Shown one piece after another: positions 1 through 64,000 of a DNA stretch of 64,000 bases. The stretch comes from a virus (Duplodnaviria > Caudoviricetes): positions 1 to 64,000 of IMG/VR virus record IMGVR_UViG_3300005076_000003, one strand, 5' to 3'. The notes beneath the pieces are model-generated. The model made no database searches. It was not told where the DNA came from and worked only from the letters and a program-made list of their open reading frames with translations. Positions within the stretch are counted from its first letter, which is position 1, and every line of letters begins with the position of its first letter. Position numbers and translations under genes: made by a program.

Positions 1-35
1 TAAGTTTGTGGCATTAAACAGAGGGAAGGTAGCCG

Positions 36-63
36 AAGTGTTCGATTCACTGTGAGGACTCCA
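36..63 (+). tRNA. tRNA-like 3' end (T-arm + CCA); 5' part outside window or degenerate
   Basis: AGTG-TTCGATT-CACT T-arm (37-51), then 7 nt + discriminator + CCA at 61-63; anticodon not assignable. Confidence 0.3.
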
Positions 64-70
64 CAACCAA

Positions 71-141
71 GTTAATATCGAGAAACATTCTATTCGCTCT
101 AGGATGTTTCATCAATATTAACAAAAGACCATAGGAGCGAA
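71..141 (+). promoter_or_regulatory. Long hairpin whose loop can pair with the RBS of the HNH gene (pseudoknot)
   Basis: GTTAATAT/ATATTAAC and GAAACATTCT/AGGATGTTTC stems (71-122); loop TTCGCTC (93-99) is complementary to GAGCGAA (135-141), overlapping AGGAG. Confidence 0.55.
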
Positions 142-143
142 AT

Positions 144-761
144 ATGGTAGTTACACTTGAAAGTCCTTTTAACACCCTCTACAGAAAAGCCTATCTTAGG
201 GAAGACAGTAAGGGTAGAAGAAGGGTTGATTTGATTAATAGTAGAAATGATAGAACGACAGTTTCTTACGCAAGATATTTAATGTGTGTTAAAATTGGGT
301 ACGTGTTGTCAAATGACTATGAGGTTGATCATATTGATGGTAATTGTAATAATGATGAAATTTCGAATCTACAAATATTGACCAAAGAAGAACACCTAAA
401 GAAAACAACCAAAGAGGTTACAACTGGTCGGAGTGTTAGGACGCTTTCTTGCATTTGTTGTGGTAAAGATTTTGAAAGAGAAGTTAGGAACATAAGAAAT
501 TCAAGATCAATTTGTAGCAGGTCGTGTAACGGAAAGCTATCAACTAACCTTAAAGCTAAAAGTAAAGCTTTAAGTTATGAAGAAGTTCTTGAGATAAGAA
601 GTTTGTTTGTTAAGGGTGATAAGGTGTACGGCATAGCTGGACTAGCCAGACTTTCGGAGTTAGTAAAAACACTTTATCTAAAGCGATATACGATGAAGAT
701 TATGCATTGTAAAACTACACAGTTGGTTGGGAGTTCGAAGCTCTCCTACGAGACCACTTAA
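144..761 (+). CDS. HNH homing endonuclease with Zn-finger and HTH; probable -1 frameshift near 653 (natural stop 710-712)
   Basis: YEVDHIDGNCNNDEISNLQIL HNH motif, CxxC..CSRSC; the -1 frame gives LARL-FGVSKNTLSKAI, a typical HTH end. Confidence 0.85.
   Translation: MVVTLESPFNTLYRKAYLREDSKGRRRVDLINSRNDRTTVSYARYLMCVKIGYVLSNDYEVDHIDGNCNNDEISNLQILTKEEHLKKTTKEVTTGRSVRTLSCICCGKDFEREVRNIRNSRSICSRSCNGKLSTNLKAKSKALSYEEVLEIRSLFVKGDKVYGIAGLARLSELVKTLYLKRYTMKIMHCKTTQLVGSSKLSYETT
713..756 (+). pseudogene. Orphan 3' half of a tRNA
   Basis: GGGAG-TTCGAAG-CTCTC T-arm (729-745), CTACGAG, discriminator A, CCA (754-756); no matching 5' half adjacent. Confidence 0.55.
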
Positions 762-797
762 TGCGGAAACCAAGATGGTGTAGTGAAGTAAACGAAT

Positions 798-1430
798 AGT
801 TAAGTTTATGAATCGAGAGTTAGAGCATTTCTAATAATTCCGCTCCATATTCAAAGAATATCCAAGAAGCTTAGAAGAATGTGACTTTAGCATTCTGCTG
901 GTATGAAAGGTAGTGACGATTACCGATTAGACATACGATGCTCAAATACTTGGATTGTTAACAACACCAAACAAGCCTAGATACTTCGGTAAATGCTCAA
1001 ACTGTTTGGTTACTTAAACAGGTGTTTTGGCGGTATTCACCTTAACAAAATACCACCCTCATTTCAGATATAGGTGTTCCACTACCTTCATACTAAACTA
1101 CAACTCTAGCGTTTTGCACAGAGAAGAACGTGTTTAGATAGTAAAATGCAAAGGTGTTATGACCTTCCACCGTACACAAAGGTCAACTAATACTTCGGTT
1201 AGTGTATCGGTTGTCACGTACTGACGCACGATTACTTTTAAAGGTCTAGTAGAAATGCTACACCGCCTAGCTCCTCCATAACGTGATTGGAAACGCACTA
1301 GGTAAGTTGACTGCTAGGAAAGTCTAGCAATCTGCTAAACTAGCAATTTTATTGAGAAGTGAATGAAGTGAGCGGAAACTACTAGGAACGGTGTACAACG
1401 GTTTTAGAAAGTCTTAACATGGACTTAGCT
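798..1430 (+). ncRNA. Large (~630 nt) multi-helix ncRNA, ROOL/GOLLD-like context; family unconfirmed
   Basis: No ORF >=60 aa; 13-bp closing helix 798-810/1418-1430; long-range helices 824-833/1250-1259, 838-845/1370-1377, 901-915/1080-1093, 1259-1270/1382-1395; two cUUCGg tetraloops. Confidence 0.75.
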
Positions 1431-1491
1431 CAGTTGGTTAGAGCAACGGACACTAATCCGTAGGTCGGTGGTTCAAGTCCACCAGTCACAG
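1419..1491 (+). tRNA. Pseudo-tRNA (Arg-TCT-like body; 6-nt anticodon loop, broken acceptor stem, no CCA)
   Basis: TAGCTCAGTTGGTTAGAGC D-arm, ACGGA/TCCGT stem with loop CACTAA, GGTGG-TTCAAGT-CCACC T-arm; only 4 acceptor pairs. Confidence 0.75.
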
Positions 1492-1527
1492 TTCATTTCA
1501 TCAATAAAATTATAATAATTAGGAATT

Positions 1528-1779
1528 ATGTTTATGTCTGGAAGATGCACTTGTTGCAATCGTATACTTATACGACCAACAGGTAAAAGAAAGTTAGAAG
1601 ATGGGTCGTTTGTAGAAGAGACATTCTGTAATGTGTGTAGATATGAAGTAGATAAAATCTTACGTGATAGTTATTACAGCTCTGCTGATAACAATAATAA
1701 GAATATTAAGTTTGAGGGTATTGTAGAACAGCAAATGTTTTATGGTTGTGTTACCCCTCAGAAGAATCCCATCTATTAG
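1528..1779 (+). CDS. Small Zn-binding protein (two CxxC)
   Basis: RCTCCN and FCNVC motifs; AGGA RBS. Confidence 0.6.
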   Translation: MFMSGRCTCCNRILIRPTGKRKLEDGSFVEETFCNVCRYEVDKILRDSYYSSADNNNKNIKFEGIVEQQMFYGCVTPQKNPIY

Positions 1780-1789
1780 ATTAAAAGTT

Positions 1790-1897
1790 TTGTTGATTGT
1801 GTCCGTAGGCGATACGGTAAAAATATGAACATTGGTGACCGATTAACAGCAGTAGCGACCAATGTAAAGCAACTATTCGCACGTTGCCAATCAACAA
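1790..1897 (+). ncRNA. Four-way-junction structured RNA candidate
   Basis: P1 1790-1799/1888-1897 (10 bp), P2 1803-1807/1813-1817, P3 1829-1836/1858-1865 (8 bp), P4 1869-1873/1883-1887. Confidence 0.55.
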
Positions 1898-1942
1898 TTT
1901 AGTTTTATAACAAGAAAGAAAATAACAATAAATAATAAGATT

Positions 1943-2023
1943 CCCTAACAGGAGTTGTGGAGAGGAAAGCTGAAGTGATGCAATGTCACTATTATGTGCT
2001 TTCAGTGCTAAGACAGGTAGGGT
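1943..2023 (+). ncRNA. Structured RNA with glycine-riboswitch-like core motifs
   Basis: GGAGAG..GCTGAAG..GCAA..CTTTCAG..GACAG in the expected order; stems AAGTGA/TCACTT and CCCTA/TAGGG. Confidence 0.3.
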
Positions 2024-2067
2024 GGTCATTAGTACACTACTTATATAAGAATAATAAAGGATAAATC

Positions 2068-2325
2068 ATGGCAGCTCAAACCTTCATCTTAACAACAACA
2101 CCAACAAAGATATTAGATGGAACACGCGCTGCGTATGTTCAAGAGATTGTTGGTACTGGAACTAAATTCACTGTATCTTCATCCGCAACTCCTCCAAACA
2201 CTTCAACTACACCAGCATGCACTATTCTAAAGAATGATTTACAAGTGTCTGCGGGTTTCCCTATTTGGGCTTGGAGTCCAACTGCATCAAATATCACAGT
2301 AACTGTCCTAACATCTGAACAATAA
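2068..2325 (+). CDS. Small beta-rich protein, probable virion/tailspike partner
   Basis: 85 aa, Thr/Val-rich, good RBS, directly upstream of the tailspike. Confidence 0.6.
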   Translation: MAAQTFILTTTPTKILDGTRAAYVQEIVGTGTKFTVSSSATPPNTSTTPACTILKNDLQVSAGFPIWAWSPTASNITVTVLTSEQ

Positions 2326-2341
2326 TAAAAAGGAATAAGAA

Positions 2342-4213
2342 ATGATTGCAAGTGGTGGAACAGCTACATTAGGTTTATACGATTTTAAAGCTGGTTTAGA
2401 TGAATTTGGTAAGATCAATTATTGGGGATTACAGACTAACGGCTACCCAATCAACAAAAGGGTTATGCTTACGGATGGAAACATTGTTCGATCAACCGTA
2501 ACTAATAATACTGCAAATCCGAACACTGATATGACTGGATGGTTATTTGATTCGGAAGCATTGACAATTATAAAACTAAAATCCTTAAAACCATCTAGTG
2601 GCACCTTATATTATTTGCAAGATAAAGCAGGATATTTTCAGTGGGTCGTTGGTGACTATTCTTCAATGGTGTTACTAGATGTAAATGAGGGAATTTACAT
2701 CAAAGCGACTTTTATATCCTCAAGTTTAGGGTGCTGGAAGCGCATATTTTCAGGATTACCTCTTGCAACTTGGTTCGGTGATATGGCAAACTCAGCAAAC
2801 ATTCAAAATGCAATTAATGTTTGTAAATATCATAAAGGTATTTATTTTGACGGTGCATCTATGTCTGGCTCATCTTCAATAACACTTGATGGGTTCAATG
2901 ATTTTGAAATTAAAGCTCAAAATACGACAGTAACTGGATCTGCAACAAAACCATTTATTATAAAAAACTCAGTAAATGTAAGAGCCTTTGGTTTTAAGCA
3001 TGATTATACAGGTTTTTCAAGCGGACTTAACGCCACTCTTTTTGATGTTGAAAATTCAACGAATATCCAGATATTTGAAAATCAGACAAATACATCAGCA
3101 ATCTCTACTCCGAAAAATTGCAAACAAGTTCAGATATATAAAAATACAGTTGACTTAGGGGCAATGCAAAATCAAGGAATTCAATTACAAGGCTGTAGCA
3201 ATGTTTATATTTATCTAAATACTATTAAAAACAGCCTAATTGACGGTATTAAAATCACAGGTGATGTAAATTCAGGTGTGTTTATTTACAATAACCACTT
3301 TGAAAATCTGGGTGGATTTGAAACACAAGGAGATTGTGTAGATTGTTATGGTGGCGGTACAAATGTAGTTATTTATAAAAATACGGCTAAAAATTGCAGA
3401 CAACTCGCAAATATTAAAAAGGGTGACTTGTCAACAGGAGATGCACCAACTTCAAAAATCTATGTCGGTGAAAATATCTGCGTCGATGTTGGAAATCTAT
3501 GTCAATTATGGAATGTAGACCATGTTTCTGTAATGAACAATAGGCTAATTCATACCCCTGATTTTGTTCCGTCAACACAAATATCTCCATCATTGATATA
3601 CATTCAGTTTACAACCGAAGATTTAAAGATCATTAACAATGAGTTTATCGATGTAATTGCACCAACGGCAGTAATTTATGTTTATGGTGGGGATGCCAAA
3701 AAGCTAGATGTTATTGGAAATAGTGTTACAGGAACTGCAACGACATCACAGTTTGCCGATATTTACATCACCGCAAATAATGGACATATAAATATTGAGA
3801 ACAACAATATTGGTCATGTTGGGACTAATCTAGCTGTAAGAGTTCAGCCGCCAACTACAACAGGGCAGCATGTAATTAATATTGATAAAAACAAGTTTAA
3901 AAACGGCATTCGAATTGACAACATGCCGACCGCAAGCATTGTTAATATTTTTGAAAACTCAATACCTTCTACTGTAGCAAGGCCTATTCATTTCGCAGCA
4001 ACAACAAGTTCTCCGATTATTAACATTGGTAGAAATAGCTGGCAAGGTCTGGCGAAAGGGACTACCGCACAAAGACCAATACTACCGACTGCTTTGGCGG
4101 ATGCTGTTTTGTATTCTGGGCAGCAATACTTCGATACGACGCTAATCAAGCCAATTTTTGTGAAGCAGACAAATCCGATGGTATGGGTAGATTCAACAGG
4201 CGCAACCGTGTAA
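2342..4213 (+). CDS. Tailspike / capsule depolymerase (right-handed beta-helix)
   Basis: GYPINKRVMLTDGNIVRSTVTNNTANPNTDMTGW particle-binding motif of Acinetobacter phage spikes; N/I/V-rich PbH1-like repeats; C-terminal GTTAQRP..YFDTTL..WVDSTG motif. Confidence 0.85.
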   Translation: MIASGGTATLGLYDFKAGLDEFGKINYWGLQTNGYPINKRVMLTDGNIVRSTVTNNTANPNTDMTGWLFDSEALTIIKLKSLKPSSGTLYYLQDKAGYFQWVVGDYSSMVLLDVNEGIYIKATFISSSLGCWKRIFSGLPLATWFGDMANSANIQNAINVCKYHKGIYFDGASMSGSSSITLDGFNDFEIKAQNTTVTGSATKPFIIKNSVNVRAFGFKHDYTGFSSGLNATLFDVENSTNIQIFENQTNTSAISTPKNCKQVQIYKNTVDLGAMQNQGIQLQGCSNVYIYLNTIKNSLIDGIKITGDVNSGVFIYNNHFENLGGFETQGDCVDCYGGGTNVVIYKNTAKNCRQLANIKKGDLSTGDAPTSKIYVGENICVDVGNLCQLWNVDHVSVMNNRLIHTPDFVPSTQISPSLIYIQFTTEDLKIINNEFIDVIAPTAVIYVYGGDAKKLDVIGNSVTGTATTSQFADIYITANNGHINIENNNIGHVGTNLAVRVQPPTTTGQHVINIDKNKFKNGIRIDNMPTASIVNIFENSIPSTVARPIHFAATTSSPIINIGRNSWQGLAKGTTAQRPILPTALADAVLYSGQQYFDTTLIKPIFVKQTNPMVWVDSTGATV

Positions 4214-4288
4214 AATTTATCAAGAGCTTTCTAATAAGTCAAGGCTGTAAAATACCTTTAATCAAACGCCTCTGGCAGGAGAAATATA

Positions 4289-4651
4289 ATGCCTTTTGTC
4301 AAAGGACAAAGTGGAAACCCGAAAGGTCGTGGAACTGGTAAGGACTTGGTTAATCCTAAGTCTCTTACTGGTGAAGAAATTAGGGAAAAAGAATTTAAAC
4401 AAATTCTTAGACGTTTAAAACCGTTAAATAACAAAGCAATGATAAAACTAAATGACCTGATTGATTCAGAAGGAACAACAGAAGCTACGCGTATGAAAGC
4501 TATTGTATTCATTATGAAAACATATCAAGACATGATGGATGATTTGTATAAGCCAGTGAATGGTGGAAGTTCAGATGGTGATGATCAAGACGATAAGTCT
4601 GATTCAACTCCGTTAATTTCCTTTAAAGTTTTAGAGGGAGGGGCTAAGTAA
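4289..4651 (+). CDS. terS: Terminase small subunit
   Basis: FVKGQSGNPKGR N-terminal motif; immediately upstream of TerL. Confidence 0.8.
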   Translation: MPFVKGQSGNPKGRGTGKDLVNPKSLTGEEIREKEFKQILRRLKPLNNKAMIKLNDLIDSEGTTEATRMKAIVFIMKTYQDMMDDLYKPVNGGSSDGDDQDDKSDSTPLISFKVLEGGAK

Positions 4652-4677
4652 GCCCTCCCTTATTTTGTAGGTAAGCA

Positions 4678-6132
4678 ATGCAAGAAGAAAAACAAAGAGA
4701 TGTAATTGCTCCTGCCAGTAAACCACAAGAGTTATTCATTAACTCTGAGGCAGATATTACTATTGCCAGTGGTAGTGCTGGTAGTAGTAAATCATATTCT
4801 ATTTTATTAAGATGGTTAAGGTTTATTAATTGCCCTTATTCAAGGGGTGTAATCTTCCGTAGAACATCTACACAGTTATTACAACAAGGCGGTCTTTGGG
4901 ATGATGCTATTGCATTATATAGTAGGATTGACCCTAACTTAAAGATTAAGATTAAAGATCGTAAACTAATCTTCTCTACAGGAGCTTCTTTACAGTTTTC
5001 TCACTATGAGAACGAAGCAGCTAAAGAGAAGTTTAAAGGTTTACAAGCTGATTATATTGCTTTCGATGAAGCAACAGAATTTACAGAAGAGATGATTACA
5101 TATCTCTTATCTCGTAACCGTAACTCAGGCGTTGTTGGTTATCATAAATCAACTATGTGTATGGCAACAAACCCTCACTGTGATTCATTTTTGAAAGATT
5201 GGATATGGTGGTGGTTAGACCCTGATACAGGTATTCCTGACCCTGAGAAGCGTGGAGTAACACGTTACTTCGTTAAACTACGTGATGGTGGTTTTGATTG
5301 GTACGATTCAAGAGAAGAAGCTGAAGTAGTCTACGGAACAGCTAAAGACAATGGTGTTAAGTCAATGTGTGTTATTGGTAGTACAATCTACGATAACCCT
5401 TACATTGATCCATCGTATATCTCAAGCTTAAAAGCATTATCTCGTGTAGAGCAAGATCGATTACTATTTGGTAGTTGGACAGCTCGTGAAGAGTCTACTG
5501 GTTACTTCAAGCAAGATTGGGTTCAGAAAGTAAGTCATCCGAATATTAAAGCTGTACAAAGAGTACGTTCTTGGGATTTAGCTGCATCTGAACCGAGTGA
5601 GAAATATAAAGACCCTGACTACACAGCAGGGGTTCTTATTTCTAAAGATAAAGACAAAGTATACACAATTGAGAACGTAATTCGTTTCCGTAAGAAGTTT
5701 CTAGGCGTTGAAGAGATGATTCTAAGAACAGCTATGGAAGACGGTAGAGATACAATCATCACCTTACCATTAGACGTTGGTGCAAGCAGTCAGAGCTACG
5801 CTAAGACCGTCCAAGCTAAGTTAGCAGAACACGGTTTTACTGTAAAACTTATTAAACCAAAAGCTAACAAAGTATTGCGTTTCGGTGCGTTTGCTTCAAT
5901 GGCAGAGGCAGGTTATGTGAAGTATGTTGATGATCATGGTTTACCGATAGAAGAACCGTGGAATAAAGTGTATATCTCTGAATTAGAAAGTTTTGATGGT
6001 GGTCGTAAAGGACATGACGATATGGTCGATGCTACATCAGATGCTTTTAACTACATCAGTAAGCAATTAGCTTTACCATCAATTAGTCTTACCTCGTTTA
6101 CACAATCAAACCCATTCTCAAGAGATTTTTAA
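4678..6132 (+). CDS. terL: Terminase large subunit
   Basis: Walker A GSAGSSKS, Walker B IAFDEA, MATNP coupling motif, nuclease WDLAAS and HDDMVDA. Confidence 0.97.
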   Translation: MQEEKQRDVIAPASKPQELFINSEADITIASGSAGSSKSYSILLRWLRFINCPYSRGVIFRRTSTQLLQQGGLWDDAIALYSRIDPNLKIKIKDRKLIFSTGASLQFSHYENEAAKEKFKGLQADYIAFDEATEFTEEMITYLLSRNRNSGVVGYHKSTMCMATNPHCDSFLKDWIWWWLDPDTGIPDPEKRGVTRYFVKLRDGGFDWYDSREEAEVVYGTAKDNGVKSMCVIGSTIYDNPYIDPSYISSLKALSRVEQDRLLFGSWTAREESTGYFKQDWVQKVSHPNIKAVQRVRSWDLAASEPSEKYKDPDYTAGVLISKDKDKVYTIENVIRFRKKFLGVEEMILRTAMEDGRDTIITLPLDVGASSQSYAKTVQAKLAEHGFTVKLIKPKANKVLRFGAFASMAEAGYVKYVDDHGLPIEEPWNKVYISELESFDGGRKGHDDMVDATSDAFNYISKQLALPSISLTSFTQSNPFSRDF

Positions 6133-6147
6133 TGCAAGGAACAAAAC

Positions 6148-7605
6148 ATGAGTGATATAGTGGATGTTACCAAAGCATCTAAAGAATCTTTAAGATTTAC
6201 AATTGAGCAATTAGGTTACACTGGTTTAAAGGTAAACAACGGACAGATCAACGAAGAGATTAAACGAGAGTTACAATTTCCTCAAAGCATCTTAACTTAT
6301 AAACAAATGGGTTACGATTCTACAGTAGCTTCTGCTTTAAACTACTATGAACACATGATGCTTAAAGCTAATGTCGAAGTTAAACCACACCCTAAAGCAA
6401 ATGAACAAGAGCAAGAATATGCTCAGTTCTTCAAAGAATGCTTAGATGATATGGATAACCAATCTTGGCAAGACTTTGTTCAAGAAGTTGCAAGTATGAA
6501 CCAATATGGGTTCTGTGTTAATGAGATTATCCTTCGTAGACGACTTTACTCAAAAGGTAGTAAGTATAACGATGGTAAGGTTGGTATCCGTAAGTTACCA
6601 ATTCGTTCTCAAGACAGTATTTCTAAGTGGAACTACGATGATGAACAAAACCTTATTGGTTTAACACAAACAGTAGCTAAGACAGGTAAACGTGGACAAG
6701 TATTACTTTCATCTAAAGGTGAAGAGATTACATTACCTCGTAACAAGTTCTTATTGTTTCGTCTAGGTAAGAAGAAAGACTCTCCTGTTGGTGATTCTCC
6801 ATTGAAAGGCTGTTACTACCCGTGGAAGTATAAGAGTGCTGTAGAAGAACTTGAAAGCGTGGGGTTAAATCGTGATCTTTCGGGAGTTCCTGTTGCATGG
6901 ATTCCTCCTCAAGTGATGGCAGAAGATGCTGATGAATCTACAAAAGCTCAATACCAAGAGTGGAAGAACATTGTTCGTAACATTCAACAGAATCAGCAAT
7001 CAGGTATGGTATTACCTCTAGCTTATGATGAGAACACTAAGCAACCTTTGTTTAAGTTTGAATTATTAAAGAATGAAGGTGGTAAAGCTTACGACACATC
7101 AAGTATTAAACAGTATTACAGCAATGCTATCTTAACAGCTTTGAGTGCAGATTTACTCGTAATGGGTCAAGGTAGTACAGGTAGTTATGCTTTAGGTAAT
7201 ATCAAGAACAGTTTATCAGCTATTGCTATTGAAGCTAAGTTGAAAGAGATTTGTAACGTAATCAACCAACATTTGATCCCTATGATTGGTCGAATGAATC
7301 GTTGGAATTTAACTCGTTTACCTTACATTGAGTTTGATGATCTTGAGTCTGTTTCATTAGAGGATACGTCAAAATTCTTACAACGTGTTGGCAGTATTGG
7401 TATCTTACCTAAGACTCTTCCTGTTGTTAACCGTGTTCTAAATCTTATTGGTTTAGATTCACTACCTGAAGATGCAGATTTGTCAGAGTTATTGACGGAC
7501 AATACAAGCAAGGCTGGACAAGAGCTAGACAATCCTCTTGAGGGAAGTCGTAAAACTGCTAGTATAGGTAATGATAACGACAACAACTTAGATAACGCAG
7601 GGTAG
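6148..7605 (+). CDS. Portal protein
   Basis: 485 aa after TerL; GDSPLKGCYYPW, RDLSGVPV, GSYALG motifs. Confidence 0.9.
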   Translation: MSDIVDVTKASKESLRFTIEQLGYTGLKVNNGQINEEIKRELQFPQSILTYKQMGYDSTVASALNYYEHMMLKANVEVKPHPKANEQEQEYAQFFKECLDDMDNQSWQDFVQEVASMNQYGFCVNEIILRRRLYSKGSKYNDGKVGIRKLPIRSQDSISKWNYDDEQNLIGLTQTVAKTGKRGQVLLSSKGEEITLPRNKFLLFRLGKKKDSPVGDSPLKGCYYPWKYKSAVEELESVGLNRDLSGVPVAWIPPQVMAEDADESTKAQYQEWKNIVRNIQQNQQSGMVLPLAYDENTKQPLFKFELLKNEGGKAYDTSSIKQYYSNAILTALSADLLVMGQGSTGSYALGNIKNSLSAIAIEAKLKEICNVINQHLIPMIGRMNRWNLTRLPYIEFDDLESVSLEDTSKFLQRVGSIGILPKTLPVVNRVLNLIGLDSLPEDADLSELLTDNTSKAGQELDNPLEGSRKTASIGNDNDNNLDNAG

Positions 7606-7697
7606 CAATATGAAATTGCAGGGTAACTTACTCTTGCTAAACAATAAACAAAAGTAATGATAAAAGCTTATATTTATAAAAATATTTAATTAAAGTA

Positions 7698-7726
7698 TTT
7701 ACAAATAAAATTCTTGGTTATATAAT
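7698..7726 (+). promoter_or_regulatory. Sigma70-type promoter for head genes
   Basis: TTTACA-17-TATAAT. Confidence 0.7.
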
Positions 7727-7800
7727 ACAGCTATGAGCAACACTGATTGCTATACATAATAAATATAAGCTTACTCCGCTACAATAATAAGGGTAAGTAT

Positions 7801-8199
7801 ATGCGTCCTAAAAAGACAAACATTCCAATTATTAAACAAGCAAATGAAGAATTAAAACAAGCGACATTCCTTGTACTCTCTCCTGATGAAGTTGACTTAC
7901 ATGGCGATGTATATGACGCTAATGAAGTTCGTAAAGCTTGTCATAACTTCAACACCTACTGTCGTAAAGCAAACCTCTTGCACCTTTTTGATACCGAAGC
8001 TTTCTCTGTTGCTGAGAGTTATATTGCACCAGTTGATATGCAAATGGGCGAAACAACTATTAAAGCAGGAAGTTGGTTATCAGTGTTACAGTTCACAGAC
8101 GAGTCTATATGGGCTGAGGTTAAGGATGGGGGCTATTCGGGGGTTAGCATCGGAGCAAAGGCTGATGCAGAAGATTTAGAAGAGGGTCAAGATGACTGA
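7801..8199 (+). CDS. Prohead serine protease (XkdF-like)
   Basis: VLSPDEVDLHGD, NLLH, AESYIAP, GSW, YSGVSIG; ATG 7801 preferred to TTG 7747. Confidence 0.85.
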   Translation: MRPKKTNIPIIKQANEELKQATFLVLSPDEVDLHGDVYDANEVRKACHNFNTYCRKANLLHLFDTEAFSVAESYIAPVDMQMGETTIKAGSWLSVLQFTDESIWAEVKDGGYSGVSIGAKADAEDLEEGQDD

Positions 8200-9223
8200 T
8201 AAAGTGAAAGCTAAACGAAAGCTTACAGATATTACATTTGAACACGAAGGTGCTCACCTAGCACTGGTGCATAAAGCTCAAGGTGGAGCTGCTTCAGGTT
8301 ATAAAACATTGGTTATGAAATCTGTTGACAACCGTTCTCCTGAGTTCATTGAGAAAGCTAGTCAAGTTAAAGTTACATTATCTTTACCTGATTTCTTAGA
8401 GAAGTTCTTTCATGTTTGGGGAGAAGATGCTGAGCTACTTGCTACCTTGTTTGGTTATGAACCAAGTGAAGATGAAAGTGAAGAATACTCAACTCAAGGC
8501 TTTTGGTCATGGTATCGTGAAAAAGCAATGGAACATGGTGCTGTAGATAGTTGGGGTGATCCTATTACTCGACCAACAAGTCAGGATCGTAAAGAATGGG
8601 TTGAAGATCAACTACAGGGTATTGAGATTCTTAAATCAGCTACATTAGCTAAAGGTAGTGCAGATTTCATTAATTCTCTCACAGAAGAACAATATTTAGG
8701 TCTTTTAAAAGATCAACAGTTTATTGAAAAGTCTTTCAAGTTACAAGAAGTAAAGAAAGACTTAGATGGTGAAAGTGGCGGTAAGCCTACAAAGGGTGTA
8801 AATCCTAAACAAACTAAGGCTTCTAAAGCCGACACACAGGAAAATGAAATGACACAAGAAACAATTGAAAAAGCTCAGTATGATGCAAAAGAAGTAGAAC
8901 TTCAAAAAGCTCTAGCTGACATTCAGAAAGCTAAAGAAGAAATCGAGTTATTCAAAGCTAAAGAAAAAGAAGCTATTGAGAAAGCTCGTGAAGCTGAAGT
9001 AGTTGCTGCTGTAGTTGATGTAGATGCTTCTGCTAAATTATTTAAAGCGGTTAAAGACTTAGATGCTGAAGCATTTAAAGATGTAGTAGATGTTGTTAAA
9101 ACTCTTACTGCCAAAGTAGATGAATCAGAGATGTTTAAAGAGAAAGGTTCACCAGAGGAAGGCGTTAAAGTTGCTAAATCTGCTGTTCAAGCTGAACTAG
9201 ATAAATTACTTAAAAAATCATAA
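8192..9223 (+). CDS. Head scaffolding protein with probable nested start at 8849
   Basis: Position between protease and capsid; charged coiled-coil C-terminus; AGGAA + in-frame ATG at 8849. Confidence 0.7.
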   Translation: MTDKVKAKRKLTDITFEHEGAHLALVHKAQGGAASGYKTLVMKSVDNRSPEFIEKASQVKVTLSLPDFLEKFFHVWGEDAELLATLFGYEPSEDESEEYSTQGFWSWYREKAMEHGAVDSWGDPITRPTSQDRKEWVEDQLQGIEILKSATLAKGSADFINSLTEEQYLGLLKDQQFIEKSFKLQEVKKDLDGESGGKPTKGVNPKQTKASKADTQENEMTQETIEKAQYDAKEVELQKALADIQKAKEEIELFKAKEKEAIEKAREAEVVAAVVDVDASAKLFKAVKDLDAEAFKDVVDVVKTLTAKVDESEMFKEKGSPEEGVKVAKSAVQAELDKLLKKS

Positions 9224-9241
9224 TAAGAGGATTATAATAAA

Positions 9242-9850
9242 ATGATTATTGCTACTGGTAAGGGTTGTAGACGCAGAGCTTATGACACTCACGGAAGAAG
9301 TCAATACTGGCAACGAGTTAAAAATAAGCATGGCTGTATTGTTAAGATACTGTTTGCTAATCTTGAAGAGTCTTTAGCACTAGAGTTAGAAAAAGAGATT
9401 ATAGCAACTCTCAGAAATGACGGTTACGCTCTTTGTAATTTAACAGACGGTGGTGAGGGAACTTCAGGGTATGTTATGCCAGAAGAGCGTAGATTGTCTT
9501 TAAAAGAAAAGAATAAACATTCCTTAGAGCTTGCTCGTTTAGCTAAAATGAACATGGTCATAACAGACGAAGTTCGGTTAAACATGTCCCTCTGTCAGCT
9601 TGGTAAAAAGCATACAGAAGACACAAAACAAAAAATGTCTGCAACACGAAAAGAACACCCACCAAGGTTTGATAGTAATATTTACACATTTTACCATAAA
9701 AACGGTGACGTGTTTACAGGAACAAGGGTGGAACTTTGTCGCGAATATGACCTTAAGACTCAACAAATAAACAACCTTTTTTCGATCAACCCCTTGAAAA
9801 CACAGAAAGGTTGGTCACTTCAAAAATTCCATAACGGAGAATCAAAATAA
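9242..9850 (+). mobile_element. GIY-YIG/NUMOD3 homing endonuclease, N-terminally truncated and fused to MIIA
   Basis: GKGCRRRAY..ALELEKEII..LCNLTDGGEG and GKKHTEDTKQKMS motifs; first GIY strand missing. Confidence 0.85.
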
Positions 9851-9851
9851 A

Positions 9852-10231
9852 ATGATTATTGCACAAGACACCCCACGTTATTCAGATGTGGTTAAATACG
9901 AAAGTAAACCAGATTTAGCCTTTACTCGTGAACTTGTTGTAGTTAACGATACTGCTAAGACACTGCTACTGGTAAATACAAAGAATCTGTACAAACTGCT
10001 ACTGATGGTTCAGAAGCTCCTGTAGCTATTGTTGTTGGTAAAGACTTGCACAACCTAAGCGTTGCTGTCCCTGCTACCACTGATACTAAAGTATTAGCTA
10101 TTGTACGTGGTGAAGCTATTGTACGTAAAACTGGTTTAAAACCACATAGCTCTTTCAACGATGCAACTAAACTTGATGCTGCTTATGCTTCTTTAGCTAC
10201 TAAAGAAATTTTAGCTAACACATCTATCTAA
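9852..10231 (+). pseudogene. Head decoration protein, frameshifted at ~9964
   Basis: MIIAQDTPRYSDVVKYE..RELVVVNDTAKT continues out of frame into ATGKYKESVQTATDGSEAPVAIV. Confidence 0.8.
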
Positions 10232-10259
10232 TAATAACAATAAAGGAAATATATAGAAA

Positions 10260-11282
10260 ATGGCGATTATTCGAGATTATGGTAACGGTTTTAAAGTTAC
10301 CGACTTAACAGAAGAACTTGTATCAATTCCTAACGAATACGGTCTAATCAACCAACTCGGTATCTTTGACGTAGAGCCTGTATCTCAACATACAGTAACT
10401 TTTGAAGCATCTGATCGTGTTATTGGCCTTATTGGTGATAAAGTACGTGGTGAACGTAACAACGTATCTAAAGATGGTACTCGTGTTATGCGTTCATACG
10501 CAATTCCGCACTTCCCTCTTGATGACTACATTACTCCACAAGACGTTCAAGGTCAACGTGCTTATGGTGAAGAAGGCGCAGAGCGTTTAGATGCTGTACG
10601 TGCTCGTAAACTTATGACTATTCGTAAATCACACGCAGCTACGTTAGAAACTGCTCGTTGTAAAGCTCTTACAACTGGTGACATCTACGCACCTAACGGT
10701 ACTGTAGTTGGTAACTTCTACACTGATTTCGGTGTTACTCGCAAACAAGTAGCTTTCGATTTATCTAATGCAGCAGTTAACCCATTAACTAAACAGCGTG
10801 AGATTGTTCATCATATCCGTGACAACATCATGAGTGGCGAAATGCCTACTGAGATTGTTGCAATCTGCTCAAGCGGTTTCTTCGACAAGTATGTAGATAA
10901 TGCTCAAGTTAAAGAAGCTTACAAATTCTATACCTCTACGCAAGAACCTTTACGTAATGGTACATGGGATCAGTTCCGTCACGGTAGTTTGACACTTATC
11001 CGTTACGATGGTTCTTACAAAGATGCAAACGGAAACTCTGTAGCTCTTATCCCAGCAGACGAGGCTTACTTCCTTCCACTAGGCACTGCTGACAGCTTCA
11101 AAACTTACTTCTCTCCTGCTAACAAGTTTGACCTTGCTAACACTCTTGGAGAACAAGCGTATATCTTTGAATATGCTGATGGTAAAGGTTCTAAGATTGA
11201 AATTGAATCAGAATCTAACCTGATCAATATTCTCCGTCGCCCTGCTATTGTGGTTCGTGCTGTAGCTGGTGCTAGTATTTAA
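10260..11282 (+). CDS. Major capsid protein (lambda E-like family)
   Basis: 340 aa; YGLINQLGIF, IPHFPLDD, IEIESESN motifs; highly biased codons. Confidence 0.95.
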   Translation: MAIIRDYGNGFKVTDLTEELVSIPNEYGLINQLGIFDVEPVSQHTVTFEASDRVIGLIGDKVRGERNNVSKDGTRVMRSYAIPHFPLDDYITPQDVQGQRAYGEEGAERLDAVRARKLMTIRKSHAATLETARCKALTTGDIYAPNGTVVGNFYTDFGVTRKQVAFDLSNAAVNPLTKQREIVHHIRDNIMSGEMPTEIVAICSSGFFDKYVDNAQVKEAYKFYTSTQEPLRNGTWDQFRHGSLTLIRYDGSYKDANGNSVALIPADEAYFLPLGTADSFKTYFSPANKFDLANTLGEQAYIFEYADGKGSKIEIESESNLINILRRPAIVVRAVAGASI

Positions 11283-11287
11283 TTAAG

Positions 11288-11331
11288 TTCTAATACAATG
11301 CAACTTCTTAGGGGTTGCATCACTATTAGAA
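11288..11331 (+). terminator. Hairpin after capsid gene
   Basis: TTCTAATA..ATGCAAC / GTTGCAT..TATTAGAA inverted repeat. Confidence 0.5.
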
Positions 11332-11352
11332 TTATAAACAAAGGAAATAATA

Positions 11353-11805
11353 ATGGCATTAACATTAGTCCAAGAAGTTCGACTAAACGTGGGTTTAATT
11401 GGTAATGCCTATGACCTACTTTCTGATGAAGAAATTACTCACTATTTAGAAAAGAATAAGAACAATGTTCGTAGAGCAAGTTTAGATTGTGGTAAGACTG
11501 TGTTATTCATTCTATCTCAATTAACACACACTAAAGCAGATGTTCTTGAATCATGGGATCATGATTGGTTTAATAATTATTATAAAACATTGCAAATGTA
11601 TTTGAATGACCCCAACTTTAGTTTCGCTATTAATGGTGCAATGCCTTATGCTGGTGGGATTAGTGTAGCAGATATTCGAGCTAATGTAGAGAACTACGAT
11701 AACTTGGTTGTTGATGTAGATGCGGGTATTCCTACAGATGGTGATGCTAGTTGCACAAATAATACAAACCAACAAGTGTTTAAGAGATTCCCAAATACTT
11801 TTTAA
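11353..11805 (+). CDS. Head-tail adaptor
   Basis: VRLNVG..LLSDEEITHYL and PYAGGIS motifs; position. Confidence 0.75.
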   Translation: MALTLVQEVRLNVGLIGNAYDLLSDEEITHYLEKNKNNVRRASLDCGKTVLFILSQLTHTKADVLESWDHDWFNNYYKTLQMYLNDPNFSFAINGAMPYAGGISVADIRANVENYDNLVVDVDAGIPTDGDASCTNNTNQQVFKRFPNTF

Positions 11806-11833
11806 ACCTTTTAAAATCTAACACTTTAAGGTA

Positions 11834-12220
11834 GTGAATATGGATTTACAATCTAACCGTTTCAAATCAGGTGCAAAACGATTGATTGATAAGCACGGTA
11901 AGACACGAGTTTACAATAGTATTGGTAGTGAAACATATAATCGTGAAACTCAAACAGTAGAAACAACAAGCACGTTATACACAATCAAGATGTTTGAGAC
12001 AGAACCAAAGTATAAAGAAGTTAAATCTCCTAACCTTGTTGATAAGAAACTGACTGTATTCCTTATCTCTACAACTGACCTACCTGTAAGACCTAAAGTT
12101 GGTGACTTAGTTACTGATATATTCTTAGGTGTAGATGAATCTGTTGAGGTTGTAGAGGTTAGTAAATACGAAGGTTTTGGCGAAGCTTGTATGTGGCGCA
12201 TCCTCTGTGTGAGTGTTTAA
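11834..12220 (+). CDS. Head closure protein
   Basis: LIDKHG, RPKVGD motifs; position. Confidence 0.65.
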   Translation: MNMDLQSNRFKSGAKRLIDKHGKTRVYNSIGSETYNRETQTVETTSTLYTIKMFETEPKYKEVKSPNLVDKKLTVFLISTTDLPVRPKVGDLVTDIFLGVDESVEVVEVSKYEGFGEACMWRILCVSV

Positions 12221-12243
12221 TGGTTTAATTAAAGAGGTGCAGA

Positions 12244-12717
12244 ATGGCTGTATACGAAGGTAAGCAAGGTATTGCTTCATTAAGAGAGAAGATTAAACTT
12301 AAATCTAAAATGCTTGTCGGTGAATCTTTAGAAAAGATCGCTGTAACCTTAGTAGATGAATCTCCATTAGGTGCTCCATACTATCAATCAAAGCAAGGGT
12401 TAATTGCTAACGATGTAGGTGACTTTAAGAACTCTTGGAGCGTTGGTTTAGGTGCAGTTGACCCTACAGTACGTTCTGCTGATACAGATGGTATGGGGGC
12501 TGTTTTAGACGCTATACACAAGAACAAAGCATACAACTTAGAAGATACTGCTTACGTCACTAACAGTATTGACCACGCTAAAATGGTTGAAGATGGTTGG
12601 GACGATAACCCTGAATATGGATGGAAAGCTAAAGGCGGTTATCATGTTGTTGAGAACAATACAGGTTCAGCAGTAGCTATCTTAGAGGCTGTAGCACAAA
12701 AGGTAAGTAAACTGTGA
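12244..12717 (+). CDS. Neck/tail completion protein (HK97 gp10-like)
   Basis: SP..GDFKNSWSVG..YVTNSIDHA..VEDG motifs. Confidence 0.7.
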   Translation: MAVYEGKQGIASLREKIKLKSKMLVGESLEKIAVTLVDESPLGAPYYQSKQGLIANDVGDFKNSWSVGLGAVDPTVRSADTDGMGAVLDAIHKNKAYNLEDTAYVTNSIDHAKMVEDGWDDNPEYGWKAKGGYHVVENNTGSAVAILEAVAQKVSKL

Positions 12718-12726
12718 GGGTATTAG

Positions 12727-13143
12727 ATGCCACAAAAGAATATTAGACTTGCATTTGAAAAGAAGTTGGTAGCTATGCCTTCAGGGTTGGGAGCATCTAA
12801 GACGGCTTTTGAGAATGTAACATTTACCCCAACAGTAGGTACTGCATATCAGCGTTCTGCACTAGCTCCGATTACTCCTGAAAATCCAACATTAGGTGAT
12901 GGGTATTTCCGTGAAGTAGGGTTTTATCAAGTTGTCCTATCATACCCGAAAGGAACAGGTGTTGGTAACATCACAACAATGGCAGAACTTGTGCAAGATT
13001 ATTTTAAAAGAGGAACAACATTAGTTGAGGGTTCGGATAAAATAATAATAGACAGGACTCCGCAAATATCCCCTGTCTACATCAACGACAATAGAGCAGA
13101 GATTACAATAAGAATTAGATACTATTCAGAGCAGTTTGTTTAA
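12727..13143 (+). CDS. Tail terminator protein
   Basis: AFENVTFTP, GFYQVVLSYPKGTG; precedes tail tube. Confidence 0.75.
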   Translation: MPQKNIRLAFEKKLVAMPSGLGASKTAFENVTFTPTVGTAYQRSALAPITPENPTLGDGYFREVGFYQVVLSYPKGTGVGNITTMAELVQDYFKRGTTLVEGSDKIIIDRTPQISPVYINDNRAEITIRIRYYSEQFV

Positions 13144-13233
13144 ATGAGCACTAACAGTTTGATTAATGATTCAATCTCTAATTTAAAATAATTTTAACAA
13201 TTACACAATTAGCAATAATTTTTGGAGTAAATA

Positions 13234-14439
13234 ATGGCAACAGCTTCAGGTATTAATAAAGTAGTATCTTATAAAAAAGAAACTTCTTTTGGTACATTAC
13301 CTTCCCCTACAACTGGTGGACAAACACTTCGCCGAGTATCGTCTACTTTTAACTTAACAAAAGAAACTTATCAATCAGAAGAAATCCGTACAGATTATCA
13401 ATTGGTTGATTTCCGTCATGGTGTTCGTGCTGTAGAGGGCAGTATCTCAGGTGAACTTAGCGCAGGAACTTATGCAGATTTCTTAGCTTCTGCTTTAGCT
13501 CGTAACTGGACAGCAGCTACACCATCAGCTTTAGGTAGTACAACTATTGCCTCTATTGGTGGTACATACACAATCACTCGTACAACAGGTAGTTGGTTGA
13601 CTGATGCAGTTCGTGTAGGTAATGTTATTCGTTTAACAGGTTTTGCTACAGCAAACAACGGTGCTAACTTACTTGTTATTGCTTTAACAGCAACAGTAGC
13701 AACAGTAGTAGCTTTAAACAATGTACAACTAACCCCTGAAACAGTAGCTTCTGGTGGCGCATTTACAGCAACAGGTAAAACGACCTATGCACCTACAACT
13801 GGTCATACAGACGACTCATATACATTTGAAGAATGGTATGCAGATATTGGTCAATCAGAAGTAACAGTAGGTAATAAAGTAAATACTGTAGGTATTGCAC
13901 TTCCTGCAACTGGTTTGACAACTATTGATCTTAGCTTCATGGGTCAAGATTTAAAACAACGAGGAACATCCCAATTCTTCACTTCACCTACAGCTCAAAA
14001 CAGTAACGGTATCTTTGCAGCAGTGAATGGTGCTTTGATTGTGAATGGTGCTCCTGTTGCTCTTGTAACTGGCGCTAACTTCAACATCAACCGTAACATG
14101 ACTTCTGAAGCAGTAGTTGGTAGTAACATTAAACCTGAAATCTACGAAGGTCGTATTATTGTAGATGGTGACGTCACTACTCTATATCAAGACGGTACAT
14201 TCGCTGGCTACTTTGATGATGAAACAGAGATTAGCTTAGTTATCGCTTTAACAGCTAACAACTTACCAAACTCAGAGTTTATGTCTTTCACTATTCCACG
14301 TCTTAAATTGTCTACAGACACTAAAGATGATGGTGAAAAAGGTATTGTTTCTTCTAACTCATTCCAAGCCCTTAAAGGTAATGGTGCAAATGGTTTTGAA
14401 GCAACTACACTGATGATTCAAGATTCTACTTTAGTTTAA
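13234..14439 (+). CDS. Major tail tube protein
   Basis: KKETSFG, LRRVSSTFNL..YQSEEIRTD motifs of the siphoviral tube family. Confidence 0.9.
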   Translation: MATASGINKVVSYKKETSFGTLPSPTTGGQTLRRVSSTFNLTKETYQSEEIRTDYQLVDFRHGVRAVEGSISGELSAGTYADFLASALARNWTAATPSALGSTTIASIGGTYTITRTTGSWLTDAVRVGNVIRLTGFATANNGANLLVIALTATVATVVALNNVQLTPETVASGGAFTATGKTTYAPTTGHTDDSYTFEEWYADIGQSEVTVGNKVNTVGIALPATGLTTIDLSFMGQDLKQRGTSQFFTSPTAQNSNGIFAAVNGALIVNGAPVALVTGANFNINRNMTSEAVVGSNIKPEIYEGRIIVDGDVTTLYQDGTFAGYFDDETEISLVIALTANNLPNSEFMSFTIPRLKLSTDTKDDGEKGIVSSNSFQALKGNGANGFEATTLMIQDSTLV

Positions 14440-14469
14440 AGTGAATTTAAGTTTTAACAAATAACAACA

Positions 14470-14488
14470 AAGGGGTGAAAGCCCCCTT
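14470..14488 (+). terminator. Intrinsic terminator after tail tube gene
   Basis: AAGGGGT-GAAA-GCCCCCTT followed by a T-rich tract. Confidence 0.7.
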
Positions 14489-14526
14489 ACTTATTTATTT
14501 TATATTTTATTTTGAGGATACACAAC

Positions 14527-14931
14527 ATGGCTTTTGATATTAAAAAAACTAACTTAGCTGAACAAGCTGAAGCTGGTCACGAATTTGAAGTAAAACTACC
14601 TGACGGTAGCTCAACTGATTTCTTCATTACTGTACGTGGTAACTTATCACCTAAGATGAAGAAATACAGTAAAGATTTATTTAATAAAATGCAGATGAAA
14701 GAATTGCAAGCTAAACGCAGAGGTAAAGGTGAACAACCTGTAGACTTAGATGAAGCTGAAGCAACTCTTATTGAATCAGCAGCAGCACGTATCGTTACTT
14801 GGAAAGGTTTAGAGGAAGATGGTAAGGTTGTAGAGCCTACTCCTGAAAACATTAAACGTATTATGCAAGAACTTGATTGGGTACGTGGACAAGTCTTAGA
14901 AGAAAGTGACAATGCTGCAAATTTCATCTAA
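14527..14931 (+). CDS. Tail assembly chaperone (G)
   Basis: Between tube and TMP; ends ..NAANFI over a slippery site. Confidence 0.85.
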   Translation: MAFDIKKTNLAEQAEAGHEFEVKLPDGSSTDFFITVRGNLSPKMKKYSKDLFNKMQMKELQAKRRGKGEQPVDLDEAEATLIESAAARIVTWKGLEEDGKVVEPTPENIKRIMQELDWVRGQVLEESDNAANFI

Positions 14932-15338
14932 GCAATATTCTTGATGACTGTATTGAGTATTGCCAATATCAGATTGAACACACTCAGAGAGCATCTGATG
15001 GATCAACTGTAAATGACCATATTGAGGCAGCTAAGGATAACCCTTTCCTTGCCTCTCTGGGTGGTCATCAAAAGATATTACAAGAAGCAACAGAAGAACC
15101 TCCATTACTTCCAAGTGCTGCTCAATTTGCATGGACGTATTTCTTACGTTTAAATCAAACGAGGCAGTCAGGAGGTTTTGGAGGTTTTTGTGCTATTAGT
15201 TACCAAGAAATGTTAGCGTTCTTCACCTTAGAAGATGTATTACCTGAACCTTATGAGTTAGAGCTGATTAGGGTGTGGGATAGAATGTGGTTAGAACACC
15301 ATCATAAAGAAAAAGAAAAAGCTTCTAAGAATAAGTAA
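14919..15338 (+). CDS. Tail assembly chaperone GT extension via -1 ribosomal frameshift
   Basis: A AAT TTC heptamer at 14919-14925; -1 frame open to TAA 15336-15338. Confidence 0.8.
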   Translation, partial: KFHLSNILDDCIEYCQYQIEHTQRASDGSTVNDHIEAAKDNPFLASLGGHQKILQEATEEPPLLPSAAQFAWTYFLRLNQTRQSGGFGGFCAISYQEMLAFFTLEDVLPEPYELELIRVWDRMWLEHHHKEKEKASKNK

Positions 15339-15376
15339 GAACAATGAGAAGCAAAGACTAAACACGAGGAATAGTA

Positions 15377-18300
15377 ATGGATTTAGTTAAAATTGGTTTT
15401 CAGATTAACGCTAATGGTTTAAAAGACGCTAATACAGAAGTTGATAAGCTTCTTAATAAAGTTGATAACATTGGTGCAAAAGGTAAAAAAGCTTCTTCTG
15501 AGTTTGTAGACGGTCAAAAGAAGGTTAAGGACTCTTTAGGTAAAACCAAGAAAGGTACTGAAGATGTCCTTGGCGCTCAAAACAAACAGATTGACGCGTA
15601 CAAGAAACTGCTTAACTTAGAACAAACTCGTGCTAAATATATATCACAGGGTTTCGGTAAAACTGATGCTACTCGTATCTCTAGGATGGAGATTGGTGGC
15701 GCAGATACAACAACATTAAACAATTATAAAAAAGCAATTGAAGAGACAAATAAAGCAGCTCAAGCTTTAAGACCTTCTTTTGACAAAGTTACAGAAAGTC
15801 ACAACAAGTTCTTAGATTCAATCAAAGGGATTGCTGTGTATGCAGCGTTGTCGGCTGTTATTTATGGCGTTATGACTGCTACAACTAACCTAGCCGTAGC
15901 GACAGTTAAAATGGCAGATGAATACACTGCTATTCAAAACCGCATGAAGTTGTACATCAGCGACGCTAAAGAGCTTACTAAAATCAATAGTCAGTTAGCT
16001 CAATCGTCTATTGAGAACAACGTTGGGTTAAGAGAGACAGCTACACTATTTACTCGTCTTGCTCCATCTATGCAGAAGCTTGGCGCTAACACAGCCGCTA
16101 TTACAACAGTAGTAGATGCGTTTGGTAAGTCTATGCGTATTGGCGGCGCGACAGCAATGGAAGCAGCATCTGCTACTATTCAGTTCTCACAAGCAATGGC
16201 ATCAGGTAAGTTAGCAGGTGATGAATTTAGGTCTATCTCAGAAGCATCTCCTCGCTTCCTTAAAGCAATTGCTGAAGGTAGTGGTATTGCAGCAGATAAG
16301 CTTAAAGAGATGTCTTCTGCTGGTATGTTGACTACACAAGTTATTTCTAAAGCATTGTTAAAAGAATACCCTAAACTGATTGAAGAAAACAAGAAGCTTG
16401 GGGCAACTTTAGAACAAGGTGCTAATGCTCTAAAAACTGGTTTCTTAGTAGCTATTGGTGAGTTTAACGAGGGTGCTGGAATAACTAAAGCAATGGGTGA
16501 AGCTATGATGGATTTAGCTTCAAGTATGCTTACAGGCGCTCAGAATGCTCGTCAATTCGGTAAGGATATTAACACATGGTTCACAAACAATGCGGACACA
16601 ATATCATTAGTAGTAGATGCGTTTAAGCTTCTAGCTACAGTTATTGCTGTACGATATGTGACTGCTGTAATCTTAGCAACTAAAGAGTCTATTCGTTATC
16701 AAATGACTCTCATCAGCATGGCAGCGCAGCAATCGAATGTGACACGTTCAGCTACATTAATGACCACCGCAATTAACGGTGTTGGTGCAGCAATGAAAGG
16801 TGTTCTTAGGTTCTTTGGTGGATGGGCTGGGTTAGCATTAACTGTTGTCGGTGTAGCATCTTCTTACTTGTTAATGAGAGATAATGTCGCTCAAGCTAAC
16901 GCTAAATTAGTAGAACAATCAGAGTTTGCGAACAAAGCAGCAACAGAGCTGAGTAAATTAACTACTGAGCAAAAGAAAAATGCTGGGTTCAAATTAACCT
17001 TAGATATTAATGAAGCAAGTGCAAACCTAGAGAATGTACAAAGTCGTTATGTGGCTCTTGTACAAGTTATGTCTAAAACCTCTTGGACAGGTAAACTTTC
17101 TAAGGATATTAATGCTGTAACTAAAGCTGTTAGTAACGGTACAATGTCATTTGATGAGGCAACTCGTAAGTTACTTGAAATGGGGGCTATCAGTGAAGAA
17201 CATGCTCAGAAGTTAAGTAAACAAGCTACCTTATACAACGAAGCAGCGAACAGTGCGGGATTGTTAGGTAAAGCAGCACAAGCTCTTGGTGTTGATTTCA
17301 AACTTGGTGGTAACGAAGCTCAGAATGCTACGCCAGCAATTGTTGGTTTAAAAGATCAGACAAAACTTCTTGGTGATGAGGCTACTATAACAGGTAGTAA
17401 AATCAACAAAATGGCAGATGATTTCAAGAAAGCTGCATCCGATAGTAGAGCTACCATTGCTGTTATGAAGCAATATAATCTTGATGCAACATTTGCTGAG
17501 AAGTTAGTTAAAAGTTCACAAACAAGATTTAACGCCTCTCAAGGTAATATTGATTCTACACTAGAAAGAATCAAGAAAGCTGAGAAGCTGTTGAACAGTT
17601 TAGATAGCGCTAACCCAGCAAGAGCGACAATTCAACAAACTTTAGATAATGCTAAGGAGTCGTTAAGAGTAGCACAACAAGCTGTTAATATTGGTAAGGC
17701 TGCTGACATTAGAAGTCTAGCACCTTTAGCTCAAGATGCACAAGCTGCTCAAGAGGCTATATCTGATCTAACAGCTTCTCGCAAGAAATCAGATAAAGAC
17801 GAAGACAAACTCTTGGATAAGATCAAGAAGGCAACTGAGTCTTATCAGGAACAGGTGGGTTATGTTGGACGATTACAATATCTTCTTAAACAAGGTGTAG
17901 ATTACGAAGTGGCAAAAATAGTCGCTGAGAAAGAATACTCTCGATATATTGCTGGTAATAGTCTAGCAATGGAGATTGTTCAATCTAAGCAACAACAAGC
18001 CCGTATAGATTATCTTGCTTCCCTATCAATAGAGGAAGAGTTACAAGGTCGTATTAATGCTCTATTGAAGATAGGTGCTACATACGACCAAGCTAGAACT
18101 TTAGCTGAAAGTAAGTTTGCGGATAATGCGGAAGGTCGCGCTGCTCTTGGGCAAATGATCACTAATACATTATTCACTCAAAACCAACAACTAGATGATA
18201 TGATTAGCCAACAAGCAAGTATTAATGGTTATCTTGAAAAAGGTAAGACATTAGAACAGGCTACTATGGAAGTCACTAAAGCTCGTCTGCAAATGATTGC

Positions 18301-21289
18301 TGGTGGAAAGCTGACAGAGGAACAGAAAACTCTAGCGGATGCTGTATTACAACAACAGTTGAAACTAAAAGCTCTTGAAAGAGAGAAAGAGTTGCTGACC
18401 AATCTTAATACGTTGGAAAAGCAAAAGAATGCATTCGTTGTCGCACAATCTAGTAGTTATTATAAGTTAGCTCAGAATATAGCAATTGCCAATAAGGTTG
18501 CAGCAAATACAGACATGACTACTGCTCAAGCTAGACGTTTAGTTGAAGCAGAAGAATTGTTAAACTTTGAGAAAGAGATGTCTTCTCTTAAAATGCAAAC
18601 TTATATTCTAACTCTCAACGAAAGCGATGCTGTTAAACAATTACTAAGTAACTACACAACCTTAGACAGTGTACAAGTTGGACAATATGATAGGCAACAG
18701 AAGCTTCTTGCAATTGCTAAAGAGTTGTCTGCGGAAGCTGAAAAGCAACGTAACAATCCTATTGGTGACTTTAGTAGCGTTGATTTTAATGTGTTTGGTG
18801 ATTTTGGTAATCCGTTTGAAGCTGCGCTAAATGGTCTGAATGAGTTTGTGACTAAGACTCAGGAAAGTCGTGGTTTATTGGCTTCACTTGAGAAAGATAT
18901 TACTGCTGCTAAACAAGCTGGGTTAGATGTTACGAACTTAGAGTTGGAAAAGGTACAGTTATTAACTAAACAGGAACAGGACAGAAGTAAGGCTGTTGAT
19001 CAAGGAATTACAAGCACTTTATCACTAACGAAGTCAATGTTTAACGAGGAAAGTAAGGGTTATAAAGTAATTAGTAAGTTAGAAAAAGCTTACCAAGCAT
19101 CTAAAATCGCCTTTGCTCTTTGGGAAAAGAAAGACGCTATCGCCACCTTAGCTCTTGAGTTAAAAGGTATGTTAATGAATGCTGCAACTTTTGTCTCAAC
19201 AACAGCAACTAAACTTGCTGCACAAATGGGATTCAACGTTGCGAAAGGTACTGAAGCTGTATTAACTCAAGGTGGTGGTGATCCATACACAGCGTTCCCT
19301 CGTATGGCTGCAATGGCTGCTGCTGTAGCTGCTTTAGGTATTGCTATTGGTAGTATCTCTGGTGGTAGTACAGGAAGCTTCACTGCTTCTAACTCTGGAA
19401 CAGGAACAGTCTTTGGTGATTCAGAGGCTCAATCTACCAGCATTGCTAATTCGATTGAATTGTTATCTGAAAATAGTGACTTGATGCTCCCATTAACCAC
19501 TTCAATGTTACGTTCTTTAAGAAATATTGAAAGTAGTGTTGGAGGTGTTACAAACCTAATCCTTCGTCAAGCTACTGGTGGAAGTTTCAATGTTTCTAAT
19601 GGGTTCACTCAGAATGCAATTGGTGGATTCCTTGAGAAAGCTGGTAATTCGTTCTTTGCAAGTATTGGTGACTTCTTAGGTGTCAACAAGATGCTTGGTG
19701 GTTTACTGGGAAGTTTGTTTGGTTCTAAAACATCTATACAAGGTCAAGGTTTATTTGGCGGGGCACAGAGTTTAGGTAACATCATGTCAGGAGGTTTTAA
19801 TCTTCAAGAGTACATTGATGTTGAAACTAAGAAGAAGACGTTTGGTATCACAACATCTGTAAAGAATAGTACACAATTCTCCGCTGCTAATAAAGAGTTA
19901 GAGAAGCAGTTTACATTAATCTTCTCAGGGTTCTACGATTCAATTCTATCTGCTACAGATATTCTTGGTGCAAATACTAACGAAGTTAAGAACAAGTTAC
20001 AAGCTGCCATAATCAATATCGGTAAGATTGATTTGCAAGGTTTAAATGGTGAACAAATCCAAGAGAAGCTAGAAGCTGTTTTTGGTGCTGCTGCTGATAA
20101 TCTTGCACAACAAGGTTTTGCTGGTCTAGATGCTTTCCAGAAAGTTGGTGAAGGTTACTATGAAACTCTGATACGTGTAGCTTCTGCTGTTGATGAAGCA
20201 ACATATTACACAGAACGTTTAAATGTAACCGCTGTTGACTACACTGACATCTTGAATAAACAAGGTGATGTAGCTGCTGAGATTGTTCGTCAGTCTGTAC
20301 TGTTAAACAATAGTACAAAAGACATCAAAGGTGGCTTCTATGATTTAGTTAATTCTTTTGATGGTACAGCAAGTGAATTGACAGACTTTGTTCTGACACT
20401 GAAAGACTTACAAGATCAGTTGTTTATGACTGGTAAGAATGCTGACTATTTAACATCATCAATGATTCTCGGTGCTGGTGGTTTAGACAGCCTAGCTAGT
20501 GGTTTAGATGCTTATTTTGAAATGTTATCTCCTGCTGAACAAGCTGCTGAGTTGACACGTAGATTGACAAATGAGTTTGCTATCTTTGGTAAGGAATTGC
20601 CAGCAGATGTCAAAGCATTTAGAAATTTAGTGAGCAGTATTGATATTAGCACAGAAGCTGGTCAAAAGCTTTATGGTCAAATCATTGCGTTAGCTCCTGA
20701 GTTCAACGATCTTCAAGATGCTATTAAGAATGCGAATGGTGATGTGAATGCTCTTGTGCAATCTCTACGCGATTTAGCTGAACAAGCTAGAGCTGCTAGA
20801 GGTGAAACAGAACAACCACGTAACTTAGCTTACCTTCGTAATGAGTTCCAGAATGCTTCTGCTTTAGCTCTACAAGGCGATACGGAAGCTGCTGCTAGAC
20901 TTATTACTATCGGCAAAGACTTGATGTCTATGAGCAAGCTATACTCTGTAACAGGTAGTGATTATGCTAAAGACTTAGCCTTCATTCAAGGTATCGCAAC
21001 TGTTGTAGCTGACATTCAAGAGTCTGGCTTAGGAACTTCAATTAGTCCTGATCTAACACCCTCTACTGGTACGGGAACAACTACACCAACTGTTGAGACA
21101 GTTAATAACTCAACAGATGCTCGTTTAGATGCGCTTTCTGAGAAGTTAGAAGCGGGGTTATTTGCTATTGCTAAGTATGCTCAAGTTACAGCAACTAAGT
21201 TAGAGAATTGGGATGATGGTAATCGTATCATGGTTGGTATTCAACCTGAGAATGGTGACATACCTGTTCCAGTTAAAATCACATTATAA
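15377..21289 (+). CDS. Tape measure protein (1970 aa)
   Basis: Tape-measure domain (ADEYTAIQNRM..QFSQAMASGKLAGDEFRSISE), Ala-rich coiled coils. Confidence 0.95.
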   Translation: MDLVKIGFQINANGLKDANTEVDKLLNKVDNIGAKGKKASSEFVDGQKKVKDSLGKTKKGTEDVLGAQNKQIDAYKKLLNLEQTRAKYISQGFGKTDATRISRMEIGGADTTTLNNYKKAIEETNKAAQALRPSFDKVTESHNKFLDSIKGIAVYAALSAVIYGVMTATTNLAVATVKMADEYTAIQNRMKLYISDAKELTKINSQLAQSSIENNVGLRETATLFTRLAPSMQKLGANTAAITTVVDAFGKSMRIGGATAMEAASATIQFSQAMASGKLAGDEFRSISEASPRFLKAIAEGSGIAADKLKEMSSAGMLTTQVISKALLKEYPKLIEENKKLGATLEQGANALKTGFLVAIGEFNEGAGITKAMGEAMMDLASSMLTGAQNARQFGKDINTWFTNNADTISLVVDAFKLLATVIAVRYVTAVILATKESIRYQMTLISMAAQQSNVTRSATLMTTAINGVGAAMKGVLRFFGGWAGLALTVVGVASSYLLMRDNVAQANAKLVEQSEFANKAATELSKLTTEQKKNAGFKLTLDINEASANLENVQSRYVALVQVMSKTSWTGKLSKDINAVTKAVSNGTMSFDEATRKLLEMGAISEEHAQKLSKQATLYNEAANSAGLLGKAAQALGVDFKLGGNEAQNATPAIVGLKDQTKLLGDEATITGSKINKMADDFKKAASDSRATIAVMKQYNLDATFAEKLVKSSQTRFNASQGNIDSTLERIKKAEKLLNSLDSANPARATIQQTLDNAKESLRVAQQAVNIGKAADIRSLAPLAQDAQAAQEAISDLTASRKKSDKDEDKLLDKIKKATESYQEQVGYVGRLQYLLKQGVDYEVAKIVAEKEYSRYIAGNSLAMEIVQSKQQQARIDYLASLSIEEELQGRINALLKIGATYDQARTLAESKFADNAEGRAALGQMITNTLFTQNQQLDDMISQQASINGYLEKGKTLEQATMEVTKARLQMIAGGKLTEEQKTLADAVLQQQLKLKALEREKELLTNLNTLEKQKNAFVVAQSSSYYKLAQNIAIANKVAANTDMTTAQARRLVEAEELLNFEKEMSSLKMQTYILTLNESDAVKQLLSNYTTLDSVQVGQYDRQQKLLAIAKELSAEAEKQRNNPIGDFSSVDFNVFGDFGNPFEAALNGLNEFVTKTQESRGLLASLEKDITAAKQAGLDVTNLELEKVQLLTKQEQDRSKAVDQGITSTLSLTKSMFNEESKGYKVISKLEKAYQASKIAFALWEKKDAIATLALELKGMLMNAATFVSTTATKLAAQMGFNVAKGTEAVLTQGGGDPYTAFPRMAAMAAAVAALGIAIGSISGGSTGSFTASNSGTGTVFGDSEAQSTSIANSIELLSENSDLMLPLTTSMLRSLRNIESSVGGVTNLILRQATGGSFNVSNGFTQNAIGGFLEKAGNSFFASIGDFLGVNKMLGGLLGSLFGSKTSIQGQGLFGGAQSLGNIMSGGFNLQEYIDVETKKKTFGITTSVKNSTQFSAANKELEKQFTLIFSGFYDSILSATDILGANTNEVKNKLQAAIINIGKIDLQGLNGEQIQEKLEAVFGAAADNLAQQGFAGLDAFQKVGEGYYETLIRVASAVDEATYYTERLNVTAVDYTDILNKQGDVAAEIVRQSVLLNNSTKDIKGGFYDLVNSFDGTASELTDFVLTLKDLQDQLFMTGKNADYLTSSMILGAGGLDSLASGLDAYFEMLSPAEQAAELTRRLTNEFAIFGKELPADVKAFRNLVSSIDISTEAGQKLYGQIIALAPEFNDLQDAIKNANGDVNALVQSLRDLAEQARAARGETEQPRNLAYLRNEFQNASALALQGDTEAAARLITIGKDLMSMSKLYSVTGSDYAKDLAFIQGIATVVADIQESGLGTSISPDLTPSTGTGTTTPTVETVNNSTDARLDALSEKLEAGLFAIAKYAQVTATKLENWDDGNRIMVGIQPENGDIPVPVKITL

Positions 21290-21359
21290 GTAGATGGAGA
21301 GTTTAGGCTCTCCTGATACTCTTTAACACACTAGAGCATTTTAATATTGAGGAAATTAG

Positions 21360-22256
21360 ATGAGAGTTATTAAAAGTATAGTGACTACGGACGCTATTCT
21401 AACTTCTAGTAACATCCCAGAGGATGAATACCCCGATTGGGTATCTGGTACAAGTTACACTGCTCTGGATAAAGTTATTTATGAACACAAGATTTATGAA
21501 AGGATTATAACTGGTACTGGGACAACTCCTCCAAACATAGATCAAATTAATTGGTTAGATTTAGGTGCTACAAACAAATACAGAATGTTTGACAATATCA
21601 TTTCAAGTGTTAGTAGTCGAGTTGGTGGCATTGAGTTTACTCTTACGCCGAATCAGGTTGTTAATGGAATTGCTCTTTTAAACGTAAACGCTTCACTGGT
21701 TAGGGTTGTTGTAACTGATCCGATTGATGGTGTTGTATATGATCAGACTAAAGAGTTAAGAGCTTCAAGTGAAGTTATTGATTACTTCTCATACTTCTTT
21801 GCCCCATTAGTATCTCTAACAGATTTAAATACAGCAGTATTCTTAGACTTACCAAACAGACCGACAGCAACTATTACAGTATATATTAGCTCAGGGACAG
21901 GTTTAGTAGAGGTTGGTGAAGTTGTGTATGGTATTCAGAGTGTGGTTGGTAGAACTAACTATGGCACAGCTATCGGGATTAAATCTTATTCTCGCAAGGA
22001 GGTAGATGAGTTTGGTAAAGTTACGGTAATTAAAAGAAAGAACAGTAAGTATGCTGATTATGATGTGGATATTGACAACACAAACTTAGCTTTTGTTCAA
22101 AGGTTGTTCCAAGATATCGATTCGATTCCGTGTGTATTTATTGGGAATCCTGAAATGGAAGAATTGATTGTCTATGGTTTCTATAGCGATTTCAAATCAA
22201 CCATTAGTTTTCCAACAGTTAGTAAGTGTACGTTACGTGTAGAGGGGTTAATCTAA
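21360..22256 (+). CDS. Tail tip / distal tail-like protein with N-terminal carbohydrate-binding-like module
   Basis: YPDWVSGTSY..DKVIYEHKIYE and WLDLGATNKYRMFD; follows TMP. Confidence 0.65.
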   Translation: MRVIKSIVTTDAILTSSNIPEDEYPDWVSGTSYTALDKVIYEHKIYERIITGTGTTPPNIDQINWLDLGATNKYRMFDNIISSVSSRVGGIEFTLTPNQVVNGIALLNVNASLVRVVVTDPIDGVVYDQTKELRASSEVIDYFSYFFAPLVSLTDLNTAVFLDLPNRPTATITVYISSGTGLVEVGEVVYGIQSVVGRTNYGTAIGIKSYSRKEVDEFGKVTVIKRKNSKYADYDVDIDNTNLAFVQRLFQDIDSIPCVFIGNPEMEELIVYGFYSDFKSTISFPTVSKCTLRVEGLI

Positions 22257-22873
22257 TGTCAGCACCAAATGTAAATCCTTTACCTGCATCACCATCAAGA
22301 TTGAGCAGACCTAGTAATTTTGTTACCGAAGCTACAGTGTTCCTAGAGGCATTACCTACATATAGATCACAGGTTAATTTTTTTAACACATATATTAACT
22401 CCAATATTGTGAACAAGTATAATTTCGGGACAATACTTGGAATAAGAACTTTCCCTAACATATCACAAGTTCCAGCAAATGATATTATTTTCGACGGAGA
22501 TAATATTTCTTTTACTAGCGCCTTAGACAGTCTCTATAGTGCGTTAGAAGCGCACAGTTTAGTTATAAATTCTACAGGTGTTTGGTATGATTCCGTACTC
22601 AGTGAAGTGGGCTCTATTCCTTACGATTTAGATAAACCTATTACCTCAGGGGTGTCTCAAGCAATGACAAGGAATCAGAGTCGAGAAGATTTCAACGAAA
22701 CAGCTCAATTATTCACAACAACAAATCAAGATAATATTAACTCATTATTTCAAAGTATCTGGTATACCTACAGCACCTCATGTGGTGATAAAAGTTGTGG
22801 GTTAGTTACAGACACAACAATTATTTCTTTTTTAGATGGCGGTTCGGTTACTGACCACACTATTACTTATTGA
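22256..22873 (+). CDS. Tail tip protein
   Basis: PLPASPSR..NFVTEATVFLEALP N-terminal motif seen in siphoviral tip proteins. Confidence 0.55.
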   Translation: MSAPNVNPLPASPSRLSRPSNFVTEATVFLEALPTYRSQVNFFNTYINSNIVNKYNFGTILGIRTFPNISQVPANDIIFDGDNISFTSALDSLYSALEAHSLVINSTGVWYDSVLSEVGSIPYDLDKPITSGVSQAMTRNQSREDFNETAQLFTTTNQDNINSLFQSIWYTYSTSCGDKSCGLVTDTTIISFLDGGSVTDHTITY

Positions 22874-22880
22874 GGGTTAT

Positions 22881-23519
22881 ATGGCTTTACAATTTCAATT
22901 AAGACGCGGAACAACAGCAGAGACTAAATCATTTACAGGGGCTGTTGGAGAAGTAACAGTAGATACAACAAAGGATGTTGTTGTTGTTCACGATGGTGTG
23001 ACAATCGGAGGCTTCCCTGTTGCTGCACGAGCAAATGCTGACGGAACAATCAGTTTAATTAAGAAAGATGGTACATCTGCGGGAGAGATTAACGCATCAG
23101 GTTTATTTAATAACACATTAACTTCTACAAACACCAACCAAGCTGCAACAGCTGCTCAAGCTAAAATCTTGAATGATGGTAAGTTAGATAAATCAGCAAT
23201 TACAATAACAGGAAATCCTCCTGTATACGGATGTAGGGCTTGGGTAAACTTTAACGGGGCAACAGGCGCTATCCGAAATCAAGGAAATGTCATGTCGGTT
23301 GTACGTAATGGTGTTGGTAATTACACTATAAATTTTATAGTATCAATGCCTGACGATAATTACGCTCCACAAACAACAATGTCTCATATTGGAGCGGGAG
23401 CAGGCTTTGGTATAGTGTCACAAACAAATACATCGATCACATTGCAGGCAACATATGGGGGGGATAACACAATTGGTGTATTTGACCCATCGATTTGTTC
23501 TTTATCTGTGTTTTGTTAA
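22881..23519 (+). CDS. Short tail fibre (Mtd N-terminal-like domain)
   Basis: LRRGTTAE..FTGAVGEVTVDTTK..VHDG and CRAWVNFNG motifs. Confidence 0.8.
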   Translation: MALQFQLRRGTTAETKSFTGAVGEVTVDTTKDVVVVHDGVTIGGFPVAARANADGTISLIKKDGTSAGEINASGLFNNTLTSTNTNQAATAAQAKILNDGKLDKSAITITGNPPVYGCRAWVNFNGATGAIRNQGNVMSVVRNGVGNYTINFIVSMPDDNYAPQTTMSHIGAGAGFGIVSQTNTSITLQATYGGDNTIGVFDPSICSLSVFC

Positions 23520-23532
23520 TTAGGGAGCGATT

Positions 23533-23826
23533 ATGCAAGAAAATTTAAATGATGCGTGGGCTGTGGTATTAGAATATTGGTTTTTAATAGCAGCGCTTAC
23601 AACAACATTCATTATGGCATTGATCCGTACAGCAAAGAAGAACGGTAAGATCGATTGGCTTGAGTCGGTGATGTGTGCTTTATTTACTTATGGGATCTGG
23701 TTTGTCCTGACATGGTTGAATCTACCTGAAGGTATTGGTGTACTTATTGGTGGTTTGGTGGGGTATTCAGGCACGCATATTACAAGTAAGTGGTTGTATA
23801 AAAAACTTGGTATTGATTTAGAATAA
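23533..23826 (+). CDS. Holin
   Basis: 97 aa, 2-3 TM segments, upstream of endolysin. Confidence 0.85.
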   Translation: MQENLNDAWAVVLEYWFLIAALTTTFIMALIRTAKKNGKIDWLESVMCALFTYGIWFVLTWLNLPEGIGVLIGGLVGYSGTHITSKWLYKKLGIDLE

Positions 23827-23850
23827 AAAGGTTAATTTAGAGGAAATAAA

Positions 23851-24414
23851 ATGACAAATAAAACTTATATTATTACGAATACAAGTGGACATTCTGAAAA
23901 AGATAGTGGTGCTGTAACAAAGAAAGACGGTAAGTTAATTAAAGAGGCAGATTTAGCAGTTAAATTCCGTAATGCTGTCTTGCACTACCTACAACAAGAT
24001 AAGAGTATTATCACACGTACAGACGGCTATGGAAAAACAAACCTTAGTTTAAATGACGCAGCTAAATTAATAGAGGGTGCAGATTTAAGTATCGAGTGGC
24101 ATCTAAACGCATCAAGTAATCCTACTGCTACAGGTGTAGAGACAATCGCTCTACCTGAAGACAAAGTATTAGCTCAAAAGATTTCATCTGTTGTGGCGCA
24201 AGCTTTTGAGTTGAAGTTACGAGGACAGGACGGGTGGATAGATCAGTCAGAATCGGCTCGTGGTAAATTGTTATTTGTAAGCAAAGGAGGTCTTATTGGA
24301 GAGCTTGGTTTCATCAGCTCAACTAAAGACTTAGAAGCTTTTGAATCTCGTTACTGGGTTGCAGCTAAAGCTGTGGCAGAAGTGATGATTGAATACGTTA
24401 AGAATAAGAAATAA
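23851..24414 (+). CDS. Endolysin, N-acetylmuramoyl-L-alanine amidase (Amidase_3)
   Basis: GH..D.GA, E, SIEWHLNA..ATGVE, IGELGFI Zn-amidase motifs. Confidence 0.92.
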   Translation: MTNKTYIITNTSGHSEKDSGAVTKKDGKLIKEADLAVKFRNAVLHYLQQDKSIITRTDGYGKTNLSLNDAAKLIEGADLSIEWHLNASSNPTATGVETIALPEDKVLAQKISSVVAQAFELKLRGQDGWIDQSESARGKLLFVSKGGLIGELGFISSTKDLEAFESRYWVAAKAVAEVMIEYVKNKK

Positions 24415-24431
24415 CAAAAGAGGTAATAATT

Positions 24432-25007
24432 ATGAATGTATTACTTATATTAAGTGCATTAAAGAAAGGATGGGAATATACAAAAGGGTTCTTAGCTTTA
24501 GCTGTGAAATATTGGTACATTGTAATCATTACCCTTTTACTTGCTATCGCTACTTCTTTAAGACATGATGTTAAAACTCTTAATGCTGAGAAAGATGTAC
24601 TAAATAGTAACATGGTTGCTTTAGTACAGAAGCAGAAAGTAGATTTACTTGAAGCTCAAAAGAAAGCTCAAGAGAAAGAAATTGAGATACTAACTAAACA
24701 AAAAGAAGTAGAGGTTAAATACAATGAACAAATCAAAGCTCTCAGCAATGATGTTATTATTGCTCGTAATTCCGCTAACAGCTTGTCAAAGCAACTTGCA
24801 GACAACGCCATTAAATTGTCCACAGCTTCCAAAACAGAAGTTGACGCTTACAACAAGTCCATCTCAGTCGTACTCGAAGATAGCACAAGAAAATATCTCG
24901 ATATGGCAGGAGAAGCTGACGCTAAAAGATTAGCAGAAGAACGGTGTGTTGGTTTATACAACGCTTTAGTGGATGTAGATAATCCTGATACAAATAATAA
25001 AGAATAA
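24432..25007 (+). CDS. i-spanin (Rz)
   Basis: N-terminal TM plus periplasmic coiled coil, one Cys near the C-terminus. Confidence 0.85.
   Translation: MNVLLILSALKKGWEYTKGFLALAVKYWYIVIITLLLAIATSLRHDVKTLNAEKDVLNSNMVALVQKQKVDLLEAQKKAQEKEIEILTKQKEVEVKYNEQIKALSNDVIIARNSANSLSKQLADNAIKLSTASKTEVDAYNKSISVVLEDSTRKYLDMAGEADAKRLAEERCVGLYNALVDVDNPDTNNKE
24724..24933 (+). CDS. o-spanin (Rz1) embedded in Rz
   Basis: Lipobox LTAC after a hydrophobic leader; Pro/Cys-containing; alternate frame within Rz. Confidence 0.88.
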   Translation: MNKSKLSAMMLLLLVIPLTACQSNLQTTPLNCPQLPKQKLTLTTSPSQSYSKIAQENISIWQEKLTLKD

Positions 25008-25255
25008 CAATAATAAGAAATGAAAAAGGAAACTATTAAAGTTTCCCCTCTCCTCGCCTGACAGCTAATCACTGTTGGGTTTTTATGGCTTACGTTATCG
25101 CTTAATAAAACCCTAGCATCGTCAATATCATACTTCTCAACACAATAGTGCAAAGCTTCACCACCATACAATACTTCAATATAAGCTTCCGTTACTTTGA
25201 CAACTTCACCTAAGTAACCTTCAACCTCTACCATATCACCATGTTTAAATTTCAT
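24848..25255 (-). CDS. Hypothetical SH3/KOW-like protein (3' end uncertain)
   Basis: MKFKHGDMVEV start with GGAG RBS; C-terminal half runs through the terminator into Rz. Confidence 0.45.
   Translation of the reverse strand: MKFKHGDMVEVEGYLGEVVKVTEAYIEVLYGGEALHYCVEKYDIDDARVLLSDNVSHKNPTVISCQARRGETLIVSFFISYYCYSLLFVSGLSTSTKALYKPTHRSSANLLASASPAISRYFLVLSSSTTEMDLL
25023..25046 (-). terminator. Terminator between convergent late and replication blocks
   Basis: GGAAACT/AGTTTCC stem with T5 tail on the - strand. Confidence 0.6.
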
Positions 25256-25279
25256 TTCATTTCTCCTTTATAGTGAAAA

Positions 25280-25570
25280 CTATATTATCCGATGCAAGTC
25301 TTTCAGCGATAAACCTTGCTCATGTAAAACTTCATCTAGCATTTTTAGCACATAATCCGAAGTCACCATATCACCGTAACATTCACCATTACTATTCCAA
25401 AAAGCTTTATCAAGTATATTCTCACCAAGAACAAGAGTGTAGTCTTTGATTTCATTAAAACCAACACCATTAAAACACTCTAAAACTTCTTGTACATCAC
25501 AACAGTCAAACCAAGCAAAACACGAATATTTATCGCTGACATCACCTACAGACACAACATATTTACTCAT
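25280..25570 (-). CDS. Hypothetical protein
   Basis: ORF with AGGAG RBS in operon. Confidence 0.6.
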   Translation of the reverse strand: MSKYVVSVGDVSDKYSCFAWFDCCDVQEVLECFNGVGFNEIKDYTLVLGENILDKAFWNSNGECYGDMVTSDYVLKMLDEVLHEQGLSLKDLHRII

Positions 25571-25587
25571 TTTATTTCTCCTTTAAA

Positions 25588-25833
25588 TTAATCATACTTC
25601 AAATATGTATCTTTCAACTGCTTTCTCAAACTTCTAACAGAATTAGCATAGAAAGTGCAGTCAATAGTTTTAATATACTCACCGTTATCTTCATAATACT
25701 TTGAATAATATGTTGTTGCAATATACAAACTATTTACTCTAAGGGAGGTAATGATTTCAATATTAATTGAGTTGTCAACCTTTCTTAGAATAGGGTAGCT
25801 TGCGTTATAAAACTCTTGTAACTTGTTACTCAT
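25588..25833 (-). CDS. Hypothetical protein
   Basis: ORF in operon. Confidence 0.55.
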   Translation of the reverse strand: MSNKLQEFYNASYPILRKVDNSINIEIITSLRVNSLYIATTYYSKYYEDNGEYIKTIDCTFYANSVRSLRKQLKDTYLKYD

Positions 25834-25844
25834 TGTCTTTCCCT

Positions 25845-27755
25845 TTAAATTTTACCAATAATTAAATAACCACGTACACCATTTCTTGATGTACTCTTTA
25901 CAGAGTAAACACTCTGAACATCGGTAGCCTTAGCCGTGCACTTAGCACTTAATTTATCATAAGCACATTTAACTAAATCTTTTAACTCTTTAAAACTGTA
26001 AAAAGTATTGTGTTTAAGTTTAATAGTTTTTAAAGCCGTCTTTTGTGCTTTCGATTTCTGATCGACACCAACAGCTTTATTAAACTTAGCCTTAGTTTTT
26101 GTCTTATGAAAATGCGTTGCTTTAATTGCTTCAATACCTAACACATCAACATAAGATTTAAACTCACCATCTAAAGATAACAAGACTTCCATCTTTTTAC
26201 TAACATCTTCTTTAACTGAATCATCTATTTTCAATAATTCATATAAGTCGTAATACTCCATAGCAAGCTCTTTGAAATTTAACTTCTTCTCCATCTTAGC
26301 TAAATCTTCAAGTTTAATATCAGGTATTTGGTAGTTATCTGTTTCGGAAAACAACTCTAGTTTATCCTCTAACACAGTCTTATCATCATCAACCATAACA
26401 TTAACATAATCAGCATTTAAAGCAGCATAACTAATACACAAACCATAAACGGCATAATCATTTGTTTGCGCTTCACCATCAACTTCTAAGAAGTAAGGAC
26501 TGCTGTTGAAATCAATCTTCATACTTTTTAACTTGTCTAAAGTATATCGTTGTTCCATATCTTTTGCAATAGCTAACTCATTCTTAACGTACTCCTCGTA
26601 ATCTTCTTCACTTAAAGAAACACCACTAAACTCATCATTCCATAAGAACACAGCTTCTCTTTTAACAAGTGGGTTTTGGTTACGACATCTTCCTGCAATC
26701 TGCTGTATGTCTGTACTAATATCAATCCTTGTGTGGTGCTTACTTCTGTTCTTAACATCTGAAATAATGTAAGTATGGGCATCCTCAACACAAAAATCTA
26801 AACCTTCAAAAGCATATTTAGTACAGAACTGGACTGGTTTGTTTCTTGGATTTAACGTAGTAACACCATCAACATTTTCTTTATACAAAGGTCTTTCAGG
26901 TTTCCACTCAGCACCTAACTGCTCTTTTAGGTATGTTCTGTTTCTATCATTATCAGCACAAATTATCTTAATATCTTTATGTGTTAAACCTCTAGCTTTA
27001 ATTAACTGCTTAACACAAGGAATAATTCCCCTTAAAGAGTTATAGAAGAATAATGGTGTACCTTCTGTATCTAAATGTCTCAAAGCAATCGCAACCACTT
27101 TAGAAGTCACATCACCTTTCATCTTAGCCTTCTTAATGTGCATAACACTACTACCTTCCCACACTAAACGGATATACTCTAGTTTAGCTACTTCAGGTGG
27201 AAAGTATTTTCTAGGTGTTGGTGTAGCAGTCATAAAACACACAGATTTAAACTCATCTACTAATCTAAATAATTTAGTTACTACAACAGGTTTAAAGGTA
27301 TCTGATGCTTTTAATAATACTTGAAGTTCATCAACCAACAATTTAAAGTCTTTAACACTAGCACCTAGAACATCAATAACTCTTGGCAAACTATCGTAAG
27401 TTACCATAATCTTAATAGGTTGTTGTGTTAATCTTTTAATATTAATACTGTTTTCTATATCTTTTATAGAAACATCTGCATATACTGGAATCAAATTCTC
27501 ATGCTGTTCTGATTTGTTAATAATTAGCTCAACACTACCAACAGCTATAACATAATTCTCATCATCGGTTATGGCTAGAGAAGTTCCTCCAACACCTGCA
27601 ACAGATTTACACAAGAATGAGTTATCAGGTAGAGTGCTAAAAACTTCACTCATGTATTTGTATTCTTTAGGTATGTTAATTACAGTTTCAACACCTGTGT
27701 CAGTATCTACTTTTGCTTGGTTTAAGTGAATACCTTGTTTAACGAAGTCTTTCAT
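25845..27755 (-). CDS. SF2 helicase-like / putative origin-binding protein
   Basis: KSVAGVGGTS, VTYDS, LVDELQ, FMTATP, QQIAGRCR motifs. Confidence 0.7.
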   Translation of the reverse strand: MKDFVKQGIHLNQAKVDTDTGVETVINIPKEYKYMSEVFSTLPDNSFLCKSVAGVGGTSLAITDDENYVIAVGSVELIINKSEQHENLIPVYADVSIKDIENSINIKRLTQQPIKIMVTYDSLPRVIDVLGASVKDFKLLVDELQVLLKASDTFKPVVVTKLFRLVDEFKSVCFMTATPTPRKYFPPEVAKLEYIRLVWEGSSVMHIKKAKMKGDVTSKVVAIALRHLDTEGTPLFFYNSLRGIIPCVKQLIKARGLTHKDIKIICADNDRNRTYLKEQLGAEWKPERPLYKENVDGVTTLNPRNKPVQFCTKYAFEGLDFCVEDAHTYIISDVKNRSKHHTRIDISTDIQQIAGRCRNQNPLVKREAVFLWNDEFSGVSLSEEDYEEYVKNELAIAKDMEQRYTLDKLKSMKIDFNSSPYFLEVDGEAQTNDYAVYGLCISYAALNADYVNVMVDDDKTVLEDKLELFSETDNYQIPDIKLEDLAKMEKKLNFKELAMEYYDLYELLKIDDSVKEDVSKKMEVLLSLDGEFKSYVDVLGIEAIKATHFHKTKTKAKFNKAVGVDQKSKAQKTALKTIKLKHNTFYSFKELKDLVKCAYDKLSAKCTAKATDVQSVYSVKSTSRNGVRGYLIIGKI

Positions 27756-27785
27756 TAGTGTTCCTTTACTTATTACATTAACTTA

Positions 27786-27815
27786 ATTATAACTTTTCTT
27801 AGTAGAGAATGTCAA
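27786..27815 (-). promoter_or_regulatory. Sigma70-type promoter
   Basis: TTGACA-18-TATAAT on the - strand. Confidence 0.7.
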
Positions 27816-28098
27816 TAAAAAATGTAAAATATTAACACAAAATATTGACATTCAGCTTATGAAAAGATTGTAAAAACTGTTTGTGTTTAAGTAAATAAAA
27901 AGAGGTACTACCTAAACAGATAATACCTCTATTGTGCCACTTAATCTCGTTATACTTCAACATTAGTGACATCATTAGTGACCTAACTAGTTCCTCCTAA
28001 TTCTTTCTCATAACAAATACCTTGTTCATCTTCAATAGCAGACATTGTTGGTGTACCTGTTTTCTTAACTGTTACATTACTCATTTAATTAATAATCC

Positions 28099-28533
28099 TT
28101 ATCTTAATTTCCAAAATACAGCAATATCAACCCTACCATCCCAAAACAAGGCATGTTCTTTACTCTGATCAAACATTACCAAATCCCCCTCTCTAAGAGA
28201 TATAAACTTACCACCTTGATATAACATAGGTACATCCATAGAATCCCTGTACTCCCTCCCCTTCCCAACAGATAGGACAAGTAGAAATACTTTACTACAA
28301 TATTCATAGATATTGTCCACATGAGGAGGGATGCTGCCAACAATCCTACTAATCATTGTGTGATGCTTGTGTTTCATATTATAAACACCAAGCTCTTTTA
28401 AGAAATTCATATCACCGCAATAGTTTTGTGATGAATCATTCACATCACTTATTACAGAAGTGTTCAAATGCTTTCTCAGCTCAGTGAATACGTGTTTATA
28501 ATTGTTGTGACAATTACTCTTAACAATTTGCAT
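28099..28533 (-). CDS. 2OG-Fe(II) oxygenase-like protein
   Basis: IPPHVD ... GDLVMFDQSKEHA (HxD..H). Confidence 0.6.
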   Translation of the reverse strand: MQIVKSNCHNNYKHVFTELRKHLNTSVISDVNDSSQNYCGDMNFLKELGVYNMKHKHHTMISRIVGSIPPHVDNIYEYCSKVFLLVLSVGKGREYRDSMDVPMLYQGGKFISLREGDLVMFDQSKEHALFWDGRVDIAVFWKLR

Positions 28534-28932
28534 GATAATCTCCTAATGGCAAAATCTGCTGCTTAATTTGTTGTGCATAATAATCTCCTAGTTCTTTCTC
28601 ATAACAATTAACTAAGTGCTTAACTAAATCTAATCTTAATTCTAGTTGTTCACCAATCCAAAAGTTATCTGTTTCATTATAAACACCTTGACCTAACACA
28701 GGGTAATCCTTATCACCATAATAAGACTTCCAAGATTTAAAATGCCGTTTATCTACATCATGTCTATACGATAAGTTGTTCCTATATTACCACAAATACT
28801 ACGGTTTTTATCTAATGAGTAACAACCATCATCTGTAGTAAAGAACACAACCATATTGTCTTTTAGTGCAAGCTCTTGTTCTACGCTTAAAATACCTTTC
28901 AAATACTCTAAGATTTCTTGATCTTTATTCAT
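28520..28932 (-). pseudogene. Hypothetical phage gene with single-base frameshift near 28785
   Basis: MNKDQEIL..SICGNI continues in a shifted frame as RNNLSYRHDVDKRHFKSW..DYPV..FWIGEQLELRLDLVKHL. Confidence 0.55.
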
Positions 28933-29225
28933 ATTAAATACTCCTTGTACAGCACTATTGCTGTTTGTGTATTTATCTTAGTTGTTTGATTATGTTGTGT
29001 CAACAATTATTTAACTTGTTTCAACACCCTTATTAAAACATTTTAGTATATTTCCTTAGACAAATAAAAAGAGGACACTATAAAGCATCCTCTTATGTTG
29101 TGTTATGGTATTGTGTTACTGTTTGTGTTATGGTGGTTTATTAAAGAACTTACTTAGCACCAAGATAAACCAATTCATTAAGTATTCAAATAATACTACC
29201 ATATTTACCTCCTCTTGTTAAAATC

Positions 29226-29423
29226 CTATCTACCCCATACTTGATCAATCTTATCTAATGTGTTTAATATATCAGATTTGATTTCATCAACTTGTGTTTT
29301 ATGTTCATCTAAATCTACTACAAACACTTCAGCTTTTAAATTCAAGTTGTGTAGTGCTTTTGTTAAAGTATCTAACTTCTCATGTAGTTTTAATAACTCA
29401 TGTGTTTCGTTTGGTGTTAGCAT
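29226..29423 (-). CDS. Hypothetical coiled-coil protein
   Basis: GGAGG RBS, 65 aa. Confidence 0.6.
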   Translation of the reverse strand: MLTPNETHELLKLHEKLDTLTKALHNLNLKAEVFVVDLDEHKTQVDEIKSDILNTLDKIDQVWGR

Positions 29424-29432
29424 GTTACCTCC

Positions 29433-30131
29433 TTAACAATAATCTGATAGTTTAACAATACTCAATTTATAGCCATTGTCGAACTTCTGAAATACGCCAC
29501 CTGTATCTAAGAAAGTACAGTTACCAACTTGAGTAACTTCATTCAGAATAAACTTGAAGTACATCTCATCCATTAGTTGTGATAACCCTACATTAATATT
29601 ACTGCTGAAAATATCACTTCGTATTAACTTATCAATCTCCAACATCTTTACTGTTTTAGCAAAGAACACTGCTTCTCTTTCTGTTGTGAATCTGCCTATA
29701 TTAATCCGCTTACCACAATATTTCTTAGTATAAGATTGGTGTTTATCCCGTGTTGGGTCGAAATAACTTCCGCACTCCTTACGAACACTTGTTAAAAACA
29801 GATTCAACTCCTTCGGAATATATAAACAAGTGTTTTCAGAATAAACCTCTCCACTTAGAACATCTTTGTCTAGCACGTACCCTTCAACACAGTTTTTCTC
29901 AAACCAAGCTTTGAAGTTAGATAGTGTCAACCAACTCTCACTGACCGAAACATTACCTAAGTAATCTCCTGTGGTGCAGTAGCATCGTTTCAACATATTC
30001 TTCCAATCTCTATAATACTTAAAGGAATGTCTTTTACCGTTCACAAGCCACTCTTTAGACCCATCAACATCGTCGATACCTACACCGTATACAAGGTTTC
30101 TTTTAAACGTACCATCTTGATTTCGCATCAT
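29433..30131 (-). mobile_element. HNH-family homing endonuclease fused to a phosphatase C-terminal remnant
   Basis: GVGI..WKNMLKRCY..LDKDVL..YSENTC..LN; ends EVTQVGNCTFLDTGGVF. Confidence 0.8.
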
Positions 30132-30280
30132 ACCAAATCACCAACGGCAATTAGTAAATCTGTGTTGTAGTTAAAACCAACCTCTTTTAGCTTGTCTTTG
30201 AGTTGTGTATATTCTCCATGAATATCTCCAACAACAAACACATTGACATCATCATCAACTTCTAAATATTTAACTTTCAT
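30128..30280 (-). pseudogene. Ser/Thr protein phosphatase (NinI-like) N-terminal fragment
   Basis: 50 aa with VVGDIHG and AVGDLV; stops just before the expected DRG, overlapping the HNH start. Confidence 0.85.
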
Positions 30281-30861
30281 ACTACTCCTCCATCGTCTAA
30301 GAACTTTTTAATACTTTGTAAAACACTTTCTTTATCTTTAATACCAAGATTAAACACAGGTATGTCATATTTCATAGCAATACGAATAACTGTTGCCGTA
30401 CCTCCAACCACAGCACCATCAGGAGTCCAACATATCACAGCATCAACAGGAGATTGTAAATCATACCCCAATATTTGATGACAGTTTCTACTGTGCATAC
30501 CTCTAGACCATTCATTGCATCTATCCCAAGCAGGATGTACTTCTGAAGCAATACGTTCTGTTTCAGAAATCAAATCTTTATTACGAACAATAGCTAGGTG
30601 TTTACGTGGTAGTGTCGATCTACGAATGTTGTATTGATCAGCAACATACACTTCAAACTGAGATTCTTTAGCTAAACCAAGATCAACAGCTTTACTATAA
30701 GCTTTCTGAGCAATACCATCCATACCCAACTCACACAAACCTGATGTGAAAGTAATACCCAACTGTGCTAACCTCATGCAAACATTATAACAAAGTTTAA
30801 TGTCCTCAAAATACTCTTGTTTCTGTTCTAACTGCCTAGAACCAATTAAAGCAATTCGCAT
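30277..30861 (-). CDS. SLOG/DprA-like nucleotide-binding protein
   Basis: [40 protein letters not shown]. Confidence 0.7.
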
Positions 30862-31130
30862 CAATCCTCTCCTAGTACTTCCATCCACAAATACAAACCC
30901 TCTTTCATCTCCTCAATAGCTAATAAAGTCTGTACAGGGTTAAGAGCATGATATGGATGATCTAGCATCTCTAAATGAGTTATATAACATAATTGCTCTA
31001 CACTTACGTAATAACCTACGTGCAACTGCTTACCGCTACAATTATCGTATAGGTGCAAGCAGAAAGGGTAATGCTGTTCTTTGTTGTAGAACACTTGTGC
31101 TGTGTAATCTAATAGTTTAAATGTTTTCAT
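30861..31130 (-). CDS. Hypothetical protein
   Basis: ORF with GGAG RBS. Confidence 0.55.
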   Translation of the reverse strand: MKTFKLLDYTAQVFYNKEQHYPFCLHLYDNCSGKQLHVGYYVSVEQLCYITHLEMLDHPYHALNPVQTLLAIEEMKEGLYLWMEVLGED

Positions 31131-31181
31131 ATTACTTCTCCTAGTGGTTTATGCACGTTGCATATCTATTTCGATATAGAG

Positions 31182-31211
31182 AGGATACTTCACTTATTAT
31201 CCTCTTGTCAA
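31182..31211 (-). promoter_or_regulatory. Sigma70-type promoter containing an inverted repeat
   Basis: TTGACA-18-TATCCT; AGAGGATA(31180-87)/TATCCTCT(31198-205) palindrome. Confidence 0.55.
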
Positions 31212-31275
31212 CACAATAACACAATATTTAGATAAATAAAAAGAGAACAACCCGAAAGTCATTCTCTTTTGTTTG

Positions 31276-31533
31276 TTATTTACTATATTTAGTAGCAAGC
31301 ACTTCTTTTAATTCAACTAAACCACCAATGTATTCTTCCATCTCAACACCGTCATATTTAACCAATATGGTAATCATAGGCATTGTCTTGTGGTTTTTAT
31401 TAATATGAACAAACTTACTTAGATCATAGTCCTTACCAAACATTAGGTATTCGTACTCACAACCTTTAGTTTCTAATAACTGCTTCGCTGATGTACAACT
31501 TGGGCAATTTGTTTTACCATACACTTTAAACAT
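31276..31533 (-). CDS. Glutaredoxin
   Basis: CPSC active site, TMPMI, YIGG. Confidence 0.9.
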   Translation of the reverse strand: MFKVYGKTNCPSCTSAKQLLETKGCEYEYLMFGKDYDLSKFVHINKNHKTMPMITILVKYDGVEMEEYIGGLVELKEVLATKYSK

Positions 31534-31549
31534 TACTTACTCCTTTCAA

Positions 31550-33295
31550 TTATTCACAAACACTACAAACAGGTTCAAAACTAGTCTTAATACTAGCATC
31601 ACGTAAACCTGTATGATAGTACAAACTAACAATATTAGGTTTAGCATAAGCATAGAAATAAATCTTACTAATATCTTTACCTGTAGCATTAGCAATAAAC
31701 AGATTACAACTTTGTGCTTGGCAAACAAACTTTTGTCGGTAATCAACTAAATCAATATGGTCGTACATATTAATCTCAAAAGCTGTACGGAATACTGCTT
31801 TCTCATCTGCTGTAAATTCAGGTCGATGTTGGATACTACCTTTATGTCCACTAATGTCACTTAAAAGTTTCTTAGTTTCTAAATCATCTTCATTAACATA
31901 CAAACCTTTTTCTTTTAACAACTCTAAGAAAGATGGGTCAATACGGACAACCTCACCTGATGGTGTTGATTGTGTAAACACAAACGCTGGTTGAGGGTTA
32001 ATACCTTCACTAACGCCGCCTAGAATCAATGCTGTTGATTTATTTGGTGCGATAGCTGTTAAGTGTGTATTACGCACTCCTGTACCTTTACACCATTCAG
32101 GTTCACCAAATATTGTAGCTAACCATTGTGAAGCTTGTGTCGCTTCATCTTGAACTGTAGAGTAAATCTCATGGTTTAGTAATTTACTTTCCAAACTTCC
32201 GTAAACAATCTTATTGTCTAACAGGAGTGTGTGGAATGCCATACTACCTAACCCTAATGCTCGACCTTTCTCAGTAAATCGGATAGCTTTCTCAATACCT
32301 TTCAAATCTTTAGCTTTCTGAATAAAGTCTTCACAAACACAATCTAAGAAAACTGTATTAATAAACGAAAGCATTGGTGGACGAGAGAACCATAACCGTA
32401 AGTTTTCACTTCCTAAAACACAAGTATAAGTGTGCTGTTGATCAGAGAACAATGTGATTTCGGTACACAACTGAGACGCTTTAACATCTAGGTTGTTATT
32501 AATATAGGCTTGAGGTCGTTGACGTTTAGCCTTATCAACAAAGAACTGATAACCACTACCTACACTTGTCTTACAAGTCAGCATTTGACCCCAACGATTA
32601 ATAGCATCCTTATCACCACTCTCTAACCGTTCTTTGAAAGCATCAGTTAAACACCAACCGCCATTGTTACCATCTGTATCTGTTTCTAAGTAATGTACAA
32701 GCTCATTGAAATCTCCACCATCAATAGGATAGTACCATGCGGTAGCTCCACGTCTTGTACTTCCTTGTGAAATCTTCTTACTGTCATCCACAAACATTTC
32801 AGCTACAGGTTGAGCACCAGAAGCTTCACCTCCTTTCATTGCACTACCACGAGGTCGAATATCACCAAGATAAGTTGATGTACCAAACCCCTCTTTACTA
32901 AGTAAAGCGTTTTGCAACCGACTCTCGTAAAAGTCGTAAACACTGTCACCAACATAAGTACCTGAACAAGATACTGATTGTCCTAAGTCTGTCCCCGTGT
33001 TAGATAGTACAGGTGTCGATGGGCTTAAATACCCATCCCACAAAATTGAATAGAAAGCATCTTCCCAGCTCTTACCTTTCCAATATTCAATCTCATCCCA
33101 CCATTCAGGGTAATTATCACCAACATATTGAGATAAAGTTTTCGCAATTCTTCGGTATTGATCAGCAGGGGATTTACTTCCTTCGTTTAAATACTTTGTT
33201 GCTAACAATTGATACCCTTGTGTGGTTAACCAATTAGGAGCTAAACCTTGCTTCTGCAACTCTTTACGCTCTTTACTAAAATTACGAACTCTCAT
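31550..33295 (-). CDS. nrdA: Ribonucleotide reductase class I alpha subunit
   Basis: SPSTPVL, SCSG, SQLCTEI, AIAPN.ST..GVSEGI, SLYY. Confidence 0.95.
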   Translation of the reverse strand: MRVRNFSKERKELQKQGLAPNWLTTQGYQLLATKYLNEGSKSPADQYRRIAKTLSQYVGDNYPEWWDEIEYWKGKSWEDAFYSILWDGYLSPSTPVLSNTGTDLGQSVSCSGTYVGDSVYDFYESRLQNALLSKEGFGTSTYLGDIRPRGSAMKGGEASGAQPVAEMFVDDSKKISQGSTRRGATAWYYPIDGGDFNELVHYLETDTDGNNGGWCLTDAFKERLESGDKDAINRWGQMLTCKTSVGSGYQFFVDKAKRQRPQAYINNNLDVKASQLCTEITLFSDQQHTYTCVLGSENLRLWFSRPPMLSFINTVFLDCVCEDFIQKAKDLKGIEKAIRFTEKGRALGLGSMAFHTLLLDNKIVYGSLESKLLNHEIYSTVQDEATQASQWLATIFGEPEWCKGTGVRNTHLTAIAPNKSTALILGGVSEGINPQPAFVFTQSTPSGEVVRIDPSFLELLKEKGLYVNEDDLETKKLLSDISGHKGSIQHRPEFTADEKAVFRTAFEINMYDHIDLVDYRQKFVCQAQSCNLFIANATGKDISKIYFYAYAKPNIVSLYYHTGLRDASIKTSFEPVCSVCE

Positions 33296-34320
33296 TAAAC
33301 ACTTTCCTCAACTTTCTGTAACACTTCTTTATAACTTCCATCTGTAAAAATATCGAAGTCTTTTGCTGTAAATTCCTTTTTGTAGTTTCGACCACGAGTA
33401 AAGAAATTGTCATTAAACTTAAATGAGTTCATAGACGAGTAGAACCATTCGCTAATTGTGTCTGTACTTTCATCAAAGATTGGTTTGTACCCTAAACCTT
33501 GTAGAACAAGATTACAACGATGAGAAGCAAAACCTACTAGGTCATCATACGACGCAAAAGGAATATCTCCTTCGCTTAACATAGCTTTGATAATCAATTT
33601 CTCATGTTCTAATACATTACGAGCATGATTATAAATCTTTTCCTCTAACTCTCTCAACTCGTCCTTACTACGTTTCTCTTGCTTCTTTTGTAGTTTAAAG
33701 ATTTCAGCAGCCATTTCAAAGTGATGACTTTCATCAAGACAAGACATATCAATACCAGCAATTAGGTTAGGCATGAAGTTTTGTCCCTTAACACCTAACG
33801 ACTTAATCATAGCGAATGCTGTAAATAACACAGCACCTTCCATGAAAGCAAACCCGCCCATTGATGCTAGAGAATCTTTCTCTCCTACTAATTGGTGCAT
33901 AAACTGTACACGATCAATTAACAATGGGTCAGTTTCAAACAACTGATAAAATTCATCATTATGAGTGCCTAGCACTTCATTTACTCTACGGTAGAAAGGG
34001 AAGTGAATGTTCATCTCTACATCAGAGAAGCATACAGCCATACGTTGAATCTCGTGTCGCTTGTAACGCTTTAGAACAATATTAGCCCAGTAATCCACCC
34101 CAATAACACTTTCATATTTAGTGAATAGTCGTTGATTGAACGACACAGCATGTCGTTGTGCAGGAGAAAGCTTCTTCCGTAAGTCATGCTTATCTTTGTT
34201 TAAATCAATCTCTTTTTCTGTCCAAAACAAGTCTTCTTTCTGTTTAATAATCGCCTCAACAAACTGTGGGTATCGGTCAACAAAACTACTTGTTTCTGTT
34301 TGTAAATCACTCTTTTGCAT
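33295..34320 (-). CDS. nrdB: Ribonucleotide reductase class I beta subunit
   Basis: FWTEKEI, EMNIH..Y, MEGA, DESHH di-iron ligands. Confidence 0.95.
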   Translation of the reverse strand: MQKSDLQTETSSFVDRYPQFVEAIIKQKEDLFWTEKEIDLNKDKHDLRKKLSPAQRHAVSFNQRLFTKYESVIGVDYWANIVLKRYKRHEIQRMAVCFSDVEMNIHFPFYRRVNEVLGTHNDEFYQLFETDPLLIDRVQFMHQLVGEKDSLASMGGFAFMEGAVLFTAFAMIKSLGVKGQNFMPNLIAGIDMSCLDESHHFEMAAEIFKLQKKQEKRSKDELRELEEKIYNHARNVLEHEKLIIKAMLSEGDIPFASYDDLVGFASHRCNLVLQGLGYKPIFDESTDTISEWFYSSMNSFKFNDNFFTRGRNYKKEFTAKDFDIFTDGSYKEVLQKVEESV

Positions 34321-34340
34321 TTAATCCTTTCCTCTATTTT

Positions 34341-34709
34341 CTAAACCAATTCAATACTATTAACAACATCAAATGAACGTTGATTTGTAATTCCATCCAT
34401 CTCACGCATCATACTAACATCATCTGTTAGACAACGTACTTGATGTGAAGCAAACCTTGTCTTTAACCAGCTCTCGTCAACTCGCTCAAAACAACTGATA
34501 CGAGGGCTATCATCCTGTTCACCAAACTTGTTTAAAGTGAGTAACCCCTCATCAATCTCAATTTTATCAGGTAAAGTACAACCTAGATTAAAGAATAACT
34601 TATCCAAAGCTTCTTTAACTTTAGGATTATCTGATTTGAAATGCTCAATCTCAAGAGAGGGCACAATCTTCTTTAACTCATTGAGTGTAAAAATGCAACT
34701 TACTTTCAT
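34341..34709 (-). CDS. Hypothetical protein
   Basis: ORF in operon. Confidence 0.6.
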   Translation of the reverse strand: MKVSCIFTLNELKKIVPSLEIEHFKSDNPKVKEALDKLFFNLGCTLPDKIEIDEGLLTLNKFGEQDDSPRISCFERVDESWLKTRFASHQVRCLTDDVSMMREMDGITNQRSFDVVNSIELV

Positions 34710-35203
34710 CCATGTTCTCCTAACAGTTTCAATACTTTCTCTTTCAACTCTGTACTTCCTTGTTCACCATAAACTTCATAAGAAGCTAGTAGAGCGTAAT
34801 GAATTACTTTAGCTAAATCTTCAATACCGTTCTTACTCTTATAGCGAGAGATATACTTTACAACATTACCTTCACAAAAAGAAAGATTATTCTGCATTGT
34901 ATATTCTAAAGGTTGAATACCTCGATTCTTGTAGTGACCCCCTCCTTCTTGAGCGATTAAAGGGTTGTATGTTTGTGTTTCTAACACTTCGTTTTTAACT
35001 AGGGTAAGATCGTCAGCGTGGTATGAGTAAATATCCGTGTCAATCTCAACCTCCTCTCCTGTTACGTCAACATAAGTAATGGAAGCTTTTGTCCCTACAG
35101 GAGACAGTATCCCCTCTCCACCGAAGTGCTGTATTGTTTTATCTAACTTTACAATCTTAACTTCATCACCAACTCTAAACTTATTTGCTTTTAAAGCATT
35201 CAT
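34706..35203 (-). CDS. DUF3310 (SaV-like) protein with N-terminal SH3-like domain
   Basis: QEGGGHY..IQPLEY..FCEGNVVKYISRY..KNGIEDLAK. Confidence 0.85.
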   Translation of the reverse strand: MNALKANKFRVGDEVKIVKLDKTIQHFGGEGILSPVGTKASITYVDVTGEEVEIDTDIYSYHADDLTLVKNEVLETQTYNPLIAQEGGGHYKNRGIQPLEYTMQNNLSFCEGNVVKYISRYKSKNGIEDLAKVIHYALLASYEVYGEQGSTELKEKVLKLLGEHG

Positions 35204-35338
35204 TCAACCTCTCCTCAAAATATTTTAACACAAAGTTGTTACTCGTAATGTCAAAATAACAGCTTAGAAGAATATTATACAACTTCTAACTACGAATAAC
35301 AACTCTTTGTGCCTATTGATTTACTCTTTGCTTAATGT

Positions 35339-36304
35339 TTAGACAACACGTACTAACTTGTTATTAACACCAATTCGACTTGTTGAGCGCAGCTTAGTGT
35401 TGCAGTGATTGCACACATAAACTTGATACTTACCATTTGGTGTAAATGCAAACTTATCTTCGAGAGGTGTAATATCATCACTACAACACGTAGTACAAAT
35501 AGCTCCAACATTGTCAGACATGATTGCTAAGTTTACAGCATTGTTATCAAACCCGCGTAAACGTTTATATAACTCTCGTGTAATTTCTACATCGACACGG
35601 TTATACTTCTCCATATGAATCAGTGCTTCATCATCACCAGCACAACATTTCTTCCATAGTGAGAATCCGTCATGTGGTAACTTCTCACCAATGTCTAAGT
35701 ATTCACACAAATCGTTAAGTTTGTTGCTAGGGAAAGCAAATCGAGCTTTTGCAATCTCTAGCGTGTCAATAATCTTGTAAGGAGATGGTGATGGAAGATT
35801 GTAGTAGGCAAAGCGTGAGTTGATCTTCTTAATATCAAAACGTCTCAAGTTATGTCCAACTACCACATTACTGTTATCTAACACATGCCATAACTTAGTG
35901 ATTAAAACCTCGTCATCTTCGTTTAGAGCTTCATTAGAGGTTAGGCGCAAGCTATGTACCTCGTTCTCGTTAAAAGCCCAAGAAGCCGTTAGAAAGAAGC
36001 TCTCAGAGAGGATTTGAGCTTGACTAATGTTCTCTTTAAAACGTCTCCATGTGTAACTCTTAGTTGGTGAACATTCAATGTCTAAGTAGCAAATCTTAGG
36101 TTGGTTGTTCTCAACTTTATCAACAGATGTTTCAGGAAGTTCAAGATATTGTTCAGCGATCTCGTCTTTATCTACCATACGCTTTAAATAACCTTGAATT
36201 GTGGTTCTTGGGATACCTAGAATCTTAACTGCTGATCTTTGTGAATGACCATCGTTAATAAGTTCTAGGTAGTCGATGTAATCTTGCTGGGTAATCTTAC
36301 TCAA
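35339..36304 (-). CDS. RNase H-like (DnaQ/YprB) exonuclease with N-terminal HTH
   Basis: YLDIE, VGHNLRRFD, IDTL, YNRVDV; C-terminal Zn ribbon. Confidence 0.8.
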   Translation of the reverse strand: MSKITQQDYIDYLELINDGHSQRSAVKILGIPRTTIQGYLKRMVDKDEIAEQYLELPETSVDKVENNQPKICYLDIECSPTKSYTWRRFKENISQAQILSESFFLTASWAFNENEVHSLRLTSNEALNEDDEVLITKLWHVLDNSNVVVGHNLRRFDIKKINSRFAYYNLPSPSPYKIIDTLEIAKARFAFPSNKLNDLCEYLDIGEKLPHDGFSLWKKCCAGDDEALIHMEKYNRVDVEITRELYKRLRGFDNNAVNLAIMSDNVGAICTTCCSDDITPLEDKFAFTPNGKYQVYVCNHCNTKLRSTSRIGVNNKLVRVV

Positions 36305-36680
36305 TTGTAAACTCCTTTAAAACATCTGCTTTAATAATCTCTTGTAAGTTACTCTCGTACTCGTAGAAAGGTAGTTGTTTCAAACCTAGTACATCAGAAG
36401 CATTCCGAATAAACTCTTTCTCTGTAATTAGATAACACTTGTAGTTTTTAACTTCTGATAGGTTATTAACACCAAAGAAATCTAAACAAGCTTTAATCAT
36501 TTCACAACCATAAGCTGTTCCTACACGTTTCTGCTTATCTTTATCGTATGTATCTAAGACAACATTAAATACAGATAAACCTCCACCATCAACTAACTCT
36601 ACATTCACATCTAAGATAAGAATCTTTCGGTCTTGATAGTTAGTTGTAACACTCTTTACGTTACACAATTGGTAATTCAT
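36297..36680 (-). CDS. Hypothetical protein
   Basis: ORF in operon. Confidence 0.6.
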   Translation of the reverse strand: MNYQLCNVKSVTTNYQDRKILILDVNVELVDGGGLSVFNVVLDTYDKDKQKRVGTAYGCEMIKACLDFFGVNNLSEVKNYKCYLITEKEFIRNASDVLGLKQLPFYEYESNLQEIIKADVLKEFTIE

Positions 36681-37179
36681 TAATCTTCTCCTTCATTATT
36701 ACTTCAAGTATTTCGTCCATACTGTGTGTTCGCTTTAGTATGAACTTTTTAAATATTAACTTACGTTGAGTTCCATTGCAACCTTTTTCTTCATTAAAAT
36801 GCAATAAAATATTCTGTTTCTGTTTTTCATTTAGTTTGTTGAATTGAACTTGAAGTTTCTTAATGAATGCAGGGTGTAAATACTTTTGCTCGTGTTCCTT
36901 GTCAAGATACTCAGCACAACCTCTAAGGAAGTCTGAAAGTGTACCTTCATACCACCACTTTATATAACGAATATAAGCGTTTTCTATTTTACCCAATAAA
37001 ACATTAGTCTGTCGGTGTAACACTCCCCTAACAAACTGTGTATTATGGTCATGATCAAGTACAGCTTGGTTTGGTGGTATCGCAAGACCCGTAATTAAGT
37101 CAAGCCCCTCTTGTTCAATAAGTAAATCTTCTCGAACTTTCTGAACATCTTTCACTGAATATAAATGTTTTGGATTCAC
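36661..37179 (-). CDS. Recombination endonuclease VII-like resolvase
   Basis: VLDHDH..VRGVLH..N..LGKIEN. Confidence 0.85.
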   Translation of the reverse strand: MNPKHLYSVKDVQKVREDLLIEQEGLDLITGLAIPPNQAVLDHDHNTQFVRGVLHRQTNVLLGKIENAYIRYIKWWYEGTLSDFLRGCAEYLDKEHEQKYLHPAFIKKLQVQFNKLNEKQKQNILLHFNEEKGCNGTQRKLIFKKFILKRTHSMDEILEVIMKEKINELPIV

Positions 37180-37760
37180 TTTTTAACCTCCCACAATAAC
37201 AAGGCTTCGAAAACATGGTTATCTAACATATCTTTCCACTCTAAAGCAACCTCTTTAACATAAGCTTCTTTAAAATTTTTATACGAGATAAAAGCTTCCT
37301 CTGGATTATCAAAATATCCCAAGTGTTTCTTTTTTCCTTTATACATACAATCTGCTTTGAATAACCCAGTACGTTTGTAAAAACTAACACCTGTTGGGAA
37401 TTTCCCTTTCGATGTTACCTTGTTAGTGATTAAGCTATTAATGGCTTTTGGTATGAAACAACAAGTTTCCTCTGAATATAGGTGACTGTCTCCTAATAAA
37501 TCTTTATCTAACTCAAACCCATTCTGTAAAAAACCTTTTTGTGTTTTACACCAATTGTCAAAGGAAGAAAAAACCTTAAACCCTTCTGACACCCTACAAT
37601 TCTTATAACAAACCCTCTCATACGTTCTGTAACACCGATCTAACATCCTCGTCCAGTAGCGGTAAGATTTGGTTTTAGACTTTCTTCTAGCAACAAGTTT
37701 TACATCTAGAACACCCACACTTGCATTTGTTGGTAAAATTTCTTGATTATCTTCAATCAT
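37176..37760 (-). mobile_element. HNH-family homing endonuclease
   Basis: WTRMLDRCY..FELDKDLL..YSEETCCFIP..IN; AP2-like KKHLGYF. Confidence 0.8.
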
Positions 37761-38697
37761 TATTAACTCCTTTCATAAATAAATCCAAATCAAACACCTT
37801 ACCACGCTCTTTAGTAATATAAACCAACTTACCAGTGAGGGTTAAAGCATCTTTCCAAGTATTACCATACGTTAGTTTATAGATTTCAATAACACGTTTT
37901 TTCATTTCTATTTTAGAGTGCTTAACATCCTCTAATAACTTCTCTGCTGTATTCTTACCAATAGATTTAACCTTTACATTAAACGCTTCTCTAAGCTCTG
38001 TAGAGACAAAATCAATGCCACGTATGAAGTCAGTGCTGTCACCAATTAACAACTGTGTACTTAGGTTATAGAAGGCTTGTATGGGGTTAATGTAGAACAC
38101 GCCCAAACCAAGATTATTGTAGTTTAAGAACAAACCATGATGTCCTTCTAAATCCTTGTCAATGTAAGCTCGAATACCTAATGGGTCTAAAGCAGCATCA
38201 GCGATTACAAAATCTTCGCTCTCATAACCATGTACAACTTCAATCTTCCCTTTGTATTTGTTCAACATATAGTTGAAGCAGTGTTTGTGTAGAGCTGGTT
38301 TTGCTCCACGATTAGATTTATATTCAGGGTAGACATCATAACGGAAATTGTCTTTACCTTGAATATACAACCTATAATCATTAACCCAATCGAAACCAAC
38401 AATAGAATCAACCTTACTCTTAACATTAGATAAAGCAAAACCGATAGTTGGTATAACAAAATCGTTTACTTCAAAGTTCTTCCCTTTTGGGTCATTTAAT
38501 AAGAAATCATCAAAAGAATTGAAGTTTTCAAACTCTTTCTTTCTACCACTTGCTTTGTGTGTAACAACACAAGAGTCTTTGGAACAAGCTGCTGCACATG
38601 CGTAGGCGATTGTGTCACAGTCGATATATAAGTTATATTTCTGTGTTGGGTCAAACTTGGTGAAGTCATAACGACTAAAATCTCGACTCATATTCAC
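37753..38697 (-). CDS. 5'-3' exonuclease (T7 gp6/T5 D15-like)
   Basis: YIDCD, NFRYDVYPEYKSNR, ESED, DKD, GDSTD..G. Confidence 0.88.
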   Translation of the reverse strand: MNMSRDFSRYDFTKFDPTQKYNLYIDCDTIAYACAAACSKDSCVVTHKASGRKKEFENFNSFDDFLLNDPKGKNFEVNDFVIPTIGFALSNVKSKVDSIVGFDWVNDYRLYIQGKDNFRYDVYPEYKSNRGAKPALHKHCFNYMLNKYKGKIEVVHGYESEDFVIADAALDPLGIRAYIDKDLEGHHGLFLNYNNLGLGVFYINPIQAFYNLSTQLLIGDSTDFIRGIDFVSTELREAFNVKVKSIGKNTAEKLLEDVKHSKIEMKKRVIEIYKLTYGNTWKDALTLTGKLVYITKERGKVFDLDLFMKGVNND

Positions 38698-38773
38698 TCC
38701 TCATAAACAAAGAAAGGAGAACACCTGTTAGAGTATTCTCCTTGTGTTAAAACTAATTACTTAACTTAATTGA

Positions 38774-38881
38774 TTAACTATTAACAGCTTCTTCAAGCTC
38801 TAAGAACGAATTAAGTTTAGCTACTGTTTCACCTAATTTTGATGTAGCAGTTAGTTTACCAATCTTATTCAAATCAGTCAT
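38774..38881 (-). pseudogene. Orphan C-terminal half of a GapR/DsbA-like gene
   Basis: MTDLNKIGKLTATSKLGETVAKLNSFLELEE aligns with the C-terminus of 39651-39881 (17 of 34 identical by hand). Confidence 0.8.
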
Positions 38882-39638
38882 TGTAGTCAACCTCCCAATT
38901 TATTAAAGCTTCATAAACTCTAGGATCAATCTGTTCTTTCCATTTATTAGCAACCTCTTTGATGTAGGTTTCTTTCGCTTGCTTGTAAGCTAGGAATGCA
39001 GACTCCTCGCACTGGTGTAATCCTAAAAATACAGATTTACCTTTTATACTCAGAGATGCAGAATATTTTAATAAAGCTTTATTAAAATAGACACCTAAAG
39101 GTTGCTCTCCTCTGTGGTTTTTTCTTAAAGTGAATAACCCATTAATCTCTTGAGGTACAAAACAACAAGTTGTTTCACTATACACCTTATTACCTTTCAC
39201 CAAAATATCCTTATCTAAGTGGAACAGTGCCCCTTTTTCATCTATAGAGTTAAAACCAACTTGCTTATTACACCAATCTTTGAAATAAGTAAAGTATTTA
39301 AAGTTATCAGATACTTTACAATCTACGTATGTGGTACAATGGTATTGTTGAGACTTTCTTTCATAGTAACACCTCTTTAACACCTCTACCCAAACAAGAT
39401 AGTGTGGTTTATCATCTTCAGATATTGTACAAAAACCTGTTACACCAACACCGAACACGCTAGGTAACAAGTAGTCTTTTACTTCTCCTTTGTTTATGCT
39501 TGATATATCAACACGGTATTCACAACCTGTACTTAAGAATCGTATTAGCCTTTTATTATCGTTCCCAGTCTTGCTCAATATCTTAAAAACTCCACAATTG
39601 TTGGAATGTACAGTGTCCCCAACTCGGTATCTACCCAC
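38874..39638 (-). mobile_element. HNH-family homing endonuclease
   Basis: WVEVLKRCY..HLDKDIL..YSETTCCFVP.EIN; paralog of 44103 and 59842. Confidence 0.85.
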
Positions 39639-39650
39639 CCCTTATACTCC

Positions 39651-39881
39651 TCAATCTAAGCTCTCAACTAACTCTGAAAACTCTGCCATTTTTAACATAG
39701 TTTCACCCAATTTCTGTGTTGCTTTTAATTTAGCTACCTTGTTCAAATTATTCCATTTTACTTCAGGTAATTCTTCATCTACTACAGTTTTAATATCTTT
39801 AAGTTCTTCGTTTAAAGTATCAATCTCTTGGTGAATTGAAATGATACGCTCTAGTAGTTGCTTTACTTTAGTTAAATTCAT
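39651..39881 (-). CDS. GapR/DUF2312/DsbA-like DNA-binding protein
   Basis: KQLLERI..EI..LNEELKDI pattern. Confidence 0.55.
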   Translation of the reverse strand: MNLTKVKQLLERIISIHQEIDTLNEELKDIKTVVDEELPEVKWNNLNKVAKLKATQKLGETMLKMAEFSELVESLD

Positions 39882-39950
39882 TTGTGTTACTCCTTAATTA
39901 ATTTAAATAGTGGAGAGCATATTGCTACACCCTCCGTTTGTTACATCAGA

Positions 39951-40913
39951 TTAGAACGGAATTTGATTCTCGTCATCTTCTTCAGGTACAGTTGTTGGTT
40001 TTGGTTGTGTAGGTTGTTTCACTACAGATTGTTCTTGTGATTCACCATTGTTCAAAGCTTCATACGCTTCAATTGCTTTCTGCATCTTACTACCTTGATA
40101 GTTGTTAGCTTGTTTAATCTTCTTAATGATACTACCACGAATACCAGCAGCTTTAAGAGATTCAACACTCACATCATCAAAAGAAATACCCACAGGATTA
40201 ACCAAAGAGTAATCAATCATTTTAGCTAAAGCAGAAGGTACAGAAGAAATCCCTTTCACATTAACATAAACCTTATCACCATCTTCTGTCTTAACAACAT
40301 CAACCATTAACGACTTACCTAAGATCAATCCAATATTGTTTAGATCATTCTTAACTGTACCATCTGTAATAGTGTTTTGACGTGTAACCTTAGCCAATTC
40401 AGTAAGCATCGAGTTAGGAGCAAATGTCCATACTCCACCTTGTTTTTGAGGTGGTACAACAGCTAACCCTAAACCTCGAATTTCTCCTTTCCAAGTTTTG
40501 TTAAGTAAAGCTCGATAAGGTTTTTGACCAATCTCGCTACCATAATCAATTACGTTACCAACAAGGTCAGCGAATACGGCAACTTCTTGACGATCTTTAG
40601 GTTGACGTACTTGAGCATTTACAATGAATTTATCTCCTTGCTCTACAATCTTAACTTTTTCAAAATCAGATTTCTTCAACATTGTTTCTACTTGTGCTAC
40701 TAGAGCTTCAGCTTCTTCTCGTGTATCAAACTCGGTTGATTTCTCAATATTAGCGGATAGTGGAGGAGTATGAATACCTAAGTCTACAATTTGAGAAATA
40801 ACAGCAGTGTGGTTATCTGTTTCAACTTGTTCATTAATTGCATTCCAATTAACTTGTGGAGCGTTGCTTGAGTGTTGTGTTGTGCTACCTTGTGGTTTTA
40901 GATTAAAACTCAT
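39951..40913 (-). CDS. ssDNA-binding/annealing protein
   Basis: QIVDLGIH motif, acidic tail ending IPF; replication-module position. Confidence 0.6.
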   Translation of the reverse strand: MSFNLKPQGSTTQHSSNAPQVNWNAINEQVETDNHTAVISQIVDLGIHTPPLSANIEKSTEFDTREEAEALVAQVETMLKKSDFEKVKIVEQGDKFIVNAQVRQPKDRQEVAVFADLVGNVIDYGSEIGQKPYRALLNKTWKGEIRGLGLAVVPPQKQGGVWTFAPNSMLTELAKVTRQNTITDGTVKNDLNNIGLILGKSLMVDVVKTEDGDKVYVNVKGISSVPSALAKMIDYSLVNPVGISFDDVSVESLKAAGIRGSIIKKIKQANNYQGSKMQKAIEAYEALNNGESQEQSVVKQPTQPKPTTVPEEDDENQIPF

Positions 40914-41020
40914 AATTTAATTTCCTTTGTTTGGTTGATTTAATATAATCAAATGTTCTTGATTATGAGGTGTATTGTATATCATCATTTAAACATACGC
41001 AACACCTTTTTCAAAATAAT

Positions 41021-41236
41021 TTAAATATTTTTACTAATATATTCACACATCCCTAAAACAAGCTCTGTGTAATCTGGTGTATCATACTCCCAACGTGTAC
41101 CAACATAAAAACCCTCACACCATTGCTCATATAACCTTTGTGCTCTGTTTACCTGATCAGGGCGACAGTTTAGTCTATCCCCATTTTTAATCAATTGTTC
41201 AGCGTACAACATTGTAAATATTACTGCATCATTCAT
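41021..41236 (-). CDS. Hypothetical protein
   Basis: ORF with RBS. Confidence 0.5.
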   Translation of the reverse strand: MNDAVIFTMLYAEQLIKNGDRLNCRPDQVNRAQRLYEQWCEGFYVGTRWEYDTPDYTELVLGMCEYISKNI

Positions 41237-41248
41237 TTCATACTCTCC

Positions 41249-41626
41249 TTATTTATTTGACATTCGTTGTAAAGTGTCTTTATGACGTTCTTTAACACTG
41301 TTCCAAGCTTGTTGTAGAACTTCGTTTGTGTACTGCAAGTTTTCATCATTATGCTGTGAGAACATATCCTCAACATCGACATCCCGAATCCAAACTAACC
41401 TTGTTGTCTCTGCTGTTTGTTTTGGGCTGTGTTGTATACCTCCAAGATGATGTTTTAATACTAATTGCATATCTGATGCAATCTTAATATTCTCCATTGT
41501 TTTAGGGACATCGACAACTTCTGCATCTAACCCATCGTACTGAGAGCAGATATAATTACTCAAAGCTTTGATGATGGTGCTTAGGTGATTCTTTTCAACT
41601 GTTAATTCATAAAATTGATCTTGCAT
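41249..41626 (-). CDS. Hypothetical protein
   Basis: ORF with AGGAG RBS. Confidence 0.55.
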   Translation of the reverse strand: MQDQFYELTVEKNHLSTIIKALSNYICSQYDGLDAEVVDVPKTMENIKIASDMQLVLKHHLGGIQHSPKQTAETTRLVWIRDVDVEDMFSQHNDENLQYTNEVLQQAWNSVKERHKDTLQRMSNK

Positions 41627-41638
41627 TTTGTTACTCCT

Positions 41639-44020
41639 TTAGTGACATCCAAACCAGTTCTTGTGTACGACCCATTCGTATCCAAGAGGTACTTTTAGTT
41701 TAACTTCTTCTACAGCCATGTCAATAGCTTTAGTGATTGCTTTTGATACAGGGTTTGGTAAAGCTATAACAAGTGTACCATTCTTACCCTCTACTGCGCT
41801 ACCTAACTGCTCGCCATCCCATGTTGATTCAAACTCTTTCAATTCATCTTCAGTTTTAAAGATTTTATATTGAATAAGTTTAGGGTTTACTGCTAATTGA
41901 CATTCATCGTGGTACTCAATCATACCACACATATCAATCGTTTTTTCCTTAAACGGGTTGCACTTATACCCTTGTTCCTCTAACAACTGATAGATAAATA
42001 TAGTAGCATACTTAGCACAAATAACACCTCCTGATTGAAATAAAGCATTTAGGAGCGAGTGCTTAGATCGAGTAACAATCTTACGTCCATCAACACCAAT
42101 TACAAATGATTTACCACGAGCTTCCCATGAACTTCCTACAGCGTCACGCAAGTTCTTCAACGGCTCTACAGCATCCCAATAAGCATCAAACAACGCCTTA
42201 GCCTGTTCATCTGTCAAACCTAGCATCTTCTTCAACTTCTGATAAGCAGCACCATACATTAATGCATACGATACAGATTTAGCTTGGTCACGAGGAATAC
42301 CTAACTTCTTAGCATTTAAGCTGTGAATGTCATTAGGCTTACTTGCAAGGAGTTGTTCAGCTAAATCATCTCCATTAAAAGGTAAGATATAATGCCCTTG
42401 TATACGAGCCTCTAAAGATGAAAAGTCAAACCCAAGTTGTACCATACCTTCACCACAACCGAACAAACTTCGCATTTCTTTACCATAAATAGAAGATGCT
42501 CGTGCAATATTACACACACCAATATGGCGGTAACGGTTTGTAGACGCTCCAATCTCGATAGCAGGGGTTGCCACACGACCATCAATATCACGGTACATGG
42601 ATAAGAAACCAGTGTTAGGAGCTTCTTCATCGAAGTCCATATCGTCAATATCACCACCAGCAATACTACTTTTACGATGTCGGTAAGTTAAGTACAATGA
42701 AAAGTCATTAGCAAATGCAACCTTATCTCCAAGAGCGACTAAGTTCGGACAAAGTTCTTTCTCTACCCCTACACGTACAGCAGGGGATGTAGGAATACGA
42801 ACAGGTTTGTTATCCGCTAACTTCTTTAACAACTTAGCCCGTATAGATGCTTTATTGTAACCCATATCCAACTCAAGTAGACGAGCTTCTTTATACTTAC
42901 CCTCATCAAATGTTTGGTTTAACCAAGTGTCCGTAGCAGCAACTCGTTTCTCATAAGAAATTGATTGCTTCTTAGAGTCTTTAGTTAAATCCCTTACCTT
43001 AAACTCTGTAGGTTTCCACCCTAAGTTGATCAAGTGCATCTTAACATGATCTAGGTCATCAATGGACGCTGTCTCGTGGGTTTCAATTGGCTCTTCAAAA
43101 GGCATCTTACGGGCATAACCGTTGTAGATAAACAAATCGTCATCAATTTCAGCACCATGTTTTGCAGCAAAGTTTTTCATGTGTGCAGTAGGTGTGCCAT
43201 CTTGCTTCAGTTGGTTTTTAGGTGGAGTGTAAGCTTTCAACGTACCTTTGTTCATTGGCTTAGGCGGTAAGATTGGATTAACCTTATCGGCTAATGATTG
43301 CATCTTTTCTTGTAAATTTTCAAGACATGCAATAGCAGCTTCTTTATCAAACCAAAAACCATAAGATTCTCGTCTAATAGCTAAGTCAGCTAACTTGTTT
43401 TCAAGTTTTTCAGGTTTAGCCCATTTAGGGTAAGAGGTAAACTCTTGCTCTAACTCTAAATAAACAAGCTTCGTTACTAAAGTATCTTGTTGACAGTAAC
43501 TAAGCATAATATCTGAATACTGTCTGAACTCCTCGCCTTTTGGTGTATTACTTGGGATTAATCCTGCATCAATAGATTGTTGGCGGAAGTCATCTTTAAA
43601 ACTACCTAAACGTTTACCCCAAGCTTCAAGTGAGTGACCACCATAACGGTCAGGGTTAAACAGACGAGAACGAATTAATGTGTCTGTAATCTTAACTTCC
43701 TTACCAAACAACTTATCAGGTTTGCCAAGATAACCGACTTCATAGTCCAACACACCGAATAAATCCAAAGCAATAAAGTCGAACTTAATGCCATTGTGTG
43801 CAATAACTTCTGTACAACCTTCAAACGCTTTCTGTACTTGATCTTTAGTGATCGTGCTTCCTGTTGGACTGAATAACGATACTGTTTCATCCGTATCTAC
43901 GTCACGGACAACGACACACCATAAACGAGCTTCATTGTTCATCTTGTATGGCAATGTTGAAAAATCTAGCATGTTTGCTAGTAAATTATTTGCTTCAATG
44001 TCTACTACTAATCTTTTCAC
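41639..44020 (-). CDS. DNA polymerase family A (T7-like, with 3'-5' exonuclease)
   Basis: VDIEAN, HNGIKFD, YCQQD; motif A FDFSSLE, motif B AKSVSYALMYG, motif C YHDE. Confidence 0.96.
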   Translation of the reverse strand: MKRLVVDIEANNLLANMLDFSTLPYKMNNEARLWCVVVRDVDTDETVSLFSPTGSTITKDQVQKAFEGCTEVIAHNGIKFDFIALDLFGVLDYEVGYLGKPDKLFGKEVKITDTLIRSRLFNPDRYGGHSLEAWGKRLGSFKDDFRQQSIDAGLIPSNTPKGEEFRQYSDIMLSYCQQDTLVTKLVYLELEQEFTSYPKWAKPEKLENKLADLAIRRESYGFWFDKEAAIACLENLQEKMQSLADKVNPILPPKPMNKGTLKAYTPPKNQLKQDGTPTAHMKNFAAKHGAEIDDDLFIYNGYARKMPFEEPIETHETASIDDLDHVKMHLINLGWKPTEFKVRDLTKDSKKQSISYEKRVAATDTWLNQTFDEGKYKEARLLELDMGYNKASIRAKLLKKLADNKPVRIPTSPAVRVGVEKELCPNLVALGDKVAFANDFSLYLTYRHRKSSIAGGDIDDMDFDEEAPNTGFLSMYRDIDGRVATPAIEIGASTNRYRHIGVCNIARASSIYGKEMRSLFGCGEGMVQLGFDFSSLEARIQGHYILPFNGDDLAEQLLASKPNDIHSLNAKKLGIPRDQAKSVSYALMYGAAYQKLKKMLGLTDEQAKALFDAYWDAVEPLKNLRDAVGSSWEARGKSFVIGVDGRKIVTRSKHSLLNALFQSGGVICAKYATIFIYQLLEEQGYKCNPFKEKTIDMCGMIEYHDECQLAVNPKLIQYKIFKTEDELKEFESTWDGEQLGSAVEGKNGTLVIALPNPVSKAITKAIDMAVEEVKLKVPLGYEWVVHKNWFGCH

Positions 44021-44102
44021 TTTTACTCCTTATAAAACGCAAAAGAACAGATGAAGCAATAATACCTCATCTGTTCTAGTGTTGTCTATACGTGTTTACA
44101 CA

Positions 44103-44873
44103 TTAGTCAGTTATTTCTACCTCATACTTCATTAAAGCTTCATAAACTCTTGGGTCAATTTGATCTTTCCATTTGTTAGCTACCTCTTTGATGTAAGCTT
44201 CTTTTGCTTCTTTGTAAGCTAAGAACGCACCTTCAGGTGTGCTAGAGTACCCAAACTTTCTACGATCTTTCCCTACATTTAATTGGGCGAAAAAGTTACC
44301 CCCTCTCTTGTCAACAGTTACTCCGATAGGATACGCACCTCTGTGGTTTTGTCTCTTAGTTAAAAGATTGTTAATCTCTCTTGGAACTAGCACACAAGTA
44401 TCTTCACTGTACACCTTATTGTCTTTTACTAAAATATCTTTATCTAAAAACCAATCATTATCTGCACCGATCTGACTAACATACCAATTTTGAAAATAAG
44501 TGTAATCTGTAAAATTGTCAGATACAGTACATCCTACATAAGTCGGGCACTTCAACTTATGATCATCAGCGTAACATCTTTGAAGCATGTTGCGCCAAGC
44601 ATGGTATTCCTTTCTAATCTTACCGTTTAACTTTACAGGGGCATCGCCTACAAAACCAACCCCACACACTGTTGGAGCATACCGATCTTTAACCCCTCCT
44701 GATTTAATATCACTAATACGAGCAATTGTGTGGTTTCCAGTGTTTAAAAATTTAACTAGAACATCATTCCATTTTCGGTAATCAACAATGATCAAATCAC
44801 CGTAATTCTTTGTTGGATATACTTTACCATCTTGAATTTTCTTGTTTATTTCATGTCGCCCGTTACTTCCCAC
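44103..44873 (-). mobile_element. HNH-family homing endonuclease
   Basis: WRNMLQRCY..FLDKDIL..YSEDTCVLVP.EIN. Confidence 0.85.
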
Positions 44874-44885
44874 GTTTCACCTCCT

Positions 44886-46757
44886 TTAAAAATTAGTTTT
44901 TTGGTTTAGTAAAAAAGTTTCTAGGTTATATTGTTTACGAGTTAACGGGTCATAATATAACTTACAAACATCACTACCTGTTAAACCTCCACGACACTTA
45001 GGCATGTCTACATAAGTTGTATTCTTAATAATTGGGTCACTTGCCATTTTATTACGATTTAACACAATGTTAATATCAGCAGATTGTGGGATAGTCCCGC
45101 TACCCAAGATGTCATACTCCGAAACACGTTTAAACTTAGTATCATCTTTCACCTCATCTTGCTTTTTGCTACCCATTTCAGGTGACGCTGCGTTTTTGGT
45201 AGTGTGCAGTACGTTCACAAATATAGCACCTTCTTTCTTCATTTGTTTCTGCCAAAGCATGTGCTCTTCTTGCTTATCCAAAGGTAAAGATCGAATTACG
45301 TCCGTCAATACATCAAGTACAAAAAGCCGAGAACCTAGACTCTTCATAGCTTTTTCCAACTGCTTTTCAAGTTCTTTAATATCCCCTGTGCGAGAATCAA
45401 TGATGTGAAAACGAGGTTGTCCGTACTCGTCAACTAGCATATCTTCACACATAGTCTTAACGTCTTCTCGATCTAAGTAAGCTAAAGCGTCTCTCCCGTC
45501 CTCAAACCAAGTCAAGTTCTGCTCAATGTGGTATGAATATAAATCTAAGATTAACTCAGAAGCGGTACGCTCAATTGTCAAAACTGTAGGTACTAGAGGA
45601 CTATGGTAAATCCAATGGTGTAAAAGGGTATCTGAGAAAAACGACTTACCGATAGATGTTAAACCGATAATGTTTACTATCGCCCCACTTGATTTGATAC
45701 CTCCTCTCATAGCTGTTTGTAGTTCGTGCATTTGTGGTGGAAGTGTAATCTTCTCAGCCAATAAGTGTTCACGAACCCCTTGCGCGGCATCTACAGATGT
45801 CATTATTCCAGTTGAAATTAAAGGTTTTGCGCTATAAAAATCACTGATAAATTGTTTCTGTTTTCCTGTTTGTAGCATCTCAGAGCAGTCTTTAAGTGAA
45901 GTTACCATGACCTTTACTTTGTTCTCTGGCAGAACTTTAATAGCTTCTTGCACAGCTTTACGCCCAGCTTCGTCATTGTCCATACAAAGAATAACTTCTT
46001 CGAAACTATCAATGAAATCATAACTATTCGCACAAACTTTAGATAAGGTTGCTTCACCACAATGAATACCAACAACAGCAATGCGGTCATAATCTTCTTG
46101 TTTACGTTGAATTTGATAATCACGTAGCATTTGAGCAGCAGCTAATTTGTCTTCTTCACCACCAACAATCAGTAACCACTTTCCTCCTGAAGTAAACTTA
46201 TGACTTCCGCTCAAATCATTGCTAGTACCAACTATACCAATGTTGTGACGACCAAACGCTTTAGGTAAATCTCGTGACTTGTAACCACGTAAAGAATTTA
46301 GCTCACCTTTGAACGTTGACTTAGTTTCAGGATAATACGTTCGTATAATTTCACCACTAGAATCACGCTCGAATAAATGACCGTAGAAGTGCGCTGTTTC
46401 AGGTTTAATTGAACGATATAGACTACCATCCTTCATAGTCGTATCGTGGTTAGAACGAGCAATAAGAGCTTTGTACTCATCTTTTGTAATAGCTGTACGG
46501 GTAACAGGTTTTACTTTAGGAACAACGAACCCTTCTTCAAGAACTCCTTGCTCTTTCAGCATAGCTTCAGTCATATACTTATTCTCACAGCTAGGTGTAA
46601 AACAACTAGCATCAAGGTACTCTTCACCCTGCTCGTTATGCTTAACATAGACAACTAAATTATCCTGTGAACCACAGCTCTCACACGGGAACTTCCCAAG
46701 AACAGTACCCTGTACCAATTCTTTAACTTCTTTCGTATCTTTCATTTCTTTACTCAC
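44886..46757 (-). CDS. DNA primase-helicase (T7 gp4-like)
   Basis: CESCGS Zn finger, TOPRIM VGGEED..DND, Walker A GLTSIGKS, KCRGG. Confidence 0.93.
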   Translation of the reverse strand: MSKEMKDTKEVKELVQGTVLGKFPCESCGSQDNLVVYVKHNEQGEEYLDASCFTPSCENKYMTEAMLKEQGVLEEGFVVPKVKPVTRTAITKDEYKALIARSNHDTTMKDGSLYRSIKPETAHFYGHLFERDSSGEIIRTYYPETKSTFKGELNSLRGYKSRDLPKAFGRHNIGIVGTSNDLSGSHKFTSGGKWLLIVGGEEDKLAAAQMLRDYQIQRKQEDYDRIAVVGIHCGEATLSKVCANSYDFIDSFEEVILCMDNDEAGRKAVQEAIKVLPENKVKVMVTSLKDCSEMLQTGKQKQFISDFYSAKPLISTGIMTSVDAAQGVREHLLAEKITLPPQMHELQTAMRGGIKSSGAIVNIIGLTSIGKSFFSDTLLHHWIYHSPLVPTVLTIERTASELILDLYSYHIEQNLTWFEDGRDALAYLDREDVKTMCEDMLVDEYGQPRFHIIDSRTGDIKELEKQLEKAMKSLGSRLFVLDVLTDVIRSLPLDKQEEHMLWQKQMKKEGAIFVNVLHTTKNAASPEMGSKKQDEVKDDTKFKRVSEYDILGSGTIPQSADINIVLNRNKMASDPIIKNTTYVDMPKCRGGLTGSDVCKLYYDPLTRKQYNLETFLLNQKTNF

Positions 46758-46770
46758 AATATTCTCCTAA

Positions 46771-47097
46771 TTAAATCGTGTCACGCTCTTTCAAAGCTTC
46801 CAAAGCTAATTGTAAGTTTAGAATTTGATCTTTTAATCGATCTTCTAAATTGTCTACAGCGCAATGTTCTTCTAACTTTTCTTCCAAAGGACACCAGTCG
46901 TAATAAATCTCGTTTGTATAAATATCGCAAAATTCTGATTGTGTAAATTTTATGAAGTTACCAAAATCAGTTAATACTTCGTACTCCCTACGCTCAGGTT
47001 GAGAGTATTGAAAGATACCTGTTACAACACCGAAACCAACCATCAACCCTTGTTTAGGTGCTACTCGACTACCAATAACAACTTTATCCAAATACAT
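46771..47097 (-). CDS. Hypothetical protein
   Basis: AGGAG RBS; first gene of the leftward operon. Confidence 0.6.
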   Translation of the reverse strand: MYLDKVVIGSRVAPKQGLMVGFGVVTGIFQYSQPERREYEVLTDFGNFIKFTQSEFCDIYTNEIYYDWCPLEEKLEEHCAVDNLEDRLKDQILNLQLALEALKERDTI

Positions 47098-47148
47098 TTT
47101 GTTCTCCTTAGAACTTCTTTGCTCAATGTGAGCATCTTCGATACGAGC

Positions 47149-47626
47149 ATCCTACACCCAACACCTCAATTCTGTCAACACCAATGTTGGATTAATTTAC
47201 ACAGGTTAATTACTAATCAAATAGTAAAACTAAATTCATTTGTAAAACATCATCTTAACAAATCTCTTACTTCTGAAGGGGGTTGACAAGATAAAAGGTC
47301 AGCCCTATACTGAACTGAGGGGAAGGGGAGGAAGTTAGTTATTTAAAACAAATAATATTACTATATTGAATACATGAGCTATGTATGATCATATGATATA
47401 TAATTAATTAAATATATTTATACTAATTATATAACTTATAGTATACCTAAAGTATTACATTTAGTTTACTATTAAGTATTAACTATACATACTGTATTAG
47501 ATATATAACTATAATTAATATAAGATATGTATATACATTATTTTGTGTTATCAATTATAAATATATTAAAATATATGTTGTTTTATCATCATAGGTGTTG
47601 ACATCATATTTGTGTTTGTGTAATAT
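47149..47626. promoter_or_regulatory. Divergent promoter region with very AT-rich core (possible origin)
   Basis: - strand TTGACA-18-TAGGAT (47149-47178); + strand TTGACA-17-TATACT (47283-47311) and TTGACA-17-TAATAT (47598-47626). Confidence 0.7.
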
Positions 47627-47653
47627 CTAAATAATCAAATAAGGAGATGTGTT

Positions 47654-48247
47654 ATGATTTTTGAAGACTTACATAAAATGATGTTAAATGTAAACAAAGA
47701 TAGTTTAGATAAATCCATTGCTGACTGTCATGTTAAAGATGTGTTTTCTTTGGTTGTTGGCGGTACAGAGCATGGTAATCTTACTCGTGTGTTCATTGCA
47801 ACAAAGAAGATTAGACCGTTTGATATTCAATTTCACTCACACCGTTATGGTTTAAGAATAGGGGTTATTAACGGTGTGTTTGAACACCATGTGGCTATTA
47901 AAGCCAAAGGTAAATCCAACACTAATCGCGTCGGTTTAATTGAGTATGACTACAAATCACCTTTGAATGGTGGAAACGGGTTAACTAAGATTGGTCAAGG
48001 TGTTTACGACCTTACTTCTTATAAAGTTCCTGTTGGTGGAGAGATGTATTTACCACACGATTTAGTTCACTCTGTTTCGTGTTCCAAAGGTTCTATGTGG
48101 GTTGTGCAAGAGTTAGGTTTTAGAGATGATTCTAGTGTTGTGTTAGGAACAGATTTCTCAACAGTAGGTTTGTACAATGCACCAAAACAGTTTCAAGTGA
48201 ACAATATGTACGAACAAGTGCTTGAGAAATTGAAGAAGTTAGTTTAA
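47654..48247 (+). CDS. Cupin-fold protein
   Basis: FHSHRY..H and GGEMYLPHDLVHSV. Confidence 0.5.
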   Translation: MIFEDLHKMMLNVNKDSLDKSIADCHVKDVFSLVVGGTEHGNLTRVFIATKKIRPFDIQFHSHRYGLRIGVINGVFEHHVAIKAKGKSNTNRVGLIEYDYKSPLNGGNGLTKIGQGVYDLTSYKVPVGGEMYLPHDLVHSVSCSKGSMWVVQELGFRDDSSVVLGTDFSTVGLYNAPKQFQVNNMYEQVLEKLKKLV

Positions 48248-48258
48248 GGTAGATTGAT

Positions 48259-48543
48259 ATGAACAGCATATACCAAGAGACTATCAACAAACTTAAAAAT
48301 GAATTAGATTATCATCCATTACTAGAAGAAGCTTGCAAGCTTCTTGTTTTAAAACATAACCCTTGTCCAAGTCAATGTAATTTAGAATATTACTACTTTA
48401 ATGGAACTAACAAACTTAAGAAGGTTTATATAAAAATTGATGATATTATTCATGCAATTGTTTTCTGTGGTAACATTGTGATGAATGATGATCCAAATGT
48501 GTTAGTACATACAAAACCGTATATAATTTATTTAGGAGATTGA
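48259..48543 (+). CDS. Hypothetical protein
   Basis: ORF in operon. Confidence 0.5.
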   Translation: MNSIYQETINKLKNELDYHPLLEEACKLLVLKHNPCPSQCNLEYYYFNGTNKLKKVYIKIDDIIHAIVFCGNIVMNDDPNVLVHTKPYIIYLGD

Positions 48544-48544
48544 G

Positions 48545-48820
48545 ATGGGTTTATGGGCTAGAGCGATAATTGTGTGTAGTAAACCTAAAAAGATTAATTT
48601 AAAAAGCGTTGTCAGTGAAAGTTTAAAGAGTAATTTTGGAAAATTAGATGAAACTTGCATTTCTTCAAGATATTCAAAAGAGAAAGGGGTTGTTGTTGAT
48701 ATAAGTACCACACATGTTGGTGAGATATTTAACCAAATCATAGAGCAGATGATTAACGATCTTAAAAAAGAAGACGTTGGTTATTTTTATGTAGAGGTGG
48801 AAAGCAACTATTATATTTAG
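48545..48820 (+). CDS. Hypothetical protein
   Basis: ORF in operon. Confidence 0.55.
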   Translation: MGLWARAIIVCSKPKKINLKSVVSESLKSNFGKLDETCISSRYSKEKGVVVDISTTHVGEIFNQIIEQMINDLKKEDVGYFYVEVESNYYI

Positions 48821-48921
48821 GTTGTGCTTAATTTGACAACCTTGTTGCATTAGGTTAACATACACATAAGGAGAAGCTAAATGCTTCTCCTTTTTTATTA
48901 ACATGAATACAGGAATTAATT

Positions 48922-49416
48922 TTGACATATATTAAACAAATACATAAACACTTAACAACCGCTATCAAATGTGCTGTTATTGCTCTCTCATTGTCACTTG
49001 TAGCGACTTTACAGGCTAAGGGCATAAATGATAGCTCTCAAACACAAACACTCTCTAAACGTCAAATAGAGTGCTTATCAAAAGCAGCTTACTTTGAGAG
49101 TAAAGGAGAAAGTGATAAAGGAATGTTAGCGGTCATACACACAACACTGAATAGGGTTAAAGACAACAGATTCCCCAAGACAGTTTGTGGTGTAGTGTAT
49201 CAAAAATCTCAATATTCTTGGACGAAGTACAATCCTAAAGTAAAAGAACAAGAGCAGTACGCAAGAGCTGAGAGATTAGCTAAAGAAGTTGTTGCTGGTA
49301 AACACAAAGATAACACTCAAGGTGCTTTGTATTTTAACTCATTACACCGAAAACCAAGTGGAACAGTGTGTACTGTAAGGATCGGAGGGCATAGTTTCTA
49401 CAAACCTGTTAAATAG
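48922..49416 (+). CDS. SleB-like cell wall hydrolase with signal sequence
   Basis: CLSKAAYFESKGE..AV..LNRV..FPKTVCGVVYQ..QYSW, GALYF, IGGHSFY. Confidence 0.9.
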   Translation: MTYIKQIHKHLTTAIKCAVIALSLSLVATLQAKGINDSSQTQTLSKRQIECLSKAAYFESKGESDKGMLAVIHTTLNRVKDNRFPKTVCGVVYQKSQYSWTKYNPKVKEQEQYARAERLAKEVVAGKHKDNTQGALYFNSLHRKPSGTVCTVRIGGHSFYKPVK

Positions 49417-49522
49417 TTTAAATAAAATGTAATTTCATCTAATTAAAACCTTTACAATTTAAATCAGTTTATATATGATTGTTTTATCGAAATGATTGTG
49501 AAGGTTTTATAAGGAAAGAGTT

Positions 49523-49966
49523 ATGAATGACTTAACATTGCAACAAATGGAAAAACTTGGTCTATCTAAGTGGATGAATGAAAAAGAGCGAGAGAAGGTT
49601 ATTGAAAAAGCTCTTGAAGAGCAAAAGGAGTTGATTGCTAATGACTCACACAAAGAGGTATTTGATGCTTTACGAACAACAGATGAAATCTTAGTACAAG
49701 GTGGTTTGTTTACTTGGAAATTGGGAGATCGTACTGTACGTTGTTCTGTATTAACACCACAAGATATGCAGTTACTAGATAATATTAGTAATGATGTAGA
49801 ACAAGGTGTTGAATATAAAGAGTTACCAATTAAATACCGCTACCATGTAAAGACTGCTTTAGGGAATTATTTATTTATTAAAGCAAAATCTTATGATGAA
49901 GCTAAGAAAGTTGTTGACAGCATACTCGGTACAGGGTTATACTCGCCATCAGCAGGCAATATTTAA
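49523..49966 (+). CDS. Hypothetical protein
   Basis: ORF with RBS after a promoter-like region. Confidence 0.6.
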   Translation: MNDLTLQQMEKLGLSKWMNEKEREKVIEKALEEQKELIANDSHKEVFDALRTTDEILVQGGLFTWKLGDRTVRCSVLTPQDMQLLDNISNDVEQGVEYKELPIKYRYHVKTALGNYLFIKAKSYDEAKKVVDSILGTGLYSPSAGNI

Positions 49967-50005
49967 TTAGTGCATTAAATTAATATTTAAATTAGGAGAA
50001 ACAAA

Positions 50006-50872
50006 ATGAAATACAAAGTTGGTGATAAAGTTAAGATTGTTTCACTACAGAGTGTAGATCGAGGTTATTGTATGGATGTTGTAGGTGATATCGTGGAGAT
50101 TATTAAATATGATTCATCCGATATTTTGAAATATAAAGTTAAAATCGAAGACGGTGGTCGTTGGTGGTGGGAAGAATCTAACTTAGAATTAATTGAAGAT
50201 GTTAAACCAAATACAATTAAAGAAGAGACAGAGATGAATGCAACAAAGGTAGAAAATACAACACCAAAATTTAAGAAAGGTGACAAGGTTGTTCGTGTAG
50301 GTGACACATTAGCATTAGGTGTTGAGTTGGGTGAAGTGTATACCGTAGACAATCCAAGTAGTCATAGTAGTTCTTACGGGGGTGAATTACATAATCACGT
50401 AACATTAGTAGAAGTCGAAAGTACACCTAGCGACAAATACCTTGAGTTGTATAATCACGTAATATTAGAAGAAGTTGAAAGTATGCCTATTGATAATCAC
50501 CTTGTGTTGTGTATTGAAAAACGCAACTATCGTGAAATGAGTCCAAACGATTTAATTACAATCTCAATTAATGGTGTTGAATCAGAAGTACCTCTAGGAG
50601 ATATTGTTCATGCCGTAGCTATTCTTGGTATTACGAACGGTTATCATGGTGCTCGTATTTGGGATGCTTTACGCAAACCTTTTGACCCTGAAGGTTTTGT
50701 AGGAGATATGGATACAGTAGTTGAGTTTAGAGATAAACAAAAAGAAGCTCTTGAGTATTTCTTTCAACCATGTTATGATAAGCAACAACAAGAGAAAGAT
50801 GAATTGAAAACTCTTATTGCTTCTAAAATGGAAGAAGTAGATTCTTTGGTTAAACAGCTAAATCAGATGTAG
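50006..50872 (+). CDS. Modular protein with two SH3/KOW-like domains
   Basis: KYKVGDKVKI and KFKKGDKVVR repeats; internal duplication with 60-bp period. Confidence 0.6.
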   Translation: MKYKVGDKVKIVSLQSVDRGYCMDVVGDIVEIIKYDSSDILKYKVKIEDGGRWWWEESNLELIEDVKPNTIKEETEMNATKVENTTPKFKKGDKVVRVGDTLALGVELGEVYTVDNPSSHSSSYGGELHNHVTLVEVESTPSDKYLELYNHVILEEVESMPIDNHLVLCIEKRNYREMSPNDLITISINGVESEVPLGDIVHAVAILGITNGYHGARIWDALRKPFDPEGFVGDMDTVVEFRDKQKEALEYFFQPCYDKQQQEKDELKTLIASKMEEVDSLVKQLNQM

Positions 50873-50881
50873 GGAATACAA

Positions 50882-51070
50882 ATGCGTACATACAACAAAG
50901 GTAATACACAAAACGTAAAGCAAGCTCGTAAACAGAGTAAAGAATTGCGTAAATTGAAGATGGCTAATGGAAGCACAATCACTTTTATTGGAGAGACTGA
51001 TGAAGCTTTCAAAGGGTTACAACATAGTTATCATTATGAAGATGATTTTGTTTATGAAGGAGATTGGTGA
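50882..51070 (+). CDS. Hypothetical protein
   Basis: ORF in operon. Confidence 0.5.
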   Translation: MRTYNKGNTQNVKQARKQSKELRKLKMANGSTITFIGETDEAFKGLQHSYHYEDDFVYEGDW

Positions 51071-51318
51071 TGAAACAACTACCTGAAACACCAACAGAAG
51101 ATATGTGGGGCGGTACAGCTCGACAATTAGTTAAGTATATGCAGATGAAAGATCGTTATTGTCCTGCTTCATTGAAGAAACACTTTGATCGATTTATTGG
51201 AGAAATTCCTGAGTGGTTAAATGAAGAAGTAAATGATTGGACATCTGAACACGCTTTTGCAACTGCTGATCTTGGTGTGTTTATTTATAAAGCAATGTAT
51301 CACGAATTTAAAAATTAA
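51064..51318 (+). CDS. Hypothetical protein
   Basis: ORF in operon. Confidence 0.55.
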   Translation: MVMKQLPETPTEDMWGGTARQLVKYMQMKDRYCPASLKKHFDRFIGEIPEWLNEEVNDWTSEHAFATADLGVFIYKAMYHEFKN

Positions 51319-51475
51319 CTATTTTAAAAGAAACTTCATTTATGTGTTGTTTCTTTTATTTTATCTTGATATACTTATCACACACAAATGAGATTAGTTA
51401 TGAAAATATTAGAGAATTGTAAGAACTTGGTTAAGTTGTATATTAAGTTATTTAAGCAAAGTTGGAGGTTGTAAG

Positions 51476-51700
51476 ATGATTGATTGGATTCGTATTGAAG
51501 AAAGAACACCTGAACTTGGTGATTACTCTGTACTAATTTGGTTTGAAGATGGTTCTTGGGATATGGTACACGTTGAAGACTGGTTTGGAGATATTACTAA
51601 TGGTCTTGATGAGAACGGTGTACTACAATATACTAAATGGTATCTAAGACAACCTGTAACGCATTGGGCTTACGTTAATACGCCAGAGGATTTATTGTGA
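51476..51700 (+). CDS. DUF551-like protein
   Basis: WIRIEERTPE..VLIW..VTHWA. Confidence 0.7.
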   Translation: MIDWIRIEERTPELGDYSVLIWFEDGSWDMVHVEDWFGDITNGLDENGVLQYTKWYLRQPVTHWAYVNTPEDLL

Positions 51701-51966
51701 ATAATCAATCTTATTTTACAACATCATCTGTACAAACAATGCAAGGGTTACTAGGGCAGCTAGGAGTTAAAGTAGATTACTCTAAGCACAAAGAAGCTAA
51801 TGTTTTAATATTATTAGATACAGGTGTTTATTTATTATCTTCTGTTAATGCACCAGATCGTAGTTGTAAGACGTATTTAAGTGATAAAGATATTGCAATG
51901 CAGGTTGATGTAGTGGATATTATGAAAGTTACCCAACAGAGTGTTTGTTGGTGTGAGTTATACTAA
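51697..51966 (+). CDS. Hypothetical protein
   Basis: ORF coupled to the upstream gene. Confidence 0.5.
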   Translation: MNNQSYFTTSSVQTMQGLLGQLGVKVDYSKHKEANVLILLDTGVYLLSSVNAPDRSCKTYLSDKDIAMQVDVVDIMKVTQQSVCWCELY

Positions 51967-52174
51967 CTACGTATCAAAATTAATTAAAGGAGATTTAAAA
52001 TGACAGTTGTATATGAAAGTAAATATATTACTATTGAGGAAACACCTGCTGGTTGTTTTATTTCAGATGAACGTAGAAACACTACAGTTCAAGTAGGTGA
52101 ACTTGCGGATATTAACGCAATTGTTAACAGTTTAGAACGTCTTAAATCAGAATGGTATAGTGAGGAGAAGTAAA

Positions 52175-52393
52175 ATGAACAGTATTGAAAATCGTTGTGT
52201 GATGTTAGATCAAGAAATTGACGAATTAAAAGCTGAGATTCTTGGTGAGTTTGTTTGTAACGATGAAGAAGATAAGATTGACGAATTAATTGATTTAGCT
52301 ATGATGTTAGGAGAAGCTTATGTTTATCGAGATAACACTGTAACAAAGATTGTTAAACCAGAAGATGTGGCTGAAGCATATAAACAAGATTAA
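52175..52393 (+). CDS. Acidic hypothetical protein
   Basis: GAGGAG RBS before ATG (MNSIE). Confidence 0.55.
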   Translation: MNSIENRCVMLDQEIDELKAEILGEFVCNDEEDKIDELIDLAMMLGEAYVYRDNTVTKIVKPEDVAEAYKQD

Positions 52394-52404
52394 GGAGAAA
52401 GAAG

Positions 52405-52557
52405 TTGAAACAAGTTGTATTATTTGATGCACCAGAGAATATTGATCAGAAAGTGGTTTTCTTAGCGCGAGTATCGAGTGAAAACCAAGACAATCCTAAG
52501 TATGAAGGTTTGATGAACTACCTTATTCGAGAAGGTCATGAAACATATGGTAAATGA
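52405..52557 (+). pseudogene. thyX: N-terminal fragment of a second, divergent thyX allele
   Basis: TTG start with AGGAG; FLARVSSENQDN..LMNYLIREGH; homology ends at the HNH ATG (52538). Confidence 0.85.
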
Positions 52558-53095
52558 AGATTCAGCTTTTGATGAAAAATACAGTATCGACACATTTGGA
52601 AATCTTGTGAACTTAAAAACAGGGAAGTTCTTAAAGTTCAGAAAAGATAAAGACGGATACTTGGTTTGTAATTTACGTATAAACGGAAAGAGGGTTACAA
52701 GATTTCAACATAGGTTATTAGCAATAAAATATCTAGCAAATCCTGAAAATAAAACGCAGGTTAACCATATAAATGGGATAAAACACGATAATAGCTTACA
52801 CAATTTAGAGTGGTCAACGAGAAGTGAGAACATGCTACATTCAACACATGTTCTAGGTAATCCAAAACCCCCAAGTAATAAAGGTAATACTGGCGTAAAA
52901 TCTCCTTTGAGTAGACATATTGTAGGTATAAGTGTTTTAGATGACACATGTTTAATTTTTGCAGGTCAAAAAGATGCTCAACGACAAACCAATTCGCATT
53001 TTAAACAAAGTAATATTTACACAAGCATAAAAACAGGCTGCTCACATAAAGGGTATATCTGGTCATTTTTAGAGGAAGTTGAAGATAATGTTTGA
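52538..53095 (+). mobile_element. HNH homing endonuclease (I-HmuI/NUMOD4-like)
   Basis: HRLLA..QVNHINGIKHDNSLHNLEWSTRSENMLH. Confidence 0.92.
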
Positions 53096-54740
53096 TTTTA
53101 ACAAAGTAAAAGTAATTGGTGTAACACAACCAGTTGTAGATTTTATCCCAGATAGTGAAGGTGTTTTATCTTATGCTGCTCGTGTATCCTCACCAAGTAA
53201 TCAAGAGAATTTCGATACAGCAGGAAAGTTATTAGCTTATTGTGTAAAGCATAAACATTACTCTGTATTTGAAACGTGTTCCTTAACAATGGAGATTGAA
53301 ACACCGCGAGATATTGCACGACAAATCTTACGCCATCGAAGCTTCTCATTCCAAGAGTTTTGTGTAGCTGAAGGGACTAAAATTTCTACTATTGTTGGAG
53401 GCTCTACCAAGAAAGTAAAAATTGAAGATTTATATAAACGCTATAAATCAAACCAGTATTGGGATATGTCAGATAATATGGTTCGAGTATTTGATGAAAA
53501 AACAAGTACCTTAGTTCAAGCAAAGATTAAAGAAGTTTTCAAAACTGGTGTCAAACCTGTGTATAAAATGACATTAGATAATGGTCGAACTATCGAATCT
53601 ACTCTTGAACACAAATTCTTAACTCAAGAAGGGTTTTCTGAACTTGGGGATATTGAAATTGGAGATTTTGTTGGGTGTAATGGTATTCCTGTGTGGCAAA
53701 TGCAACAGTGGTTAGCTGAAGCTAAGTTTGAAGCTATTGAGAACGGAACTGGTTTACAAGGGATTGCCGATAAAGCTGGAACAAGTATACACACAATCCG
53801 TAAGTGGTTGAAGAAACACAACCTACAATTCACTAAGAAACAGGTTGCGGTGTATACTGAAGTTTGGAACAAAGGTTTAGATTCAGAAAAACAACCAATG
53901 TACGGCAAACTTATTTCTGAAGAAACTCGTATGAAAATGCAGGATTCATCTAAGAAAGGTTCTAGCAGCGTACTATTTAAAGGTGGGAATCCTAGAAGCT
54001 TCGGGTTAGAGGTTAGAGATTATTGGTATAAACGGAAAAACAACCTGATTAAAACATTAGGCAGTGTTTGTGCCGTTTCAGGAAAGGAGTGTTCATTTGA
54101 AGAATTAGAGATTGATCATATCAAACCTTTATCAAAGTTTCCTGAACTTGCTTACGAAGCTTCTAATATTCAGTTGTTGTGTAAAGAAGAACATCGTAAA
54201 AAGTCAGCACTTGAATCTTCCAAACGCTTATTAACTGCTAGTTGGCATAAGGTTGTTTCTATTGAGTTTGTTGGTGATAAAGAAACTTATGATATGGAGA
54301 TTGATCACGATTCTCATAATTATGTTGCAAATGGGATTATCACACACAATAGTCAGCGATATGCTCAATCTACAGAGTTTATTAGACGTGAGTGCAGATT
54401 ACAAGACACTAAGAACCGACAAAACAGTTTTGATTGTTTTGATGAAGATACAGCACACGTTTGGAAGGTTATGCAAGAAGAATTGCTAGAGGTTGCTGAA
54501 AAGAACTACCAACACGCTTTATCAATCGGTATCGCTAAAGAAGTTGCTCGAACTCTTTTACCTGAAGGTTTAACAATGAGTAAGATGTATATGCAAGGTT
54601 CTGTACGATCTTGGATTCACTTTATCCAAGTTAGAAATGATTACGGTATTGCCCAAAAGGAAGTGGTTGACGTTGCTCGTAAAGCTAAAGTTGAGTTATT
54701 AAAACACTTCCCTTGTTTAGAAGAAGTTTTAAATAAATAA
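53088..54740 (+). CDS. thyX: Flavin-dependent thymidylate synthase containing an intein
   Basis: AARVS, HYSVFE, RDIARQILRHRSFSFQEF|SQRYA, KEVARTLLP, GSVRSWIHF. Confidence 0.95.
   Translation: MFDFNKVKVIGVTQPVVDFIPDSEGVLSYAARVSSPSNQENFDTAGKLLAYCVKHKHYSVFETCSLTMEIETPRDIARQILRHRSFSFQEFCVAEGTKISTIVGGSTKKVKIEDLYKRYKSNQYWDMSDNMVRVFDEKTSTLVQAKIKEVFKTGVKPVYKMTLDNGRTIESTLEHKFLTQEGFSELGDIEIGDFVGCNGIPVWQMQQWLAEAKFEAIENGTGLQGIADKAGTSIHTIRKWLKKHNLQFTKKQVAVYTEVWNKGLDSEKQPMYGKLISEETRMKMQDSSKKGSSSVLFKGGNPRSFGLEVRDYWYKRKNNLIKTLGSVCAVSGKECSFEELEIDHIKPLSKFPELAYEASNIQLLCKEEHRKKSALESSKRLLTASWHKVVSIEFVGDKETYDMEIDHDSHNYVANGIITHNSQRYAQSTEFIRRECRLQDTKNRQNSFDCFDEDTAHVWKVMQEELLEVAEKNYQHALSIGIAKEVARTLLPEGLTMSKMYMQGSVRSWIHFIQVRNDYGIAQKEVVDVARKAKVELLKHFPCLEEVLNK
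53361..54350 (+). mobile_element. 330-aa intein with HTH, NUMOD3 and HNH endonuclease domains
   Basis: Starts CVAEGT, block B TLEHKFLT, ends YDMEI..NYVANGIITHN before Ser; internal EIDHIKP..NIQLLCKEEH. Confidence 0.95.
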
Positions 54741-54839
54741 CAAATACAACGCAATGACTTAAATAGTTGTTGCGTTTTTATTTTACTTGTTTTATGATTG
54801 GTGTACTTAGAAAGTACGTTTATCAAATAGGAGTTGTAG

Positions 54840-55067
54840 ATGACAACTAAACAATCACAATACATTATCACATACGATGATTTTAATGATGCTTTCTTAT
54901 GTGTTATTGATGGAGAAACAATCTCAGCTAACTTTGTTGGAGAGATATTAAGTTATATTGCTAAGTTGTATGATTATGAACCAAAGATTATTTATTCAGA
55001 GTCGTATTTTGTTACTGTGTTGCAAGATGAGTTAAATATTAACATTAAACTAGAATTTGATTATTGA
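54840..55067 (+). CDS. Hypothetical protein
   Basis: AGGAG RBS. Confidence 0.55.
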   Translation: MTTKQSQYIITYDDFNDAFLCVIDGETISANFVGEILSYIAKLYDYEPKIIYSESYFVTVLQDELNINIKLEFDY

Positions 55068-55077
55068 TAGGTGTATT

Positions 55078-55389
55078 ATGAAACTACATATTGTTCGTAA
55101 GATAACACGGGAAGGTGTTAAAGAGTACGCTATGCAAGGAATGCAGTTCTCAACACGTACATCTAAAGCTTGGGGTTTAGGAGCTTTAAAGAGTGCTTTG
55201 TGGAATGCTATTCACTATCGTAGCTACTTAGAAACAAAAGAGAACGCTATTATGCGTTATTATGACAGAGTGTCAGAAGGTGGCAGATTAAAAGTTGACG
55301 TCTTAGTTGTAGATATTGACAATGTAACAATTGAAGAAACACCTATTTTAGAGTGGTGTATGGCTAATTTAATTAAAGAAGGAAAATGA
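55078..55389 (+). CDS. Hypothetical protein
   Basis: ORF in operon. Confidence 0.5.
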   Translation: MKLHIVRKITREGVKEYAMQGMQFSTRTSKAWGLGALKSALWNAIHYRSYLETKENAIMRYYDRVSEGGRLKVDVLVVDIDNVTIEETPILEWCMANLIKEGK

Positions 55390-55390
55390 A

Positions 55391-55813
55391 ATGACAAACG
55401 TAACAGCAATTGTAGTACCAACGGAGCAAAACCAATCAATCTCAGAATTAACATCCTTGATTCACTGTTTAAATGTTCAAGCCGGTTGGTGGAAAAACTT
55501 AGAGACTGGTGAAGATTTAACATCTAAGTTAGGAGAGAAACCTAAACGTAATATTCCTGAGATGCTTTGTTTAATTCACTCAGAAGTGTCAGAAGCAATG
55601 GAGGGTCATCGTAAGAATCTAATGGATGATAAACTACCTCATCGACCTATGCTTGAAGTAGAGCTTGCTGATGCTGTTATTCGTATCTTAGATATGTGTG
55701 GTGGTCTAGGGTTAGATTTACAAGGAGCTATTTATGAGAAGCTTGCCTACAATGCACAACGAGCAGATCATAAGGTTGAGAATCGCTTAAAAGAGAACGG
55801 TAAGAAGTTTTAA
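55391..55813 (+). CDS. MazG-like NTP pyrophosphohydrolase
   Basis: LIHSEVSEAMEG..EVELADAVIRILD..EKLAYNAQR. Confidence 0.85.
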   Translation: MTNVTAIVVPTEQNQSISELTSLIHCLNVQAGWWKNLETGEDLTSKLGEKPKRNIPEMLCLIHSEVSEAMEGHRKNLMDDKLPHRPMLEVELADAVIRILDMCGGLGLDLQGAIYEKLAYNAQRADHKVENRLKENGKKF

Positions 55814-55826
55814 TCGTAATAACCCC

Positions 55827-55884
55827 AAGCATGTTAGCAATTTTTCATTAATTTGTTGACATGCTTTTTCTATTTGTGTACTAT
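55827..55884 (+). promoter_or_regulatory. Terminator hairpin overlapping a sigma70 promoter
   Basis: AAGCATGTTAGCAA/TTGTTGACATGCTT stem; TTGACA(55856)-17-TACTAT. Confidence 0.65.
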
Positions 55885-55925
55885 GTATTTATCGAAACGA
55901 AAATGTTATCTAAAGGAGATTAACA

Positions 55926-56272
55926 TGAAACAAGTTGATGAAGATATGTTAATTATTAAAGCGATGGTTGGTGATGACTTTGAGAGAATGAATAATCTTA
56001 TTGTTGAGATGCAAAAGTCTTATCAAGATTATTTTAGAAAGTCTCAACAAGAGCTAGTTAATGCAATGTATTCAATGGGTGCTGTTATTGTACACACCAA
56101 CACAAGAAAGAATCAGCACACTTTAAGTTGCGCTTTAAAGAACTTAGAGGACTGTGAAAAATTAATTCCAATTCAAACTAATTGGCTAAAAGATAAAATT
56201 CTTGAAGATTTAAATAAAGTGAAAAACACTTGTGATTGCGATATTTGTACAAAGTATATGTCAAGTCTGTAA
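55926..56272 (+). CDS. Hypothetical protein
   Basis: AGGAG RBS before MKQVDE. Confidence 0.55.
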
Positions 56273-56282
56273 GGAGATATGT

Positions 56283-56493
56283 TATGAAATTTAAAACAAT
56301 TGAGCAATTTTTAATTGGTAAAGAAGCAAAAGCAGACCACCCAATTACTTGTATGAATCCAACAAAAACATTTATAATTGTTGATGTAAGAGTGGAAGAA
56401 ACTACACCATCTTATAAGGTACAAGGTCATAAAGTTTTTGTACGTGGTGAAAACACAATGTGGTTTGGGTATAATACTTGGGAGTTAGTTTAA
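56283..56493 (+). CDS. Hypothetical protein
   Basis: AGGAG RBS before MKFKT. Confidence 0.5.
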
Positions 56494-56768
56494 TGAATAC
56501 TGAACAACTACGTAAAGAAATCAACAAAACAAACGCTTCATTATTCCGTGTATCTTTTGTTAAAGCTAACGGAGAGAATCGTACTATGTTTTGCAAAACT
56601 AAAATCAAACGTCATCTCAGTAAAAAGCCAAACAAGCAAGTTATTAAGAATGCTAACCAAGATATTGTACGTGTGTTTGATTGCCAAAGTAAATCATACA
56701 AAAGTTTTAAGCTATCAAGTGTTACTGAGTTTGTTGGTAATAATAAAGTTTTTGAAATAAGGACATAG
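56478..56768 (+). CDS. WYL_2 (DUF2693)-like protein
   Basis: FRVSFVKANGENRTM..VRVFD....YKSF. Confidence 0.65.
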   Translation: MGVSLMNTEQLRKEINKTNASLFRVSFVKANGENRTMFCKTKIKRHLSKKPNKQVIKNANQDIVRVFDCQSKSYKSFKLSSVTEFVGNNKVFEIRT

Positions 56769-56770
56769 TT

Positions 56771-56980
56771 ATGCAATTAATTAAATTTCAAAACACCAAA
56801 GTTAATCGTAAAGCTTTAACTGAAGCTGGTTATAAAATATATGATCCACACGCAACATTTAATCGAAAATCATGGATTATCATTGGAGATGATGGTATGT
56901 TATATGGTGTTGAAAGAAGAAACTTTGTTGTTGTAACTGCTGAAGAATATTTGGAGAAATTAAATGAAACTACTAACTAA
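56771..56980 (+). CDS. Hypothetical protein
   Basis: ORF in operon. Confidence 0.5.
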   Translation: MQLIKFQNTKVNRKALTEAGYKIYDPHATFNRKSWIIIGDDGMLYGVERRNFVVVTAEEYLEKLNETTN

Positions 56981-57279
56981 ACAACAAGCATTAAAAGCTT
57001 ATCTAACAGGTTATACAATTGTGTACAATGCAAATGGTAAGTTTAAACAAGTTAATCAGAATACACGATTAAATGCTTCAAACGAATATTATGTATTAGG
57101 GTGTTAAGGAGATTTAACATGAGTGATCAATACGATGATGGGTTTTACGATGGACAACAAGAGCGGCAAGCTAATATTGATAAGGCCTTATATTTAATTA
57201 AGAAGTTTAAACAGAACACTTCAGATGATCAAAGGTTGTTCTTAAACGATTTGTTTAATAAAATAGAGGATGTATTAAA

Positions 57280-57525
57280 ATGATTAAATTCAATATGAAT
57301 AAGTATGTATGGTTTGAACCAACAGAGTTAGGTTTGCAAGTATTTGTAGATTATTATAAAGAATTTTCTTTTGATCATAAATTAGAAGTTGTAAACGGTA
57401 AGGCTTGTTTGTAGTTTCATGAGTTTATTCAAATTTATGGCGACTATATTACGTCTTATATTTGTAAAGATAAAGAAGTCTTTAAAAGGTATGAAGTGTG
57501 GATTGATGAGGAGAAGTTGTTATGA
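57280..57525 (+). pseudogene. Hypothetical gene with in-frame TAG at 57412
   Basis: Reading frame continues L*FHEFIQIYG..EEKLL to TGA 57523-57525. Confidence 0.55.
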
Positions 57526-57743
57526 TTGATATGTATTGCCAAGAAGTTGGTGTTGGAGATAAGGTTTTAACTTGGGTTAAGGAGGGTAAAGGTATTGAAC
57601 TTAAGCACGTTGTAATCACTAAAGTAAATCCTAAGACAATTGAGTTTACTTATGATTATGTACCAACAGCTAAATACTACTCACCAAGTACAAATGTAGC
57701 TAAACGTAAGAGTAATCAGATTATGCTGTTACCACCATTTTAA
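57522..57743 (+). CDS. Hypothetical KOW-like protein
   Basis: VGVGDKV; GAGGAG RBS. Confidence 0.55.
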   Translation: MIDMYCQEVGVGDKVLTWVKEGKGIELKHVVITKVNPKTIEFTYDYVPTAKYYSPSTNVAKRKSNQIMLLPPF

Positions 57744-57756
57744 GGGGGATGAAAAT

Positions 57757-57978
57757 ATGATTAAAGATGTAGACGGTAATGACATTAAGTTGCCTTATGG
57801 AACAATTGAATTAGACGTAGATCAAGGGGGTTGGTGTTCCAATTATCGCGTAGACATTACGTGGACAGTTGACTACCATCGTCCTGATTTAGATTTATAT
57901 CGTTATGAGACATGTTCTAGTTTAGAGGAAGCTTTAGATTGGTATAAGAAGCAAGATTTGAAGACAAAAGGTGCTTAA
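57757..57978 (+). CDS. Hypothetical protein
   Basis: ORF with RBS. Confidence 0.5.
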   Translation: MIKDVDGNDIKLPYGTIELDVDQGGWCSNYRVDITWTVDYHRPDLDLYRYETCSSLEEALDWYKKQDLKTKGA

Positions 57979-58058
57979 TTACAAAAGGGATTGACTTTAG
58001 GGTTGATCCCTTTCTTATTTTGTATTACACTTAAATCATAAATTAAAGGAGATGGACT

Positions 58059-58295
58059 ATGAAAGGTAATAAGAAAACATCGCGCTACTTCTCTTGGTTA
58101 TTACGAAGCAAGAGAATTCAGAACGAGTTCAAGGACTGGTTAGTAGACTGTGGATATGATGTGTATGAAGGTAACGGTTTATCATTTAATGAAGTTATTA
58201 AATTTAAATACAAGAAAACAGAGGGTGTGTTGTGGGTGACAGGTTACGCAAATCCTGTGTTTATTATGTTGATGAAGAAATTTAAGGAGAAATGA
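58059..58295 (+). CDS. Hypothetical protein
   Basis: AGGAG RBS. Confidence 0.55.
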   Translation: MKGNKKTSRYFSWLLRSKRIQNEFKDWLVDCGYDVYEGNGLSFNEVIKFKYKKTEGVLWVTGYANPVFIMLMKKFKEK

Positions 58296-58296
58296 A

Positions 58297-58581
58297 ATGA
58301 CTAAAGAATACAAATCAGAGCTTGGTAAACTATACCAATCTAAACGAGAAGAAGCTCCACTAAACAAGATTGTATTTGACATATATAAAATGTTTGAATA
58401 CTATATCGAAGTAGGGGAAACATTACCTATTCAGATTTCAGCGAAAGAATATAAAACCCTCACATCAAGACAAATATTGTGGGTGGTTGATCAACTGAAA
58501 CAAAGAGGTTGTGTTGTTGAATATGCGATTGAGAAACGTCCTAATGGGGATAATAATTTTGTCCTTACTGATTTAGTTTGA
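58297..58581 (+). CDS. Hypothetical protein
   Basis: AGGAG RBS. Confidence 0.55.
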   Translation: MTKEYKSELGKLYQSKREEAPLNKIVFDIYKMFEYYIEVGETLPIQISAKEYKTLTSRQILWVVDQLKQRGCVVEYAIEKRPNGDNNFVLTDLV

Positions 58582-58590
58582 GGGGCGATT

Positions 58591-58785
58591 ATGAATTTTA
58601 TTTGTGATCAATGCGGGAATATTACAGAAGAAGATACATCACAATGCAATTGTTGTGGTTCTTATTGGTTTAGTGATTTTAGTAAAAATGAAGTGGTTTG
58701 CTCTAAATGTGATGTGATTATTCAAGATGGTTGGTCTTGTAAATACTTTGATGGTGATATATACTGCTTACATTGTGATTATTAG
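58591..58785 (+). CDS. Cys-rich multi-Zn-ribbon protein
   Basis: Four CxxC-type motifs in 64 aa. Confidence 0.55.
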   Translation: MNFICDQCGNITEEDTSQCNCCGSYWFSDFSKNEVVCSKCDVIIQDGWSCKYFDGDIYCLHCDY

Positions 58786-58800
58786 TAGGGGTACTATGTT

Positions 58801-59100
58801 ATGAAATTTATTAGTTTATGGAATAATTACGAATTTGACTCAATAGATTGGAACAATAATTTAATTGCTCTGTATATTGAGAGTCAATACTGCGTATTTC
58901 GTTATACAGGTAACGTAGAGTTATTTAAAGATGGTAATGGTGCAGGAGAGAGTTGGGACGATTTCTCACATGATATTACTACAGAGTTGGTGCATGAGTT
59001 AAGTGACGAGAATATTATATTGTTAAACTTCCATGAAGAGTATGTTGTTGAGTGGATTGCAGAACAAATTTATTTAGACAAGGAGAAAGGTAATGAGTGA
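58801..59100 (+). CDS. Acidic hypothetical protein
   Basis: ORF in operon. Confidence 0.5.
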   Translation: MKFISLWNNYEFDSIDWNNNLIALYIESQYCVFRYTGNVELFKDGNGAGESWDDFSHDITTELVHELSDENIILLNFHEEYVVEWIAEQIYLDKEKGNE

Positions 59101-59605
59101 TTATGAGAACATTAAAGTAGAAATTAACAAAGAGCAAACGCTTGAGGATATTGTTAATGTTTTAGAAAGTAAAGGTTATGGTGTTGTGAATCATTACTTG
59201 CGTAACCACAACTTTATAGTTGCAACAGTCAACTACTGCGGAGCTTTGAATTTTGATTACTGGAGTGAAAATATTAAGTTAGTCACACTAGCAGGAATAA
59301 AGGAGATGAAAATGACTAAAAGTTTTGAACAAGTGCTAGACCAAGAGAAGAATGAGTTAACAGAAGCTTTAATTCTATTTGGTGAAGGGAAGCGTGTAAA
59401 TAAAGCTTTAGCTGATTTAGAAATGAATCGTCCTGAGTTTTACAAGTTTTATGAAGCAGGCAAACAATCCAAACAAGCTGAGATTGATGACCTAAAGAAG
59501 CGTATTGATGATGCTTTGGAGAAGTGCTATACAGGTATTAGGAAACAAGGCGGTGACTACTATTTAGAGTTGGTTGAAGGTATTCTAAAAGGGGATACCA
59601 AATAA
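59093..59605 (+). CDS. Hypothetical protein, possibly two fused genes
   Basis: Internal AGGAG + in-frame ATG (MTKSFEQ). Confidence 0.5.
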   Translation: MSDYENIKVEINKEQTLEDIVNVLESKGYGVVNHYLRNHNFIVATVNYCGALNFDYWSENIKLVTLAGIKEMKMTKSFEQVLDQEKNELTEALILFGEGKRVNKALADLEMNRPEFYKFYEAGKQSKQAEIDDLKKRIDDALEKCYTGIRKQGGDYYLELVEGILKGDTK

Positions 59606-59841
59606 TCTTACAGGTTTTTGATATTCAAAATTGAATTGCAGATACTTTTTATTTAGGAGGTCAAGGTCACATACTTTGATTTCCTAAGATAATTTAAATC
59701 AGTATTTAAAAATCTTGAATATTTTGTTTTTAAGAGGTATTTCCCTAGTAATATCAAAACGTTGCAATATTTTAATTCGTTGCGGTACACAGAATAGGAA
59801 GTCAAAATCCTATAGAAAAGTTTAATTAGAGGAGTAAAGAA

Positions 59842-60618
59842 GTGAAAAGAGAAGAGCAATTAGCTTTGAAGAAAAGTGAATATGAGGGTAAGGTTTATCC
59901 AACAAAGAGTTATGGTGATATACTTGTGTTAGAGTATATCAACTATAGAGATGTTACCGTTAAATTTTTAAACACAGGAAACATCCGTAAAACAGCAACA
60001 TCAGAAATAAGGAAAGGTGAGATCAGAGACAATGAAGCTTTTCCTGTATATGCAGTTGGTGTTATGGATATGCCTAACGAACTGAGAAGATGTCATCCTG
60101 TACCTAAAGAATATAGCGTTTGGAATGGAATAAGACAGCGATGCTATAATGAGAATACTAGGGACAAACTTCCGTCATATAAAGACGTTGAGATGTCGGA
60201 GAATTTTAAATTCTACTCTTATTTTAAAGAGTGGTGCAATCAACAGGTTGGATTTAACGAAGATGGTTGGCAATTAGATAAAGATATTCTTTCCAAAGGA
60301 GTTAAGCTTTATTCTGAAGATACATGCTGTTTTGTTCCTGCTGAAATCAATTGTGCATTACCTAATAATAAGAAGGTTAGGGGAGCTTTCCCACAGGGAG
60401 TTATTTATAATAGCACTAAGACACGTTATAGAGCTAGAATACAAAGAGGAGATAAGTGGGAATCGTTGGGTACTTATGATACACCTGAAGAAGCTTTCTA
60501 TGCCTATAAACCTGTTAAAGAAGCTCATATCAAATCTTTAGCAAACAAATGGAAAGATCAAATTGACCCTAAAGTTTATGACGCTTTAATGAATTGGACA
60601 GTTGAAATTACAGATTGA
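59842..60618 (+). mobile_element. HNH-family homing endonuclease
   Basis: WNGIRQRCY..WQLDKDIL..YSEDTCCFVP.EIN; ends VEITD like 44103. Confidence 0.85.
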
Positions 60619-60638
60619 GAGCTTAGGCTCTCTTTTTA
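60616..60638 (+). terminator. Intrinsic terminator
   Basis: GAGAGC-TTAG-GCTCTC followed by TTTTTATTT. Confidence 0.7.
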
Positions 60639-60639
60639 T

Positions 60640-61260
60640 TTACCCATATTTAACTGTGAGTGCTTTTAGTATTGAGACCCTAAGTCCTTGATAAACATGA
60701 CTAATGCCCACTTTGGTTCGGACGCTTCGGTTACTGATTTTTTTGGCATTTGCTGTTTGACCTAGCGATTCTAAAAATTTTGTCACTTCATGCCAGACCT
60801 GTTTTTCCCCTAAAAGTTTTAGGTATCTGAATTTCGGTATAACTTCTTTCAATTTCAAATTCATTGGTACAAATAAAAAATATTTATCAATAATTAAAAA
60901 TTTATAACTTGATTTAATTATAACTTTTAGTTATTAATGAATTGATTATTCATAACCTTAAATTCCTAGCTTGTATAAGCTTTACAGTTACAAAAAACTT
61001 TTAAAATAAATTGACTTGAGTATGCTTATTAGTGTATTCGCATAGGCGCGTTTCCTTTATAGTGAAAAATGAGTTTTATAAGCTGCCAGCAGGTAACGCC
61101 ACGTTTTAAGCCTTTCCTTATGCACTAATAATAAAACAAGCATTGAAAAAACACGGCACAACGTAAAAACATGCAAGGGATGCAAAAAACATTGTATTTT
61201 TAAAAGATAATTTTATTTAATATTCAATTACTTATTAAAAACTTTATAATTAATTTAAAA
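60640..61260. other. Non-coding region, probable genome terminus / terminal-repeat junction
   Basis: No credible gene; dense A/T tracts; change in gene style downstream. Confidence 0.45.
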
Positions 61261-61266
61261 TAGGTG

Positions 61267-61295
61267 TTGACGCGGTTTTATAAATTTACTAATAT
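61267..61295 (+). promoter_or_regulatory. Strong sigma70 pre-early promoter with AT-rich UP element
   Basis: GTG-TTGACG-17-TAATAT. Confidence 0.7.
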
Positions 61296-61344
61296 GACCA
61301 CATCGGAAGCAATCAAGCTAAACGAACAAATAGGAAATAGTAAA

Positions 61345-61536
61345 ATGCGTTTTGAAGTGTCTTATCAATCTGAAGTTGCTCAACAAAACTTTGATGAAGC
61401 TAACACTGAAGTTGTGTATTGTTTTGAAAATAAAGCTCTAAAACAAGCTAAATTGCTAAAAGAAGCTGAACGTTTTGGTCGAGGCGTCTTGTTTGTTGTG
61501 AATGGTAAAGATGTGCTAGAGCAAATTTGTTTTTAA
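61345..61536 (+). CDS. Pre-early hypothetical protein
   Basis: AGGAA RBS before ATG 61345; the GTG 61264 start lies inside the promoter. Confidence 0.5.
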   Translation: MRFEVSYQSEVAQQNFDEANTEVVYCFENKALKQAKLLKEAERFGRGVLFVVNGKDVLEQICF

Positions 61537-61619
61537 GTTTATATACAGTGCAATTTACAAGCTAGATTGCATTAATATATAAACACCGTGCAATAATGCA
61601 CATTAAAAGGAAAATCACC

Positions 61620-61979
61620 ATGTCAAACTTTACTTTAAGCACTGTACTTGATTCTATTAAATCAGATGCTCAGGATGTTTTAAGCCGATTATCACAAGAC
61701 GAAATCAACGAGCTAACGCCTAGTGATGTCTGTGACTTATTGGATGAGAATAGTTACTGTGCTCCTGAAGTTATTTACTATGCAGATGCGTGGGAAGTAG
61801 TAGCAGGATCGTCTTTTAATGAGTACAGTGCAGACTGCCTAGACTTTTCAGGATGTGAAAACTCTTTAGACTGCGTCATGCAAGAAGCCAATAGTTTAGT
61901 GAATGATGCTTATTATAGTGAACGTGAAGCGATTGCAGCCGACATTTTAGACGGTTTACAAAATGAGCCTCAAGACTAA
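61620..61979 (+). CDS. Ocr-like acidic DNA-mimic (anti-restriction) candidate
   Basis: 119 aa, 26 D/E vs 3 K/R; MSNFT start and YYAD motif resemble T7 gp0.3. Confidence 0.55.
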   Translation: MSNFTLSTVLDSIKSDAQDVLSRLSQDEINELTPSDVCDLLDENSYCAPEVIYYADAWEVVAGSSFNEYSADCLDFSGCENSLDCVMQEANSLVNDAYYSEREAIAADILDGLQNEPQD

Positions 61980-61994
61980 TAAAAGGAAAGTAAA

Positions 61995-62183
61995 ATGAAA
62001 AAGCTTAAATATACATATTGGAGAATATTGCAACAAAATGGCGGTTATGGTTGGGATGATGTAGAACATTTTGACTTACACGCATCTACACTAACAGAGC
62101 GTAAACTGGTTGCTTTAGAATACATTAAAAACATGCCTAACTGCTCATACCGTTGGGTAAGCCGTAGGGAATTAAGCAAATAA
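61995..62183 (+). CDS. Pre-early hypothetical protein
   Basis: AAGGA RBS. Confidence 0.55.
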   Translation: MKKLKYTYWRILQQNGGYGWDDVEHFDLHASTLTERKLVALEYIKNMPNCSYRWVSRRELSK

Positions 62184-62219
62184 ACATCAAACAATGTGCA
62201 TTGTATTAAGGTATTTAAA

Positions 62220-62417
62220 ATGAAAATATTAACTTATGTCGATTATAAAGAATCTAACGTGGATAATCAATTATATTTAGATGATGACCTAATTTGCAAC
62301 GAATTAAGAAATTGCAGGGCGTTTCTAGTTTGGTTAGATTTAGAATTGATCAGCCAAGAAACCGTTTGCGACTCTTTTTGTGGGGAAAGAACGATTTACA
62401 AATATAAGCGCAAATGA
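62220..62417 (+). CDS. Pre-early hypothetical protein
   Basis: AAGGT RBS before MKILTY. Confidence 0.45.
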   Translation: MKILTYVDYKESNVDNQLYLDDDLICNELRNCRAFLVWLDLELISQETVCDSFCGERTIYKYKRK

Positions 62418-62524
62418 TTTAGGGTTAAACAAGCGTGCATTGTATTAATAGAGATATGATGCACACAATTTAAAACGATTTATATAAGTTTATTTTCGTA
62501 AACTCAAATAAGTGAGCGTATAAA

Positions 62525-62713
62525 ATGATCAATCAAAAGCAACTAGCGTTAGAATTGAATGAAATATATATAGAATACTACAATGACTTTTTAACAGTGG
62601 AAAGATTTGCATCTTATAAAGGTTGGTCATTATGGTTCACTAAACAAGCGATTAATTCAGGCAGAAAGATTAATCATAATCAAAAGTTATTGAATGAATT
62701 GTATTCTAAATAA
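62525..62713 (+). CDS. Pre-early hypothetical protein
   Basis: YYNDFLTVERFASY motif seen in small phage proteins. Confidence 0.55.
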   Translation: MINQKQLALELNEIYIEYYNDFLTVERFASYKGWSLWFTKQAINSGRKINHNQKLLNELYSK

Positions 62714-62927
62714 AAGGCATAAGACAATGAAACATATTAACGAATTAAACTTGAAACATGCTTTTATAGTAAATGATAAGTTTATTGCAATAAAAGCAAA
62801 TAAGCGAAATGTTTTAAAAGTACGTTCAAAGTGTTTTAGTAATTACCCTTTGTTGTATGTGGTTTTGAACGGTACACGATACCAAATTAGTGATAAACAA
62901 TTTGATTTTAAACATGGCATTATATAA
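62694..62927 (+). CDS. Pre-early hypothetical protein
   Basis: ORF; true start probably MKHIN. Confidence 0.4.
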   Translation: MNCILNKRHKTMKHINELNLKHAFIVNDKFIAIKANKRNVLKVRSKCFSNYPLLYVVLNGTRYQISDKQFDFKHGII

Positions 62928-63118
62928 GGAAAGTTAAAATGAGTTATTTAGAAATTATGCAAGCGTTAGAACAAGGTCAAAAAGTATATTGGATTAATTC
63001 AGCTTATAGGGTACTTTTAGAAAATGGCAAGTTATACGAAATTAATGTGTACAATGAATCAATGTGCAGCTTGCAAGAATCACAATATAAAGATTGTTTT
63101 ATTAAAGGTATTTAAACA

Positions 63119-63325
63119 ATGCTAGTAGTCAATAGGTACGAAAATAGACAGACTGGAAAGGTAACAATACAAGCTCACGTTATAAAAGGCAAAAAGCTTA
63201 TTAAATCCTATGCACCATGCTGTTATAGTTTAATCGATATGATTGCACAAAATTATAGCTTTTATTTATTGTGTGATGTTGATTATTATTCTAAACTTAA
63301 AAAAGTTAATATTGTTAATGCATGA
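63119..63325 (+). CDS. Pre-early hypothetical protein
   Basis: AAAGGT RBS. Confidence 0.45.
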   Translation: MLVVNRYENRQTGKVTIQAHVIKGKKLIKSYAPCCYSLIDMIAQNYSFYLLCDVDYYSKLKKVNIVNA

Positions 63326-63343
63326 AAATGGAAGGCTTTTAAA

Positions 63344-63529
63344 ATGAGAGTTAAACAATTTAAACACTTTAAACACGTTGGTAAAGTTTACTGCCTAAAC
63401 ATTGGGGATAGTTTTTATATAAAATGTGGAAGTATTTTAAAAGTTAAAAATAAAACTTTTGATTATATATTCACACTAAGCGATGGTAAAAACTATACAC
63501 CAAATCAATTGTATAATTTAATCAAGTAA
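63344..63529 (+). CDS. Pre-early hypothetical protein
   Basis: ORF with RBS. Confidence 0.45.
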   Translation: MRVKQFKHFKHVGKVYCLNIGDSFYIKCGSILKVKNKTFDYIFTLSDGKNYTPNQLYNLIK

Positions 63530-63575
63530 TAAAGTTTTAAAAGATTTACTGTAATTAAACTTTTAAAGGTGAAAT

Positions 63576-63758
63576 ATGAAAAGCTTAAACAAGCAACAAA
63601 TTATTGAACAATACAACAAAGGCTACACAATTGTCTTGTTTACTTGTAAAGATACTCTTCTTTTAAAACTAGACTATACAAGCGGAAACACATTAAACGA
63701 AATCTTAAATACTGGTTTATATCGTCATAATCAAGTGACGCATGGGAGAATCTTGTGA
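63576..63758 (+). CDS. Pre-early hypothetical protein
   Basis: AAGGTG RBS. Confidence 0.45.
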   Translation: MKSLNKQQIIEQYNKGYTIVLFTCKDTLLLKLDYTSGNTLNEILNTGLYRHNQVTHGRIL

Positions 63759-64000
63759 TGAACTTTAAACAATATAAAATCACATTGAAAGAACAAGCTT
63801 TACGTTTAGACGATAAAGGTATGTTATTCTAATAAGAGGATTAAAAATGAAAAAAGGTTTTCGACTAAAAGACGGTAGTGTTTGGACTATTATCAGTTAT
63901 GACACTACGGAAGAATACATTGATAAATGTGACAGGGATGTATTCCCAAGTAACGTGTTAGAAGTAACAGGCGTTAAGTGGGAGAAAGGCTACGATCAAA

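Follow-up and report, generated by a model that had tools for sequence, protein, structure and literature searches.

Phage tRNA clusters are already known to carry enigmatic structured RNAs, among them GOLLD, ROOL and the stable RNAs of T4. The locus studied here raises the question of whether one further giant RNA lies in such a setting, or whether the same nucleotides hold several smaller RNAs side by side. The window, a stretch of 64,000 nucleotides, is the first 64 kb of a virus record of 81,910 bp that is rated complete. An initial annotation of its sequence had proposed that positions 798-1430 form a single ornate non-coding RNA of about 630 nt, closed by a 13-bp helix, which would be either a ROOL/GOLLD member in an unexpected gammaproteobacterial phage or a new large RNA class.

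Gene context of the interval

The interval is best placed in a non-coding region, among tRNA genes, of a lytic phage of the Acinetobacter type. Among named phages, those closest to the region are the Acinetobacter phages MD-2021a, BS46, B9, Ab3, Herod and Acjo_20, which bears out the initial assignment to phage DNA with an Acinetobacter link. The tRNA-gene surroundings were likewise recognized correctly, as this phage genome holds a truncated tRNA-Arg gene, a tRNA-like RNA (T1) and a further tRNA-like domain. The main features are as follows.

144-761: HNH endonuclease ORF (Pfam HNH_3 match)
717-757, + strand: remaining 3' half of a tRNA-Arg(tct) gene, which today forms the 3' end of the HNH ORF
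762-1527: non-coding gap between the HNH ORF and ORF 1528-1779
763-847, + strand: T1, an 85-nt tRNA-like RNA with the 3' end TCCA
1201-1335, + strand: core, 135 nt, with helices S1, GNRA-capped S3, S4 enclosing S5, S6
1345-1363, + strand: 5' strand of the S7 clamp, pairing with 1492-1511 over 19 bp with one bulged A
1378-1412, + strand: H hairpin, enclosed by the clamp; its stem covaries and its 10-nt loop is invariant
1419-1491, + strand: tRNA-like domain, also enclosed by the clamp, that retains D and T arms and a 4-bp acceptor
1492-1511, + strand: 3' strand of the S7 clamp, its end 17 nt upstream of the ORF 1528-1779 start codon
1528-1779: small ORF, with more ORFs after it

The interval is non-coding, as first described: the largest ORFs within 798-1430 encode only 36 and 54 aa. 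The small ORFs 1027-1137 and 1134-1298 (- strand) were considered as genes and dropped, given that both cross optional blocks. Pfam searches of the ORFs checked nearby return HNH_3 alone, and a search of IMG/VR for relatives through the neighbouring 623-aa protein found none. An intact tRNA-Arg(tct) gene occupies the same place in the close relatives L014, L028 and L035 (ARAGORN, Rfam and alignment); as the tRNA of L014 is intact where the window keeps only the 3' half, the endonuclease cassette has truncated the tRNA-Arg gene of the window. There is no terminator-like site in 1-2100, and neither a promoter nor a terminator was found within the interval. A promoter-like site (TTGACA/17 nt/TAAACT) lies about 240 nt before the record end, that is, upstream across the arbitrary record junction.

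Core, clamp and T1 are under selection for RNA structure

About 25 homologous loci were collected from phage records, IMG/VR and metagenomes, comprising Acinetobacter phages and wastewater and marine contigs. Close relatives dominate the alignments (effective sequence number about 1.4), so that some of the covariation counts given below represent few events. That RNA structure is under selection was expected at the outset and is confirmed by compensatory changes in the core, in the clamp and in the clamp insert.

The core is under selection for RNA structure. With a curated structure on 22 aligned sequences, its 31 pairs in five helices have 94.7% of their cells paired and 13 pairs carry compensatory changes; none of 500 shuffles reaches any of five measures, and slid controls are about 30% paired. 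A GNRA loop caps one core hairpin in all cases, and some lineages have an optional UUCG hairpin within the core. Approximately 60 of 136 core positions are invariant across phages that, outside the RNA blocks, are about 70% identical or not detectably similar. G-U pairs are frequent, which identifies the + strand as the folded strand, and these strand-specific pairs together with the compensatory changes argue against a DNA-level site such as pac. The S1 and S5 loops are invariant in 22 of 22 sequences and complementary over 6-7 nt, which suggests a kissing interaction that, both loops being invariant, is beyond the reach of a covariation test. The S6 hairpin was also considered as a CRISPR-repeat mimic, an idea dropped because the hairpin does not seem to resemble the Acinetobacter type I-F repeat.

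A covariance model of the core (R1) scores 120-159 bits in nine loci. The window, BS46, MD-2021a, Ab3 and several contigs each hold a single match to R1 per genome, Herod and L006 have weak partial copies only, and no core is found in B9 or Acjo_20. None of 185k bacterial and archaeal species genomes holds a copy of the core, which hence has no prophage or host anchor, and a 14-mer pattern scan of IMG/VR gave chance matches only.

The clamp with its hairpin and tRNA-like insert is also under selection for RNA structure. The clamp has 12 distinct arm pairs, in which 98% of cells are paired and 10 of 19 pairs show compensatory changes, while the enclosed inserts range from 30 to 130 nt and are mutually unrelated among relatives. 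The insert of the window, consisting of the H hairpin and the tRNA-like domain, recurs in Acjo_20, Herod, L027 and L030 (alignment A3). Across these five sequences, clamp, H hairpin and tRNA-like domain together have 44 consensus pairs, 18 of them compensatory, and the acceptor (4 bp), D and T stems of the tRNA-like domain covary. Positions 1422-1487 match the Rfam tRNA model (RF00005) at 45.7 bits against a threshold of 29 bits, over model positions 4-67 only; ARAGORN misses the domain, and its closest DNA matches are phage tRNA-Met genes. The copy in the window has a 6-nt anticodon loop, four acceptor pairs and no CCA, against the 7-nt loop with U33, the 7-bp acceptor stem and the 3' discriminator/CCA end of a true tRNA. 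As the anticodon arm is degenerate in all copies (with loops of 6 nt, one of 7 nt carrying A33, or a 5-nt loop on a 4-bp stem) and CCA is absent from every one of them, this is a tRNA-derived structural domain and not a decoding tRNA.

The surroundings of the clamp differ between phages. In window-type phages it is followed by ORF 1528-1779, in MD-2021a-type phages by T1 and then an endolysin gene, and in Herod by T1 and ten tRNAs plus GOLLD. In both window-type and MD-2021a-type phages the core is always followed by the clamp. Acjo_20, an unrelated phage of 43.8 kb, carries a clamp unit that is 90.8% identical, with unrelated flanks and no core; a promoter-like site precedes this unit, and a terminator-like 10-bp hairpin with a T-run lies 9 nt after it. 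A clamp/H-loop pattern scan of IMG/VR yielded chance matches only, mostly in coding DNA.

T1 is the third element under selection for RNA structure. Ten distinct copies, each exactly 85 nt long, occur in window-type contigs, MD-2021a (two copies), BS46, B9, Ab3 and Herod, and 5 of the 15 consensus pairs have compensatory changes. The layout comprises a 6-bp acceptor-like stem, a 3-bp mini-hairpin, a 5-6-bp stem with an invariant 10-nt loop, and a third hairpin. It departs from the cloverleaf in its 10-nt loop, in its 6-bp acceptor and in having two bases unpaired where the third hairpin gives way to the acceptor strand; ARAGORN makes no call, and neither the Rfam tRNA nor the tRNA-Sec model matches at E<=10. 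A group I intron in a tRNA gene was considered and dropped, as both T1 copies of MD-2021a are complete and there is no Rfam match. L035 has ordinary tRNAs in place of T1, and B9 has T1 but neither core nor clamp.

Folding energies locate the structure within the region. On the + strand, 798-1430 folds with z = -3.5 (0/20 shuffles) compared with z = -1.8 on the - strand, so the initial expectation of structure beyond shuffled controls holds for the interval as a whole. The signal is strong in 1201-1511 (z = -4.06, 0/100 shuffles), where the minimum-energy fold reproduces the covarying helices, and weak in 958-1200 (z = -0.88, no better than shuffles). Compared with the interval first drawn, the truly structured unit thus begins 400 nt further in and runs 80 nt past the 3' border of that interval. 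Eight full-length relatives share a consensus fold in which local domains follow one another and the clamp is the sole long-range element.

Exchangeable blocks and the proposed 630-nt molecule

Comparison of the locus with more than 20 relatives by BLAST and MAFFT divides the stretch between T1 and the core into the following blocks.

851-957, + strand: block B, optional, with a 7-bp closing stem (860-866/949-955) and the left arm of a 14-bp helix
958-1019, + strand: block C, a hairpin with an internal loop, abiF-like, its tip being the cUUCGg loop 982-991
1020-1071, + strand: block D, an optional hairpin
1072-1148, + strand: block E, an expanded hairpin
1149-1200, + strand: block F, optional, with two small hairpins (1160-1185 and the cUUCGg hairpin 1192-1199)

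T1, B, D, F and the H hairpin with the tRNA-like domain are each gained or lost independently; between close relatives, single cassettes appear, disappear or are exchanged for others. Block B is present only in L035 and L036 and absent from L014, L032, L028, L039, L029 and L034. The tip of block C is swapped for longer inserts in L016, L028, L032 and L039. Block D is absent from L014 and L029 and relocated in L016, and block F is replaced in L036 and L034 and absent in L032. The hairpin of block E, with its linker, sits directly 5' of the core in L015, L032, L006, L011, BS46 and L026; in the window its 3' closing strand and the A-rich linker that follows have been deleted, the 3' strand being missing from L029 as well. 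At about 1365-1491, most relatives have unrelated sequence instead of the H hairpin and tRNA-like domain. In blocks C-F covariation is scarce and the folding energy gives no signal. The motif AGGTGTT recurs at block starts; its spacing and context do not fit a promoter or a Shine-Dalgarno site.

Contigs from RNA libraries (four runs, three studies) join exactly at block borders and so confirm them: they join 850 to 958-960 across block B, 1019 to 1072 across block D, and 1148 to 1198 across most of block F. These contigs were found with this stretch and were used for their joints only, not for depth or expression. They cover about 715-2000 and nothing in 2001-3000, a coverage that is not readable as expression, RNA ends or processing because the contigs are assembled, were found with this stretch, and the tailspike is variable beyond 2000.

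A single fixed molecule of 630 nt does not agree with blocks that are present or absent independently among close relatives. All helices, hairpins and both cUUCGg loops listed in the initial annotation do exist where it placed them; it is their interpretation that changes. The 13-bp closing helix (798-810/1418-1430) carries no weight, because dinucleotide shuffling of these 633 nt gives an uninterrupted Watson-Crick/G-U stem of at least 13 bp in 18 of 60 cases. No counterpart was found in any relative compared, and its arms belong to two separate conserved elements, the 5' arm falling within the conserved stem-loop of T1 and the 3' arm at the start of the tRNA-like domain (Rfam tRNA, 1422-1487), so that the borders at 798 and 1430 dissolve with it. 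To make much of a long 'closing helix' is a tempting over-reading, since chance is expected to give one in 600 nt of AT-rich sequence.

Among the other long-range helices, pairing of 824-833 with 1250-1259 joins two hairpins, each of which shows local covariation by itself, and at two of its positions the closest relative, L014, is unpaired. Pairing of 838-845 with 1370-1377 matches the 3' acceptor strand of T1 to a second copy of the T1 5' acceptor sequence, and pairing of 1259-1270 with 1382-1395 competes with covariation-supported helices, namely core S3/S4 and the H hairpin. Only 901-915/1080-1093 looks non-random among the long-range helices. It consists of 7+7 bp with a bulge and joins blocks B and E, but the left block is missing in six relatives that keep the right arm, and the single left-arm change, in L035 and L036, is uncompensated. 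By a rough estimate, a complementarity of this length would arise by chance about 0.02 times per sequence; it is longer than chance would give and counts against reading the interval as an array of separate RNAs. The covariation among homologs that was looked for is thus found in the core, the clamp and the tRNA-like arms, but not in 901-915/1080-1093, and there is none for the closing helix.

Known RNA families and the choice between one RNA and several

Of the 4227 Rfam models run on the 64-kb window, only tRNA passes. Group I and II introns, ribozymes and riboswitches give no match at E<=10 in 1-2100, and otherwise there are only weak matches at chance level. Neither GOLLD (RF02032; threshold 150 bits) nor ROOL (RF03087; threshold 99.1 bits) matches at E<=10 in 1-2100 or at E<=1 anywhere in the 81.9-kb genome. 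GOLLD is often found near tRNAs and in prophages and is possibly co-transcribed with tRNAs, and ROOL averages 581 nt and likewise occurs near tRNAs and in phages (PMC5737381). The region resembles GOLLD as a phage-borne, non-coding, multi-helix RNA among tRNA genes, but its conserved unit is far smaller (a 135-nt core, or about 311 nt with the clamp). It resembles ROOL in the size of the interval first proposed and in its tRNA/phage setting, but differs in lacking a model match and in a consensus fold of local domains in a row with one clamp. A search of the literature for GOLLD or ROOL in Acinetobacter phages returned nothing relevant.

Membership of ROOL or GOLLD, the first option of the initial annotation, is therefore dropped as almost certainly wrong. 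What speaks for it is context and size (a phage, adjoining tRNAs, several hundred nucleotides and many helices), and the fact that GOLLD does exist in an Acinetobacter phage, Herod. The covariance models find nothing here, though, and the GOLLD model scores 225 bits in the Herod tRNA array, a positive control for the model in this phage group; the window region has no DNA similarity to the Herod GOLLD. Moreover, the clamp cassette and GOLLD coexist in Herod, so they are not alternatives to each other.

Smaller RNAs offer other comparisons. YrlA RNAs are recognized by RNase P and tRNA-modifying enzymes, have related sequences in 22 phages, are encoded within 4 kb of the Ro60 gene and carry a 5' GNCGAA(N)G motif; in Yrn1 of D. 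radiodurans the 'anticodon loop' has 6 nt (PMC4201824). The clamp cassette shares with them a long terminal stem and a D/T-arm tRNA-like module without a usable anticodon, and the tRNA-like domain of the window shares the 6-nt loop of Yrn1. It differs in that the GNCGAA motif, which belongs to the Ro60-binding stem, is absent from 1345-1380 and that no Rfam family except tRNA matches the clamp unit; a search of the genome for a TROVE/Ro60 gene found none, while control genomes matched. The abiF motif (RF03085) scores 25.3 bits at 967-1010 against a gathering score of 37 (E = 0.12-3.2). Block C has the stem/internal loop/hairpin layout of abiF and matches all conserved internal-loop nucleotides of the 37-nt model, but the score is sub-threshold, the neighbouring ORFs checked with Pfam include no abiF-type gene, and the model finds no match in relatives with longer block C tips.

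Species 1 and species 2 RNAs of T4 (rnaC and rnaD) are small, stable RNAs of about 120-140 nt that come from a tRNA gene cluster, are co-transcribed and are matured by host RNases. As stable RNAs in a phage tRNA cluster they are alike by general description, and they are not known to have a clamp or kissing-loop core.

The preferred reading, to which we assign a probability of roughly 0.6, is that the interval is a co-transcribed array of independently folding, exchangeable RNA cassettes on the + strand. Separate cassettes are favoured by the clamp without a core in Acjo_20, the differing clamp inserts, T1 on its own in B9 and the variable genes downstream, and also because no consensus helix among the eight relatives ties blocks C-F to the 3' unit. 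A larger unit is favoured by the conserved order of C, E, core and clamp, by E abutting the core in distant relatives and by the 14-bp B/E complementarity. The strongest form of such a unit would be one composite RNA of about 550 nt (958-1511, perhaps from 851) that works as a whole and represents a new large phage RNA class, with a conserved backbone of C, E, core and clamp and a variable periphery of B, D, F and the clamp insert, comparable to the variable 5' half of GOLLD. All window-type relatives carry the four backbone elements together and in one order; like those of other large RNAs, the variable pieces are found at the tips of hairpins or in the gaps between helices; the conserved GNRA loop and the two invariant complementary loops would suit such a molecule; no internal promoter or terminator interrupts it; and a true GOLLD occupies the equivalent tRNA array of the related phage Herod. 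Against it stand the missing long-range helix between the 5' blocks and the 3' unit, the fold of 958-1200 at the level of shuffles, the finding of core and clamp cassette without each other in other phages, and a block E in the window that is without its closing strand. From the observations on both sides we therefore prefer the array and regard the single composite as unlikely, if worth keeping in view. The proposed 'new large RNA class' shrinks to a composite of about 311 nt (1201-1511), and even its core and clamp are also found apart. Given the contiguity of E and core in distant relatives and the constant clamp after the core, a core-plus-clamp RNA, or a longer one, is possible.

The region could instead be a long 5' leader or processing platform for the downstream late ORF or ORFs, in which the clamp sets the 5' end of the mRNA or gates translation. 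In window-type phages the clamp ends 17 nt short of the ORF 1528-1779 start codon and no terminator separates the two, which would fit this, as would the 19-bp helix, a plausible RNase III site; such sites are known in T7 and rRNA operons. The arrangement is not kept elsewhere, however: MD-2021a-type phages have T1 separating the clamp from the gene that follows, ten tRNAs and GOLLD follow the clamp in Herod, and a terminator-like hairpin follows it in Acjo_20. In addition, the ribosome-binding site is unpaired in the consensus fold, and we judge a leader function improbable. Still less credit goes to the idea that the region is mostly debris, made of decayed tRNA genes and recombination scars of homing endonucleases with no RNA function. 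The tRNA-Arg gene visibly truncated by the HNH cassette, the tRNA-like domain with a broken anticodon loop and acceptor, the truncated E and the blocks C-F, in which covariation is scarce and an energy signal lacking, are what decay would leave. Against decay stand the compensatory changes that keep core, clamp and H hairpin paired, along with the arms of the tRNA-like domain, as well as a core with about 60 of 136 positions invariant across otherwise diverged phages and a clamp cassette that is 91% identical in an unrelated phage.

Under the array reading, transcription would start beyond the record junction, at the sigma-70-type promoter some 0.5 kb upstream, and run through the tRNAs and the downstream ORF. 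RNase P would cut at the tRNA-like folds, that is, at T1 and the tRNA-like domain of the clamp, as with YrlA RNAs (PMC4201824), host tRNA-processing enzymes would trim 3' ends to the encoded CCA of T1, and RNase III might cut the 19-bp clamp. Processing would yield stable RNAs between roughly 85 and 310 nt long. The core, compacted by kissing of its two invariant loops, would be the functional payload that, during infection, acts in trans on some factor of the host or the phage, and tRNA mimicry would serve mainly maturation and stability. The RNase P and RNase III cleavages and the kissing loops are predictions from the folds. It is also conceivable, though doubtful, that the 1201-1511 composite is a new phage RNA class in which the S1 and S5 loops, with a palindromic ACGU within their 6-7 complementary nucleotides, pair between molecules to form RNA-only multimers. 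If so, these would be functionally analogous to ROOL and GOLLD assemblies and evolutionarily unrelated to them, and the clamp would be a docking site for exchangeable 'cargo' domains.

What is new here are the core and the clamp with its tRNA-like insert, which are supported by covariation and, the tRNA match of the insert apart, match none of the 4227 Rfam families, and T1, an 85-nt tRNA-like RNA, as a third conserved element. Such RNAs behave as cassettes that are exchanged between unrelated phages, in arrays where GOLLD also occurs. With BS46, Herod, Acjo_20 and Ab3 as cultured carriers, the role of tRNA-cluster RNAs becomes testable in a genetically tractable host.

tRNA-like elements and their neighbourhood

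T1 is an 85-nt tRNA-like RNA of fixed length whose 10-nt loop is invariant and whose CCA end is encoded, and its conservation spans several Acinetobacter phage lineages. tRNA finders miss it. Phage B9 has T1 as the principal element in the stretch from the promoter region to the endolysin gene. Copies of T1, and a tRNA-like element of a second kind that straddles the arbitrary start of the record, lie as follows.

Positions of the tRNA-like elements
763-847 of the window: T1, 85 nt
2484-2568 and 3111-3195 of homologous locus L002: T1, two copies of 85 nt
2984-3068 of L004: T1, 85 nt
2675-2759 of L025 (phage Herod): T1, 85 nt
~81,830-81,910 at the genome end, continuing into 1-65 of the window: second kind, with a canonical T arm and 3' TCCA

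In L016, a homologue of the record-start element lies directly 5' of the hairpin block C (958-1019 in the window), and its terminal stem carries a compensatory change. Between the two elements in the window, an HNH (HNH_3) endonuclease cassette (144-761) has taken the place of the 5' half of a tRNA-Arg(tct) gene; the 3' half survives at 717-757, and the final codons of the HNH ORF read through this remnant. The insertion is common to the window and L036; the tRNA is intact in the relatives L014, L028 and L035.

Upstream of a promoter-like site (TTGACA/TAAACT), a TTGGTGT-type motif is repeated several times at intervals within the last ~450 nt of the genome, and these copies may be regulator-binding sites.

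GOLLD in Herod and tandem RNA copies

Acinetobacter phage Herod (MW316732.1) encodes a bona fide, un-annotated GOLLD RNA at 3476-3844 (225 bits, E = 2e-62), flanked by tRNA-Asn and tRNA-Asp inside a tRNA array. No description of GOLLD from phages of Acinetobacter turned up in literature searches.

Some relatives have a second, tandem copy of the five-helix conserved core, diverged and partial (the part with helices S4-S6).

Partial second core copies
L035 and L016: 60-230 nt 3' of the core
2742-2903 of L006, minus strand

In Herod, the S6 hairpin region occurs in two weak copies upstream of the clamp, the long stem 3' of the core. In phage Acjo_20, the clamp with the tRNA-like domain is immediately preceded by a second clamp-like long stem (~1440-1500) with a 32-nt insert; clamps can therefore stand in tandem.

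Block borders and an abiF-like hairpin

The heptamer AGGTGTT recurs at the 5' edge of successive blocks, the RNA cassettes between T1 and the core.

AGGTGTT in the window
1020-1026
1069-1075
1152-1158

L015 and L016 have further copies, and it also occurs ~450 nt short of the genome end. Inter-block deletions, seen as contig joints in RNA libraries, are located at this heptamer, with 7 nt of microhomology; the motif may serve as a hot spot for recombination or as a signal for processing.

Within block C, the hairpin at 967-1010 matches every conserved internal-loop nucleotide of the abiF motif (Rfam RF03085) at a sub-threshold score. If real, such mimicry by a phage of an RNA associated with abortive infection would be of interest.

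Follow-up and report, generated by a model that had tools for sequence, protein, structure and literature searches.

Homing endonucleases of phages are usually pictured between genes, in introns or in inteins. In fungal mitochondria, endonuclease-bearing elements termed mORFs were described in atp6 of Allomyces (Paquin, Laforest and Lang 1994) and in atp6, atp9, cox2 and nad3 of Glomus (PMC3630166), and C-terminal duplications of atp6 and cob were found there beside endonuclease open reading frames (ORFs; PMC6279837). In phages, gene 60 of T4 with its MobA cassette and nrdA of phage Aeh1 with mobE still work despite the cassette (PMC2988022; bioRxiv 10.1101/2022.08.31.505936). Here, an 82-kb phage genome was analysed over its positions 1–64,000 (the window). 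Several selfish endonuclease genes are located at exact points inside other genes of this phage, and two or three of the intragenic cassettes bring in a stand-in for part of the interrupted gene. Elements with substitute pieces are known in fungal mitochondria, but none has been described in phages as far as our literature searches show; the mORF element is the closest precedent. The first-pass annotation knew of no description of such a pattern repeated across one phage genome; elements of this type are familiar from mORFs (PMC3630166), a precedent it had half acknowledged.

The loci are a head decoration gene, a phosphatase gene, a small GapR/DsbA-like gene and thyX (Table 1). The interrupted architecture that had been claimed for them was found at all four, the claimed start/stop overlaps at the HNH breakpoints are real, and the phosphatase and thyX breakpoints do fall between GDLV and DRG and after the His preceding WS/YS. 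A possible tRNA case at 144–756 did not hold: this ORF is a free-standing HNH_3 gene with no duplicated target, its site is empty in two relatives (G003 and G004), and ARAGORN found no tRNA in the window. An Rfam scan of the whole window at gathering thresholds gave a sole match (tRNA-like, 1422–1487). A survey of relatives, as the annotation had proposed, revealed empty or intact alleles at all four loci. Across loci, the comparisons (mostly with short metagenome assemblies) fixed the insertion points exactly, each being empty in some related genomes and occupied in others. They also showed cassettes recurring in more than one allele background and diverging to a different degree from their flanks.

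Table 1. Features of the four interrupted genes, with coordinates in the window.
Locus	Feature	Coordinates	Strand	Basis or remark
Decoration	Left copy of 17-nt repeat AATAAAATGATTATTGC	9236..9252	+	Native RBS-proximal sequence and first decoration codons, now GIY-YIG ORF start
Decoration	GIY-YIG-type homing endonuclease gene, degenerate copy	9242..9850	+	PHROG 314, NUMOD3
Decoration	Right copy of 17-nt repeat AATAAAATGATTATTGC	9846..9862	+	Cassette-borne decoration restart, own GGAG RBS upstream
Decoration	Head decoration gene (lambda gpD-like), broken here	9852..10231	+	Alignment with relatives
Phosphatase	Resident phosphatase 3′ end (phosphatase residues 198-235), in frame as HNH-AP2 ORF tail	29433..29549	-	G001 comparison
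Phosphatase	HNH-AP2 family endonuclease body, residues 1-194	29550..30131	-	PHROG 953, E=2e-45
Phosphatase	Resident 5′ fragment, 50 codons, NinI-like Ser/Thr phosphatase, ends GDLV of GDxxDRG	30128..30280	-	88% identical to intact G001 gene
GapR/DsbA-like	Displaced native 3′ half, codon 45 to stop; proposed right homology arm	38774..38875	-	Comparison with empty alleles
GapR/DsbA-like	254-aa HNH-AP2 family endonuclease gene	38874..39638	-	Profile matches; AlphaFold2 model
GapR/DsbA-like	Cassette-borne foreign 3′ half, codon 45 to stop, completing gene	39651..39749	-	Alignments with relatives
GapR/DsbA-like	Resident 5′ half, codons 1-44	39750..39881	-	91% nt identical to G004
GapR/DsbA-like	Whole gene (76 codons)	39651-39881	-	Chimeric: resident 5′ half, foreign 3′ half
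thyX	Resident 5′ fragment, 45 codons, ends ...REGH; proposed left homology arm	52405..52539	+	Identity to G004
thyX	HNH_3/NUMOD4 homing endonuclease gene	52538..53095	+	Pfam
thyX	Foreign BS46/phiAB441-type thyX, complete, intein-interrupted	53079..54740	+	Extein comparison
thyX	Intein with HNH domain inside ThyX motif; separate selfish element	53361..54350	+	Domain search
thyX	Conserved terminator-like block; proposed right arm of thyX replacement	54731..54841	+	G003/G004 homology resumes

At the GapR/DsbA-like locus, a foreign 3′ gene half plus the HNH-AP2 homing endonuclease gene (HEG) lie exactly between codons 44 and 45: the gene is of the G004 type through codon 44 and then switches, and the displaced remnant starts at the same codon, inside the stop codon of the HEG. 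A single 76-codon frame spans the junction and the HEG starts 12 nt past its stop; the inserted gene end continues the reading frame of the native 5′ part and is followed by the endonuclease ORF, as in mORFs. The chimerism that had been predicted at the breakpoints is found here by nucleotide identity. The foreign half is only 56–62% nt identical to resident-type alleles (G003, G004 and L125), with 74% to the L128 allele, and retains all residues invariant in a four-sequence alignment. The displaced fragment of the window is the resident 3′ half (94% nt to the matching empty allele; 91% identical to the G003 gene, E=1e-14, versus E=8e-7 for the whole gene of its own genome). Over all such remnants, identity is 92–94% nt to the matching empty allele versus 57–68% to their own inserted half, the displaced native end being closer to the alleles of relatives than to the inserted end, again as in mORFs. 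The hybrid completes the frame and is the putative functional copy. In Pfam this gene has only a sub-threshold match to Phage_DsbA (E=0.012; 16 bits versus a cut-off of 25), and its PHROG match is 639, ‘transcriptional regulator' (E=4e-5). GapR (DUF2312), from which the first-pass annotation took its label, is not supported as the target family, as the profile gave no match.

The same cassette is found in at least three resident allele backgrounds, each with its own native 3′ half right behind the endonuclease stop. In every contig with enough downstream sequence (the window, L082, L115–118, L120, L121 and L123), the 254-aa HEG follows a 76-aa form with the foreign 3′ half, and a native-type remnant is present wherever the contig continues past the HEG (L123 ends inside it). 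Each of these remnants is of the type proper to its background: ...ELEEAVNS for the window, ...TLNDDLHS for L082 and a third type for L115–120. The 5′ half in the L115–120 background is only 67% nt identical to that of the window, while nt identity between backgrounds reaches 91% for the foreign half and 94% for the HEG. Nine contigs are occupied at the same codon, and G003, L125, L128 and L130 have the site empty; near-isogenic empty alleles (L128 and L130) place it at AAATGGAAT^GACTTGAATAAG. Two HEG-less alleles (L125 and L126) carry AAT, the first codon of the cassette, instead of GAT/GAC at codon 45.

At thyX, the resident fragment is identical at 45 of 45 residues to the thyX of G004 (E=1e-25; dN 0.009, dS 1.0), and likewise to that of G003; the gene is intact in both genomes. 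The exteins of the foreign thyX share 83% of amino acids with thyX of phage BS46, versus 43% with the resident type; the gene matches Pfam Thy1 (E=3.6e-34), and the joined exteins reconstitute the RHR...S...SxR motif across the intein. The endonuclease upstream matches Pfam HNH_3 (E=1.9e-8, above the cut-off) plus NUMOD4, and in each of its relatives whose surroundings were inspected (five database proteins and that of phage phiAB441; 43–87% identity), the gene overlaps the beginning of a BS46-type thyX. The thyX fragment in L131–139 is of the same type as in the window. In L140 and L141 (52% HNH identity), a different thyX allele is cut after the same His codon. Since the whole downstream gene is foreign, precise insertion is inseparable here from gene replacement, and the sequence may also reflect a replacement whose left end was joined illegitimately. 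The principle of a replacement holds at thyX, though what is supplied is not a half but a whole foreign gene.

The decoration gene was entered at codon 5 by the GIY-YIG gene, which came with a new ribosome-binding site and start; this site and four codons are all that is replaced. The 17-nt direct repeat brackets the GIY-YIG-type ORF, the decoration gene restarts at 9852, and the same native start is present at the empty sites of L001, L002 and L012. Among related loci, 13 are empty and two are occupied (L013 with a full-length HEG at the same point); no other occupant was found among the relatives examined. In the window an in-frame deletion of ∼63 nt removes the GIY and YIG strands (catalytic motifs), which are present in the 223-aa copy of a relative (L013/G004); by its sequence, the window's copy is certainly defective. 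The decoration gene itself is thrown out of frame by a deletion of 31 nt between 9961 and 9962 and is one uninterrupted frame in six of six aligned relatives.

At the phosphatase locus, the endonuclease stands in place of codons 51–197, its ATG overlapping the stop of the 5′ fragment (NinI/Metallophos; Pfam E=9e-6, PHROG 246 E=1e-17). The last 38 residues of the full ORF (29433–30131) are 87% identical to residues 198–235 of the intact G001 phosphatase (E=2e-17). The phosphatase is destroyed because nothing substitutes for codons 51–197, and on this reading of the sequence the gene is dead; it is absent altogether from G004 and intact in G001 and L143. The HEG has 31 relatives of about the same length (48–97% identity), and the in-frame tail is kept in all 13 whose sequences were read. 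In L145 (48% HEG identity), a different phosphatase allele is cut at the same VGDx site. Between the window and L147, dS is 2.4 for the tail (dN/dS 0.06) versus 0.44 for the HEG body, so the tail derives from resident, formerly functional alleles and the HEG is the recent arrival. The claim of a second, divergent half of the target gene fails at this locus, whose pieces are two ends of one gene; the related idea of a replacement half fails here as well, stands for the GapR/DsbA-like gene, stands for thyX as a whole replacement gene and is minimal at the decoration gene.

The missing middle of the phosphatase also bears on the alternative that splicing, through a group I intron or an intein, makes the interrupted genes whole again. 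In its favour, phage endonuclease genes are often in introns (PMC10448857) and a real intein is present in thyX. However, no splice could restore a phosphatase whose middle 147 codons are absent, and no group I intron was found in the window with Rfam at gathering thresholds, which weak or novel introns could escape. Tandem duplication followed by divergence is countered by fragments nearly identical to alleles of other phages and not to the neighbouring copy, and misassembly by the same structures in IMG/VR, ENA and Logan assemblies; an explanation of any of these three kinds is extremely improbable.

Both the GapR/DsbA-like and the phosphatase HEG belong to the HNH-AP2 family, with at least five copies in the phage genome (nine by looser similarity). 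The family matches only PHROG 953/374, labelled ‘HNH endonuclease', has no Pfam HNH match and carries an invariant D-K-D where HNH has D-H; fold searches recognised only an N-terminal beta-barrel and the AP2 domain. Its predicted nuclease activity thus rests on the PHROG label and the mobility pattern. Exact predicted target sites, such as the GapR/DsbA-like junction above, are now available for this uncharacterised family.

The loci are probably mobile, site-specific endonuclease cassettes that reside within genes with neither intron nor intein. Each lies between the two parts of its resident target gene, which we propose to act as homology arms. In a co-infecting relative, the endonuclease would cut the uninterrupted allele where the cassette inserts or close by, and repair would take the occupied genome as template for the cassette, in the manner of intronless homing; that the site is cleaved, that occupied alleles resist cleavage and that repair takes this route are inferred. 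First entry may have been by one-sided or illegitimate events; one-sided homing through illegitimate junctions has an experimental basis in T4 (Parker, Belisle and Belfort 1999, as summarised in PMC2988022). In the GapR/DsbA-like gene, the native 5′ half would read into the diverged 3′ half carried upstream of the endonuclease, leaving the native 3′ half as a remnant; at thyX, an endonuclease upstream of a complete foreign gene would have displaced the native one from codon 46 to the conserved terminator block; at the decoration gene, the cassette would take the native start and give a new ribosome-binding site and first codons; and at the phosphatase, it would supply nothing and replace the middle of a dispensable gene.

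These four different outcomes (a half, a whole gene, four codons or nothing replaced), with the phosphatase simply destroyed, might instead be unrelated one-off accidents of illegitimate recombination or deletion beside endonuclease genes, with no common logic. This is very unlikely, as identical junctions recur in independent assemblies, samples and allele backgrounds, and scanning the whole genome against three relatives turned up such fragments only beside endonucleases, with none there in addition to those described. Cassettes could also have spread between backgrounds by ordinary homologous recombination in the flanks without cutting, and they may be relics of single ancient insertions, passively spread, with endonucleases that no longer drive or never drove and fragments that are neutral scars. 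Mosaic junctions inside genes do occur away from endonucleases (for example, 55853–57101 and 36125–36304), the GIY-YIG copy is defective and the HNH-AP2 nuclease fold is unconfirmed by fold searches. We nevertheless consider passive relics unlikely: the HEG bodies are under purifying selection (dN/dS 0.18) and full length across 31 relatives, the cassettes are far more alike between backgrounds than their flanks (GapR/DsbA-like and phosphatase loci), and the same codon is struck in unrelated alleles of both thyX and the phosphatase.

If the site-specific cassettes are taken together, a broader reading may be advanced tentatively, at somewhat less than even chances: that in this phage group they routinely live in coding sequence without splicing because they bring along a substitute gene end, on one side or the other, with the displaced native end acting as homology arm, and so repeatedly generate chimeric alleles and exchange entire core genes, thyX for instance, among distant lineages of phages. 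The AAT alleles of L125 and L126 would then be footprints left where recombination between the two halves had removed the cassette, and may be immune to re-invasion, and a complete gain–loss cycle could be read from metagenomes. Wastewater metagenomes contain occupied, empty and putative footprint alleles together, which makes the cycle of invasion and loss directly testable. The loci also explain the orphan pieces of genes next to endonuclease genes that annotation pipelines record as small hypothetical ORFs, and suggest in concrete terms how chimeric alleles arise and how core metabolic genes come to be replaced between distant phages.

Among known systems, intronless homing by SegF, SegG and MobE of T4 (PMC2988022) shares free-standing endonuclease genes beside the gene targeted, co-inheritance of donor flanks (co-conversion of flanking markers), start/stop overlaps with neighbours and illegitimate junctions when one flank lacks homology. 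The T4 genes, however, lie between genes, whereas insertion here is into coding sequence, and a duplicated or replaced portion of the target is a constant component of the element. The MobA/gene 60 and Aeh1 nrdA cassettes likewise occupy a critical region of a gene, but split it into two reassembling polypeptides, while here a substitute end or gene completes the target and the part displaced goes unused. HEG-bounded exchange modules of ICP1 and other phages (Barth, Dunham and Seed 2023, PMC10448857) resemble these loci in endonuclease genes that bound recombination tracts next to core genes and in many HEGs per genome; a term search of that paper found no description of target-gene halves duplicated around an endonuclease. 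With mORFs, finally, the loci share a fourth placement so far known from fungal mitochondria, insertion in coding sequence with an own copy of a gene end or a whole gene; the GapR/DsbA-like locus corresponds to them exactly in that the native end has moved downstream and stays close to what related genomes have. Unlike mORFs, these elements reside in a bacteriophage and employ HNH-AP2 or HNH_3 endonucleases instead of LAGLIDADG or GIY-YIG ones, mirror-image forms occur in which the endonuclease lies upstream with a replacement 5′ end or whole gene, and one phage genome spans the range from replacement to plain gene destruction.

The source phage, with a genome of 81.9 kb and 35% G+C whose initial 64 kb make up the window, encodes a Mu-like portal, a lambda-E-type capsid protein and a gpD-like decoration protein. 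Among GenBank phages its relatives are only distant, and megablast of window positions 9000-12000 against GenBank phages gave no match. The relatives compared were drawn from IMG/VR and from ENA/Logan contigs. Several were found in IMG/VR, with G004 (79 kb) being the nearest and collinear, and with G003 and G001 (81 kb each) likewise related. In addition, short contigs carry capsid genes 99-100% identical to those of the window phage, and short metagenome contigs provided much of the support.

Endonuclease genes are densely packed in this genome, among them the HNH-AP2 family (PHROG 953), with five mutually similar copies in the window and at most four more past its end, two of which are only distantly similar and one split in two. 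The split paralogue (positions 80176-80954 of the whole genome record G000; ORFs 80400-80954 and 80176-80472) is a decaying copy. Other endonuclease genes comprise two HNH_3, one GIY-YIG and one HNH-bearing intein. For the putative HNH-AP2 catalytic domain, a PDB profile search matched AP2 domains only; for the family, Foldseek returned nothing at E<=0.001, VIA-align reached Z<=6.3 by matching the N-terminal barrel and AP2 alone, and NCBIfam gave no match.

Judged from sequence comparison, four loci are site-specific intragenic endonuclease elements flanked by two parts of a resident gene, and what they carry differs by locus: the 3′ half of a gene, a complete gene, a start region, or no cargo at all. 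The first-pass annotation had viewed all four as intron-less cassettes that insert within a gene and keep it functional by carrying a replacement half.

Positions of the four loci and their parts in the window, and nucleotide identities at the GapR/DsbA-like locus
Feature	Position (strand)	Nucleotide identity	Remark
Decoration/GIY-YIG locus	9236-10231 (+)		
17-nt repeat	9236-9252 and 9846-9862		Two copies of decoration-gene start
Phosphatase/HNH-AP2 locus	29433-30280 (-)		
GapR/DsbA-like locus	38774-39881 (-)		
5′ halves		67%	Window vs L117
Foreign 3′ halves	39651-39749	91%	Window vs L117
Endonuclease genes	38874-39638	94%	Window vs L117
Remnant (displaced 3′ half)	38774-38875	92-94%	vs matching empty allele
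Remnant (displaced 3′ half)		57-68%	vs adjoining inserted half
thyX/HNH_3 locus	52405-54740 (+)		
thyX fragment	52405-52539		45 codons
HNH intein in thyX	53361-54350		ThyX motif …FSFQEF^C … HN^SQRYA

The replacement-half model is borne out at the GapR/DsbA-like locus, where a resident 5′ half, a foreign 3′ half and a displaced native 3′ half were found. The 76-codon gene (39651-39881) matches its G004 counterpart near-perfectly through codon 44 and is divergent afterwards, while the fragment 3′ of the endonuclease is of the resident type with codon 45 as its first. Searching with the divergent 3′ half retrieved eight 76-aa proteins that combine a common 3′ half with three different 5′ halves. 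Contexts were examined in the contigs encoding two of these eight, plus the window and contig L082: the 254-aa endonuclease lies 12 nt after the hybrid gene in every one with enough downstream sequence, and the remnant, beginning within the endonuclease stop codon, is present wherever they extend past the endonuclease. The type of the remnant always fits the local 5′ half (…ELEEAVNS in the window, the G004-type …TLNDDLHS in L082 and a third type in L115-L120). From the near-isogenic empty alleles L128 and L130, the insertion site is AAATGGAAT^GACTTGAATAAG, at the Asn44/Asp45 boundary. In two HEG-less alleles (L125 and L126) codon 45 is AAT as in the cassette, and the inserted half of L121 begins with resident-type sequence, together suggesting recombination between the two halves. 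An exact 20-mer of the foreign half was found in IMG/VR in the L082 contig only, and this search identified no HEG-free donor allele.

Several other features were observed around this locus. The final endonuclease codons (…WEV…; 38877-38895) form a GGAGG and an in-frame ATG ahead of the displaced 33-codon 3′ half, which gene callers annotate as a 35-aa ORF and which may be translated. In G004 the GapR-like gene and the flap endonuclease are separated by a second, different HNH-AP2 gene of 244 aa (L040 12819-13553), and in L082 a 244-aa HNH-AP2 gene follows the remnant (1394-2128), making a tandem pair of endonuclease genes. The flap endonuclease (5′-3′ exonuclease) is of two very different types at a common position in this phage group (window 37753-38697; L040 11817-12815; L041 10953-11945), with that of the window 51% identical to the one in G001 and 26% to that in G003. 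Another HNH-AP2 gene (37176-37760) lies between the flap endonuclease and EndoVII (36661-37179); the latter was dropped as a homing endonuclease candidate, its position being conserved in both relatives checked, G003 and G004.

At thyX the model holds in a broader sense, as the cargo is a complete foreign thyX and not a half. BLASTP within the genome gave no link between the thyX fragment and the full-length gene; the fragment was identified through the intact thyX of relatives. Its protein is identical to the start of the complete thyX of G004 (230 aa) and G003 (228 aa), with 16 nucleotide differences (dN 0.009, dS 1.0), and it is, as these sequences indicate, the resident gene truncated recently. 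From the His codon on, the window carries HNH_3 followed by a thyX from another lineage, with extein identities of 83% to Acinetobacter phage BS46 and 43% to G004. The intein is missing from the thyX of BS46, phiAB441, L140 and L148, so that two independent selfish elements occupy this locus. No close relative of the HNH was present in IMG/VR, and relatives were found in a large protein collection; the HNH overlaps the start of a BS46-type thyX in phiAB441 and in all five database relatives with contigs examined (43-87% identity). Upstream of it, phiAB441 and L148 carry no thyX fragment, L131-L139 carry the resident fragment type of the window cut after the same His, and in L140/L141 (HNH only 52% identical) the thyX allele is of a very different kind and breaks off after the homologous His. 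The breakpoint is thus a property of the element and not an accident. Homology to G003/G004 resumes at a terminator-like block right after the thyX stop; this block (54731-54841), a conserved hairpin and downstream stretch, lies 3′ of genes that differ between the window, L140, G003 and G004, and seems to serve as a common module boundary in recombination.

At the decoration gene the model likewise stands only broadly, the cargo being a new gene start and not a half. The scaffold and decoration genes are directly adjacent in 13 related loci, and a GIY-YIG gene lies between them only in G004 (locus L013) and the window among the loci compared. By comparison with the native start visible at the empty site L012, the 223-aa L013 endonuclease ORF has taken over the decoration gene's native ribosome-binding site and initial 14 coding bases as its own beginning; the decoration gene restarts 3′ of this ORF with its own GGAG and ATG. 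The insertion therefore lies at codon 5, with the new start supplied by the cassette. In the window, the GIY-YIG gene has lost ~63 nt coding for the GIY and YIG strands, and alignment with relatives revealed that the decoration gene is missing 31 nt after position 9961, which puts it out of frame. In principle an assembly variant could account for this loss; a programmed frameshift was dropped in favour of the plain deletion. One 11-mer, GCTACTGGTAA, is shared by the deleted 5′ junction of the GIY-YIG ORF (9252-9262) and the sequence right after the 31-nt deletion (9961/9962), a hint of a link between the two deletions, such as template switching in repair.

The phosphatase locus contradicts the model, as the middle codons are gone with no substitute. 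The NinI-like phosphatase is intact in G001 and L143 (235/236 aa), while the window retains codons 1-50 plus codons 198-235, the latter read in phase as the C-terminal part of the 232-aa endonuclease ORF, and lacks the catalytic middle. No second copy was found in the genome, and G004 lacks the gene. IMG/VR yielded no close relative of the endonuclease, and a large protein collection yielded 31, of about equal length and with identity down to 48%. The phosphatase tail is kept in all 13 relatives whose sequence was read. In L145 (endonuclease 48% identical) a different phosphatase allele is cut at the same VGDx point, and decay of the 5′ fragment is seen in L146, L147 and P0092. Comparison of the window with L147 gives a dS of 2.4 and a dN/dS of 0.06 for the tail, against a dS of 0.44 for the endonuclease body; the tails thus go back to distinct resident alleles that were once functional, and it is the endonuclease that came in later.

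A fifth case, possibly at a tRNA, had also been raised at 144-756; the HNH_3 gene there (144-761) has no tRNA fragment beside it, and the link was dropped. This free-standing gene, upstream of an ORF-free region (798-1430) and without a duplicated target alongside, is missing in G003 and G004, where the empty sites measure ~80-130 nt. Further on, 1422-1487 gives a tRNA-like Rfam match (45.7 bits) where ARAGORN makes no call; the matching region has a tRNA-Ser(tga) in G001 and, in G004, an unusual tRNA whose anticodon is called as four bases, and in the window it looks like a decaying tRNA gene. At 28520-28968 (-), a single-base deletion (TATA-GG vs TATATGG) splits an ORF that is 133 aa long in G004; the frameshift may be genuine or due to a sequencing error.

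Mosaic junctions also lie within genes with no endonuclease near (55853-57101 and 36125-36304), for example where unrelated sequence is flanked by an N-terminal 18-22-residue and a C-terminal 46-residue match to G004 ORFs. Recombination within genes thus occurs outside the HEG sites too, and the cassettes may spread passively through ordinary recombination. The preferred reading of the flanks of the four site-specific elements is that they serve as homology arms in homing. A foreign allele would plausibly be entered for the first time by one-sided, illegitimate break repair, a process demonstrated experimentally for T4 (PMC2988022). No description of an mORF-type element in phages was found in the literature searched; it is the fungal mitochondrial mORF (PMC3630166, PMC6279837) that forms the exact precedent.
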